A DNA stretch of 64,000 nt, taken from the NCBI GenBank assembly GCA_051294905.1, contig CM119371.1:7380001-7444000 (forward strand), given 5' to 3'. The position numbers were made by a program, and so were the translations under genes. This document shows positions 1 through 64,000 of the stretch, one piece after another (within the stretch, counting starts at the first letter, position 1; each line of letters begins with the position of its first letter). The notes below the pieces were generated by a model, which saw nothing but the letters and a program-made list of their open reading frames with translations, had not been told where the DNA came from and searched no databases. This DNA comes from Botryllus schlosseri (taxonomy: Eukaryota).

Positions 1-800
1 ATCAGTTTGTGACTGCATCGCGAAGATGCATATTGCGATTTTCTTTCAATATGCAACTGAATTGGAATTTACAAATTATGTCCAATCTTATAAATATCGT
101 TACTAATAACAGGGATTGGTGGTACATAAAAATCCTATTTTAGTTATTATTAGTAATTTATAGATACTTTTGAAAGCAATAGTTTTCATAATAAAGAAGT
201 TGTGACTCAAACACTCAATGATTTTGTGTTTTACTGAGCCTCCATTGTTCTATCATTAATAAATTGACCGCAAACAAAGTGATCGGAGCTCGCAAACTAG
301 TAGTATAGTAACCTAATGGCACAGTATATATCCATTTTTTATAGAATGCTGATAGTGGTCGGTACCCGCCTTAAAGGGGCACTGCGCTCTAAAAATAATG
401 TGGTCTCAAATTGAAGGGCAAAAGGAAAGAAAAATTGGCCGCAGTCATTTCCTTCAGAACGCCACCGTAATGAAGCTGCAATGTATTGAAATTTCCATAG
501 GACCTTCACGCTCCAGCTGGCGCGGCTGCGCTTCATTTCTTAACCCGTTACATGGCACGATGTTTTCACCGTTGCACTTGCTCGACGCGATTAGGCAGTC
601 ACGCAGAATGTGTAGTTGTCAGCCGATGTTATGAAGGAAATATGTCTTACACGCCAAGGTGGTTTAGATACGGCTCTCAACAGATGATGTTAAGTTCAGT
701 CAGATTTATGTCTAAATTGGACCAAGTGTATTATATTTCTTCAGATAAGAAATAGATCATGTCCTATTCTTACGCATAAAACATGATCATCACTAATCAG

Positions 801-2007
801 TAGGGCGATTTTTTTTTTACCTAAAAAACGAAAGATTTTGACCTAAAAAATCTAAATTTTGACATTTTTTGACCTTAAAAAACTAAATTTTGACTAAATT
901 TTGACCTAACGTATGCAAATTAGGTGGTTTCCCAAAAAATGTTGGAATTTTACTACTTATCCTCATTTCTGGTTTGGATTGTCTGTCCTTTACGAAGTAG
1001 TTTTCCCTGAAAAACTTGTTTGACTCAAAAACTGACAAATTTTTACATGGCGAAATATTATTTTAACAAAATTTAGCCCTATGATGAATTCCAGTACATG
1101 AAGTACTACGGTGAAAATAATTAAAATTTGTTGTAGTACAACGAAAGATACTTTCCTGCATTCTCGGCAGGGATATCTAGATATCTAGTTCTAGATATCC
1201 CTGATTCACGGGTAAAAAGTGTCTGTCTTTACTAAGTAGCTTGCCAAGGATGAAGTTGTGGCGAGATAGCGTAGTGGGATAATCCACAGCTACAACACCA
1301 ATGGGTTTTAGGTTCTGGTCCGACCGAGGTCGACTACAGAATTCCACCCAAGTGTTGAAGGTTTATCTAGGTTCCTCCTCGCCATCTCATCCGCGTAAGC
1401 GGTGTCTTACAAAAAGCATAGAAGTGGGCCGTGCTACAAATCGGCAGATACTCGACGGATGCGGAATCGAAAATAAGGAATATCGGCCTGGTGTAAATGA
1501 CCATTGTAGTCGACAAACACCATGAATATACAAACAACAACATCAAGAAGAATGGAGAAAGAACGTTCAACTGTAGCAGCTATTGGCTGGCAACACTGAA
1601 GTTGTGCGTGCGACCGTGCGTACACTGCTGGTGACACACCGTGTTGCTTCATTCTGACAATGGTGTACATCTCAATTTTTGTAAGAACCATGCAATGTCC
1701 ACGCAGTCTAGCTTCACTTAGAATATTGCGGTACGTTGAGCATAACACCGTGTCAACCTATTTGTTTCATTTGACTGTTTATGATTCACAATGAGCAGAC
1801 AAAATGAGCCGTCTGCCACGGTAGGCCTATAAAGTAGGCTACAAACTGTAAAATGTCAAACGATAAGTTCACCGATTGCGGAAAATCTACGATACAAATA
1901 AAATGCAGGTTGCGAAAAATTCAGTCAATTTTGACATTTTTTGACCTAACGCTAAAATTTTGACCTTATTTTGACTTTTTTTGACATGTCAAAAAAAAAT
2001 CGCCCTA
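801..2007. mobile_element. Non-autonomous hAT element nested in the Kolobok-like element
   Basis: TIR TAGGGCGATTTTTTTT / AAAAAAAATCGCCCTA; perfect 8-bp TSD CTAATCAG (793-800, 2008-2015); subterminal TTTTGACC repeats. Confidence 0.9.
1258..1545 (+). mobile_element. tRNA-derived SINE family 1, nested in the hAT element
   Basis: A-box TAGCGTAGTGG and degenerate B-box GGTTCTGGTCC; a second copy is at 34900-35173. Confidence 0.7.
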
Positions 2008-4284
2008 CTAATCAGTATGATGGTGGGCTGACAACTATCTAAAGTTCGTTCTTCAAGTGATTGCCTAATCTTGTCGAGCAAGTACAACGGTGAAGATATG
2101 ATGACGCGCTTCCGCGACAGCTGGAGCGCGAAGGTCCCGTAGAAATTTAAATATATTGCAGCTCCATTACGGTAGTGTTCTGAAGAAAATGGCTGCTACC
2201 AAAAAATTATTTTCGTTTAGCCATTCAATTTCAGAGCACATCATTTTTAGAGCGCAGTGCCCCTTTAATCAAACCCAGTGTATGATTTGAATCGGATTAT
2301 AATCAGGTTAATAAGTTTATTTTACTCGTCAACCATTGGCTCAGGCTTAAATTGCATCTCACAGATGTGTACGAAGCCATTTTTGCATGTTCATTATTTA
2401 ACTCTATATTCGTCCCTCTATTCCAAATAAATGGCAGATTTCGTGACTGGACTTGACTTGAGTCACCTTTAAAAATCGATTGACTTGACTCGACTGAATT
2501 CAAAATGCGCAATGACTCGAGATGGTAGTGATTTGATCCCAAACACCGATCACACTTATCAAGAGAGGTGACCCATTTATGGATGTTACGTCACAATTCC
2601 CTCGTCATCGACACAGGTTATTGTTTCAATTCATAGCGGGTTGCGAGTTGAGCATGGGGCGTCAATATCATTTACGAGCGGCAAAGTGAAATTTTACGAT
2701 TCTTGTGGACCTCGACTTAAACAACTAGAACTTTTCAGATTTTTCAAATTAGGGTACAATCAGTTATCAGATATATATAGCTATACTGTTGTTTCTAAAT
2801 TAAGGGTAAAATCAGAATTATAGCTAAACAGTATTTTCTAAACTAGATTAAAATTAGGAATATAGTTACACTTTTTTTCCAAATGATATTTGAATTGCTG
2901 AGTTCACGAAAACTTGGACATTGAATCAACTTCATTTCATATCAAATCATCGTTCCGAGTACGAGAATAACAAATGTCTGTACCGCAAGATTTACTCGTT
3001 TCGAGCTATACAGTTCGTCTACAGCATTTACGGGAAAACCGGAAATTAGATTAGAATAAAAACTATGGAACAAAAACATTTCCAAAATTAAATTAGAATT
3101 AAAGCAAGGACACATTTCACGAATTCGATTACTGGCATTTCAACCTAATTAGTCAAATTGGACAACTAAAATTATGCAGTTGTCCAAGTAGATCTCCACC
3201 TTTTTTGTCAACTGTTTGATTTGGAGTCCGACTTGGGTTGTCACTTGGGGCCTGAAATGCGCTTTGCCCGGTCACTAGATGTCGACAAATTGAAGGAGGC
3301 GCTTTTCGTAATGAGTTCACAACAAATGTGAAATTTTGTCGCGTCGGTGTCTGCTTCTGTGACAACCTGCAATCCAGTGATGGGGCTGGGGTTTGAATTT
3401 TACGAATTGTTCGTTTGGCTGCTTCGAGCCACCACATTCTTACTCCCCTTGAAACTTTGCCGAGTTTGCACTGCTTCACGGCCTCCTTGATCTGCAAAAA
3501 ATAGTAGCTAGTCAGTCAATGCTAGCATTGGAATCACAGGCTATTAAGGTATTTTTCAAATCCTGGGATTTCGAGAAAGCATCTTCTAGAGCAGTGGTTC
3601 ACAACCAGGGGTCTGCAGAGCCTCAAAGTAGTTGATAAGCTAATTTGTATTTTTTCAAATTCGGAAAATCTTGAGACACTTCTGTTTCATTGCTAGTAAA
3701 ACTCCAGAGCTGACTTCAACAGAATGGCATTCCGAGGAGAAATATCCTACTGTGCAGACTCATTTTAATTGCTAAATAGCCGATAGCCTACGGATCAGAC
3801 ATGGGGTGATTACTTCATGAATGTAATCGATTGCGATTACGATTACTTCAGAATCACGCGATTACGATTACAGCAAAATCAGGAAGTAGTCGATTACGAT
3901 TACATTGGAAAAGTAATCACGATTACTCACGATTACATTTGTTTTGCTTCTTAGGACTATAATCTTAAATGATATAGTGGAAGACAATACAAGGATTGCG
4001 ATGAAAAGCCTAATGAGATATCAACTCTCTTCATACATCATGCGTCATTTACTTATTGCGTCATAATATACCAATTGCCCAAATTTATAGGGGATGATGT
4101 ATCGCACCCAACGATTTGTATTATTGCCAGGTCCTTTACCTGCCGCACCCTAAATTCCTTAATAGGGTGGGGAGCATGAGGACTCAAATATATCGTAAAC
4201 CAACATAAATTATACAGTATTTTCGAGAATTTAATTAATTCTTGAAAATGTTCTTCGAGCTTCGCGATTCAAATGTCTCTAATA

Positions 4285-4773
4285 CAGGGGTCACTGGTCA
4301 CCAACGCGGACCAAATGAGTCGCCCGCGGTTGCTGTAGCAAATATCCAAATGAGAGATTTGAAAGTTGAAGCTGGTTTCATATGAGCAGCAGTTGAACGT
4401 GGGTCGGCCGACCCCAAGGAACATACGAATGCAGTCGCTCGGGGCATTGCTCGTCTTCGCCCATGCGACGGCTCGACGGGAATCTATAGTTAATATTCCA
4501 GAGTCTCGACGCGGAGATTGGCGCTTCGGCGCACACTGCAGCAACGCAATCGAGCCCGGAGGAGCTGGTGTGAGTCCCGGCGAGTGAGCGGTTTTTGTTC
4601 TTGGTAAGGGGCGGGAACCCGGCCCCGTGCTCTGATTGTCTTACTCTAAGTGAAGAAATCCAACTGAGCACGGATAAACGGCGGGAGTAGGAGGTATCCC
4701 GTCGGTCGTCGCAATAATCAGTACACATTACACAAGAAGTAGCTTTTTGTTTCAAAACGGTTGCTGACCCCTG
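4285..4773. mobile_element. hAT MITE carrying 28S rRNA-derived cargo
   Basis: Termini CAGGGGTCA / TGACCCCTG; near-TSD CTCTAATA / CTCCAGTA (6/8). Confidence 0.72.
4335..4689 (+). pseudogene. Degenerate 28S rRNA fragments (two non-contiguous blocks, about 4335-4620 and 4622-4689)
   Basis: gtagcaaatatccaaatgagag..cagcagttgaacgtgggtc resembles conserved LSU GTAGCAAATATTCAAA..CAGCAGTTGAACATGGGTC. gccccgtgctctgattgtc..aagtgaagaaatccaa..taaacggcgggagta resembles GCCCAGTGCTCTGAATGTC..AAGTGAAGAAATTCAA..TAAACGGCGGGAGTA. Matches are from recalled conserved sequence. Confidence 0.85.
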
Positions 4774-6619
4774 CTCCAGTAGATAGCTGGATTTGAAATG
4801 CATACCTCCCCCCTCAAGAAAAAAAACATGCATAGGCTATTTTATGGGAACAGGCATTTCGGAGCCGGTCATTACCGCGCCACGATCTCACAACACACCA
4901 ACACGCAACTCCACGGGATGTGATACCAATGAAATACCTTGGCCGAAGCTTAGGGTGTTCGTCCATTGTCAATAGCCGCGCTGGGTGGGCGTGACTAATA
5001 AGTCCTGTCCTTCCAATCTGAGCCCACAATGCAAATGCGACCCGGCGCATTCAAAAAGAAATAAAGCCATGAAAATTTGTGTGCGCGTCTCACGAAAGAT
5101 ATTCTTTTAGTCTGCTACGTTTGGGCGAATACGATATCTTATCATTCTACAACAGACTGGAGGTCGCGAATTAACAACATACAATAAAGTAATTATAACA
5201 ACATACCAGGTGCTTTAATTATGAATTACGTGCCCCAGCTCTACATATAAATCTGACACTCGGGGCTGAGAGAGGTTAAAATGAATAGTAATATAATGCA
5301 ATATTACCAATATTATTGACGAAATTCAGTTTTGAAAATTGACCAACGGTTGGACTGGGGGACGAATTGCTGTTTTGGTTCTGATTCTAGCTACAACCCA
5401 CGCTAGTATGTCAGGCTATATAAGCGGATATGGTTAATTGGTTATGGCGGCATGTCCAAATGCCGAGTAACGAACTGTGAAATAAAGATTGGCGCCCGTT
5501 TCAAGTAGTTATATGAGAATAAGATATAGTGAACATAAAAATTCTGCCTTCAACTTAATACATATACTGCGAGCTGCTGTTACGAGAGACGGCTGAGCAC
5601 GGCTCGGTTATGATATATATCAGCATCTATTTATTTGTAATGCTTCGTTGTGGAAACTGCAATGTTTTATTCGACGAGTACAAAATTCCGAATCTTTGTC
5701 AGGTGTACGGTACGTGCGTACATAGGCCTACTGCTTGCCAAGCAGCAACGGTAAAACTGTGTTTAACTAAGCACAACTAAACATCAATACTATTGAAATT
5801 CATAGGCATAATGGTGATCAATATCCTGCTGCGAGGTAGGAGCGTCTGTAGTGTATTGATAACCTGATATACACCACGGGGTGTTCTTACAATCACACTA
5901 CAATGTCCATCGCATGTCTGTTTACTATGTGTGGATACTTCTTACGCAATGACGAGCGGAGCTAATACTTCTGACGTAATAATGAGTAGTGGCGTTTGAA
6001 AATCAGACGTTTGTGCTATCGTTAACGTCCGGTATATTATCTCATTCTTGTTCACGAATATTCACTGTGTCATAGTCCTTGTACAAACAAAAAGTAATCG
6101 TTCTTTCACAAAAAATCGATTAGATATGGGAAGTAGTCGATTACGATTACGATTACTTCGGATTTTTTTCGAATGTAATCGATTGCGATTACGATTACTT
6201 CAAAATGCTGTAATCGTCGTAATCGATTACGATTACTAATCGCGATTACCCCATGTCTGCTACGGATACAAACATTTTCCTGCTAGGAGATGTTTTGTTG
6301 GATGAGTAAGGTCAGGCACGGTGATTTCGAAATATTTACAAAAACCCATTTTCTCTTGTGATAACCATTTTTCCATAATAACTTCAAGATAGGCTGCTAG
6401 ATAGAAATACTAGGATTGACGTTATATCGGGGGCGTGCAACTTCTCCAGTTGGCTGGTCAGATATGGAAAAATTAGGTGCTCGGCGGGCCGGATTCCTGA
6501 ATTGATACATAAACCGCGTATTTATCCCCCTATATATCTATTGTAACCTTTAAGTTTAAATATGATGCCAAAACCAGTAATTGTTGGATTATTCGTAATG
6601 TAATTCAATAGCTGTTGAA

Positions 6620-6735
6620 GTCAATGAGACATCTGTGGTAATCAAACTTGCCAAGAAGTTCTTCAAACTCTGGCTGCATGTCAGACGTAGAAACCCTTGG
6701 GATAGAATGCAAGTGAACGTCAGTTAGATTGTTAA
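6620..6735 (-). pseudogene. Remnant of a second hAT transposase C-terminus (SPIN/GTF2IRD2-like)
   Basis: Minus strand reads LTDVHLHSI..RVSTSDMQPEFEELL..SH*; a related remnant is at about 16860-16990 (+). Confidence 0.5.
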
Positions 6736-6799
6736 TGTTTATGCATTGTTAATGTTTGCTCGCAAATGTATGTTGACCCGCGGGTCACATTATCATGGG

Positions 6800-6960
6800 A
6801 GGCCGGAGACTGATCGTCAATTTTGGAGCCATATTTATTGCGATCATACCCAAACGAGTCGTCGAAAGCGTTACGCTTTATTATTACATTCACCAACACC
6901 TGTATTTGGGGAAATGGGTTCTCGGCACTCGTTAATATCCTATCAAGGCACTCATATTCA
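6800..6960 (+). pseudogene. hAT transposase C-terminal dimerisation-domain remnant
   Basis: Frameshifted FWSHI..SYPNESSKALRFIITFTNTCIWGNGFSALVNI resembles the hAT FW..YP.L...AL....F..T...E.GFS motif. Confidence 0.6.
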
Positions 6961-7802
6961 ACACACGGCATTGTATTTCAAGAAATGCAATTGCAGAATT
7001 CGCTTTGAAGTAATAGGAGTAAACTCAATTTCTAGATCAATAGTATGATCTCATTTTCAAGTATAGTCATTTTGATGCTGATTATCACTAAGTGTATTGT
7101 TATCATTTGCACAAGACAGATGACGTTTGCATTGAACGATAATTGAGCTAAATTTGAACTAATACTTTGTGGGGGTCTGTGACAGTCCAAAAGGAGTCCG
7201 CGAATACAAAAGGTTGGGAACCACTGTTCTAGAGCTAAAGCAGCGGTTAGTTTGCTCTTAAAGCAGCGATACAATATCATTTGAATGTCTTGAACACGCT
7301 ACATTGCTGTGATAATATTACCAAGTTGGTAACCAACTATTGCATAATAATGAACTACAATCTTCTTCAATATTTTTCGTAATGGTGCACCATTTTAAAG
7401 AATGCTCAAAACTTGTCCACCGCAGTTCACATAATATATCGAATCCGTAGTAAACCAAATCAGAAACTAACATGTAACCATGCAGAATTCCATTGGAAAT
7501 GCTAATGCTACCAACCAATCAGCTTTCAACATAACCGGAGCTTGATTGAACACAGTGGTTTTCAACCAAGGCTTACGAAACATTATTAGGAAACCGTGAA
7601 CCGATTGATAAATAGAATTTGTGACATTGGAAGCTAGGGCAGACCAACACAAACCCAGCTCTCTACACCATCCAGTCAGATTCCAGGTTTCGAGAGTGTA
7701 TTTACGACGGATTTTCAAAACTACTTACATAATTCAGTAGTTCTCAAAGACAGCAAATTCTTTTTCTCCTTGAAGTAGTCTAATTCAGGGTTGGTTGACA
7801 AA

Positions 7803-8149
7803 TAGGGTTACCCTAGGTCCTCCTCTAGGAGGATTTGTCCTCCTTTACAGCTTTTACAGCTAAGATAATGAATAGATTCGAGTGAAAACGAGCAATGTGA
7901 CACTAAATAGGAAATTTGCGGTTTGATCGAAAGTAAATACCTTTTTTACAAGTTAACACCACTAATTTTAAGTAGAAAGTGTGTCAAACGGGTGTCGAAC
8001 CAAAGTGATGACCTTTTTTTAGTCAAGCAACCATCAAGTCTAGACATAAATCAACATTTTTTCCGGATGTTACTCCAGTATCGTAAGTCTGAAAATTTTG
8101 ATAAAGTGTCCTCTTTTGAGATCTCCAAAATATGGTTATGGTAACCCTA
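7803..8149. mobile_element. hAT MITE (TAGGGTTACC family)
   Basis: TIR TAGGGTTACC / GGTAACCCTA; same site as the copy at 54136-54533. Confidence 0.8.
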
Positions 8150-8301
8150 TTGGAAAAGCAATACTTTTACTCGTAGTGGAGTGAACTTTGCATTGCTACT
8201 TTTACTTGGAGTAGCTTTTTCAACCACTTCTGATCATGCATACCGGCTCATATAATCGGAGATAGTTATTCTTATTCTTAGTAACTTTTCCGAGACAGCT
8301 A

Positions 8302-8556
8302 GGAGAGAGAGATATGATATTCTTTTTCGCCTGCACCATCGAGATGCTTTGACGACGGAGTTGCGATACAGCCGTGAGGTAATCTAGTCCGCGCCGCCGT
8401 TTTTTTCCTTCTCCATGCTATCCGTGATTGCTGAGCTCCTAGCACGATAGCTGCGGATACCATATTTCGAGTCTTCGGTATAATCCGGCCGGGTATCGAA
8501 CCCACAACCTACCGATCGAGAAGCCGGATGCACAACCATTAAACTATCTCGATCGT
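8302..8556 (-). mobile_element. tRNA-derived SINE family 2
   Basis: Minus strand has A-box TAGTTTAATGG, B-box GGTTCGATACCC and a (TC)n tail; the paralogous site at about 54680 is empty. Confidence 0.8.
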
Positions 8557-11497
8557 TGGACTTGACCTCCTTCCAAATTTACTGGTCTTGGTGTGCAATA
8601 TTTATTGCATGATTTCTTTGTCAGCTTGAAATGAGTAAATATTGGATGTGGACATAGGTAGAGAGTGTAAATATTGGTATGATTATGTCACGGTAGATAG
8701 CATAGTGCTATGAATGTCTATGGGATTTAATTATGAAATTCTCAACATCACGAACATAATGTTTACTATATATTTGTAACACTGTTTCCAATTCTGTATA
8801 TGTCACAATATTTCATAGCAACTCACCTGAAGTCATCACGATTCCTGAAAATCTTGATATAAATATCTTGTCTTTTGGCAGGAGACAAGGTCTGGAAGGA
8901 AATTTCATAATTACACGGCCAAAAAAATAGACTTGAACCAAATAGGCTTTTCCAAATAAGAGTAGAATTATAATAATCTGTTTTGAGTTATACTGACTAC
9001 CTTGTGTGTAGTTCAATAGGTACTTTATATAGAATAAAAGTAAAATTAGTTGTTTTACAGAGTTTGTGTAGTGTTGAGAAAGGTGAGATTTTCAATTAAA
9101 ACATGTTATTTGCAGGTTAGTTTCATGGCACTCTTATGGTATGTAATGATTCTATAGCGAGGAATGTTATAGTTGATTCTGAAAGTCCTTATCAGGAGCT
9201 TTCCAATGACACCTTACACTTGATGACACCACCTCTTGGTCAAAAGAAATTTGCAATTAAAAATGACGTTACGCGTGAGCGATTTTCGAAGACGCGAACA
9301 GAATCATGGGTTTAAAGGTCAGACTATGCAGCCCCAGGTGTCAAAGAAGGGGGCAAAGTATCAAGTAGGATGTAAATGAACAAGTGTGAAAGTGTCACCC
9401 TCAACAACCCTAATTTGACCAAAATATAGCAGATTTCAATTACATGTGTAAATTTCTGACATTTTTTCCGCTTGAGCGATCACAAAAACAGCAATTTTTG
9501 AACGGCCACATCTTCAGTTTTACTTGACCGATTTTCATAAAATTTGTTTTTCTAAATTCAGAAAGAAAAGTTTTCTAAGCATACCAATTTCCATGATAAT
9601 CTGAGATGGTGGGGGCATAAGTTGAAATTTTTCTGGACCACCTGACATGATCTGACCCCCCAGCCAGATAAAACTCACCTTGCATGAAAATTGGTAAATT
9701 GCTTGAAATTTGCAACGTGCTTGACTCAGATTGAAAGAAGATCCTTGCCTGTGATGATAAAGAAAGGATACATCGGGTTAGAAAAGATTCAAATTTGAAC
9801 TTTACAGTCACCCAATGTGTTGGGACTTTTTGTTACAGATAGAAATAAGATTCTTACTATTGGTTGAGTGGAGTCTATTGTGAATAATTTTAATATTTCA
9901 AAACACTCCACTATAGCATTGATGGCAAATAATCGAATCCGAAATCATTGATTTTATGAAAAGGTAAATTCAGAAATTCTCACTTTCATCTCCCGGGTTG
10001 AATTGTGACACATTGATGCATGTCAGATTCCAACTGATTGATATCGGTTGAGATTGTCATGCAAACTTCTTTTACCAAAGCCACTTCACATTCGAAGACC
10101 AGACCATTAAATGATACGTTATCCCATATGATCTTCTGATTGCAATCCACTGTAACAATATGAAGAGTGGTTATATACAGTAAAATCAATGAATCGATAT
10201 GAACCACAGGTTGTTCAGGCCTGGCCATCGTACCAGCAGATGTGGTAGATAACGAGTTGCCGATAGTCGCCTTATATAAACATAATTAGTTTTGAGCATG
10301 AGTGAAAATCAGGAATCTTGATCACGAATAGCGAAAAAATGACACTTTTTTATTCGGCGCACCCAAATTCATCAAAAACAATAAAAATAACAAGATAAAC
10401 AAACTTTTCATCAGATTTTATCTCGTGATTAATCATTGTTCATCCACAATTCTCATAAAATAAGATACGTATATAAACTTGTAATTTGTCACCTAAGCTC
10501 AATTTGCAAGCACATACTATTGTGATTTGTGAGCATACCTTTTGAAGAGCGAATAACTTGAGCAAATATTGCATGTGGCTCAAAAAAATAAGAGATCATC
10601 CACACTCATTTGAAATTTTCATGCATTGAGTGATGTGGGTTATTTAATACAGAATTATGGAAAATCCACAATTTATACCGCCTGGCGCCTACAGTAATCA
10701 GTAGGTTCCCAATAAATCCCAACTACTGATATCGGCGATATAACCATTGTGGAATGCATAGTAAAAGTTATCAAAATCATCGATCATATCTATATTGAAT
10801 AAGGAACTAAATGCATAATGAACAGTATCAACTAGAATTGCTGGCAGGATTATACACTGTAGTTCAAATAATGAAGTATATTTCCACAAAATTACTGGTC
10901 ACTATATATTTCTATTACATTCATGACACAATTTTAAAAATTGGATGTATAAAGTTCTGCCGCTTTGAATCAAAAAATGCACAGTAAATTTATTCTTATT
11001 CATGTCTCAATGTCCCAGCTGCAGACTTGTACGAACTACTAATCTAGTTGGTGGAGAGTCAAAAGCAGTTCCAGTTGCAATTTTTTGAAATGTGTAGTTT
11101 GGTGTGATTAGTGAAACTGGTGTTCTGTTGTGTGACGTTCTCGCAGCTATTGCTAGCTTGGAGTCAACGCTATCAACAATGGCGTAGCCAAAGAGTGCTT
11201 TTTCTGGGGTAAAAAACTGTCCCTTGCGAACTTCCAATTCCGTTCTTTTGAAACACAGATTTTATCTCCGACATTTCTTAGCTCATTTTCAACTCAGAAA
11301 TTCGCATTGTCAGTGAGATGCAGTTGCTTCGGAATTGAATCGACTTCATTTTGTTTCAGTTCGTTAGTAACGGATTCGAGTTAAATAATTCTAGTTCTAG
11401 GAGACAGTTTTCAAAAAGCGAGTGGTTTTAATTCTAGTTTGTGTTGCGCATTTTGAAAATCCAGTAATTTGTACAAGTCTGCGAAGGTGAGTGCAAT

Positions 11498-13120
11498 CTA
11501 TCTCTTCACAAATACGGAACCGTAAATTCGAAAACATTGCTCTACTTTTGGTTTCACTACAGTCCATTTGTCTTGTGATGTATCATACTTTTCAATTGCA
11601 TCAGAGGTTTCTCCATCTGTTACTGCAAAAATCCACTTGTCGATGTGATAAGCAGAAACTGGACCATGACGAGCATTCATAGAAGATAATGAAGTCCACT
11701 GAGCTGAAGTAACATCGTAACATTCCACGTTTTCGACTTGGTATCCTCCAGCACTCACCCCACCGATCACAAATATCTTCTGATCAATTGCAACAACACC
11801 ACTCTCATAAACAGGATATCTCATTGGTTCGAGATCAACCCACTCTGATGAATATGGAGTGAATCTGCTGAGTGATGAAACTATTACATGATCTTGCCCG
11901 ACACCACCGATACAATAGATGGAATCATTCAATGATACGAGACTTGTTGAACGAATTGCTGAAGGTTTGTCTTTTAGTTGAAACCATTGATTCGCGGGAG
12001 AAGTAAATATTTCTACATCTCTTGTTGCTTCAATATAACTTCCTCCAACAACGCATATTGATCCTGACAAAGAAACTGAGCGAGGCTCGATTCCATGCTC
12101 ACAAATCATATCTTTCATCCTTTCCCATTTTGAATTCTTGTTCTGAAAATAAAGACGATGGACTGATTTATTTAGACACAACAAGTAGATATGCGAGTCT
12201 AGAGGAATCGCCGAGAAATGTTTTAAAGTCGCAAACTTCTCATCATGAAACTTCTCTAATTTCTCAGTTACTGGATTGAAAGATCGGATGCAATCTGCCT
12301 GATCGTCAAAAAGAATTATCAATTCATCTTCGCTGATTTCTTGGTTTGTTTTCTGTGATGCTTTCAACAGATGACCATTGATCAACTTGTACAGTCCTAA
12401 GTCGTTACTGATAATTTGGTTGGATTCCAAAAGACGTTGTAAATATTCTGGGGAGACTTTCTCAAACTTGATCGCTTCAAGACATTCGCGCAAATGTTCC
12501 AGATTTTCGCGATTTTTCTCGATCCAATTGAACAATAACGTTAGTTTTTCTTCTTCGCATAATTTTGATTGTTCCAACTTCACAAAATTCCGGATGCTAG
12601 TTTTCTCAATATTTCCAAATTCGGGTTGGTTTGAAATTTCCATAATATTTTCATGAAAACATTCTCTACATCGCGTAGACACGGCATCCAGTCCATACAT
12701 ATCAGCGACATTTCTTGTGGAAAAGTAATTCTCTACATTAACAGATTCCTGCAAAACGTCAGATACTGCTTGTTTCACGTCTTCCAGCTGCATCATGATT
12801 GCGACATGAAGAAGATCATTCATTTTTTCATCGGGAATCTCAAATTTGCCCGAATATATGAAATCGATGCAGTTTTTCACACACTGAGAATCGACCTCTT
12901 GCAAAACAACTTTTCCTTCCCGAATCTCTTTAGTGTCGTGTTTCAACATAGCTTTGAAATAATCACAACCAGCCGACAATACATTTCTGTGAGTGTAATA
13001 GACATCATCTCCTACTTGAATTATGAAATCACAATGATCGTTTTCTTGCTTCATTCGATCTAATTCTTCCATCATCTTCACCGAATGTTTCTCTACATTT
13101 CGACACACAATCTGCACCAT
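11498..13120 (-). CDS. BTB-BACK-Kelch (KLHL-like) protein, copy K1, 540 aa, uninterrupted ORF
   Basis: BTB motifs CDFIIQVG..YTHRNVLSAGCDYFKAML and CIDFIYSGK; BACK region EEEKLTLLFNWI; Kelch blades IYCIGG..RFTPYSSEW and IFVIGG..VECYDVTSAQW. First ATG (MVQIV) is at 13120; the ORF track's extra MTI comes from a TTG start. Confidence 0.95.
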   Translation of the reverse strand: MVQIVCRNVEKHSVKMMEELDRMKQENDHCDFIIQVGDDVYYTHRNVLSAGCDYFKAMLKHDTKEIREGKVVLQEVDSQCVKNCIDFIYSGKFEIPDEKMNDLLHVAIMMQLEDVKQAVSDVLQESVNVENYFSTRNVADMYGLDAVSTRCRECFHENIMEISNQPEFGNIEKTSIRNFVKLEQSKLCEEEKLTLLFNWIEKNRENLEHLRECLEAIKFEKVSPEYLQRLLESNQIISNDLGLYKLINGHLLKASQKTNQEISEDELIILFDDQADCIRSFNPVTEKLEKFHDEKFATLKHFSAIPLDSHIYLLCLNKSVHRLYFQNKNSKWERMKDMICEHGIEPRSVSLSGSICVVGGSYIEATRDVEIFTSPANQWFQLKDKPSAIRSTSLVSLNDSIYCIGGVGQDHVIVSSLSRFTPYSSEWVDLEPMRYPVYESGVVAIDQKIFVIGGVSAGGYQVENVECYDVTSAQWTSLSSMNARHGPVSAYHIDKWIFAVTDGETSDAIEKYDTSQDKWTVVKPKVEQCFRIYGSVFVKR

Positions 13121-13578
13121 GATTGTCAATCAACTACAGTCCAATCCTACGATAATTATAATATAGTCAAGCACTGTTATTGAATTAAAGAGGATCAGTT
13201 TACTCGAGTAGCCTAATGCCTGTTGAAAGAATCACAATATCACAATAAACGTCACGAGTATGAATTGAAGAAAATTCAACTACACACAAGGTGAACACTG
13301 AACAGTGCGAAGTCAGAGACATCCCTGCCACAATGCAGTTATGAAAACTTCTTCCGTCGATTTGCCTTACGTTTTATCCGTTGTATTGACACGAAACCGA
13401 ATCGTTATAGCGGTCGATTACCACCACCTCGTGAATGATCGAGTTGATTATCCGTAATCTAAATTGTATTTTGGAACATCGGTAAATAGTTCTATACTGT
13501 GGTATAGTCCAGGGGCGACCGCATCTGTTTCATGCTCCAACCGAATATCACAAAGATTCTACAGGGTTGGTTCGATTA

Positions 13579-13750
13579 TGTTCACAATAAGAGCAAGTCT
13601 GTTCACAATAAGAGCAGTCTCATGTTCACAATAAGAGCAGTCATGTTCACAATAAGAGCAGTCATGTTCACAATAAGAACAGTCTCATGTTCACAATAAG
13701 AGCAGTCATGTTCACAATAAGAGCAGTCATGTTCACAATAATATTCACAA
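13579..13750. repeat. 21/23-bp minisatellite (TGTTCACAATAAGAGCAGTC[TC]A), about 8 units
   Basis: Head-to-tail units with no spacers. Confidence 0.92.
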
Positions 13751-14269
13751 TACACATACCAGACATGGTGTGTCCGAATTGTTTCTTGCTGTACATTTAT
13801 TATGGCTTCCATGTGCCATCAACCAGAGATGAGATAAGAGATGAAGCGGTCAAGCACGAGTGATGCGGTCACGCACAGTTGGGTAAGGCATGACGTCATA
13901 CCTTGCTACTTTACAGGGAAGCATCATCATAATACATACAATAACCCACGTAACATCCCTTTCTCAAAACATCACAAAATAATAGAAAACGAAGCGAACC
14001 GGAATAGGATATAAATTACAGCAACGAATCAAGTTGTAACATAGTCTTGCAAGTATGCTGGTCGAATTACTGTACGGCTTGGCCTGCTGCTACTGGAACC
14101 AGATAACGACCCATTAGTGTCGCTGTCAACCATCAACCAGAGATGAGATAAGAGATGAAGCGGTCAAGCACGAGTGATGCGGTCACGCACAGTTGGGTAA
14201 GGCATGACGTCATACCTTGCTACTTTACAGGGAAGCATCATCATAATACATACAATAACCCACGTAACA
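13579..14269 (-). mobile_element. Miniature (TRIM-like or internally deleted) LTR retroelement
   Basis: Identical 140-bp direct repeats at 13816-13955 and 14130-14269, starting TGTTAC on the minus strand; polypurine tract GAGAAAGGGA abutting the 3' LTR; AATAAA in the 3' LTR; TG...CA ends; near-TSD CGATTA / CGAATA. Confidence 0.75.
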
Positions 14270-14471
14270 CGAATAAGACACGATGTCCAAGAGTCAACGC
14301 TGTCCGAAACTCCGAACACACCCAGACATGATGACCAAAAACTGACAAATTTTTACATGAAAAAACTATATTTTAACGAAATCTGGCACGATGAGGAATT
14401 CCGGAGGTTACATCACGCATCATGGTAGAAATAATTCATCATGCCCCGGCCTGTGTTCAAATATCAAGTCT

Positions 14472-14680
14472 AGGGTGTGTTCATAAAATCATGTTTGCGG
14501 TGTCTTCGGACTGCGTTGACACTCGGACATCATGTCTGGGGCGTGGCGAGTTCGGATATCGTGTCTGGAGGATGTCTGGGGGGTATTCGGACACAATGTC
14601 TGGGGTGTGTCTGGGGTAAGGGTCGTTCGGACATCGTGTCTGGGGTGTGTTCGGACTGCGTGTACACTCGGACACCGCCA
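14472..14680. repeat. TCGGACA/TGTCTGGGG subterminal-repeat MITE fragment
   Basis: Multiple imperfect copies of ttcggaca..tgtctgggg; inverted counterpart at about 14278-14335. Confidence 0.5.
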
Positions 14681-15239
14681 CGCCGTTTTGTGCGGCCCGC
14701 GAGAGTCTAAATAAACTTTTTTTAAATTTTGATAAAATGCGTAGGCCTACTAAAAATCGAGTTAATGCAGGGCCTTGATTAACTTTTTCTTATTATATTT
14801 CACCATGATAATTCTAAGACAGAGCAAATTGACGGGTGAAAAACGGTGATTTCAGCTCTGAGCGAAAAGATGACCTTTTTTTTTTTTTTATAGTCATCCA
14901 CCTAGCAATGTGGGGAGAAAAGCGGTATTTTTAGTACTGAGCGGAAGCGATGAGCTTTTTTTTTTTTTAGTCATCCACCTAGCAATGTGGGGTGAAAAGC
15001 GGTATTTTTAGTTCTGAGCGGAAGAGATGAGCTTTTTTTTTTTTTTCAGTTAACCAGTCACAAAGTGGGTGAAATTAACCGGTTTTTGAGAATTCTACTC
15101 CGGTTTTGAAAGTTGGAAATTTATGAAAAAGTGTCCTCTTTTTAGATTTCCAAAATATGGTAAGCCTAATATAGTGCGGCCCGCGAATGAATTCAGATGT
15201 TGAATGCGGCCCGCGAGCTCAAAAGTTTGCCCACCCCTG

Positions 15240-15830
15240 ATATAGAGCGACCAATATCTTTTACCACTAAAGTAGAGGGGTGGCCAACAGTTTCGGCCAG
15301 AGGTCCAGATGCGATCTAAGAGCCTTTGCGCGATCCACTTGAATGTTGTTGACCTTTCAGACGTCCGATAGGAGTCAACCGGATTAGGTGACGGTGAAAA
15401 CAAAGACTTATCTGACTACGCATCAAAATCGGTACTTTCATGAAAGCTCCTAGCTGCGCGAGGGGATGAAAATTTCAAAGTTAATGGATGAATTCGGCTA
15501 ATTATACTGTACCTTGCATAGGCCTATATTGCGGGCCGTCTCTGTTAACCGCTTGGCACATTTGGCAAGGGCAAGGAAGTCGCATGTTGGACGACACGTT
15601 TTCTCATAATTGCGAATATATAGTTAGGCTCAATTCCGTATTCTGGGCGTATTTGGGGATACCCATGCTAAAAGCAGGAAATTAAGTGAAAATAAATCGC
15701 GCGAAGTGCTGAGAAAAGTCTAAAGTCAAATAAATCTGCCTCAATATATTCTACTTCATGGTGAGATACGCTGATCTACGAAAATTGTGACCGGCACGTG
15801 GCTTATACGCCGGCTATCCGACAGTCGTCG
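15240..15830. repeat. Displaced fragment of a type-B unit including the start of a hAT element (GGGTGGCCAAC)
   Basis: Matches 44565-45130 and 63580-64000, including the flank accaatatcttt..ccactaaag. Confidence 0.75.
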
Positions 15831-16058
15831 ACCATGTCCACATTCAAGTCGTAATACAAGCAATTTCTTCTAAATGAATACTAGCCAGTTTTCAGGATTA
15901 CCGGACCACGACATAACATATCAGCATCGCCCTTCGCCACATGCCACCTCATGTTGTCGCTTGCCTTTTATATTCTCTGTATTACTTTTCATTCAGTCTG
16001 CATGCCTCTTATTTATACTTCGCCTAGGCTAAGGTGGGTTTCTGATATTAAAGGCTAC

Positions 16059-16587
16059 CAGGGTTGAAACCAAGTCACAAGGCTCCGAGTCACAAGTCAA
16101 TTTCACTTTTATAATTTTGACTTGATTTTGACTCGAGTCATTTTCAACTCACCACCGAGTCAAGTCCGAGTCCAAGTCCAAGTCATCGATCAGAGGGTCG
16201 AGTCCGAGTCATGGTATTATGACTCGAGTCGAGTCCAAGTCAATACGTTGACTGCTCAGTTCCCAGCTAAAATCATGTTAAACTCACTTTTTATAACTCT
16301 GTTTGGTGATTTTGAATGGTTCGCATTTATAATATAGTGATTTTCCTCACTTTTAACAGGTTCTGATCGCATTCTCACGTGCTAGTACAAATATACGAAA
16401 TCCCAATAGGGTGGTTATACTTTACTTCTTCAAAATTACGCTAAAATATCGGTCTTGGCCGTCTGCGTCTCGAGTCATATGACTTGGTTCGAGTCATGCG
16501 CAATGACTCGAGTCAAGTCGAGTCATCAGAAAATCGTGACTCAAGTCTGACTCGAGTCGAGTCATGACTCGAGTCATTACAACCCTG
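16059..16587. mobile_element. hAT MITE, GACTC/GAGTC-rich family
   Basis: TIR CAGGGTTG / CAACCCTG; perfect TSD AAGGCTAC. Confidence 0.92.
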
Positions 16588-17080
16588 AAGGCTACTCCAA
16601 GTTGTTTCGACACCTTCCTATCTTTTCATTGTATCGCAGTCTTGTGATGCTTTAAAACGATGAAAATATTAATAAACCTGATTGATTGATGTCAAAAAGT
16701 GGAGATTATCTGCATCCACACTGTAAAATCTGCATTCACTGAGTACACTTTGTTTCTCATCTGTTGTTCATGTTCATACTTTGGTTGTTCTAAATCAGGG
16801 GCGGGCAACATACGGCCTGCAGACAGTTTCCAGTCGAATACGATAATGTGGTCGTTTTCGACCATGAACATTAGCCAACAAGACAAAGCCTCGTTCCAAT
16901 CAACCTTATGTTTACGTGCAGTCTCTACACAGGGTTGGTACGTCCAACATGCAGCCAGATAGTTCAAAGAACTTTCTCGACCACGGATTAATTTTAACAG
17001 CTACTGAATTACATTACGTTACTGAATTCATTGACTACTGTTTTTGGTGTCGATGCTTTACTCTCAAAGTTTATATTATG

Positions 17081-17522
17081 TAGGCTTACCAAATTTTGGA
17101 AATCTAAAAAGAGGACAATTTTTCAGAAAATTGCAACTTGCAAAACCAGAGTAGAATTCTCAAAAAACGGTGAATTTTTCCCACTTTGTGGTCGGTTGAC
17201 TAAAAAAAAGGTCTTCTTTTCTGCTCAGAACTCAAAATACCGTTTTTCTCCCCACATTAACAGGTGGATGACAAAAAAAAAGGGTCTCTTTTATTCGCTC
17301 AGAGCTAAAATAACCGTTTTTCACTCCGAAATACCCGCCGGAGCATCACTTCTGTGCTAATTTGCGGCATATCACTCGCAATTTGCTCTAAATCTTACCT
17401 GAATTTTCAAAAAAGAGGGCAAAATCTCGAAAAAAAGAGGACAAAAGGGCGTCCTCCGAGGACACTTTCAAAAAAGTCAAAACAGGACAAATCCTCTTAA
17501 AGGAGGAGGTATGGTAAGCCTA
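17081..17522. mobile_element. hAT MITE (TAGGCTTACC family)
   Basis: TIR TAGGCTTACC / GGTAAGCCTA; perfect TSD ATATTATG; empty site at about 60560. Confidence 0.92.
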
Positions 17523-17605
17523 ATATTATGTACGATTTGTTCCTTGTATAGATGGATAAAGACGCGATTGATGTATCGATTCAGAAATCCGGCACGCCAA
17601 GTATT

Positions 17606-18567
17606 GGGGAGATGTGGTACCGATGGATCAAAAATTTGAAAATGATCGCTGGCCCCAAAATGTGTAGCCGAAAACAGCAGGTCTTTTGCTGACTCAGCAC
17701 TTTGATACAAGCTCTACCTATCGTGCTCATATACATGAATATCCGTCTTTTCAAAAAATATTTATGGACGTTTAAAATTTGTTGCTCGAACGTGTCATCG
17801 GTCCCCACCCGGTGGGTCCAATGGCACACGACCCTGGGACCTTTGACACATATACCCGAAAAAACTCAGATGTGACAACTTTTCTTGCTCAGTATTATAA
17901 TCTAATTTACAGCAAGACAAAGAAGAATTTTCGGTCGCAACCGTCAAAAAATAGATTAAATATTGACTCAAATGTTGTCATAAAATCAGGTTTGGATTTA
18001 GGCTCGGACTTATAAATTTGAGGGTACATACATATTGCCCGAAAATCGACAGTGTGACTTCCAAAGACCTCGTTATAGCGATAAAACATCATATGCAATT
18101 ATTACATAAAGATTTTCTGTACGTAGTCATGTTTCATTTGTTTCGTGATTAGTATGCTTGATTATTTTGCTTGATTTGGCTATTGTATCATCGGTCCCCA
18201 CCCTACTAATTTTGTACATGAATCGAAAAAAAATCCACTCAAGGAAAGTACTGAAAAAAATAATAGGTTCCATTATATAGCCTGATACAAGCCCTAGACT
18301 TCACAATAAAAATGATTGCTGGTTTGTTCGTGTTGAAGGTTACAAAGAAAAATGTATATGTCGATCTAAATTTAGTTTTCACCCCCCAAAACAAAAAACA
18401 TCTGTGAGAGACCCCATAGTTCGCGCACGTCGAATTTTTTTGTATGTGTTGAAAGATGTTGCCAGCATGCAATTGTAGACAAGTTCACGGAGTGTAATCA
18501 TGGACTTATCATAGAGAATTTCCAAAGTATTTTCGGTCCCAGTGATCCATCGGTACCACATCTCCCC
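17606..18567. mobile_element. Non-autonomous DNA transposon with a 25-bp TIR and apparent TA target; superfamily unassigned
   Basis: GGGGAGATGTGGTACCGATGGATCA and its exact inverse; empty site gccaagtacttc at about 31558 and 60632. Confidence 0.85.
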
Positions 18568-20689
18568 TACTTCATTTTTCCAGATCCGGTCCGCCGAACG
18601 AAGAAGTTGCCCACCCCCGTTCTAAATGTACACCGCATAATAATCAGGTCGACAACTCGCTTGATTCACAATTTCATGCTTTCAACACAGTTTATTTTTA
18701 CAAACAGTAGCCTAGACGAGTAAGAAACCCAATTATACGTGATTCATTTCACAGGAAATTGTGAGAATTCACACATACGCAGTTGTGAGCAACAGATAGA
18801 ACGAAGACAGAGAGACATTAAATTCAAGCTTAACCTGAACACAGTCATGTCTTAGAATGTGCAACCTAAATTCCAGTTTCCCTAAAGAGACCGTGTTTCG
18901 GCTTCGGGAATAGTCAGAGTTAACATATCTGCAAAAAGCAGTGGTTCTTGTCCTTTTTCTAGCCATGGCCCAATTTCAATTTTGCAAATATGTCATAGCC
19001 CACCACTAGGCCTCAGTCTCCATTTAAGCGGATGCAATACGGCAGGTTTAGGCATTGAAGTTCATATGATCATATCAAATCATAGTTCGTTCTCATGAGC
19101 ACGATAATGGCAAATGTATGTATCGCAAGCTTGGACGTTTCAAACTATACAGTTCTTCTGTAGCCTTGATAAGAAAACTGAAAATTAGGGTGGAACATTT
19201 CCAAAATTATATTAGAATTAGAGCAAGAAACATTTCACAAATTAGATTAGAGTCAGATTACTGGCATCTTCCTCTGATTAGTCGAAGTAGACAACTAAAA
19301 ATATCCAGTTGTCCGAGTCTGTCTGGACCGTATCTGCCTTTTTGGGTCAATTGTTTGATTTGGGGGTCCGACTTGGATTATAAATTGATGCCTGCATTGC
19401 GCTTCGCCCGGTCACTAGATGTCGACAAAGTGAAAGAGGCACTTTTCGTAATGAGTTTTGAAATTTTGCCGGTGCCTGATTCTATCGTCGTGAGTCGAGA
19501 CAGCCTGTGACCCAGGAAGGTGATCTGGGGTTTGAATTTTATGAATTCTTCGTTTGATTGAGTCGTCAAATTCTTACTCGCTTTGGGACGTCGCGCAGGA
19601 CTGGGCCGGTTCACGTCCTCCTCGATCTGCAAAAAATAGCAGGGGGTCAGTCAATACTAGCAGTGGAATCACAAGATATTAAGGTATATTTCTGAGCCCG
19701 ATCCCGGGATTAATTCTATTGAAATCCCGAAATTTTGAGAAAGCTTCTACCAGACCTGATGTAGAGCTTACTTTGCTCTTAAGCAGCATTACAATATAAG
19801 CTGACAGTCTTGAACAGTCTACATTGCTGCGATAATAATACGAACTATGGAACAAAAATGAACTATGCCAGTGTCTACATCTTTTTCGAAATGGCTCACT
19901 ATTTTGTAGTATACGCAAAACTTGTCCAGTTCACCTTCACATAATACATCAAATCCATAGCAATCCTGATCGGAATAGGGATGGGTAAGGCTGCAACTCA
20001 TCGGAAATGCTAATGCTAAAAACTAATCGGCATTCGAGAGTGTTGGATCACGGTCTAACAGTGGTTTTCAACTGGGGTCGAGGAAACATTATAAGGAAAC
20101 CTCGAGCCGATTGATAAATACAATATTGGAAACTAGGGTAGATTATGTGAATCCATTTTGCCTCTAACTGCTAAAACTTCGTGGCTTACATAAGCCGAAT
20201 GACCGTTTGATACCAGATATCAAACTGTGCCAGCTCATTTTAATTGCCTGCAAGCCATTTAGTCAATGGGTAGACCTATTGTTACAAACATTTCGCTGTA
20301 TCGGGCTAAATTGTTGAGGTTTGTGGAAAAACTGCAAATTAGGAATGGAAAGGTCAATCAGAGCAACAATAATAAGAAACCGCCTAAACGATGATACTCT
20401 CAGTGTTTACATGATTTTACGTCGGTGTTACAATATATGTATGTGGCATGCATGTGTGTTTTTCTATTTCGCTAATCCTGCGATTTCAATTTTGATCACG
20501 AAATCCCAACCCTAGTCAATACACCCACGCAGGGGGACTCCCCATCTTCCGTGGGTCCCGCACTTATTTTGGTATCCTATCTTGAAAAAAAGATTGCGCA
20601 TATGATAGGAATCTGAACTTGTACTATTCAAAGTTCTTCAAGCAGGTTTCGTCTACTTCTACAACTACCTGAAGTGGTTAGTTTTTATT

Positions 20690-21430
20690 ATCGAATGTAA
20701 ACATGGAATGGCAATGATAGATTTTGCAGCAGCGAATGTAGGATTTCTGGCAATCCAAAAGTTATCTTCCAGAGAGAGCGCAGATTTTACTGAATCTGGT
20801 CTTGATCGAAAGCTACTGTCGCAATGAATCCGGAAATATAAATTAAAATATTATGAGGCACTGAGTCACCCAGAATTCACCCTCCAAGTCTGAATTATCG
20901 GCATTGTCCGAACAATGTAAGAACCGCAATCAATCTTCCCTCTAATTTTTGACGAGTCTGCGCACACTCACGAAATCACTGCGCAGACCCTAGCACAACG
21001 GTGCGTAACGACTAAAAAAAGGTCATCATTTCGGATTTTTTGTGAACAACTTGGATTTTCCGTGCGCAGTGACCGTTTCTACACTGCGCATTTGCGCAGC
21101 TTAGAGAGAACATGGGTCGCAATGGGTCATTGTTATGATCATCGTTTTTCGGTCATTCGATTGTTCTGAATAATGCAGATTATAAATGTTGAGGTTGGTT
21201 TTTCATCCAAGTAGGGAGTCTGGCCATATTTTCATTTATATTTTCAGAATCAGTGCGACAGTAGCTTTCGATCGAGGCCAGATTCAATAAATTCTGTGCT
21301 CTGGAAGATAACTATTGGATTGGTAGAAATCCTACAGTCGATGCCGCCAATTAAGACCGAATGAAGCCTCAGCGAAGCAGAACCAAGCTGCAAAACCGGT
21401 CGTTGCCATTCCATGTTTACATCCGATAGT
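20690..21430. repeat. Long imperfect inverted repeat (foldback remnant)
   Basis: 20690-20830 is the reverse complement of about 21247-21430 (for example gatcgaaagctactgtcgca / tgcgacagtagctttcgatc). Confidence 0.75.
20931..21115. mobile_element. Small hAT MITE
   Basis: Termini CAATCTTCCCTCTAA / TTAGAGAGAACATGG; near-TSD ACCGCAAT / GTCGCAAT; internal TGCGCA repeats. Confidence 0.7.
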
Positions 21431-23463
21431 TTTTCTACTCTTGCACTTCTACTTTTTTGAAACAAAACTAGTTGCTTGCTACACTTTGGATTTCGCAAAG
21501 TGGAGAGTAGTTTAGTGATACTTGCAATTCTTATTTGATTGATAACGATTTCAAACTACTTCCATTTCTACATAAGTTTTTAGGAAAAACTACTCGCATA
21601 TTATAGTAGATAGTAGTTTTGTGATGGTTTTGCAACTTGCGTGATAACAATTTTAAACTACTTCCAGCTACAGTTTTTCGACAAAACAAAGCCTAGAAAA
21701 CACTTACGGTACTTTTTCACATATCTGGAAATCACGATTTCTATTTGTACTTCAGTCGAAATTTCAACGCTACTTCTCCTTTTATTTGAGCACCGATGAT
21801 GAACACTTTGATTAGCTCTGCTGCTGGAACACAACGATGTCGATTCACCCCCAACCCAACCTTCACTCACATTTGTCACCCACCTTATTAAATCAGGATC
21901 AACCGACTTTTCCTGCACACACATGAGCCAGCGGTGGGACCTGGGGCGCTTTCTGGCAGATCACTCCCGCTGATGGGCTGACCTTCGACCAGTTACTCGA
22001 CGGGCCGGAAATCCAACCCGAACGAGGCGGACGCTGGAATAAAACGGGGTCCGTTTTTTATGTCAAGAGGAAGCAAATTGTGACAGAGACTCGATTAAAA
22101 TTATAATTGTAACTACACAGTTATTTCCAAATTAGATTAAAATAACAACAATAGCTATACATTTTTTCCATATGAGATTAGAATTAGATCTACCCAGTGT
22201 TTTCCAAATCAGACTAGAATTACAGAATTTGCAAAAACTTGGACATGGAATGAAGTTCAGTTCATATCAAATCAAGTATGAGAATGGTAAATGTGAAGAC
22301 ACCAAATTTGGCTCGATTCAGGTGACACAGACACGTGACAAGAGAATGGATTAGAAATAAATTGAGAGAACAGCAACATTTCTCAAATGAGATTAAAATT
22401 ACAATTAGAGCAAAGAAACATTTCACAAATCAGAATAGAATTAGATTTCCGGCATTTCGCTATAATTACCTTAGTCTCATCACACAACTAGAATTACTGT
22501 AACTAGTTGTCCAAGTCTGTACAGAGGTAGTCAGTAGCCTAACAAAATACTTCTGCTTTTTCGAAATACTCTAGTAGTTTTCCTTTACTTGCATCACTTA
22601 CTTCACTAAATTAAATTTTATGCTACTTTTACTCAGTCACATTTCTAACTCACCTACCTTTCGCTAATCACAGTTTGTCAAGTAGAAGTGTTAAGTTCTT
22701 CCAATAAGGGAGATAGAGTGACAAAGATGGAGAAATTCAGGTGCTGCTTTTGCGAAGAACCCTGACTTTTTGTCGTGCTTTGCGCGAATATTCGGGGCGA
22801 CCAATATCATTCCGCCAAAGTATGGGTCAATAAAATTGATGTTGCAGTTTGCGTGGTTCATGTGCGTAATTTCAGGTCGCCTACAGTTGCCCATATGGCA
22901 GTTTCATCACAGTAAGCTTAACTAAAGTGCAGCAAAATGTTTGGAATTATAGGACCGGCCTTATTTCAGTTTGCGTCCTATTAGCTCAAAACATCAAGGT
23001 AGTGTCCTGGTAGAATTTATCCACATCGGTCATTGTCTTATTAACTAAAGACATTGCAATACGACTGACGGCGTCATACCATCACATTTTCTGAAAGGAG
23101 GCACTAGGGTGTGAAAAGTGAACCACTGTTCTATAGCAATGGCGTCATCTGTAGGCTATCAAATGATAGATCGAATCCTCATGCTGTTAAAACAGATATC
23201 TCCGGGATGTAGCAACACGAACCAACCTCTCTGCACCGTCAGTTTCCATGTTTCGAGAGTGTAGTTATGACGGATTTTCAAAACTGCTAACATAATTCAG
23301 TAGTTTCAAAAGACAGCAAATTCAACTCCTTCCTGAAGTAGGCCAGTTCTGGGTTACTTGGAACAGCACTACTCCTACTCATACTTGAGTGAAATATGCA
23401 TCACTACTTCTACTCGAGTAGTCTTCTTGACTACTTTGACAACTTCTGTTCATGCATGTGAAC

Positions 23464-24040
23464 TAGGGTTGTTTTTCGGATTCTTGGGATTCACTGATTA
23501 CATTGCAAACTTGCCTAAAAAAGGCTGCGCGCCAAATTTGGCTCGATTCCAACCAGCTGAATTTAAGTTTTTGAGTTTATTAAAAAAAAAATGATTTTTT
23601 TCTAATTTGACTGCCAACCCAATGAAATTGTCGAGTTGCCTAAAAAAACGACGCATAACAATTTTTGCTCCCTTCCAACCGGTAGAAGCGAGGTTAATGC
23701 AGTTGAAGGTTTTAGATTTGCAAAAATAGTATTTATGGTGGGTAATCACAGAATTATTGATGAAAAACTCAATTAACTTCTCTTCTACGGGCTGAAATTG
23801 CGTCAAATTTGTTTTGCAACGTTTTCGTAGACAACTCAACCAGTTCATGAGATTCACAGCAGAAAATCGAAAAAAAAAAAAATTTAAATTTTTCTAATAA
23901 ATGATAAATTTCAATTGACTATGCCTCGACTTCTACTGGTAGGAATTGAGCCAAATTTGGTGTGCTGCGTTTTTTTACGCAAACTAACATTTTAATCAGC
24001 GAATCCTCGGGATACGGAAAAGTTATTGTGAACAACTCTA
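23464..24040. mobile_element. Palindromic MITE (TAGGGTTGTT family), shared by type-B units
   Basis: Termini TAGGGTTGTT / AACAACTCTA with internal inverted arms; same site at about 35205-35765 and partial at about 45920-46275. Confidence 0.72.
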
Positions 24041-25901
24041 ATGCACCCAATCTCAGATAGTTATTTTTTAGTGACTATTTCGCGACAACTTACAGACTTT
24101 ACCCCCCTCCGAATTTACTGGAAATCAGAGAGCCATATTTAGTGCATGAATTCTTTGTCCGCTCAGAATGAGCTGGATGTAGGAGTTTGTAGAGTGTAAA
24201 TATATGGTGCGCTGATGTTGAGGAAGATAACATGTTGATAAGAAAATCCATGGGATTCCACTTGATTCAATAACAATGAAATCGTCTACATTGTGGACAG
24301 AATGTTTGGTATATACTTCCACATTGTCACCAATTCTGGACATGTCACAAAATTACACAGAAACTCACCTGTAATCATCAGTCCTGGAAATCTTAATGTC
24401 GGAATCTTGTCTTTTAGCCGGTGACAAAGCCTGAAAGAAAATCTCATAATTACACAGCCGAAAAAATAGACTTGAACAGTAAAATTAAACAGTGGTTCCA
24501 GCAGCCACCTCGAGCTGTATAGAGTACAAAATACTTTCATTTGGTGTAGAAAATATGTTGGTGTCCGCAGAGAAGTGGTTCACTTTGGTTTATCCATTAC
24601 ATCTTTACGACATTACAGAAACGTCACAGTGCATGTTTATACAATTTGGGAAGATTTGGTTGTTCATTAAACTCTGGCCTGTGCCCAATGTCACATCAAC
24701 GGTGCAATCAAGTACAAGTATCTCATAAAAGAGTTTAACCACGATCGCCACTAATGAATATAGAGGCATGCATGGATGCTTGCTTCTCAACGGGATTTCA
24801 AGAACATGCAGCACAGTTGTTAGCCATACCTCGATTGTTCTACTAGCAGTCATGCGTGGTTCAATCACTTCCTGTAAAACGTGTTAGTAGCTTTAGCGTG
24901 GGAGCAGTGTGCAGCTTAAAAGCCTGTATGTTGCGCGAAGCTTGCAGTTTTTCTGAAATGCGCACTCCCTTGACCACGCGTTTAGTGTTTTTGTCATAAG
25001 ACCAACTCTAATTAATACCCTTAATCTCGGCAACATGCTCGGCAAAAACTAAAAGGACGAGTTTACCCCTGAATCCAGTATACAAATATTAAGTGCTCTA
25101 GTCTAAACCTAAACCTTTTTCGGCTTTTGGCATGCACGTTAATAATTTATGGGTGATAGATATGATGAATCATATAGTAATCGCAAGCACTGATTGACTT
25201 GTTTTTAATTGGGGATTTGGGAACGTATCAATTTGAAACACATGCCGTATAATGCGTAATGTGACATTGTCACAGTGACAATGGCAACAAAGAAGGTTTG
25301 AACTAAACTATATGGAAAGAGTAACTTCTTGCAACTTCAATTGCTACTCATACTTTGCCACACTGCCTTTATTTTGAATATGGATAACGCATGCGAGGTG
25401 CGTAGGAAATGTCATCGTGGCATATCAATGAACAGGCTTCCAAGTAAACCAATTTCCTGTTCATTTGATACATCCTACGATTTTGGTCCTTCAAGAACCA
25501 AGTTTTATATATTGAATTCCAAGCAACCTGTTGCGGTCCACACAGAATAGCTTCGCGGGCCGCATCCGGCCCGCACTTTGCCCAGATCCGTTCTATATCA
25601 TTGATGGCAAATAATCGAATCCGAAATTATTGATTTTGTAAATGGATAAATTCAGAATTACTCACTTTTATCTCCTGGACGGAATTGTCAGACATTGATG
25701 CATGTCAGATTCCAACTGATTGATATCGGCTGATTTTGCCATGCAAACTTCTTTTATCACCAAAGCCATTTCCCATCCAACAACCAGACTATTAAACGAT
25801 ACCTATGTTATCCGATATGATGATATTCTGATTGCAATCCACTGTAACAAAATGAAGAGTGGTTATGAAAAGTAAAATCAATTAAACTATACACGGTACA
25901 C

Positions 25902-27068
25902 CAGTGGTTCTCAAACGCCGTTCCGCCAGGTATATAACAACTTTATCAAATATTTTTTAAATTTCATTCATTTTTATTCAATGCGATTTGGCATCACTAA
26001 TAATCTTGATTATTGGGTGCCCTTCCTCAAAAAAATACCCATGACATATTGCAATAGGCATTCTGTTTCAATCATTACCGTGCCACGACGCACCATCCCA
26101 TTTAATGAAGTTTAGGCTAACATAGGACTCTGAAAAGAGTGCCGAAAATTCAGCAGAGAAAACCTTGGCGGAAAAGGATTAGCCTTTGTTGACCGAAAAC
26201 ATCGATATATATATATTGTCCATATGTGCTCAAACGGCTGTCACCGAATCTCACTGTCCTGGCCATCTGTACCTGACAGGACAAATGCCATCCCACAGAG
26301 AATAAAATTGTTTGCCAGCGAGCAAATACCACTTTGGAATCGTGTGCATCTTCTCACCCAGCTCTACCGGAAAATCTGATAATTCTGAGATAATAAAAAA
26401 TTGATATCAATATGTATGCAATTACCAATAGTATTGACCAACTCGGTAATGAATTATAAAATATTTTCGCGCGAAAGCTACATAAACACTCTGCCTACAC
26501 TGAGTAGAATGAATGCGCTCACAAGTACTGGGGAAAATATCCATCAAACTGTGGGGAGGCCGTTTTTCGGGTGTGGGCTGACGAAGTGCTTTTTATGCGC
26601 TGATTTTGTGGATGATCAGGTACAGTATAGCTGTTATCATGCAGGTGTTTTCGTGCCGCATTTTTTATTCGTCGTAGCCAGAGTATCTTACGTTTTGTCG
26701 CAGAGAGCAATCGCCAAGGTGGCACGACAAGGTGCTTAGTTCTATTCCAAAACGCTTCATCTTCATCTCTCGATATTGTCGAAGAGAAGAATATTATTCG
26801 TGTTGGCGTAGTCAGTTAAATTCACGGCCTTCGGCGCGAAAGACTGTAAAAGACTCTCGGCAGTGAACTCAGCAGACTCACTGCCGTATATACGCATGGA
26901 TGCCATCATGAACATGGTTAATTATGATTACAACCCTCAAAATGTCACTCTCTTGCACCAGGTATTTGCAAAAAATGGTTGCACACTTTACATTTTTAAT
27001 CCACCGGTCCGCCAAATATTTTTTGAAATCATACCGGTCCGTGAGGTGAAAAAGGTTGAGAACCACTG
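25902..27068. mobile_element. Charlie-type hAT element
   Basis: TIR CAGTGGTTCTCAA / TTGAGAACCACTG; imperfect TSD ending TACAC; empty site tatatacacc at about 38361. Confidence 0.85.
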
Positions 27069-28241
27069 ATATACACCACGGGTTGCTCAAGACTGACCAT
27101 CGTACCAGAAGATGTGGTATACAACGAGATGCCGACAGTCGCCTCATAAAACATAGGCCTAATCGAAATGGTTAGTTTTGAGTATGAGTAAAAATCAGGA
27201 ATCTAGATCATGGATAGCAAAAAAAATGACTTTTTTATTACGCGCACCCAAATTCATCAAAAACAATAAGAAATAACAAGATGAACAAAAATTTCATCTG
27301 ATTTTATTTCGTACATAATTATCATTTTTTATCCACGACTCTCATAAAATAAGATAGACATATAAACTTGTAACCTAAGCTCATACTGTTGTGAGTATTC
27401 CCTTTTGAAGAGTGAATATCTTGAGCAAATATGTATGCGGCTCAACAAGGAGATAGTGCACACTGATTTGACTTTTTTCATATTGAATCATTGAGTGCTG
27501 CTGGTCTTTTAATACTGAATTATGGGAAGTGTAAAACTTATACTGCCGACAGTAATCAGTAGTTCCTAACTCCTGATATTGGCCATGTAACCCTTGTGCA
27601 ATGAATTTTCCAAGTCATCAAAATCATCGATCATATTTATATTGAGTAGGGAACTACAGTAAATATATGATGGGCTGTATCAACTAAAATTGCCGGCAGA
27701 TTTATACACTTTCGTGCTTCTCATCAAAATTTTTGGTTATTATTGCTATGACATTCATCAAATGGTACAAATCGATCACATGCAAAAATTTGAAAAGCTG
27801 AACCTATAAAGTTTTGCCGCTCTGAAACAAAAAAATACACAATCTTCAAGGCAATTATGATGGATTGAAAATGAAATGAATCGAAAATTGTAATTATTTT
27901 CATTCATGTCTCAGCTGCAGATTTGTACAAACTACTAATCTAGTTGGTTGATGGTAAAGAGTAGTTCCAGCTGCAAATTTTTGAAGCGAGTAGTTCGGCG
28001 TGAATAGTGAAACTGGTGTTCTTGCAGCTATTGCTAGCAAGGAGTCAACGCTACCAACAATGGCGTGGCCAGGGAATGGGTTTTGAGGGTCGAAAACCGT
28101 TCATTTCAAACTCAAAACCCCGTTCTTTTGAAACGCAGATTCTATTTCCAACTCAGTAATTCGCATCATAAGTAGCCTACTGCAGTTGCTTCAGAACTGA
28201 AAATCCAGTAATTTGTACAAGTTTGCTCATGTGAGTGCAAT

Positions 28242-29861
28242 CTATCTCTTCACGAATACGGATTTGTAAATCTCAAAACAGTGATTTATTTTTGGTGTCA
28301 CTATGGTCCATTTGTCTTGTGTTATATCATACTTTTCAATTGTATTAGAGGTTTTTCCTTCTGCTACTGCAAAAACCCACTTGTCATGTTGATAAGCAGA
28401 AACCCAATCATGCCGAGCATTCATAGAAGAAGATGAAGACCATTGAGCTGAAGTAACATCATAACATTCTACGTTGTTGACTTGGAGTCCTCCCCTCCCT
28501 CCACCGATCACAAATATCTTGTGATCAACTGCAACAACACCATTGTCACATACAGGATATCTCATTGGGTTAAGATCAACCCACTCTGACGAGGATGGAG
28601 TGAATCTGCAGAATGAAGAAACTATGGCACCATTTTGTCCTCTACCTCCGATACAATAGATGGAATCATTCAATGATACAAGACTTGCATCAGATATCGC
28701 TATAGGTTTGTCTTCTAGTTGAATCCACTGATTCACGAGGGAAGTAAACATTTCCACATCACTTGTTGCTTTAGGATCGCTTCCTCCAACGACAAATATC
28801 GCTCCCGACAAAAAAACTGCACAAGGATAGTTTCCATGATCACAAATCATATCTTTCATCTTTTCCCACGTTGATTTTTCGCTCTGAAAATTGAGTCGGT
28901 AAACTGATTTCGTCACACATAAAACGTAGATATACGAGTCTAGAGAAATCGCAGAGAAAAGTGGTAAATTCTTAAACTTCTCATCATGGAACTTGTCTAC
29001 TTTTTCCGTTACTGGATTGAAGGATCGGATAAGATCTGTGTCATTATCAAAAAGAATTATCAATTCATCTTTGCCAATTTCTTTGTTTCTTTTTTGTGAT
29101 GCTTTTAAAAGATGTCCATTGATCAACTTGTAAAGTCCTAAGTTGTTACTGATAATTAGGTTAGATTCCAAAAGACGTTCTAAAAATGCCGGAGAGACTT
29201 TATTGAAGTTGATTGCTTCGAGACATTCGTCCAAATGTTCCCGATTTTTGCAATTTTTCTCGACCCAATTGAACAATAACTTTAGTTTTTCTTCTTCACA
29301 TAACTTTGATTTTTCCGACATCACAAATTTGAGGATGATAGTTTTTTCAATGTTCCCAAATTCAGGTTGATTTGATATTTCTATGATATTTTCATGAAAA
29401 AATGCTCTACATCGGGTAACGACGGCATTCAGTCCATACATATCGGCAACATTTTTTGTGGAAAAGTAATTCTCTACATTAACTGATTCCTCCAAGATGT
29501 GAGATACTGCCTGTTTGACATCATCCAACTGCATCATGATTGCGACATGAAGAAGCTCATTCATCTTTTCTTCAGGGATCTCAAATTTGCCCGAATATAT
29601 GAAATCGATGCAGCTTTTCACACACATAGAATCGACCTCTTTCAAAACAACTTTTCCTTCACGACTCTCTTTTGTGTCGTGTTTCAACATAGCTTTAAAA
29701 TAATCACAACCAGCCGACAATACATTTCTGTGAGTGTAATAGACATCATCTCCCACTTGAACTATGAAATCACAATGATCCTTTTCTTGCTTCATTCGAT
29801 ATAATTCTTCCATCATCTTCACTGAATGTTTGTCTACATTTCGACACACAATCTGCACCAT
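28242..29861 (-). CDS. BTB-BACK-Kelch protein, copy K2, 539 aa
   Basis: Colinear paralogue of K1 with the same BTB, BACK and Kelch motifs; open frame from ATG to TAG. Confidence 0.95.
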   Translation of the reverse strand: MVQIVCRNVDKHSVKMMEELYRMKQEKDHCDFIVQVGDDVYYTHRNVLSAGCDYFKAMLKHDTKESREGKVVLKEVDSMCVKSCIDFIYSGKFEIPEEKMNELLHVAIMMQLDDVKQAVSHILEESVNVENYFSTKNVADMYGLNAVVTRCRAFFHENIIEISNQPEFGNIEKTIILKFVMSEKSKLCEEEKLKLLFNWVEKNCKNREHLDECLEAINFNKVSPAFLERLLESNLIISNNLGLYKLINGHLLKASQKRNKEIGKDELIILFDNDTDLIRSFNPVTEKVDKFHDEKFKNLPLFSAISLDSYIYVLCVTKSVYRLNFQSEKSTWEKMKDMICDHGNYPCAVFLSGAIFVVGGSDPKATSDVEMFTSLVNQWIQLEDKPIAISDASLVSLNDSIYCIGGRGQNGAIVSSFCRFTPSSSEWVDLNPMRYPVCDNGVVAVDHKIFVIGGGRGGLQVNNVECYDVTSAQWSSSSSMNARHDWVSAYQHDKWVFAVAEGKTSNTIEKYDITQDKWTIVTPKINHCFEIYKSVFVKR

Positions 29862-31891
29862 GGTTGTCGATCAACTACAGTATATAATTATCCTACGATT
29901 ATTAAAATATAGTCAAGCACTGTTATTGAAGTAAAGATGATTAGTTAACTCAAGTAATGCCTGTTGATTGTTTATAGAATCATAATACGTATATCAACGT
30001 CACGAGTATGAATTGAAGGAAATTCAACTACACACAAGGTGATCACTGAACAGTGAACAGTGCGAAATCAGAGGCATCCCTGCCATAATGCATTTGTGGA
30101 AACTTCTTCCATCGATTTGCTTTACTTTTTATTCGTTGTATTGACACGAAACCAAAGAATTATTGCGGTCGATTACCACCGCCTCGCGTATGATCGAGAT
30201 TATCCGTAATCTAAATTGTATTTTCGAACATCGTAAAATAATTTTTTACTATGATATTTTCCAGGGGCGGCCGCATCTGTTTCACGCTCCAACCGAATAT
30301 CACAAAGATTGGTTGTAAAAGAGCAGCAACACGAAAGATTTCACTCCGTGTTTGGAAACGAAATCAGCGAAGCATGTGACTTGTCAGTGTCATCTGACGG
30401 ATAATTAGTTTTTGCATTTGCACTGAAGCCGTTACCAATGATATATATATATTTATCATTGCGGTTACTGACGGGGTAAACCTTGTGCTATCAGTAACAT
30501 TTATTCAGTTTATTAATAGTTTCATCATTTCAGAACACCACAAGAATGTTAAGTTAAGCAGAGAATATAAAATGCATGCTAGCCCTACAAATGGGTACAA
30601 TCTTTGAAAATATATGCATTTACGATGATGCAGGAGCTATTTAGTGCAGTTTTTACGACTCATAAACGTGTGTCAGATTTATCACAAAACTATTTTCTAC
30701 TTTTCAAAATCCAAAATGTAGAAAGTAGGTAGTTGTAGGCCTAAGCAACAGTTCGAGTAGTAGTGGAAGTAAAATTTCAAAATGTCACAATTAGAGTATG
30801 TAGCGCAAATAAGCAAAACGTACTCAAGTACTGCAAATAGGGACAATCTTCAGCAATATATTCAGTTACGAAAAGTGGCTATTTTACGGCCTTCTTAAGA
30901 CAATTTCACTCACAAAAATGATCCCAATTATCAAAAAACTACTTTCTACTTTCCAAAACCCAATGTGTGAAAAGTAGTTTGCATATAATCTGCTTAAGTA
31001 GTTGCTTTTACTAATGGTACAAAAAGATAGTTACTTCAGTACTCCCCGAACGTAGTAGTACATTATTATAGACCCCCTTTGGCGATATGGCAAAAAGTGG
31101 AGAAGATTATCTGCAGCCGCGTGGACTCTCTCTCACACCGTAAAATCTGCATTCACTGTGTACACTTTGTTTTTCATGCTTGGTTGTTCTAAACCAGGGG
31201 CGGGCAACATACGGCCTGCAGACAGCTTCGGGTCGTACACGATAATGTGGCCGTCGTCTACATTCACTCGCGAGCCACCGTTTTGGACCATGAACATTAG
31301 CCTAACAAGACAAAGCCTCGTTCCAATCAAAATTACTTAACAGAGGGTTTGTACGTCCAACATGCAGCCAGATAGTTCGAAGAACTTTCTCGACCACGGA
31401 TTAACTTCAACAGCTATTGAATTACATCACGTTACTAAATTCATTGACTACGGTTATATTCTCTATGCTTTACGCTCAAGTTGATATTATATACGATTTG
31501 TTCCTTGTATAGGTGGATAAAGACGCGATTGATGTATCGATTCAGCAATCCGGCCCGCCAAGTACTTCATTCTTCCATATCCGGCCCGCCGTAAAGTAGA
31601 CAAGAAACGTGATTCATTTCGCAGGAAATTATGAGAATTTACTCTTATGCAGTTGTAATCAACAGATAGAACGAAGACAGAGAGACATTGAATTTCAATC
31701 TTAACCTGAACACCGTCGTGTCCTCAATTTATTGTAGATATATCTTAAAAACCTGCTATGCCAAAGCCTCAGGTTCCGCAAACAACAACCCAATATTATT
31801 CAGACCACTGAGACGAAGTGAAGATGTCAAACCAGCTGTAGTAACTAAGAGCGAAAGAATCAAAACTTCTGTGCAATCATCTGTACATAGT

Positions 31892-32351
31892 TAGGCTTAC
31901 CATATTTTGGAAATCAAAAAAGAGGACACTTTTTCAGAAATTTACAACTTGCAAAACCGTAGTGAAATTCTCAAATATCGGTTAATTTATCCCACTTTGT
32001 GATCGGTTGACTAAAAAAAAAAAAAAAAAAAAAAAAAAGGTCTTCTTTTCCGCTCAGATCTCAAAATAACGTTTTATACTCCGCATGGCGAGTTGGATGA
32101 CTAAAAAAAAAAAAAAAAAAAAAAGGTCGTGTTTTCGCTCAGAGCTAAAGTAACCGTTTTTCACCCGTTGGAGCTTCACTTCTGTGCTAATATGTGCCAT
32201 ATCACTCGCAATTTATCCTAAATCTGCTCTAAATCCTAAAAAAGAGGACAAAATCTCAAAAAAGAGGACAAAAGGGCGTCCTCCGAGGACACTTTCAAAA
32301 AAGTCAAAAAAGAGGACAAATCCTCTTAAAAGAGGACGTATGGTAAGCCTA
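31892..32351. mobile_element. hAT MITE (TAGGCTTACC family)
   Basis: Perfect TIR and TSD TACATAGT; close relative of 17081-17522 at a different site. Confidence 0.92.
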
Positions 32352-34899
32352 TACATAGTAAGTATAAGAATGTGAAACCTAAATTGCAGTTTCCCTTAGT
32401 CAAGAGAGAGACCGTGTTTCGGCTTCGGCAAAAGTGAGGGTCAACATATCTGCAAAAGTAGTGGTTCTTGTCCTTTTTCGTAGCCATGGCCCAACTTCCA
32501 TTTTGCAAATATGCCATGACCCACCACTCGGCCTCAGTCTCCTTTTAAGTCACTGCAATACGGCAGGTTTAGGCCTAGCAGTTCATATCAAATCATAGTT
32601 CGTTCCCATGAGCACAAGAATGGCAAATGTATGTATCGCAAGCTTGGCTCGTTTCCAACTACACAGTTATTCTGTAGCCTTTACAGGAAAAACGGAAATT
32701 AGAGTGGAACATCTCCCAAATTAGATTTAAATTAGAGGAAAGAAACATTTTACAAATTAGATTAGAGTCAGATTACTGGCATTTCGCTCTAATTAGGCAA
32801 AATCAGACAATTGAAATTATCCAATTGTCCAAGCCTGTCTGGACCGTATCTGCCCTTTTTAGTCAATTGTTTGATTTGGGGATCCGACTTGGATATTTGG
32901 GGCCTGCAGTGCGCTTCGCCCTGTCACTAGATGTCGACAAAGTGAAGGAGGGGCTTTTCGTAATGAGTTCTCCCTCAACAAATTCGAAATTTTGTCGGTG
33001 TCTGATTCCGTCGTCGTGGCAACCAGATAGGGGTCTGGGGTTTGAATTTTACGAATTCTTCATTCGATTGAGCCGCCACATCCTTACTCGCTTTGGAACG
33101 TCGCGCAGGACTGAGCCGGTTCACGTCTTCCTTGATCTTCAAAAATAGAAGGGGGCCAGTCAATACTAACCTTGGAATCCCGGGATTTTTAGGTTCATTT
33201 CTGATAGCGATTCCGGGATCACCTCTATTGAAATCCTGGGATTTAAAAAAGCATCTTCGAGACCTGAGACTGCTTTCACCAACAGTTTTTTTCTGGCAAA
33301 ACCAGGCCTACAATACCTTATTTTATATTTATTCGGAAATTTCTACTTATACTTGTACTTGAGTACAAATTTACGACGCTACTTATCCTTCCATTTGAGT
33401 AGCAACAATGAATACTTTGTTCTTCTCTTGAAACAGCGATGTCGAATCACCTCCAACCCTAACCTTCACCCACCTTTTTACATCGAGATCGACTGACTTT
33501 TCCTGTAGGCATCCGAACCAACGGTGCGTCTTGGGAAACTTTCTGGTGGATCACTCCTGGCTAGTGGGCCGACCTTTTATCAATTGGGCGGTGTGCCGGA
33601 AATCCTTCCCGAGCAAGGGTGACACTGGAATAAAAGGGTGTCCGTTTTTTGGGCAACGCGAAGAAAATTGCGACACTGACTCGATTACTATCATAATTGT
33701 AAATATACAGCGTATGCTAAATTACATCAGTAGAAGTATTAAAAAAATTAGATTACTATTACTGAATTTACGAAAGCTTGCACATTAAATGAAGTTCAGT
33801 TAATATTAAATCGCAGAGTTCCTTCCCGAGAATGGCAAATTGCTGTTTCTTGGCTCGATTCACGCGATACAGTTCGCCTAGATCCTTTTCATGAAAGCCA
33901 GAAAATAGATGCGGTATAAAATTAGAGCATAGAAATATTTCACAAATCAGATAAGAATTACACAACTAGAAATATCTAGTTGTCCAAGTCTGCACAGTGG
34001 AGGTCACTAACAAAGTTCTTCTACTTTTTCCAAGTAATCGAGCAGTTCTTCACTACTGGTAGCACCTACTAGAGTAAGTAAAATGTCCGTTACTTTTACT
34101 TGTAATCTGTCATAATTCGTAACTTAACCACCTTTCACTATTTCCAGTTTGTCAAGCGGAAGTGTTAAGTTCTACCGATAAGAGAGATAGAGTGACCAAG
34201 GCGGAGAAATTCAGGGGCTGCTGTTGCGGAGAGTCAAGACTTTTTGTCGTGCCTTGCACGAATATATGGGGTGAACAATATCTTTCCACTGAAGTCTGGG
34301 TCAATATAATTGATGCTGCAGTTTGTGTGGTTCATGTGAGCAATTTCAGGTCGCCTAGTTGCCCGTATGGTAGTTTCATCACAGTAAATAGGCCAAAAGT
34401 GCAGCAAAACGCTTCGAATTATACGAACTGTCCTGCCGTATTTCAGTCTCTTACCTAATAGGGCAAAACATCAACGTAGGGATTGTAATACGAGAGAGGG
34501 CGCAATAGCGCCACGCCGCCACCTACTCTAAAATAGAGCGCTGGTGTGAAAAAGAAGCCAAGAACCACTGTTCTATCGCAACCGTGTCCTTTTATAGGCT
34601 AATATATGATACACCCGAATCCTGATGCTGGTAAAATATATATCTCCTGGGATGTAGAAACATAAACCTGGGCAGCTCTCTGTACCACACGCATGTGAGT
34701 TTCCAGGTTACGAGAGTGTATTTATGACGGATTTTCAAAACTTATGACATAATTCAGTAGTTTCAAAGACAGAAAATTCCACTTCTACCTGAAATTGGCT
34801 ACTTCTGGGTTGCTTGGAACAGCACTACTACTACTCCTACTGAAGTGAATTTTTCAGCGTTACTTCTACTTGAGCATCCTGCTTGACTACTTTCACACC

Positions 34900-35173
34900 T
34901 CGTTTATTTTGAGGTATTCATGGTGTTTGTCGACTACTATAGTCATTTGCACCAGGCCGATATTCTTCATGTTTATTCTGAAACTACCAACTTATAGCTC
35001 GGCCCAATTCTGGTTTTTTCAAGACACCGCTTACGCAGATGAGATGGAGAGGAGCAAACCTACATAAACCTGCAGCACTTGGGTAGGAATTCTGAAGTCG
35101 ACCTCGGTTGGACTTGAACCCGCAACCCATCAGTGTTGCAGCCACGGAATATAACACTACGCTATCTCGCCAC
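34900..35173 (-). mobile_element. tRNA-derived SINE family 1
   Basis: Minus-strand B-box GGTTCAAGTCC; 11-bp TSD ACTTTCACACC (34889-34899, 35174-35184); empty site at about 23435. Confidence 0.85.
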
Positions 35174-36094
35174 ACTTTCACACCATCTGATCATGCATGC
35201 GGAATAAGGTTGTTCAGAAATTACTTTTTATTCGAATCCCGAGGATACAGTGATTATATTGTTACGTTGCTTAAAAACGCTCCACACCAATTTGGCTCGA
35301 TTCCAACCAGTAAAAGCCGACCTAGAACCAAATCGAATTTTGGTCAACGCCATGAAATTGTCAAGTTGCCTTAAAGAACAATGCATAACAATTTTTGGTC
35401 AATTCAAACTGGTAGAAGCGAAGTTACTGCAGTTTAAAGTTTTGGATTTGCAAAAATAGCATCGATGGTGGGTAAGCCCTAATGCCAGAATTAATGAAAA
35501 ACTCAATTAACGTCTCTGTTACGGGTTGGAATTGCGTCAAATTTGTTTTGCAGCGTTTTCGTAGATAACTTAACAATCTCATGAGGTTTACAGCAAAAAA
35601 AAAATCAATTTTTTCTAATAAATAACAAATTTCAATGAACTCTGCGTCGGCTTTTACTGGTCTGAATTGAGCCAAATTGAGCGTGCAGCGTTTTCTTGGA
35701 TAACCTAACATTTTAATCAGTGAATCCCTGGGATACGGAAAAAAAGTTATTTTTGAAAAACGCTGATGCATGCAATCACAGATAGTTAATTTTTGTGGCT
35801 ATTTCGCGACAACTAAAAGACTTTACCCTCTCTGAATTTACTGGAAATCGGTGAGGCATATTTATTGCGTGATTTCTTTGTCATCTCGGAATGAGTAAGT
35901 GCTAGATGTAGGAGTCTGTAGGGTGTAAATATGTGGTGCGCTGATGTTAAGGAAGTAACATGTTGATATGAATATCCATGGCATTACACTCGATTCATTT
36001 AAGACTGACATTGTCTACATAGCGGACAGAATGATTGCTATATATTTCTACATTGTCACCAATTCTGGATATGTTACAAAATTACACAGAAACT

Positions 36095-36640
36095 CACCTG
36101 TTGCCATCATGATTCCTGGAAATCTTGATGTTGATATCTTCTCTTTTGGCGGGTGACAAAGCCTGAAAGAAAATCTCATAATTACACAACCGCAAAAATA
36201 GACTTGAACAGTAAAAATAAACAGTGGTTCCATCAGCCACCTCGAACTGCATAGAGAACAAAAATATCGGAAAATACTTTCATTTAGTGTAGCAAACATG
36301 TTGGTGTCCACAGGGAAGTGGTTCACTTTGGTTTATTCATTCCTTCGTTACGGTATTACAGAGACGTCACAGTGCTAGGTTTATACAATTTAGGAGGATT
36401 TGGTTGTTCAATAAACTCTGACCGGTGCCCAATGTCACATCAAAGATGTAATCAAGTACAGGTATCTCATAAGAGTTTAACCACGATTGCCTCTAATAAA
36501 CATACAGGCATGCATGGAGGCTTGTTTCTCAACGGGATATCAAGAACATGCAGCACAGTTATTAGCCATACCTCAATTGTTTTACTAGCAGTCACGCCTG
36601 GTTCAATCACTTCCTGTGAAACGGGTTAGTAGCTTCAGCG
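36095..36640 (-). pseudogene. Putative decayed exon of an unidentified co-duplicated gene (representative copy)
   Basis: The same minus frames are open in several paralogues (IEVW..HVLEIP..DVTLGTGQS; VQVYFxGxVIMxFxxRxC) and end at a conserved AG|GTGAGT donor; stops and frameshifts occur in all copies. Confidence 0.4.
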
Positions 36641-36991
36641 TGGGAGCAAATGGGAAACTGATAACCTCCGGATATGAGCTGGTAGTTGCAATGCGAATAG
36701 AATGTCGATGTACTTATTAAATGTGGCTTGAAAATATAGCCAGATAAAACTCACCTTGAATAACAATTGGAAAACTTGCTTGATACATGCAACTTGCTTG
36801 ACTATGATCGGAAGAAAGTCCTTGCCTGTGATGATAAAGAAAGGATACATCGGGTTAGAAACGATTCATTTGAACTTTACAGTCCCCCAATGTGTTGAGG
36901 CCTGTTGTTACAGATAGAAAAAAGATCGTCACTAGTGGTTGACTTGAGTATTTTGGCGCCGTAATAATTTAATCATTTCAAAATTCCATAG

Positions 36992-37450
36992 CAGGGGTGG
37001 GCAATTATTTTCCTCCGTGGGCCAAATGAGAAGTAGAAAAATCGTTGGCGGGCCGAGTGAAGAATTTTAGCTATATTCTCCAGCGTATTTTAATTTTATT
37101 TCTAAATTGCATTGTTAGTAAATGCTGCTCGGTGAATGTGTTGGTAATGAGAAATTGACGGTTAATTAAAAAAATATCCATTTGTCGTCATAGTTGGCAA
37201 CAATCTTAAACATGATACATAATTAACTCTCATTAAACCCCTATCCACGTTCTGCTATTAAAACTCTAGAACAGTGGTTCTCCCCTGGCCACGTCAATGC
37301 GGTGAACATCAGTTCTATTGGAACGTTGCTTTGTCTTGCTAATGTTTATGATCGAAAATGTTTGCGCCTAATTGCCTTAAGACGGCGACGCGGGCCACAT
37401 CATCACATAAGACCGTAAACTGTCGGCGGGCCGTATGTTGCCCTCCCCTG
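36992..37450. mobile_element. hAT MITE without matching TSD, at a duplication breakpoint
   Basis: Termini CAGGGGTGGGCAA / TTGCCCTCCCCTG; flanks TTCCATAG and GATTACAG differ. Confidence 0.75.
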
Positions 37451-39315
37451 GATTACAGGTACCAGCATTTAGGAAGATTTGTTTGGATATTCGACTCTGC
37501 CCTGTGCCCAATGTCACATCAACGATGTAATCAACCATCCCATAAAAGAGTTCAATCATGATCAGCACTACCGAATACAAAGGCGTGATTGAATGAATGC
37601 TTTTGAACGGGATTTCAAGAACACGCAGTATGGGGATGGTGGCTAGTAGCCATACTTCAATTATTCTATTAGCAGCCATTCACGGTTCAATCAGTTCCTA
37701 CAAACCAGGATATAATAAGTTTAGCGTTGGACCAAATTGAAAACTGATATCATTATGTCAACTTCACTAATTAATTATTAAATACTTCTGTCTGGTGCGA
37801 ATAGAATGTTGTTGTCCATCCTAATTGTGGCGTGAAAATACGCAGCCAGATAAAACTCACCTTGAATGAGAATTGGTAAATTGCTTGAAAGTTGCAGCTA
37901 GCTTGACTCTGATTGAAAGAAAATTCTTACCTGTGATGATAAACAAATTATACATCGGGTTGGAAACGATTCAAATTCGAACTTTACAGTTACCCATTGT
38001 GTTCAGACTTTTGGTTACAAATAGAAATAAGACCATTACTAGTGTTATTGTGAATAATTTCAAAACACTCCACCATAGCATTGATGGCAAATATTCGGAT
38101 CCGAAATCATTGATTTTACGAAAAGATGAATTCAGAATTACTCACTTTTCTCTCCTGGACAGAATTGTCAGACATTGTTGCAGGTCAGATTCCAACTGAT
38201 TGATATCGGTTGAGATTGTCACGCAAACTTCTTTTATCATCAAAGCCATTTCACATCCGACGACTCGACCATTAAATGATATGTTATAAATTATGATCGC
38301 ATGATTGCAATCCACTGTAACAAAATGAAGAGTGGTTATGAAAAGTAAAATCAATGAATCTATATACACCTCGGGTTGCTCAACCCTGACTATCATACGG
38401 TACCAGAAGATGTGGTAGATATCGAGTTGCGAACAGCCGCCTCATAGAAACATAATCGAAATGGTTAGTTTTGAGTAAGCATAAAAATCCAGAATCTTGA
38501 TCATGGATAGCCAAAAAATAAACAAACTTCTATATTCGGCCAAATTCATCAAAAATAATAAAAATAACAGGATAAACAAAAATTTCATCCGATTTTATAT
38601 CTTACTTAATCATTATTTATCCACGATTCTCATAACATAAGATAGGCATAGCCTATAAACTTGTAACTTGTAACCTAAGCTCTATTTGGAAGCGCATACT
38701 GTTGTTGTGTTCCTCAACTCAACAAGGGTGAGATCATCCATACTGATTTGACTTTTGCATATTGAGTCATTGACTGCGGGCTGGTTTTTTTCATATTGAA
38801 TTATTGGCAGTGTACAACTTATACGGCCTACAGTAATCAGTGGGTTCCCAACTCCTGATATTGGCCATGTAACCCTGGTGGAATGAATTGTACAAGTCAT
38901 CAAAATCATTGATCATATTTATATTGAGTAACGAACTACTGTGAATATATGATAGGCTGTATCACCTATTATGCACCACAAAATTACCGGTTACTATTTC
39001 TCTGATATTCATCAAATGATATAAATGGACTGTTAGTATTTTTCACATTGCAAAATTTGAAAAACATGACCTACAAAGTTCTGCTGCTTTGAAACACAAA
39101 AATGCACAATCTTCAAGACAATTATGATGGATTTGAAATGAAATGAATCAAAAATTGTAATTGTGAGCGACTTTCTTTTAATCATCTATCATCTGCAGAC
39201 TTGTACAAACTACTAATCTAGTTATTTGACGGTCAAGAGTAGTTCTAGTTGCGAACCCCGTTCTTTTTAAACACAGATTCTGTCTCCAGCTCGAGAGTGA
39301 TTAGCATTATAAGTA

Positions 39316-39875
39316 CCGTAATTTTCCATGTATAATCCGCGAAATTTTCACGATTTTTTGCCCTAAAATCGGGGGGTGCGTATTATACATTGGAACAACA
39401 CGCTTGAAAAAAATCTCCCTCGATAAAGAACTTGAAATCACACCTTTCTTCATGTTTGTTTCCAATCGCGCATCACTTTCAGCCATCATGCCCAGTGGGG
39501 CTGTTCAAAAAAAACGTGTTTTCCTGAATCTTGCTGGCAACATGATTAAACCGTTACGTTGCCTTAAAAAACGACGCGCACCACATTTTAATTCATTCCA
39601 ACCAATAATCGCGGATTACGTACAGTTTGAAAATTTTTAGTTTACCCAAAGATGCAAAAAAAAAATTTTTCCAAATTTTTATGACAACTCCATGAAATTG
39701 TTGAGCTGTTATTAAAGACGATGCAAAACAAATTTGACTCAATTCCAACCCGTAGAAGCGGAGCTAATCGAGTTTTTCTTCGATAATTCGGGGTACAGGC
39801 TTTTTCCCAGAATTTGCATGCCATTTTAAGGGTGCGTATTATACATGGGGGCGCACTATACTTTGAAAATTACGG
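39316..39875. mobile_element. Tc1/mariner-type MITE
   Basis: TA TSD; TIR CCGTAATTTTC / GAAAATTACGG; empty site aagTActgcag at 49182. Confidence 0.88.
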
Positions 39876-39952
39876 TACTGCAGTTGCTTAAGAACTGAAA
39901 ATCCAGTAATTTGCAGTTGCTAAGTTTGCTCAGTTGAGTGCAATCCATATCT

Positions 39953-41569
39953 TCACAAAACGGATTTGTAAATTCGACAACATTGATCTTCTTTTGGTTT
40001 CACTATAGTCCATTTGTCTTGTGATATATCATAATTTTCAATTGCATTAGCGGTTCCTCCATCTGTTACTGCAAAAATCCACTTGTCGATGTGATAAGCT
40101 GAAACCCAGCCATGACAAGCATTCATCGAAGATAATGAAGTCCACTGAGCTGAAGTAACGTCGTAGCATTCTACGTTGTTGAGTTTCATTCTTCCATCCC
40201 TGCCACCGATCACAAATATCTTTTGATCAACTGCAACAACACCACTCGCACGTACAGGATATCTCATTGGGTCGAGATCAACCCACTCTGATGAGGATGG
40301 AGTGAATCTGCAGAATGATGGAACTATGATACCATCTTGTCTTCTACCTCCGATACAATAGATGGAATCGTTCAAGGATATGAGACCTGCATCACGTATG
40401 GCTGTTGGTTTGCCTTCTAGTTGAATCCATTGATTCACAAGGGAAGTAAATATTTCCACATCACTTGTTGCTTTGGAATAACTTCCTCCAACAACGACTA
40501 TTGATCCCGACATAGAAACTGAGCGAGGAGTCAATCCATGGACACAAATCATATCTTTCATCCTTTCCCATTTTGAATTTTTGCTCTGAAAATTGAGTCG
40601 ATGAACTGATTTATTCCCACATAAAATGTAGATATACGAGTCTACAGAAATCGCCGAGAAATGCTTTAAATTCGTAAACTTCTCATCATGAAACTTCTCT
40701 ACTTTCTCAGTTACTGGATTGAAGGATCGGATACAATCTGCGTTATCATCAAAAAGAATTATCAAATCATCTTTGCCGATTTCTTCGTTTGTTTTCTGTG
40801 ATGCTTTTGAAGCTTTTAAGAGACGTCCAGTGATCAACTTGTACAGTCCTAAGTCGTTACTGATGATATGGTTTGATTCCAAAAGACGTTCTAAAAATGC
40901 AGGAGAGACTTCATCAAACTTGATTGCTTCGAGACATTCGTGCAAATGTTCCTGATTTCTGCAATTTTTCTCGACCCAATTGAACAATAAATTTAGTTTT
41001 TCTTCTTCACATAACTTTGATTTTTCCGACATCACGAATTTGAGGATGTTAGGTTTTTCAATGTTTCCAAATTCAGGTTGGTTTGATATTTCCATGATAT
41101 TGTCATGAAAAAATGCTCTACATCGCGTAGAGACGGCATCCAGTCCATACATATCGGCGACATTTCTTGTGGAAAAGTAATTCTCTTCATTAATTGATTC
41201 CTCCAAAAAGTCGGATACTGCGTGTTTGACGTCTTCCAACTGCATCATGATTGCGACATGAAGATCATTCATCTTTTCATCAGGAATCACAAATTTGCCT
41301 GAATATATGAAATCGATGCAGCTCTTCACACACTGAGAATCAACCTCTTTCAAAACAACCTTTCCTTCACGACTCTCTTTTGTGTCGTGCTTTAACATAG
41401 CTTTGAAATAAGCACAACCAGCCGACAATACATTTTTGTGGGTGTAATAGACATCATCTCCCACTTGAATTATGAAATCACAATGATCGTTTTCTTGCTT
41501 CATTCGATGTAATTCTTCCATCATCTTAACTGAATGTTTCTCTGCATTTTTACATACAATCTGCACCAT
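39953..41569 (-). CDS. BTB-BACK-Kelch protein, copy K3, 538 aa, with altered C-terminus
   Basis: Colinear paralogue. A 1-bp deletion near the end gives YKSVL* instead of YKSVFVKR*; it also has a 1-aa deletion (NDLHV) and a 3-aa longer linker (KASKASQK). Confidence 0.92.
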   Translation of the reverse strand: MVQIVCKNAEKHSVKMMEELHRMKQENDHCDFIIQVGDDVYYTHKNVLSAGCAYFKAMLKHDTKESREGKVVLKEVDSQCVKSCIDFIYSGKFVIPDEKMNDLHVAIMMQLEDVKHAVSDFLEESINEENYFSTRNVADMYGLDAVSTRCRAFFHDNIMEISNQPEFGNIEKPNILKFVMSEKSKLCEEEKLNLLFNWVEKNCRNQEHLHECLEAIKFDEVSPAFLERLLESNHIISNDLGLYKLITGRLLKASKASQKTNEEIGKDDLIILFDDNADCIRSFNPVTEKVEKFHDEKFTNLKHFSAISVDSYIYILCGNKSVHRLNFQSKNSKWERMKDMICVHGLTPRSVSMSGSIVVVGGSYSKATSDVEIFTSLVNQWIQLEGKPTAIRDAGLISLNDSIYCIGGRRQDGIIVPSFCRFTPSSSEWVDLDPMRYPVRASGVVAVDQKIFVIGGRDGRMKLNNVECYDVTSAQWTSLSSMNACHGWVSAYHIDKWIFAVTDGGTANAIENYDISQDKWTIVKPKEDQCCRIYKSVL

Positions 41570-41659
41570 GATTGTCAATCATCCACAATAGGCTATATAG
41601 AATGGTCCTATGATTATTATGATATAGTCAAGCACTGTTGTTGAAGTAAACAGGATTAG

Positions 41660-41800
41660 TAGGGCGATTTTTTGAACGTGTCAAAATTGAAGCGTTGGGT
41701 CAAAAATTGTCAAAATTGTTCACTAAGTCAAAATTATCATTTGTAGCCTATTTTATAGGCCTACCGTTGCAGACGGCCATTGTCTGCTCATTGTAAATCC
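41660..41800. mobile_element. End of a TAGGGCGATT hAT element immediately upstream of K3
   Basis: Reverse complement of about 1790-2007; it replaces the upstream region conserved in K1, K2 and K4. Confidence 0.75.
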
Positions 41801-44800
41801 ATAAACGGTTACCAGCACACACTCTCACTCCTAATATGCATTGGTTAGAAACAAAATTTATGAAGTAGTCAAACAGCATGTCTTGTCTACATGCCCGTAG
41901 TCAAGTATTCAAGGACTAGGACTTGCAGTCTTTCTTAATCATTTGTTCGACCCAAGCAGCTGAGCTACAGTACATATATTTTCAATTTGGTCAAGTGGGA
42001 AGCGGCGTTTGGTTATGCTTACATCAATTACACAATTAAACGAAACCAGATAAACAACAACCCCATATTATTCAAAACACTGAGGCGAAGTGGAGATGAC
42101 AAACAAGCAGTAGTAACTAAAGCGAAAGAATCAAAACTTCTGTACAATATCATCTATACATAGTGACCATTAGAATATGCAACCTAAATTGCATATTTTC
42201 CCTAAGTTAAAGAAACCGTTATTGGCTTTGGGAATAGTGAGGATTAGCACATGTGCGAAATGCAGTTGTTCTTGACCTTTTCATGGATGCGGCCCCATTT
42301 TCATTTTGCAAATATGACACGACCCACAACTCAGCCTCAATCTCCATCTAAGCGACGGCAATATGGCAGGTTTAGACCTAGCAAGAGAGGTGACCTATGT
42401 AATGGATGTTACATCACAATTCCCTTGTCATTGACCTAAGTTATTGTTTCAACTCAATATAGGGCTGCGAGTTGAGCATGCGACGTCAATATCATCAATA
42501 TCAGAGCGGCACAGTGAAATTTTACGATTCGTCAAGGGGTATCTTGTCCTTGACTTAGACAACTAGAACCATTCAGATTTTTCAAATTAGGGTAAAATCA
42601 GAATAATAGCTACACTGTTTTTTTTTCAAATGAAGGGTAGAATCAGAATGATAGCTAAACAGTGTTTTACAAACTAGCTTAAAATTAGAAATAAGTTACT
42701 GTTTTCAAAATTATATTAGAATTGCAGAGTTCACGAAAACTTAGACATTAAATCAAGTTCAGTTCATATCTGGCCGTCCAAAGCCTCAAGTCCAGCAAAC
42801 AACAACATGATATTATTCAAAATACTGAGGCAAAGTGAAAATGTCAAACTAGCTGTAGTAACTAGAAAAAATTAATCAAAACTTCTGTACAATCATCTGT
42901 GCATATCAAGTGTTAGCATGTGGAATCTAAATTGCTGTTATTCCTAAGTCAAGAAAGTCTAAGTCCTAAGTCCTTTTCACAGCCTTGACCCAATTTTCAT
43001 GTTGCAAATATGACATGACCCACCACTCGTCCTCAGTCTCCTTTTAAGCGGCAGCAATACGGTAGGTTTAGGCCTAGCAGTTCATATCAAATCATAGTTC
43101 GTTGTCATTAGCACGAGAATGGCAAATGTATGTATCGCAAACTTGGCTCGTTACAAACTATGCAGTTCTTCTGTAACAAAATCTATCCAGTTGTCCGAGC
43201 CTGTCTGGAATGCATCTGCCTTTTTGGGTCAATTGTTTGATTTGGGATCCGACTTGGATTGTTGATTGGGGCCTGCAGCGGGCTTCGCCGACAAAGTGAA
43301 GGAGGCGCTTTTCGTAATGAGTTCTCCCTCGTCGAATTTGAAATTTTGTCGGTATCTGATTCCGTCGTCGTGTCAACCTGTGACCTAGTGAGGGGGTCTG
43401 GGGCTTGAATCTTACGAATTCTTCTTTTCATTGAGCCGCCACATTCTTACTCACTTTGGAACGTCGCACAGGACTTGGCCGGTTCTCGTCTTCCGCGATC
43501 TGCAAAAATATTAGGGGGTCAGTCAACACTAACATTGCAATCCCGGGAAGTTACGGTATATTTCTGATAGCGAATCCGGGATCAACGAGATCTGACACTA
43601 CTTCCACGTACAGTTTTTTCCGGCAAAACTAGGCCTATGATACCCTAATTATTACTCGGGAATTTGTTCTTGTACTTGAGTATAAATTTACGACGCTACT
43701 TATCCTTCCATTTGAGTACCAACAATGAATACTTTGTTCTTCTCCTGAAACAGCGATGTCGAATGACCTTCAACCCTCACTTTCACCCGCATTTGTCACC
43801 CACCTTTTTACATTGGGATCCACTGACTTTTCCTGTAGGCATCCGAACCAATGGTGGGTCTTGGGGAACTTTCTGGTGGATCACTCCCAGTGGGCCGACC
43901 TTTTATCAATTGGGCGGTGTGCCGGAAATCCTTCCCAAGCAAGGGTGACACTGGAATCAAAGGGTGTCAGTTTTTTGGACAACAGGAAGCAAATTGCGAC
44001 ACTGACTCGATTACAATCATAATTGTAAATACGCAGCGTCTTCTAAATTACATTATGAGTAGAAGTTTAAAAAAATTAGATTACTATTACTGAATTTACG
44101 AAAACCAGCACATTGAATGAAGTTCAGTTCACATTAAATCACAGAGTTGCTTCTCATAAGTATGAAAATGGTAAATTCCTGTTTCTTGGCTCTATTCAAG
44201 CGATACAGTTCTCCTAGATCCTTTTCTTGAAAGTCAGAATATAGATACCGGTACGCTATAAAATTAGAGCATAGAAATATTTCACAAATCAGATAAGAAT
44301 TTCACAACTAGAATTATCTAGTTGTCCAAGTCTGCGCAATGGTGGTCACTACCAAATTACTTGTACTTTTTCCAAGTAATCGAGTATTTCCCCACTACTG
44401 GTAGCACCTACCAGAGTAAGTAAAATTTCTGCTACTATTACTTGTAATCTGTCATATTTCGTAACTTGACTACTTGTCACTATTTCCAGTTTGTGAAGCC
44501 GAAGTGTTATGTCATGGCTGCTGTTGCAGAGAGCCCAGACTTTTTGTCGGGCTTTGCGCGAAGATATAGAGTGACCAATATCTTTCCACTAAAGCAAGGG
44601 TGGCCAACCTTTTCGACCAGAGGGCCAAATGCGATATACGAACCTTTGCGCGGGCCACTTGAATGTTGATAACCTTTTAAGTCGTCCGATAGGAGTGAAC
44701 CGGACTAGGTAACGGTGAAATCACGACTTATCTTACTACGCATCAAAATCGATAACTCTTATTTATTGAAAGCTCCTAGCTGCGCGAGGGGAGAAAAATT

Positions 44801-45298
44801 TCAAAGTTAATGAATGAATTCGGTCAATTATACTGTACCTTGCATATATTGCGAGCAGTCTCTGTTAACTGCTAGGCTCATTTGGCAAGGGCAAGGAAGT
44901 CGCATGTTGGACGACACGTTCTCGCATAATTGCGAATATATAGTTAGGCTCAATTCCGTATTCGGGCGTATTTGGGGACACCCATACTAAAAGCAAGAAA
45001 TCTAGTGAAAATAAATCGCGGGAAGTGCTGAGAAAAATTTAAAGTCAAATAAATTTGCCTCGATATATTCTACTTAATGGTCATATACGAAGATCTACGA
45101 AAATTGTGACAGACGCGTGGCTTATATGCCTACGCGTCATAACTGATATCTTAGTAATCAATAGCATCCCAAATTTTGTGCTCATGCTAATAAAACTTTT
45201 GGTTTCCTTTGCAAATTCATAATAAATTACCTTGGTAATTCATTTTTTTACATTCATTACCAATTTCGAGAATTACTGGGTCATGGGTTGGCTGCCCC

Positions 45299-45730
45299 CA
45301 GTGTTGTGATGACTAAACTTGACTCGAGTCATTTTCTCGAACTACGGAAATGACTCGACTCAGTAAATCTGTGTATGACTTGACTCGAGTCAATTGCGCA
45401 TGACTCGAACCAAGTCATATGAATCGAGACTCAGACAGCCAAGACAGACATTCCATTGTAATTTCGAAGAATAGTAAAGTAACCACACTGTTGGAATTAC
45501 GTCTATTGGTGCTGGTACTTGAAGATGCGACCAGAAACTACTAAAAGTGAGGAAAATTAGTATATTATAAATGCTAGCCATTCGATATCACCAAACAGAG
45601 TGATATAAAGTGTGTGTTAGCAAGAATTTCACTGGAAACTAGGCAGTCAACACAATGACTCGGACTCCAGTCATAATACTGTGACTCGGACTCGACCCTC
45701 TGCTCGTTGACTTGGACTTGACTCGGTGGT
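45299..45730. mobile_element. Degenerate inverted copy of the GACTC-rich hAT MITE
   Basis: Reverse-complement similarity to 16059-16587; one end missing. Confidence 0.75.
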
Positions 45731-48290
45731 TGTGGCTTCTGCATCTAATTTTAAGCCCAAAACCAGCTTCTAGTGTAAGCGGTTATCAATATGTGGCGAA
45801 ATTAGCCAATTTTGGCTCGTTCGGTGAAATTGCACAACCACTAGACTAGAGGGTGAACAAGTCCAATATTATTATAGAAATAATTTATTTGATCTTTGGC
45901 ACTACTGTCTACTGTCAAATTGAGTTGCCTAAAAGAACAATGCATAACAATTTTTGGTCACTTCCAACCCATAGAAGCGAATTTATTGCAGTTGAAAATT
46001 TTAGATTTGCAAAAATAGCATTGATGGTGGGTAATCACAGAATTATTGATGAAAAACTTAAATAACTGAGTTTCAACGGGTTGGAATTGCATCAAATTTC
46101 TTTTTCATCGTTTTTGTTCACAACTTAACAACTTCATGGGGCTGACAGTGAAATTTGCCTCGGCTTCTACTGGTAGGAATTGAGCCAAATTTTGTGTGCA
46201 GCGATTTTTACGCAACCTAACATTTTAATCGGTGAATTCCAGGAATACAAAAAAAGGTTATTTTGGACAACCCTAAAGCATGCAATCGCAGATAGCTATT
46301 TCTTGTGACTATTTTGCGACAACTTAAAAGACTTCACCCCCCTCCGAGTTTACCGGCAATCAGTGAGCCAGATTTATAGCACGATTTCTTTGTCATCTTG
46401 GAATGAGTAAATGCTGAATATACGAGTCTGTATGGTGTAAATATATGGTGGGTTGATATTAAGGAAGATAGCATGTTGATATGAAAATCCATGGCATTTC
46501 ACTCGATTCATTTAAGACTGACATTGTCTACATAGCGGACAGAATGTTTGCTATATATTTCTACATTGTCACCAATTCTGGATATGTTACAAAATCACAC
46601 AGAAACTCACATGCAGTCGTCATGATTCCTGGAAATCTCAAAATTGAGTTTTTGTCTTTTGGTCGGTGACAATGCCTGAAAAAAAATCTCATAATTAATT
46701 ACACAGCCAAAAAATAGACATGGACAGTAAAATTAAACAGCTGTTCCACCAGCCACCTCGAACTGTATCGAGCACAAAAATGTCAGAAAATGCCTTCATT
46801 TGGTGTGGAAAATGCCTCAGTGTCAACATGGGAGTGGCTCACTTTGGTTTATGCATACCATCTTTGTGATGTTACAGAGAAGTCACAATGCGCGTTCATA
46901 CAATTTAGGAAGATTTGGTTATTCCTTTAAACCCTGACCTCTGCCCAATGATGTAATTAACAATCTCATAGAGTTCAACCACGATAGGTACTAATGAATA
47001 CAGAGGCATACGCGAATGAACACTTTTCAACGGGATTTCAAGAACATGCAGCACAAGTGAGCTATTTGCCATACTTCCATTATACTATTAGCAGTCACGC
47101 GTGGTTCAAACAGCTCCTGCAAACCGGGATAATAACTTCAGACTAGGAGCAAATTGAAAACTAACAACCTCCGGATATGAGCTGATTGTTATGCGAATAG
47201 AATTTCGATCCTAAATGTGACTTGAGAATACGCAGCCGGATATAACTTACCTTGAATGACAATTGGTAAACGTGCTTGAAAGTTGCAACTTGCTTGACTC
47301 TGATCGAAAGCAAATCCTTGCCTGTGATGATAAAGAAACGATACATCGGGTTAGAAACTATTCGAATTTAACTTTACAGTCACCAAATGTGTTCAAGATT
47401 GTAGTTACAGATAGAAATAAGATCGTTACTAGTGGGTGCGTCGAGTTTATTGGTAATAATTTATTCATTTCGAAATACCCTACTATAGCATTGATGGCAA
47501 ATAATCGAATCGGAAATCATTGATTTTGTATATGGATAAATTCAGAATTACTCACTTTTATCTCCGTAGAATTTTCACACACTGATGCATGTCAGATTTC
47601 AACTGATTGAGATAGGTTGAGATCGCCTTGCAAACTTCTTTTATCATCAAAGCCATTTCACATCCAACGACCAGACCATTAAATAATATGCTATATTGTT
47701 ATATATGATCTTCTGATTGCAATCCACTGTAACAAAATGAATAATGGTTACGAAAAGTAAAATGAATGAATTTATATACAGCACAGGTTGCTCAACCCTG
47801 GCAATCGTATCAGCAGATGCGGTATTTAACGAGTTGCCGATAGTCGCCTCATACAAATATAATTGAAATGGTTCATGGTTGATTATGCACACGAATTTAG
47901 ATCTTGATCATGGATAGCTGAAAACTGCCAACAGATTTTGAATCAGCGCCTCCAAATTCGTCAAAACAATAAAATAGCAATATAGCAATAGCATAATGTA
48001 GGCTCTTATTAGGCCTACATTATGTGATCACTGTTAATCCACGATTCTCATAAAGTAAGATAGGCAATCAGGCATGTAAACTAGGAACCTAAGCTCAATT
48101 TGGAAGCCCACATTGTTGTGAGACCACATTTTGAAGAGTAAGTAACTTGAGCAAATATCGTGTGTGGCTAAACAAACAAACAAACACTAATATGAGATTT
48201 TCGTGCATCGCGCAGCCTTATCAAGTGCTGTGGCCCAGTGGGTTATTTCATACTGAATTAAAGGATGTGCAAAACCTGAACAGCCTAAAG

Positions 48291-48924
48291 CAGGGTTGTC
48301 AAACTAAAATTGCGTCACGGGCAGTATTTCAAAAATAAGGTGATTGTCTTGTTGTATAGGCCTACAGTTCAGAACCTTTAAACACTGGCAGCAACGACGA
48401 CATAAGATGGCATATTCTATGCTTTCTTCCATTCAGTCGTAATCTGGCGTTAGCCCTGCATATGCGTTGCAGTTACATTTATTTGGAAACGCGGCCGTTG
48501 GAATTCAGTTTATTATTATTACATGGCAAGTCCGGTTAGTCTCATGTCTGGGGAGCTATTGGGTCGTAAGTGACACAGCAGTGCGTCCATAGATATGTCA
48601 ATTATATATTTGTGCAACCAATACATTTTCAATTTAATATAACTACTTTTTGGTCCATGTTTGTATAAAACTCTGACCTGGGTGTGCCTTCTTGAAATTA
48701 GACGTCAATTTCCCCGACTTATTATTACTAGTTGTAACTAGAGTGAAAGCACAGCACTGCAGTCGGGTGGTTATAATGGGGCCTATCAACAAGAAAGTAT
48801 TTCCTGAAAAAAATCTCAACATTTGTTACAAATGTGCTAAATATATAGGAATTTTTAAACAAACGCAGCATTGCTTCGCGGGCCGGATGAAATCATCTGG
48901 CCGACCGTAAGTTTGACACCCCTG
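48291..48924. mobile_element. hAT MITE
   Basis: Termini CAGGGTTGTCAAACT / AGTTTGACACCCCTG; near-TSD GCCTAAAG / GTCTACAG; empty site gcctacagtaatcagt at about 38827. Confidence 0.82.
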
Positions 48925-49251
48925 GTCTACAGTAATCAGTAGGTTCCAGAATCCGGAAATTTCAGGATTCAGATGCAGATTTGTACAAACTACCAATCTA
49001 GCTGGTTGACGGTTTATAGTATCTCTAGTGGCAGATTTTGAAAAGAGAGTACCGTGGTTCTAATGTCGTCGTTTGGCGTGAATAATACTACTGGTGCTCC
49101 AAAAAACGTCCATTTCGAACACACAAACCCGTTCTTTTGAAAGGCATATTCTATTACCAACTCAGTGATTTGACTTTCAAGTACTGCAGTCTTTTTGGAA
49201 CTGAAGATTCAGTTTTTGTACCAGTCTGCTCAGCCGAGTTATGAGTGCAAT

Positions 49252-50898
49252 CTATCTCTTCACAAATACGGATTTGTAAATACGACAACGTTCATCTACA
49301 TTTGTTTTCACTTTGGTCCATTCGTCTTGCGATATATCATACTTTTTAATATGATCAGAGTCGAAAATTGATACTGCAAAAATCCACTTGTCGATGTGAT
49401 ACGCAGAAACTAGAAAATGAAAAGCATTCATAGAAGATAATGAAGTCCACTGAGCTGAAGTAACATCGTAACATTGTACAGTGACGATCTTGATTTCTCT
49501 CCTCACCCCATCGATTACAAACATCTTTAATCCACCGATCACGTATATCTTCTGATCAACTGCAACAACACCACTCGCACAAACACGATATATCATCTGT
49601 TTGAGATCAACCCACTCTGATGAGGATGGAGTGAATCTGCAGAATGATGAAACTGTGAGATCATTTTGTCCTATACCTCCAATACAATAGATGGAATCAT
49701 TCAATGATACGAGACTTGTTAAACGAATCGCCGAAGGCTTGTGTTTCAGTTGAAACCATTGATTCGCAGGGTGAGTAAATATTTCCACATCTCTGGTTGC
49801 TTCAGAACTTCCTCCGACGACGCATATTGATCCTGACAAAGAAACTGAGCGAGGCCAGAATCCATGATCACAAATCATATCTTTCATCCTTTCCCATTTT
49901 GAATTTTTGCTCTGAAATTTGAGTCGATGAACTGATTTATTCCCACATAAAACATAGATATACGAGTCTAGAGAAATCGCCGAGAAATGTTTTAACTGCC
50001 TTAACTTCTCATCATGAAACTTCTCTACTCTCTCAGTTACTGGATTGAAGGATCGGATACAATCTGCTTTACGATCAAAAAGAATTATCAATTCATCTTT
50101 GCTAGATTCTTTGTCGGTTTTCTGTGATGCTTCTGAAGTCTGCAAAAACTGTCCAGTGATCGTCTTGTACAATCCAAAGTCGTTACTGATAATTTGGTTT
50201 GATTCCAAAAGACGTTTTAAATATGCCGGAGAGACTTTATCCAACTCGATTGCTTCTAGACATTCGTGCAAATGTTCTTGATTTTTCCAATTTTTTTCAA
50301 CCCAATCGAACAATACCATCAGTTTATCTTCCTCGCATAACTTTGATTTTTCCAATATCACAGATTTGAGGATGTCAGTTTTTTTAATATTTCCAAATTC
50401 AGGTTGGTTTGAAATTTCCATGATATTTTCATGAAAAAATGCTCTACATCGCGTAGAGACGGCGTCCAGTCCATACATATCAGCGACATTTCTTATGGAA
50501 AAGTAATTCTCTACATCAACTGATTCCTCCAAAACGTCAGATACTGCCTGCTTCACGTCTTCCAACTGCATCATGACTGCGACATGCAGAAGATCATTCA
50601 TCTTTTCATCAGAAATCTCAAATTTGCCAGAATATATGAAATCGATGCAGTTTTTCACACACTCAGAATCGACCTCTTTGAGAACAACTTTTCCTTCACG
50701 ACTCTCTTTGGTATCGTGCCTTAACATCGCTTTGAAATAAGCACAACCAGCAGACAATACATTTTTGTGAGTGTAATAGACATCATCTCCCACTTGAATT
50801 ATGAAATCACAATGATCGTTCTCTTGCTTCATTCGATGTAATTCTTCCATCATCTTCACTGAATGTTTCTCCACATTTTTACACACAATCTGCACCAT
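49252..50898 (-). CDS. BTB-BACK-Kelch protein, copy K4, 548 aa
   Basis: Colinear paralogue with an in-frame insertion after YVIGG (LKMFVIDG); first ATG at 50898. Confidence 0.95.
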   Translation of the reverse strand: MVQIVCKNVEKHSVKMMEELHRMKQENDHCDFIIQVGDDVYYTHKNVLSAGCAYFKAMLRHDTKESREGKVVLKEVDSECVKNCIDFIYSGKFEISDEKMNDLLHVAVMMQLEDVKQAVSDVLEESVDVENYFSIRNVADMYGLDAVSTRCRAFFHENIMEISNQPEFGNIKKTDILKSVILEKSKLCEEDKLMVLFDWVEKNWKNQEHLHECLEAIELDKVSPAYLKRLLESNQIISNDFGLYKTITGQFLQTSEASQKTDKESSKDELIILFDRKADCIRSFNPVTERVEKFHDEKLRQLKHFSAISLDSYIYVLCGNKSVHRLKFQSKNSKWERMKDMICDHGFWPRSVSLSGSICVVGGSSEATRDVEIFTHPANQWFQLKHKPSAIRLTSLVSLNDSIYCIGGIGQNDLTVSSFCRFTPSSSEWVDLKQMIYRVCASGVVAVDQKIYVIGGLKMFVIDGVRREIKIVTVQCYDVTSAQWTSLSSMNAFHFLVSAYHIDKWIFAVSIFDSDHIKKYDISQDEWTKVKTNVDERCRIYKSVFVKR

Positions 50899-51407
50899 GA
50901 TTGTCAATTAACTACAATATATAATGATTCTACGATTATTATGATGTAGTAGCACTGTTATTAAAGTAAAGATGATTAGGTAGCTCAAGTAATGCCTGAA
51001 CAAAGCATCATAATACTTATCAACGTCACAATTATGAATTGATGTGAAATCAACTACACACAAGTCGCAGTTGTAAGCAAACAGATAGGATAAATGCGAG
51101 AGGAGAGACATTGAATTTCAAGCTTAATCTGAACACAGTCATGTCTAAAATTTAGTGTTGATATATTTATAAAAACCTGCTATGCTATAGCCGCAGGTTC
51201 CACAAAAAACAACCCAATATTATTCAAAACACTGATGCGAAGTGAAGATGTCAAACTATCTGTAGTAATCAAAGCGAAAGAATCAAAACTTCTGTACAAC
51301 ATCATCTATAGGCTACATAGTAAGTATTAGAATATGCAACCTAAATTGCATATTTTCCCCCAAGTAAAAGAAGCCGTATTGTGGCTTTGGGAATAGTCAG
51401 GATTACC

Positions 51408-51877
51408 AGAGAGAGATAGATAGAGAGAGATATTTATTGATTTGTCCAACCGTAAAGAAAACATCATTGGCACATGCAACAACAATAAATGAACTTACGG
51501 TATAGGACAGGGTGTGACCGATATGACTCTGGGTAGGGTCAACTAGTCTGATCACACCCTGCATTAACAAATACAGATTTTGTGTTATAAATTTGGATGC
51601 ATTGGTTGGGATCAATCAATTCAGCTCAGCATAAAAATAAAATACTAAAGAAACTACAAATTTGGTGGGAGACAAGTGGATCATTGGTAATGGGAGATGA
51701 GGTGACTAAATAATTCCTTTTTGAAGGAGTGGTATGGGAGGTCCCGTATTGAAGAGGGTATAGCATTCCATATGACAGGACCGGCATAGTCGATCGATTT
51801 CTTTGTGAGGCTACTGGTGGGTCGATGAAAATAGATGTTGCCCTGGGAAGTAAATCTGGTATTGTGTGAGTGAACAC
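51408..51877 (-). mobile_element. 5'-truncated LINE 3' end (CR1/L2-group ORF2 C-terminus plus 3' UTR)
   Basis: HSHNTR..SIDYAGPVIWNAIPSSIR..SFKKELFSHL* matches the CR1/L2-group C-terminal motif; AATAAA followed by a (TC/TATC)n tail; empty site at about 42245. Confidence 0.82.
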
Positions 51878-52663
51878 AATGGTGGTTCTTGAACTTTTCA
51901 TGGATGCGGCTCAATTTTCATTTCGCAAATATGCCATGATCCACAACTCAGCCTCAATCTCTATCTAAGCGGCGGCAATATGGCAGGTTTAGAGAGGTGA
52001 CCTATGTAATGGGTGTTACATCACAATTCCCTCGTCATTGACCTGAGTTATTGTTTCAACTGAATAGCAGGTTGTAAATTCAGATTGGGGCGCTAATATC
52101 ATTTACGAGCGACACAGTGAAATTTTACGATTCTTCAAGGGATATCTGGACCTTGACTTGAACAACTAGAACTTTTCAGATTTTTCAAATAAGGGTAAAA
52201 TCAGAATAATAGCTACACTGTTTTTTTTTCAAATGAAGGGTAAAATAAGAATGATACCTAAACAGTGTTTTACAAACTAGATTAAAATTACAAATATAGT
52301 TACTTTTTTTTTCAAATCATATTCGAATTGCCGAGTCCACGATAACTTGGACATTGAATCAAGTTCAGAGCTAGTCATAGTGTGAGCACGATAAAGGCAA
52401 ACCTTAGCTCGTTTCGTGCTATACAGACCTACTGGAGCATTTACAGGAAAACTGGAAGATAGATTAGAATAAAAATTAAAGCATAGAAACATTATTGAAA
52501 TTAAATTAGTATTAAAGCAAGGACACATTTCACGAATTCGACTACTTGCATTTCAACCTAATTAGTCAAATTGTACAACTAAAATTATGTAGTTGTCCAA
52601 GTAGGTCTGGATTCTGGACAGTCTCCGATTTTTTAGGTGAACTGTTTGATTTGGAGTCCGACT

Positions 52664-53214
52664 CAGGGTTGTAACCAAGTCACAAGGCTTCGAGTCACAA
52701 GTCAATCTCACATTTATAGTTTTGACTCGAGTCAAGTCGAGTCATTTCAATTCACCACCGAGTCAAGTCCGAGTCCAAGTCAGCGAGCAGAGTGCCGAGT
52801 CCGAGTCATGGAATTATGACTTGAGTCCGAGTCCAAGTCATTGTGTTGACTGCTCAGTTTCCAGTTGAAGTCTTGGTAAACCCACTTTTTATAATTCTGT
52901 TTGGTGATATCGAATGGTTCGCATTTATAATATACCAATTTTCCTCACTTTTAGCAGTTTATGGTCGCATTTTCAAGTACCAGTACCAACAGACGAAATC
53001 CCAATAGTGTGTTGGCTTCGGAATTACAATGAAATGTAGGTCTTGGCCGTCTGAGTCTCGAGTCAATGACTTGGTTCGAGTCATGCGCAATGACTCAAGT
53101 CCAAGTCGAGTCAATACACAGATTGACTCGAGTCGAGTCGAGTCATTTCCGTATTTTGAATAAATCAGAAAATCGTGACTTGAGTCGGACTCGAGTCGAG
53201 TCATTACAACCCTG
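52664..53214. mobile_element. hAT MITE, GACTC/GAGTC-rich family
   Basis: TIR CAGGGTTGTAA / TTACAACCCTG; TSD GTCCGACT / GTCCGACA; empty site at about 3226. Confidence 0.9.
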
Positions 53215-54135
53215 GTCCGACATGGATTGTTACTTGGTGCCTGCAAAGCGCTTCGCCTGGTCACTAGATGTCGCCAAATTGAAGGAGGCGCTTTTCGTAA
53301 CGAATTCACGACAAATGTGAAATTTTGTCGGTGTATGCTTCTGTGAGAACCTGCGATCCAGTGATGGGGCTGGAGTTGGGGCAGTGATGGGGCTGGAATT
53401 CTTCGTTTGGCTGCTTCAAGCCACCATATTCTTACTCCGCATGAAACCTTGCCGGGTATGCGCTGCTTCACGGCCCACTCGATCTGAAAAAAATATTAAT
53501 GAGTCAGTCGATACTAGCATTGGAATCACAGGATATTAAGGTATTTTTTAAATCTCGGGATTTCAAGAAAGCATCTTCCAGCAATTAGTTCGCTTTTAAA
53601 GCAGCGTTACAATATCATCTGAATTTCTTGAACACTCTACATTGCTGTGAAATTAATATCAACTATGGCATAATAATGAACTACAATCTTTTTCAATCTT
53701 TTTCGTAATGGTACGCCATTTTAAAGAATGCTCAAAACTTGTCCACCTCGGTTCACATAATATATCGAATCCGTAGCAATCTTAATCGGAAGAGGGATGT
53801 AACATGTAACCCTGCAGAATTCCATTGGAAATGCTAATGCAACCAACCAATCAGCTTTCAACATAACCGGATCCTGATTGAACACATTGCTTTTCAACCG
53901 GGGTCTACGAAACATTACTAGGCAACCGTGAACTGATTGATAAATATAATTTGTGACATCGGAAGCTAGGGTCGACCAACGCAAACACAGATCTTAACAC
54001 CATCCAGTCAGATTCCAGGTTTCCAGAGTGTACTTATGACTGATTATCAAATCAAAACTACTTACATAATTCAGTAGTTTTCAAAAACAGCAAATTCTTT
54101 TTCTCCTTGAAGTAGGCTACTTCTGGGTTGGAAAA

Positions 54136-54533
54136 TAGGGTTACCATACATCCTCCTTTTCTCAGGTTTTTGAAAATGTCCTCCGAGGACGCCTAAATGT
54201 CCTCCTTTTTGGTAATTCGTCGTCTTTTACAGCTATTACAGCCAAGATAACGGATAGATTCAAGTTAAAACGAGCATAAAAGTACGCTAAATAGAAAATT
54301 CATGGTTTGATCGAAAGTGAAGACCTTTTTTACAAGTCAACACCACTAATTTTAAGTAAAAAGTGTGTAAAACGAGTGTCGAACCAAAGTGATGACCTTT
54401 TTTTAGTCAAGCAACCATCAAATCAAGACATAAATTACCATTTTTTCCGGATATTTCTCCTGCCTTGTAAGTCTGAAAATTTTGATAAAGTGACCTCATT
54501 TGAGATTTCCAAAACATGGTAATGGTAACCCTA
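54136..54533. mobile_element. hAT MITE (TAGGGTTACC family)
   Basis: Perfect TSD TTGGAAAA; same site as 7803-8149. Confidence 0.9.
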
Positions 54534-54821
54534 TTGGAAAAGCGATACTTTTACTCGTGCTGGAGTGAACTTTGCATTGCTACTTTTACTTGGAGTAGCT
54601 TTTTCGACCACTTCTGATCATGCATACGGGCTCATGCAATCACAGATTGTTGTTCTTATTCTTAGAAACTTTTCCGAGACAGCCAAGAAACTTTACCTCC
54701 ATCCAAATTTACTGGTCTCGGTGTGCAATATTTATTGCATGATTTCTTTGTCAGCTAGGAATAAGAAAATATTGGGTGTAGACATAGGTAGAGAGTGTAA
54801 ATATTGGTGTGCTCATGTCAC

Positions 54822-55978
54822 CAGCAGAATTGGACAACTAGATAATTCCAACTAGATAATTCCAGTTGTCTAATTTCACTAAATTAGAGCGAAATGCCAG
54901 TAATCTAATTCTAATCTAATTTGTGAAATGTCCGTCTGCTCTAATTCTAGTTCTAATCCAATTATTGTTTTCCTGAAAATGCCTCTTTGTCCGAGGCATA
55001 TTGCACTATTGCAGTGAGTTAACAAGAATATCCCTCTTGCGCAGGGAAATCCAGTGCCAAGTCGCCATCGCCTTACTTACACCGTACGTTCATAGAAGAT
55101 ATTATGACGAATAATAGCCTGCTAGAGTAGCTTGTAGTCTGGGAACAACATTCTAGTTTTTAAAACTTTATGTTAGTACATGGTCATTCTGACTAACATG
55201 GGCTATGCCCACGGTTACCATAAAAGAAGTAAATAAAAGAAGTAATATTTTAATAAAGTATAGTAAAAAATCGAGCAAAGCGTGGTGTACAGAGGTTAAC
55301 CATTCTCATGGTTATGGGAATGCACTGTTGTTGTTTTTATTAAACAAAAATATGTGGCGCTTATCGCCTCAGGGCCTTTTTCACCACGCACTGTGATTTG
55401 ATGTGAACTGAATTTGGCTGTATTCCTTTCCCATATACAATTTCATTCAATTTCCAAGTGTTTGCGAACTAAGTAGCTCTAATTATAATTCTAATCTAAT
55501 TTGAAAAAAGCTATGTAGCTGTAATTCTAATTATAATTTGAAAAAAGCTGTGTAGCTGTAATTCTAATTATAATCTAATTTGTAAAAACTGTGTAGCTCT
55601 AATTCTAATTCTAATCTAATTTGAAAAAAGCTTAGTAGCTCTAATTCTAATTATAATCTAATTTGAAAAAAGCTTAGTAGCTCTAATTCTAATCTAATTT
55701 GAAAAAAGCTTAGTAGCTCTAATTCTAATTCTAATCTAATTTGAAAAAAGCTTAGTAGCTCTAATTATAATTCTAATCTAATTTGAAAAAAGCTGTGTAG
55801 CTCTAATTCTAATTCTAATCTAATTTGAAAAAAGCTGTGTAGCTCTAATTCTAATCTAATTTGAAAAAAACTGTGTAGCTCTAATTCTAATTCTAATCTA
55901 ATTTGAAAAAAACTGTGGAGCTCTAATTCTAATTCTAATCTAATTTAGAAAAGCTGAAAATTGTCTAGTTGTCCAAGT
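54822..55978. mobile_element. MITE of the TTGGACAACTAG family with an internal tandem array
   Basis: TTGGACAACTAG..CTAGTTGTCCAA inverted ends; absent at the paralogous site at about 8690; decayed relatives at about 2715-3190, 22100-22520, 33960 and 56195-56580. Confidence 0.75.
55475..55950. repeat. 36/42-bp tandem array (CTCTAATTCTAATTCTAATCTAATTTGAAAAAAGCTGTGTAG), about 12 units
   Basis: Directly visible head-to-tail units built from a CTAATT sub-repeat. Confidence 0.92.
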
Positions 55979-57159
55979 GCTGTGAATATCTATGGGATTT
56001 CATTCTGAAATTTACAATATGAATGTTTGCTATGTATATCTTTTACACTGTTGCCAATTGTGGATATGTCACAATATTTCATAGCAACTCACCTGATGTC
56101 ATCATGATTCCTGGTGCCGAGATCTTGTCTTTTGGCTGGTGAAAGCCTGAAAGAAGATCTCACAATTAGACAGCCAGAAAAATAGACTTGAACTAGATTT
56201 GGACAACTGGAAAATTTTCAGCGTTTCCAAATTAGATTACAGTTACAGCTACAAAGTTTTTGCAAATTAGAGTAAAATTATATTATAGCTACACAGTTAT
56301 TTCCAAATTTGATTAAAATTATTATTGTAGCTACAGCTTTGTCCCAATTAGATTAGAATTACAGAATTCGCGCAAACTTGGATGTTGAATCAACTTATCA
56401 AATCATGGTTCATTCTTAGTAGCATGTCTTGAGTATAGCATGCTGCACGAGGATGGCCAATGTCTGTAGAGCAAGCTTGGCTCGTTTCGCACTATACAGT
56501 TCTCCTGTAGCATTTACAGACCAACCAGAAAGTAGATTAGAAATAAAATTAGAGCATAGAAGCATTTTACAAATTAGATTACCGGTACCAGCATTTAGAA
56601 AAATTTGTTCGTTCATTAGACTCTACCCTGTGCACAATGTCACATCAACGGTGTAATTAACCAATAACCATCCAATAAAGACATCAATCTTGATGATCAC
56701 TAACGAATACAGAGGCGTGCTTGAAGGAATGGTTTTAGATGGGATTTCAAGAACATGCGGCATAGGGGAGGGAAGCTATTATCCATACTTCAATTGTTCT
56801 ATTAGCAGCCATTCACGTTAAATCAGTTCCTACAAACTGGGATAATAGTTCAGCGTTGGGGCAAATTGAAAACTGATATCATTATGTTAACTTTACTAAT
56901 CAACTCCTAAATTCTTCCATAGGTGCGAATTGAATGTTGATGTCTGTCCTAATTGTGACTTGAAAAAACGCAGCCAGATAAAACTCACCTTACATGACAA
57001 TTTGTAAATTGCTTGAAAGTTGCAGCTTGCTTGACTCTTATTGCAAGAAAATCCTTGCCTGTGATGATAAGGAAAGGATGCGTCAGGTTGGAAACGATTA
57101 AAATTTGAACTTTACAGTCACCAATGTGTTCAGACTTGTTGCTACAGATGTAAATAAGG

Positions 57160-57589
57160 TAGGATTACTATATTTCGAAATCGGGAAAGAGGACACTTCT
57201 ACCAAATCATTTCAAGTTAGTTGAACAAAACTGAAAGCAGCCGATTTTGCAATATTCACCGGAAATTATGTTGAGTTCACTACAAAAAAAGAGTTCATCA
57301 TTTTTACTCGACTCCTGATTTACCCACTTTTTATTTGAATTTTGTGGTATCACTAAAAAAAGTAACCACTATCATTTAAATCCCGAATTGGCCCCACGAA
57401 CGTTCGTATTGCCAATTTCACGTCATTTATGCAGATTTCCGTTGAATCTGTCCATTAACCTAGCTGTAAAAGCTGTAAATGAGGACCGATTGCCCAAAGG
57501 GAGGGCATATATCCGTCCTCGAAGGACATTTCTAAAAACCTGAAAAAGGTGGTAAAAACCTTCCTAAACGAGAACGTATGGTAACCACA
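57160..57589. mobile_element. Degenerate hAT MITE
   Basis: Termini TAGGATTAC / GGTAACCACA; perfect TSD AAATAAGG; empty in paralogues (gaaataagatc). Confidence 0.78.
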
Positions 57590-59025
57590 AAATAAGGTCG
57601 TTAATCGTGGTTGAGTTGAGTTTATTGAGAATGATTGTATCATTTCAAAAACACCCCACCGCAGCTCAGCATTGATGGCAAATAATCGAATCCAAAATCA
57701 TTGATGAATTCAGAATGACTCACTTTTATCTCTCGAATTGAATCGTCAGACATTGATGCATGTCAGATTCCAACTGATTGAGATTGTCATGCAAACTTCT
57801 TTCATCACCAAAGCCACTTCCCATCGGCCAACCAGACTATGAAATGATACGTTATAAATTATGATCTTCTGGTTGCAATCCACTGTAAAAAATTGAAAAG
57901 AGTGGTTATGAAAAGTAACATCAATGAATGTATTGTATATACTCCACAGGTTGCTCAAACCAGGCTATCGTACAAGAAGATGTGGTAGATAACGAGTTGC
58001 CGATAGTCGCCTCATAATCAAAGTGGTTTGTTAAGTAACATGCGGAAAAATTCGGATTTCTTGATCATGGATAGCAAAAAAATAATGCCACACAATAAAG
58101 ACAACAAATTACATCAGATTTAATCTCGTACTTGGATATAAAGTTGTAACTTGGCTCAAAAAGTGGCTCAACAAGGATGACATCCACACTTTTTGAAATT
58201 TTCATGCATTGAATCATTGAATGCAGTGGGTTATTTCATACCGAATTATTGGAAGGGTAAAACTTATACGCCGTACTGTAAACAATAGGTTCCCAACTCC
58301 TGATAAGGGCCATATCACCCTAGTGGGATCAATTGTGCAAGTCGTCAAAATGAACAACCATATCTATATTGGGCAAGGTAGTAAATATATGATGGGCTGC
58401 ATCAACTAGAATTACTGGCAGGATTATGCACATTGTACGTACAAGTACTGAAGTATATTTATACAAAATTACTGGCTTCTTTTGCTATTACATTCATCAA
58501 ATGATATGAATCTACCAAAAAGTACTTTACACATGACAGAATATGGAAAATTGAACATACGGATACAAATTTCTGCCGATTTGAAACAAAAAATGCACAA
58601 TCTTGAAGGCAATTACCATATGATGCATATAGCTTTATGAGTTGAAAATTTCAATGGTGGGCGACTTTAGTTTTATTCATGTCTCAGTGGCAGATTTGTA
58701 CAAACTACTAATCCAGTTGGTTTATGGTCAAATAGTAGTTCCAGTTGCAAATTTCAAAGCAAGTAGTTTAGCGCGAATAGTGATACTGGTGTTCTGCTGT
58801 TTGGCGTTCTTGTAGCTATTGTTAACATGGAGTCAACACTACAAATAACAATGGTGTGGCCAGTAAATGGGTTTTGAGGGTAGAAAACTGTCCATTTCGA
58901 ACTTCAAACCTTTCAACACAGATTCTGTCTCCAAGTCAGAGTAATTTGCATTAGAAGTACCCTACTGCACTCGCTTAAGAACTGAAAATCCAGTAATTGC
59001 TCAAGTTTGCTCAGTTGAGTGCAAT

Positions 59026-59731
59026 CTATATCTTCACAAATACTGATTTGTAAACTGGAAAACATTGATCTACTTTTGGCTTCCCTATAGTCCATTTGTC
59101 TTGTGATATATCGTACTTTTCAATTGCATCAGAAGTTTCTCCATCTGTTACTGCAAGAATGCACTTGTCAATGTGATATGCAGAAACTCGATAATGCCCA
59201 TCATTCATAGAAGATAATGAAGTCCACTGAGCTGAAGTAACATCGTAACATTCTACGTTGTCGACACACTTTATTCCACCCCAGCCACCGATCACAAAAA
59301 TCTTTTGATCAACTGCAACAACACCACTCCCACAAATAGGATATCTCATTGGGTCGAGATCAACCCACTCTGATGAGGATGGAGTGAATCTACAGAATGT
59401 TGCAACTATGACACCATCTTGTCCTTCACCTCCGATACAATAGATGGAATCATTCAATGATACAACACTTGTATCACATATCGCTGTAGGTTTGTCTTCT
59501 AGTTGAATCCATTGATTTACGAGGAAAGTAAATATTTCCACAACACTTGTTGCTTTAGTATAACTTCCTCCAACAATAAAAATTGATCCTGACAAATAAA
59601 CTGCGCGAGGATAGGCTCCATGATCACAAATCATATTTTTCATCTTTTCCCATTTTGAATTTTTGATCTGAAAATTGAGTCTATGAACTGATTTATTTCT
59701 ACATAAAACGTAGATATACGAGTCTAGAGAA
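59026..59731 (-). pseudogene. 5'-truncated Kelch-only copy K5 (BTB/BACK missing)
   Basis: Homology to K1-K4 runs from SLDSYIYVLC to YKSVFVKI* and stops abruptly at about 59731, where a GACTC-rich MITE fragment begins. Confidence 0.88.
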
Positions 59732-59815
59732 CACAATGACACGGACTCAACCTCATTGACTCTCATTGACTTATACCCGGAATTGACTCTGTGGTGAATT
59801 GAAAATGACTCGAGA
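59732..59815. mobile_element. Internal fragment of the GACTC-rich MITE at the K5 breakpoint
   Basis: atgacacggactcaacc..gactctgtggtgaattgaaaatgactcgag matches the reverse complement of about 16131-16215. Confidence 0.7.
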
Positions 59816-60489
59816 TTGTAACCCAAGCTTCGTTTGGAAACACATACTGTTGTGAGTATAGGCTACCATTTGAAGAGTGAATAACTTGGAGCAATTTCGC
59901 ATGCGGCTCAACAAGGAAGAGATAATTCTCACTCATTTGAAATTTCCATGCATTGAGTCATTGAGTGCTGTTGGTTATTTCATACTGAATTATGGGAAGT
60001 GTGAAACTTACACCGCTTACAGTAATCAGTAGGTTCTCCACTCCTGATATCGGCCATATAGCCATTGCGGAATCAATTTTCCAAGTCAACAAAATCATTG
60101 ACCACATCGATATTGAGTAGCTTAAGCAACTAAATATACGTTGGATGTATCAACTAAATCTGCCGGCAGGATCATGCACTATGGTATAATTATTGAAGTA
60201 GCCTATATTTCCACAATATTACTGGTTACTATTGCTATCACATTCATCAAATGATACGGATCTACCGAAAATTTGAAAAACCGAACGTTCGAAGTTCTGC
60301 CGATTTGAAATTAAAAAATGCACTATTTCCAAAACAATGATGGATATAGCTTGATGAGTTGAAGATTTCAATTGCGACGACTTTGTTTTATTCATGTCTC
60401 AGCTGCAGACTTGTACAAACTACTAATCTAGTTGGTTTGCGGTTAAGAACAGTTCTAGTTGAAGATTTTAAAAGCGAGTTTAGCAGCTC

Positions 60490-63400
60490 TTGAATTACAT
60501 CACGTTACTGAATTCAGTAACTACTATTTTTGGTCTCTATGCTTTACGCTCAAAGTTTATATTATGTACGATTTGTTCCTTGTATAGGTGGATAAAGACG
60601 CGATTGATGTATCGATTCAGCAATCCGGTCTGCCAAGTACTTCATGTTTCCATATCCGGTCCGCTGAACGGAGTAGTTGCCCGCCCCCGTTCTAAATGTT
60701 CACCGCATAATAATCAGGTTGACAACTCGCTAGATTCCCAATTTCATGCTTTCAACACAGTTTATTTTTAGAAACAATAGACAAGTAAGAAACCCAATAA
60801 TGCGTGATTCATTTCGCAGGAAATCATGAGAATTTACTCTTATGCAGTTGTAAGCAACAGATAGAACGAAGACAGAGATACATTGAATTTCAAGCTTAAC
60901 CTGAACACAGTCGTGTCTTAGAATGAGCATTGAGCAACCTACATTGCAGATTCGCTAAGTCAAGAAAGAGACCGTGTTTCGTCTTCGGGAACAGTGAAGG
61001 TTAACAAATCAGCAAAAGCAGTGGTTCTTGTCCTTTTTCGTAGCCATAGCCCAATTTCCATTTTGCAAATATGCCATGACCCACCACTCGTCCTCAATCT
61101 CCTTTTAAGCCACTGCAATACGGCAGGTTTAGGCTTAGCAGTTCATATCAAATCATATTTCGTACTCATGAGCACGAGAATGGAAAATATGTATCGTAAG
61201 CTTGGCTCGTTTCGAAACTACACAGTCATTCAGTAGGCTTTACAGGAAAACCGAAATTAGAGAGGAACGTTTCCCAAATTAGATTAGAGTCAGATTACAG
61301 GCATTTTCCTCGAATTAGGCAAAATCAGACAATTGAAATTATCCAATTGTCCAAGTCTGTCTGGATTGTCTCCGCCTTTTTGGTTAACTATTTGATTTGG
61401 GGGTCCGACTTGGACTGTTACTTGGGGCCTGCAGTGCGCTTCGCCCTGTCACTAGATGTCGAAAAAAGCGAAGGAGGCGCTTTTCGTAATGAGTTCTCCC
61501 TCGACAAATTTGCAAATTTTGTCGGTGTCTGAGTCCGTTGTCGTGACAACCTGTGATCCAGGGAGGTCTGGGGATTAAATTTTACGAATTGTTCGTTTGA
61601 ATGAGCCGACACATTCGTACTCGCTTTGGAACGTCGCGCAGGACTGGCCGGTTCACGTCATACTCGATCTGCAAAAACAGAAGGGGGTCAGTCAATACTA
61701 ACATTGGAAACCCGGGATTTTAAGGTATATTTCTGATAGCGATTCCAGGATCAACTCTATTGAAATCCAGGGATTTAAAAAAGCATCTACGAGACCTGAC
61801 ACTACTTCCAGTTACATTTTTTCCGGCAATACTAGGTCTATAACACCTTACTTTTGATTTATTCGGAAATTTGTACTTGTACTTGAGTAGAAATTTACGA
61901 CGCTACTTATCCTTCCATTTCAGTAGCAACGATGAATACTTTGTTCTTCTCCTGAAACAGCGATGCCGAATGACCTCCAACCCCAACCTTCACCCACATT
62001 CGTCACCCACCTTTTTACATCGGAATCGACTGACTTTTCCTGTAGGCACCCGAACCAACAGTGGGTCTTGGGAAACTTTCTGGCGGTTCACTCCCAGCTA
62101 GTGGGCGGACATTTTATCAATTGGGTGCCGTGCCGGAAATCCTTCCCGAGCAAGGGTGACACTGGAACAAAAGGGTGTCAGTTTTTTGGGCAACACGAAG
62201 CAAATTGCGACACTGACACGATTACAATCATACACAGCGTCTTCTAAATTACATATAAGTAGAAGTTTGAAAAAAATCACATTACAATTACTGAATTTCT
62301 GAAAACTTGAACATTGAATGAAGTTCAGTTCATATTAAATAAGAGTTCAACTCATAAGCATGAAAATGGCAAATTCCTGTTTCTTGGCTCGATTCAAGCG
62401 ACACAGTTCGTCTAGATCAGTGGTTCCCAGCCTTTTTCGACTCATCGCCCCCTTTTGAAGCTCCACACCAATCATCGCCCCAAACCAAAACCAAAAAACA
62501 GCATTTCTTGACATAGGATGATAAACCAAACCCCAGTCCCCCTCAGCCAGTGGGCTTTTTGTCGGTACATATCAGCTATACCCTAATTCATGTACTGTTT
62601 GGTGAGTCACCGCATTTCGCCTAAACGGGCAAAGCGCGACAAATTTATATAATTCATGTTTGAATCGGTCAATATGGTCGATGCGGTATGTTGGTAAAGA
62701 TAGGAACCCTAAATATTAATCAAACATCTTCGGGCGGAATCGTTGTTATATTGACTTCTTTACATGGTGCTTCATATGTCTCGGTGCGTTCTGGGCGCAG
62801 TAATGGCCGCTCCCATTTCCATAACTCATGTGTATTTTTGTTGGGTGACGGGGACCCCAACAACAAGATACATAAAAAAGATTAAATCGCGCAAGACGCA
62901 AAAATTTTTTGAAAAAGTCACATGGATTTTTAATAAAATGACTCTATCATTCATGTTAATTCACGAAATAATTTTGGGCTTCCTTCGATTTCGGGCCCCC
63001 CCAACCCCAACTGGGGGGTTTGGGGTGCGGTAGTTACGGTCCCGACTCCAATATAGCCGTTTTAACGCGCCATCGCCCCCTTATTGCCCCTTCGTTGTTT
63101 TCGACCCCTTCGTCCGTTTTTGCCCCCCTATCGCCGCCTTCGTTATTTTCGCCCCCCTAGACCGCCACATCGCCCACGTTGGGAACCACTGGTCTAGATC
63201 CATTTCAGGAAAGCCAGAAAATAGATACGTTATAAAATTAGAGCATAGAAATATTTCATAAATGAGATAAGAATCACACAACTAAAAATATCTAGTTGTC
63301 CAAGTCTGCACATTGGTGGTCACCAACAAAGTACTTCTACTTTTCCCAAGTAATCGAGTATTTCCCCACTACTGGTAGCAACTACTAGAGTAACTATAAT

Positions 63401-64000
63401 TTCCGCTACTTTTACTTGTGATCTGTCATATTTCGTAACTTGACTACTTTTCACTATTTCCAGTTTGTCAAGCGGAAGTGTTATGTTCTTCTGATAAGAG
63501 AGATAGAGTGACTAAGGCGGAGAAATTCAAGTGCTGCTGTAGCGGAGAGCCCAGACTTGTCGCGCTTTGCGCGAATATATAAGGCGACCAATATCTTTCC
63601 ACTAAAGCAAGGGTGGCCAACAGTTTCGGCCAGAGGTCCACATGCGATCTAAGAGCCTTTGCGCGGGCCACTTGAATGTTGATGACCTTTTCAGTCGTCC
63701 GATAGGAGTGAACCAGACTAGGTAACGGTGAAAGACTTATCTGACTACTCATCAAAATTGGTACCTATTATTTCATGAAAACTCCTAGCTGCGCGAGAGG
63801 AGAAAAATTTCAAAGTTAATGAATCAATTCGGTCAATTATACTGTACCTTGCACATATTGCAGGCCGTCTCTGTTAACCGCTAGGCACATTTGGCAAGGG
63901 CAAGGAAGTCGCACGTTGGACGACACGTTCGCATAATCGCAAATATATAGTTATGTTCAATTCCGTATTCTGGGCGTATTTGGGGATACCCATACTAAAA
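60490..64000. repeat. Segmental duplication unit 6 (type B), partial, running off the window
   Basis: Colinear with 31410-34290 and 42960-45000. Confidence 0.78.
62418..63191. mobile_element. Charlie-type hAT MITE with TCGCCCC subterminal repeats
   Basis: TIR CAGTGGTTCCCA / TGGGAACCACTG; perfect TSD GTCTAGAT; empty sites at about 33878 and 44213. Confidence 0.92.

Follow-up and report, generated by a model that had tools for sequence, protein, structure and literature searches.

Within a 64,000-nt stretch of a Botryllus schlosseri contig (the window) and the far larger region around it (the array), we find tandem BTB-BACK-Kelch genes whose scaffold is under purifying selection and whose binding face is diversified. 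We give a probability of roughly three in four to the reading that this is a lineage-specific birth-and-death array of such intronless genes, most likely a repertoire of Cul3-RING substrate receptors. The presence in the window of tandem copies with a constant frame and variable loops is confirmed. As a whole the array resembles an extensive and so far undescribed repertoire for intracellular recognition, and our search of the literature found no published description of it.

Gene copies in the window and the surrounding array

The features of the window, with the copies designated K1 to K5, are the following.

11498..13120 including the stop (11501-13120 without), minus strand: K1, intact single-exon BTB-BACK-Kelch gene, 540 aa
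~12743-13060, minus strand: BTB domain of K1
~12428-12721, minus strand: BACK domain of K1
11501-12325, minus strand: six-blade Kelch propeller of K1
13121..13260, minus strand: conserved 5′ flank of K1, ~140 nt, likely core promoter and short 5′ UTR
11228..11497, minus strand: conserved 3′ flank of K1, ~270 nt, likely 3′ UTR; equivalent blocks follow K2-K4
28242..29861 (28245-29861 without stop), minus strand: K2, intact BTB-BACK-Kelch gene, 539 aa
29862-30001, minus strand: equivalent 5′ flank block of K2
39953..41569 (39956-41569 without stop), minus strand: K3, intact BTB-BACK-Kelch gene, 538 aa
41570-41709, minus strand: equivalent 5′ flank block of K3
49252..50898 (49255-50898 without stop), minus strand: K4, intact BTB-BACK-Kelch gene, 548 aa
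50899-51038, minus strand: equivalent 5′ flank block of K4
59029..59739, minus strand: K5, 5′-truncated, Kelch-only copy with blades II-VI (K1 residues ~303-539)
59816..60479, no strand assigned: segment in place of the 5′ half of K5, a duplicate of an array 3′-flank segment

All three domains are present in K1-K4, which belong to the BTB-BACK-Kelch (KLHL/KBTBD) proteins: Pfam BTB (PF00651) matches them at E 2.6e-22 to 7.1e-19 and BACK (PF07707) at E 1.3e-13 to 2e-12, and Kelch_1 matches them as well. The BTB of K3 is one residue shorter and its C-terminus comes three residues earlier, and K4 carries an extra 8 residues in the B-C loop of blade V. K5 matches Kelch alone, with Pfam BTB absent, and tblastn, matching its C-terminal half only, found no N-terminal match indicative of a BTB/BACK remnant. 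Its nucleotide homology to the other copies ends at 59731 or 59739 (self-blastn), and upstream of this its reading frame runs on without a stop as far as 59862, across unrelated sequence. The segment that replaces its 5′ half duplicates ~58165-58758, 10486-10982 and 27382-27991 at 71-74% identity (self-blastn).

Assignment of the flanks is suggested by their conservation. Across 31 copies the majority-base frequency of the 5′ flank is 0.79-0.89 versus 0.34-0.59 farther upstream, and a TATA-like TATATTATAATA lies inside it, ~39-50 nt upstream of the K1 ATG. In the 3′ flank the frequency is 0.85, 0.68 and 0.65 per successive 100-nt block and then 0.52.

The array spans 0.96 Mb (C1:6.59-7.55 Mb) and contains 52 matches at 77-85% amino-acid identity, 45 of them full-length and open and 49 on the minus strand. 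K5 is a 53rd copy, so that the array holds at least 53, at least 8 of which are truncated or contain stops; genome-wide, at least 89 distinct related places were found. The flanks were duplicated together with the genes (70-85% identity), and the array was probably built by unequal crossing-over between units of 9-17 kb, with birth and death of the intronless genes. Only three full-length relatives above 40% identity, all unnamed proteins, were found among 1.84 billion (1.84e9) representatives, and the nearest named proteins, KLHLs of Styela clava, are ~30% identical. Restriction of the family to its lineage is supported by these comparisons.

Fold and relationship to Cul3 adaptors

The AF2 model of K1 (pLDDT 90.5) has 24 strands arranged as six blades of four, the C-terminal strand 531-539 closing blade I, and is helical over residues 132-257 (BACK). 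Foldseek with this model returned KBTBD2-CUL3-Rbx1 and CUL3-KLHL22 as full-length matches, together with the Kelch domains of KLHL12 and KEAP1 (TM 0.83-0.84, rmsd 2.8-3.2), and a PDB profile search matched KEAP1, KLHL22 and KBTBD2. Domain order, six-blade fold and length class are thus shared with vertebrate KEAP1, KLHL12, KLHL22 and KBTBD2 (PDB 6wcq, 2vpj, 8khp, 8gq6), whereas the array proteins are only 18-24% identical to these and their genes are intronless.

In solved homologues BTB and BACK form the Cul3-docking, dimerising half, and the BTB motif phi-x-E is a Cul3 contact. Residues T63-K64-E65 of K1 align with L-R-E of KEAP1 and L-K-E of KLHL22; the phi position is Thr in the array, unlike the Leu of these vertebrate Cul3 adaptors, and Glu65 does not vary among the 56 aligned sequences. 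The genome contains a Cul3 orthologue (C14, ~12.39-12.41 Mb), an exon of which matches PDB Cullin-3 at E 6e-26. By homology, the array proteins would dock to Cul3 and act in ubiquitylation.

Selection on the predicted binding face

The six loop series quoted for K1-K5 in the preliminary description are all exact in our alignment: HG-IE/NY/LT/FW/AY-P; AI-RS/SD/RD/RL/CD; GG-V/R/R/I/E; V-YE/CD/RA/CA with I-CG; a GG loop ending in Q, K or C that holds the K4 insertion; and the series that begins N-ARHGP. Among K1-K4, invariant columns make up 80% of BTB, 66% of BACK and 69% of the strands, compared with 33% of the B-C loops and 45% of the D-A loops. In the selection set of 44 distinct intact paralogues dN/dS was 0.14 for BTB, 0.36 for BACK, 0.29 for strands, 0.34 for bottom loops, 1.20 for B-C loops and 0.61 for D-A loops, at a dS of ~0.25-0.34. 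The contrast between constant and variable parts drawn in the preliminary description stands, but its wording that BTB/BACK and blade strands are nearly invariant in K1-K5 is too strong for BACK and, K5 having neither BTB nor BACK, applies in that half to K1-K4 only. Its expectation of dN/dS above 1 in the loops holds at the level of sites and for the B-C class, but not for the D-A class or for all top loops pooled (0.84), and selection is therefore site-specific and not loop-wide.

Sites were evaluated by a site-mixture (omega-mixture) test in a custom implementation, neither codeml nor HyPhy, in which branch lengths were fixed except for a scale factor and omega took values on a discrete grid. 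Over the whole gene the 2dlnL was ~749; over the Kelch domain it was 539, and 27 sites were selected at P(omega>1) >= 0.95. Twenty-four of these fall in the B-C and D-A top loops, which comprise 112 of the 274 Kelch columns (Fisher p = 8e-8); selected sites number 1 among 40 bottom-loop columns and 2 among 121 strand columns. The variable sites thus cluster on one face, the KEAP1-type substrate face, as had been proposed. In the alignment V407 of K1 meets the Arg of KEAP1 'GGRNN', and Y438/E439 the Asn-Arg of 'PRNRIG'; the variable array positions are blade-equivalent to these KEAP1 loop residues, which we take to be Nrf2 contacts. The selected B-C positions are the first residues past the GG doublet, and the selected D-A positions the last one or two residues right before strand A. 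The selected sites are rich in Arg, Gly and Trp. The earlier proposal of a diversifying lineage-specific family is supported in part: lineage restriction, tandem birth and death and loop-concentrated positive selection are upheld, the RNA data gave no support for expression, and the suggested functions in immunity, genetic conflict or self/non-self recognition are candidate roles.

Each gene encodes a KLHL/KBTBD-type protein in which purifying selection holds the BTB/BACK half and the beta-strands of the six-blade propeller, and positive, diversifying selection acts at ~25 positions of the predicted binding face. Nearly every paralogue therefore has its own binding face, and 43 distinct signatures of this face occur in the 44 genes. 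In the mechanism we propose, each putative receptor would trap its own intracellular target, probably one that evolves quickly, for ubiquitylation; pathogens, mobile elements and germline conflict are candidate sources of such targets.

The account to which we assign the smallest weight is that the loops are merely unconstrained and that gene conversion, misaligned indel-rich loops or multi-nucleotide changes produce a spurious omega above 1, with no adaptive diversification. A four-gamete PHI-like test gives a weak signal of recombination (p = 0.025), and the internal branches of the star-like paralogue tree are poorly supported, which can inflate site tests. Several selected sites (455-463) adjoin indels, the pooled top loops remain below 1, and three older clusters give pN/pS of about 1 at the same 27 sites (1.07, 0.76 and 1.12). 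Relaxation, however, yields an omega of at most 1, and split-half cross-validation gave held-out dN/dS of 1.33-2.16 in 10 of 10 splits at 25 sites picked in the other half, with 0.25-0.28 at the remaining sites. The signal also persists, with a 2dlnL of 334, once all columns lying up to 3 positions from a gap are excluded; when the gene is partitioned into stretches of 82-99 codons, each with its own tree, it is 183, 103 and 146 for the Kelch thirds versus 8.6 for BTB. In eight null simulations run through the identical pipeline the 2dlnL never exceeded 6.2, and no site was selected. Finally, dS is uniform across classes, and conversion therefore does not explain the conservation of the scaffold.

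It is also improbable, in our judgement, that the array is transcriptionally silent amplified DNA, decaying or epigenetically repressed, without present function and with only historical selection signals. This account would fit the RNA-seq data for K3-K5 from four bulk runs of two studies, where the mean CDS-bin depth was 0-1.08 and 96-100% of the reads fitted in part only; in the 6-13% of each run that was read there was no convincing sign that K3, K4 or K5 is transcribed. A few reads with differences fall near the 5′ end of the K4 gene. The truncated or interrupted copies would fit it too, as would the location of the K genes among repeats, with no other recognisable gene found in the 64-kb window. 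The RNA evidence nevertheless covers only three of more than 50 copies, in four samples, and 45 of 52 copies are open where the neutral expectation is 5-11 stop codons per lineage and the probability of staying open 5e-3 to 2e-5. Moreover, the low BTB ratio is found on long terminal branches, the 5′ 140 nt are conserved as much as the CDS, and pairs of intermediate age still have top-loop pN > pS. Were the genes silent, such striking long-term maintenance of open reading frames would need another explanation. Unlikely as well, if the least so of the three, is that the proteins are functional without being Cul3 substrate receptors, the propeller binding or sequestering cytoskeletal, structural or decoy partners and BTB serving for oligomerisation alone. 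Some BTB-Kelch proteins are known chiefly for binding actin, the phi position holds Thr in place of a hydrophobic residue, and Cul3 binding by the array proteins is putative. Nevertheless, BTB and BACK are the most conserved part, the best full-length structural matches of the predicted model are Cul3-bound adaptors, Glu65 is invariant and a Cul3 gene is present, all of which argue for the Cul3 substrate-receptor reading.

Relation to known adaptor families

The array has more than 50 near-neighbours at one locus, compared with 25-50 BBK genes in an entire vertebrate genome according to Stogios 2005 (PMC1257465). Its binding face is positively selected, whereas the vertebrate adaptor face is conserved for one substrate. 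The nematode MATH-BTB (bath) and F-box families and the grass MATH-BTB family are likewise lineage-specific tandem expansions of cullin adaptors (PMC4091423, PMC8120010, PMC8665587), with a conserved docking domain, a positively selected substrate-binding domain and pseudogenes, which are many there. Unlike these, the array employs the Kelch propeller and not MATH or FBA/FTH for recognition, resides in a chordate relative and has regular, blade-periodic selected sites. A conserved docking domain with a selected substrate-binding domain is reportedly the pattern that Thomas described for nematode adaptors in 2006; the array has tandem birth and death, and positive selection on the substrate surface with a docking domain under purifying selection. 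Plant F-box-Kelch proteins (KFB/FBK) resemble it in using a Kelch propeller as substrate module in an expanded, tandemly duplicated cullin-adaptor family, as outlined in PMC3030570, PMC8298115 and PMC9063267. These plant proteins dock Cul1 via Skp1 and the F-box, and the array proteins carry BTB-BACK instead.

Fish finTRIM and primate TRIM5 B30.2 proteins are E3-linked intracellular receptors with large clusters and positively selected surface loops; they employ a RING ligase module and a SPRY binding fold, and their antiviral role has been shown. The array has another ligase module and binding fold, and finTRIM and TRIM5 serve as models for a possible immune reading of it. Tunicates, to our knowledge, lack antibody-type immunity. 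Tentatively, the animal may carry in this family a germline-encoded intracellular 'degradative receptor' repertoire, in which ~100 or more BTB-Kelch adaptors of Cul3 would have hypervariable positions that recur from blade to blade and resemble CDRs, each adaptor being tuned to a different viral, transposon-encoded or selfish-element protein for ubiquitylation; we regard this as a possibility on the doubtful side.

Intracellular recognition repeatedly takes the form of expanded sets of ligase adaptors under positive selection; these are poorly understood, with few of their targets identified. The array provides unusually clean material, with 44 intact, easily aligned, intronless paralogues, a confidently modelled fold and ~25 defined selected positions, on a Kelch scaffold for which substrate complexes are already solved and which is in use for protein design. 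It is a direct handle on what such repertoires recognise, and is relevant to the ways in which recognition can be diversified in invertebrate chordates, which lack adaptive immunity. If the degradative-receptor reading is true, the array would be a chordate-lineage counterpart, on a propeller scaffold, of the fish finTRIMs and the nematode F-box and MATH-BTB families.

Gene content and extent of the array

The window has a G+C content of 36-44% and carries five long reading frames, all on the minus strand.

Long reading frames in the window (position, strand, description)
K1: 11501-13120, minus, uninterrupted ORF; Pfam BTB, BACK and several Kelch models
K2: 28245-29861, minus, uninterrupted ORF; Pfam BTB, BACK and several Kelch models
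K3: 39956-41569, minus, uninterrupted ORF; Pfam BTB, BACK and several Kelch models
K4: 49255-50898, minus, uninterrupted ORF; Pfam BTB, BACK and several Kelch models
K5: 59029-59739, minus, Pfam Kelch models only

The ORFs of K1-K4 comprise 538-548 codons and start with MVQIVC. K5 is truncated at its 5' end: in a self-comparison it aligns with the other copies at the nucleotide level only as far as 59731, a duplicate of the 3'-flank segment of the array stands in place of the lost 5' half, and a tblastn search of the window with K1 residues 1-300 found four places, not five, with no match for an N-terminal half of K5. The six series of variable loop residues quoted for K1-K5 in the preliminary description were all exact when checked against the alignment. 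K4 has an 8-residue insertion in the B-C loop of blade V, and K3 lacks one residue in BTB and has its stop three codons early. Loops in the array diversify through indels as well as substitutions.

Self-comparison of the window identified the whole 9-17 kb as the tandemly repeated unit, with 84-87% nucleotide identity between units in the genes and 70-85% in co-linear intergenic blocks containing many indels. Across 31 copies, the 140 nt that lead up to the ATG match the coding sequence in conservation, with a majority-base frequency of 0.79-0.89 versus 0.34-0.59 farther upstream, and include a TATA-like TATATTATAATA located 39-50 nt 5' of the ATG; about 270 nt 3' of the stop are likewise conserved. 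The idea that a transposon or virus carries the genes was rejected, since a Pfam scan of five intergenic ORFs (among 95 ORFs in the window) gave nothing above threshold and one sub-threshold chance match, and no Rfam family or tRNA was found in the window. One member of an interspersed repeat family lies in each duplication unit (52573-53239, with copies at 2933-3557, 19070-19692, 32579-33194, 43219-43564 and 61293-61733), and its ORFs had no Pfam match. Tandem repeats occur at 13578-13741 (21 nt x 7.6, just upstream of the conserved flank of K1), 14834-15046 (77 nt x 2.7) and 55472-55957 (42 nt x 12).

The array is much bigger than the window alone could reveal. When the 495.5-Mb assembly was searched in six frames with K1, 547 first-look candidates emerged, of which 80, all with E < 1e-200, were scored. 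Fifty-two of these fall within positions 6,591,487-7,553,120 of C1, the sequence that contains the window, at 77-85% amino-acid identity to K1, 49 of them on the minus strand. Full-length open copies number 45 of the 52 (44 distinct, as one pair is identical), and the other seven are truncated, stop-bearing or have a replaced N-terminus. Further clusters with 58-72% identity are located on C1 at 13.9, 14.8-15.7 and 35.9-36.2 Mb and also on C14, C16, C3, C4 and C5, and nine new places came from repeating the search with a gene of the 35.9-Mb cluster. The genome-wide count of paralogues, proposed as a check in the preliminary description, thus stands at no fewer than 53 copies over about 1 Mb (the 52 scored and K5, which was outside the 80) and at least 89 related places in the union of both searches, and these are lower bounds since scoring was limited to 80 candidates in each search.

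The array's gene tree has a star-like shape, its terminal branches being long and its internal nodes weakly supported. The copies in the window are not each other's closest relatives, and K3 groups with a gene 790 kb distant. Three successive members at C1:7172157-7219882 lie on the plus strand, which suggests an inverted block within the array. Two pairs are 100% identical, C1:6707039-6708646 and 6851876-6853483 (145 kb apart) and C1:35879432 and 35999601 (120 kb apart), representing either very recent large segmental duplication or a duplicated assembly. For window positions 40950-50949, no public RNA run was listed as a match, and a fraction of only 0.22 of the sampled 31-mers was shared with the best public DNA run under the same species label. 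The latter could reflect high polymorphism or a structural difference between individuals; neither result is counted as evidence.

Diversifying selection on the top face of the propeller

K1 was modelled with AlphaFold2 from an alignment of 56 sequences (mean pLDDT 90.5). The model consists of BTB, a helical BACK region reaching residue 257, a short linker of low confidence and a propeller of 24 strands in six four-stranded blades, in which the C-terminal strand 531-539 closes blade I. The best full-length Foldseek matches were the KBTBD2-CUL3-Rbx1 complex and the CUL3-KLHL22-RBX1 ligase, and the K1 propeller superposed on the Kelch domains of KLHL12 and KEAP1 with a TM of 0.83-0.84. By architecture and fold the array genes are members of the BTB-BACK-Kelch family. 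In complexes of KEAP1 and KLHL proteins, substrate is bound on the top face, formed by the B-C and D-A loops, and peptide complexes of the KEAP1/KLHL type were among the Foldseek matches of the model. Kelch residues were classed from the strand map ahead of any rate estimate as strand, bottom loop (A-B and C-D) or top loop (B-C and D-A).

Nei-Gojobori estimates were pooled over the 946 pairs formed by the 44 distinct intact genes of the array.

Pooled dN/dS by structural class
BTB: 0.14
BACK: 0.36
Strands: 0.29
Bottom loops: 0.34
B-C loops: 1.20 (dN > dS in 681 of 946 pairs)
D-A loops: 0.61
All top loops: 0.84
Whole gene: 0.39

dS was nearly equal over all classes (0.25-0.34), and therefore the constant frame is held by protein-level purifying selection; on the strength of this uniformity, gene conversion was rejected as an explanation for the conserved scaffold. 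The expectation of a dN/dS above 1 in the loops was borne out for the B-C class and for individual selected sites and failed for the D-A loops and for the top loops taken together. Positive selection over whole loops was accordingly rejected in favour of site-specific selection. For a split-half cross-validation the genes were divided at random; one half served to choose the 25 most variable columns and the other to calculate dN/dS. In 10 of 10 splits the held-out ratio at these columns lay within 1.33-2.16, with a mean of 1.83, compared with 0.95-1.52 at the next 35 columns and 0.25-0.28 in the remainder, and 19-22 of the 25 were B-C or D-A loop positions. Top-loop pN exceeded pS in the gene pairs of intermediate age (L016/L025, L033/L040 and K4/L005), while the three youngest pairs had too few changes for judgement.

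Tree-based analysis employed our own code rather than codeml (GY94/F3x4, with branch lengths of the nucleotide ML tree multiplied by a fitted scale factor), and a discrete omega distribution was fitted by EM with omega either restricted to at most 1 or unrestricted. The M0 omega was 0.48. For the whole gene the unrestricted model was favoured with a 2dlnL of about 749, placing about 16% of sites in classes of mean omega 2.5, and for the Kelch domain on its own tree 2dlnL was 539. Eight null simulations through the same pipeline, including tree re-estimation, gave values of at most 6.2 and zero Kelch sites at P>=0.95. Segment-specific trees gave 8.6 for BTB, 30.8 for BACK and linker, and 183, 103 and 146 for the Kelch thirds. 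With columns three or fewer from any gap removed, 2dlnL was 334, and 17 of the 21 sites selected were in top loops. The recombination signal was weak in a PHI-like four-gamete test on 279 biallelic sites (0.266 versus 0.280 +/- 0.007 permuted, p = 0.025). A FUBAR-like alpha/beta grid returned 71 of 539 sites at P>=0.9, many with alpha about 0.2 and beta below 1, and was judged over-sensitive; the omega grid with alpha fixed, the cross-validation and the pairwise counts were relied on instead.

Twenty-seven Kelch sites reached P>=0.95 (K1 residues 273, 274, 297, 301, 316, 344, 345, 363, 375, 390, 391, 407, 413, 438, 439, 455, 456, 459, 460, 461, 463, 486, 487, 503, 508, 531 and 534). The clustering of variable residues in substrate-facing loops, noticed initially from the sequence alone, is correct and beyond chance: 24 of the 27 lie in the 112 top-loop columns (Fisher p = 8e-8), one in 40 bottom-loop columns and two in 121 strand columns. 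The pattern is blade-periodic, involving the B-C loop residues right after the GG doublet and the last one or two residues of the D-A loop before strand A. In a HMMER alignment to KEAP1, V407 of K1 corresponds to the Arg of 'GGRNN' and Y438/E439 to the Asn-Arg of 'PRNRIG', which we take to be Nrf2 contacts. Up to 15 different residues occur at one selected site, Arg (3.7x), Gly (1.8x) and Trp (1.65x) are enriched, and the 44 genes display 43 different 27-site signatures. Outside the propeller, on the segment-specific trees, omega exceeded 1 at P>=0.95 at K1 residues 7, 175, 204, 211, 235, 248, 256, 263 and 264 (window positions about 12329-13102), in the N-terminal tail, BACK domain and linker, where the segment 2dlnL values are small.

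Three older clusters, with 25 genes in all, vary most at these same columns (Spearman 0.56-0.59). Positive selection beyond the main array was not demonstrated in these genes, pN/pS at the 27 sites being 1.07, 0.76 and 1.12 with synonymous sites near saturation (pS 0.44-0.50).

Integrity and expression of the copies

About 4.4-4.8% of single-base changes in the array ORFs create a stop. Under neutrality 5-11 stops per lineage are expected (0.07-0.145 substitutions/site), with a probability of 5e-3 to 2e-5 that a frame stays open. The large number of open copies set against this expectation, together with the low BTB dN/dS, speaks for live genes. The evidence against comes from RNA-seq, examined over 39900-59899 in four bulk runs from two studies under the same species label (1.1-1.9 billion letters, or 6-13%, per run). 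Mean depth was 0-0.39 on K3, 0-1.08 on K4 and 0-0.5 on K5, and 96-100% of the reads placed matched only partially. This low depth possibly reflects tissue- or condition-restricted expression, which is an assumption. Small groups of reads with base differences on the 5' part of K4 could, at a stretch, derive from a transcribed allele or paralogue. The sole appreciable depth in this interval was on the interspersed repeat at 52573-53239 (3.6-8.5x, both orientations).

Putative Cul3 docking and relationship to known families

A multi-exon Cul3 orthologue is located at C14:12394123-12407617 (locus L077 and neighbours), its first coding exon matching PDB Cullin-3 chains with E 6e-26, and five more cullin loci were seen on C10, C16, C7, C2 and C12. 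In BTB, the Glu aligned with that of L-R-E in KEAP1 and of L-K-E in KLHL22 is invariant in 56 of 56 sequences. The BTB Cul3-docking motif is defined by a hydrophobic position ahead of this Glu, and here that position is Thr.

The closest named proteins are kelch-like 12, 24, 30 and 5 of Styela clava at about 27-32% identity, and of 1.84 billion cluster representatives no more than three that are full-length exceeded 40% (54, 47 and 43%), all from short contigs. Because of this distance to named proteins and scarcity of full-length relatives, the family is lineage-restricted and fast-evolving. By comparison, a whole vertebrate genome has 25-50 BTB-BACK-Kelch genes (Stogios 2005, PMC1257465).

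A full-text literature search turned up no publication on BTB-Kelch arrays of tunicates, on diversifying BTB-Kelch families or on this locus. What appears to be new here is the ~1-Mb BTB-BACK-Kelch array itself with its at least 53 copies, the architecture and fold being those of an already known family. The proposal of a lineage-specific adaptor family under diversifying selection passed every control applied, among them cross-validation, null simulations, segment trees and gap-column removal. With Cul3 docking putative, the array is a candidate adaptor family that would work in the manner of the adaptor expansions under positive selection in nematodes and plants, and of clusters of TRIM-type receptors.
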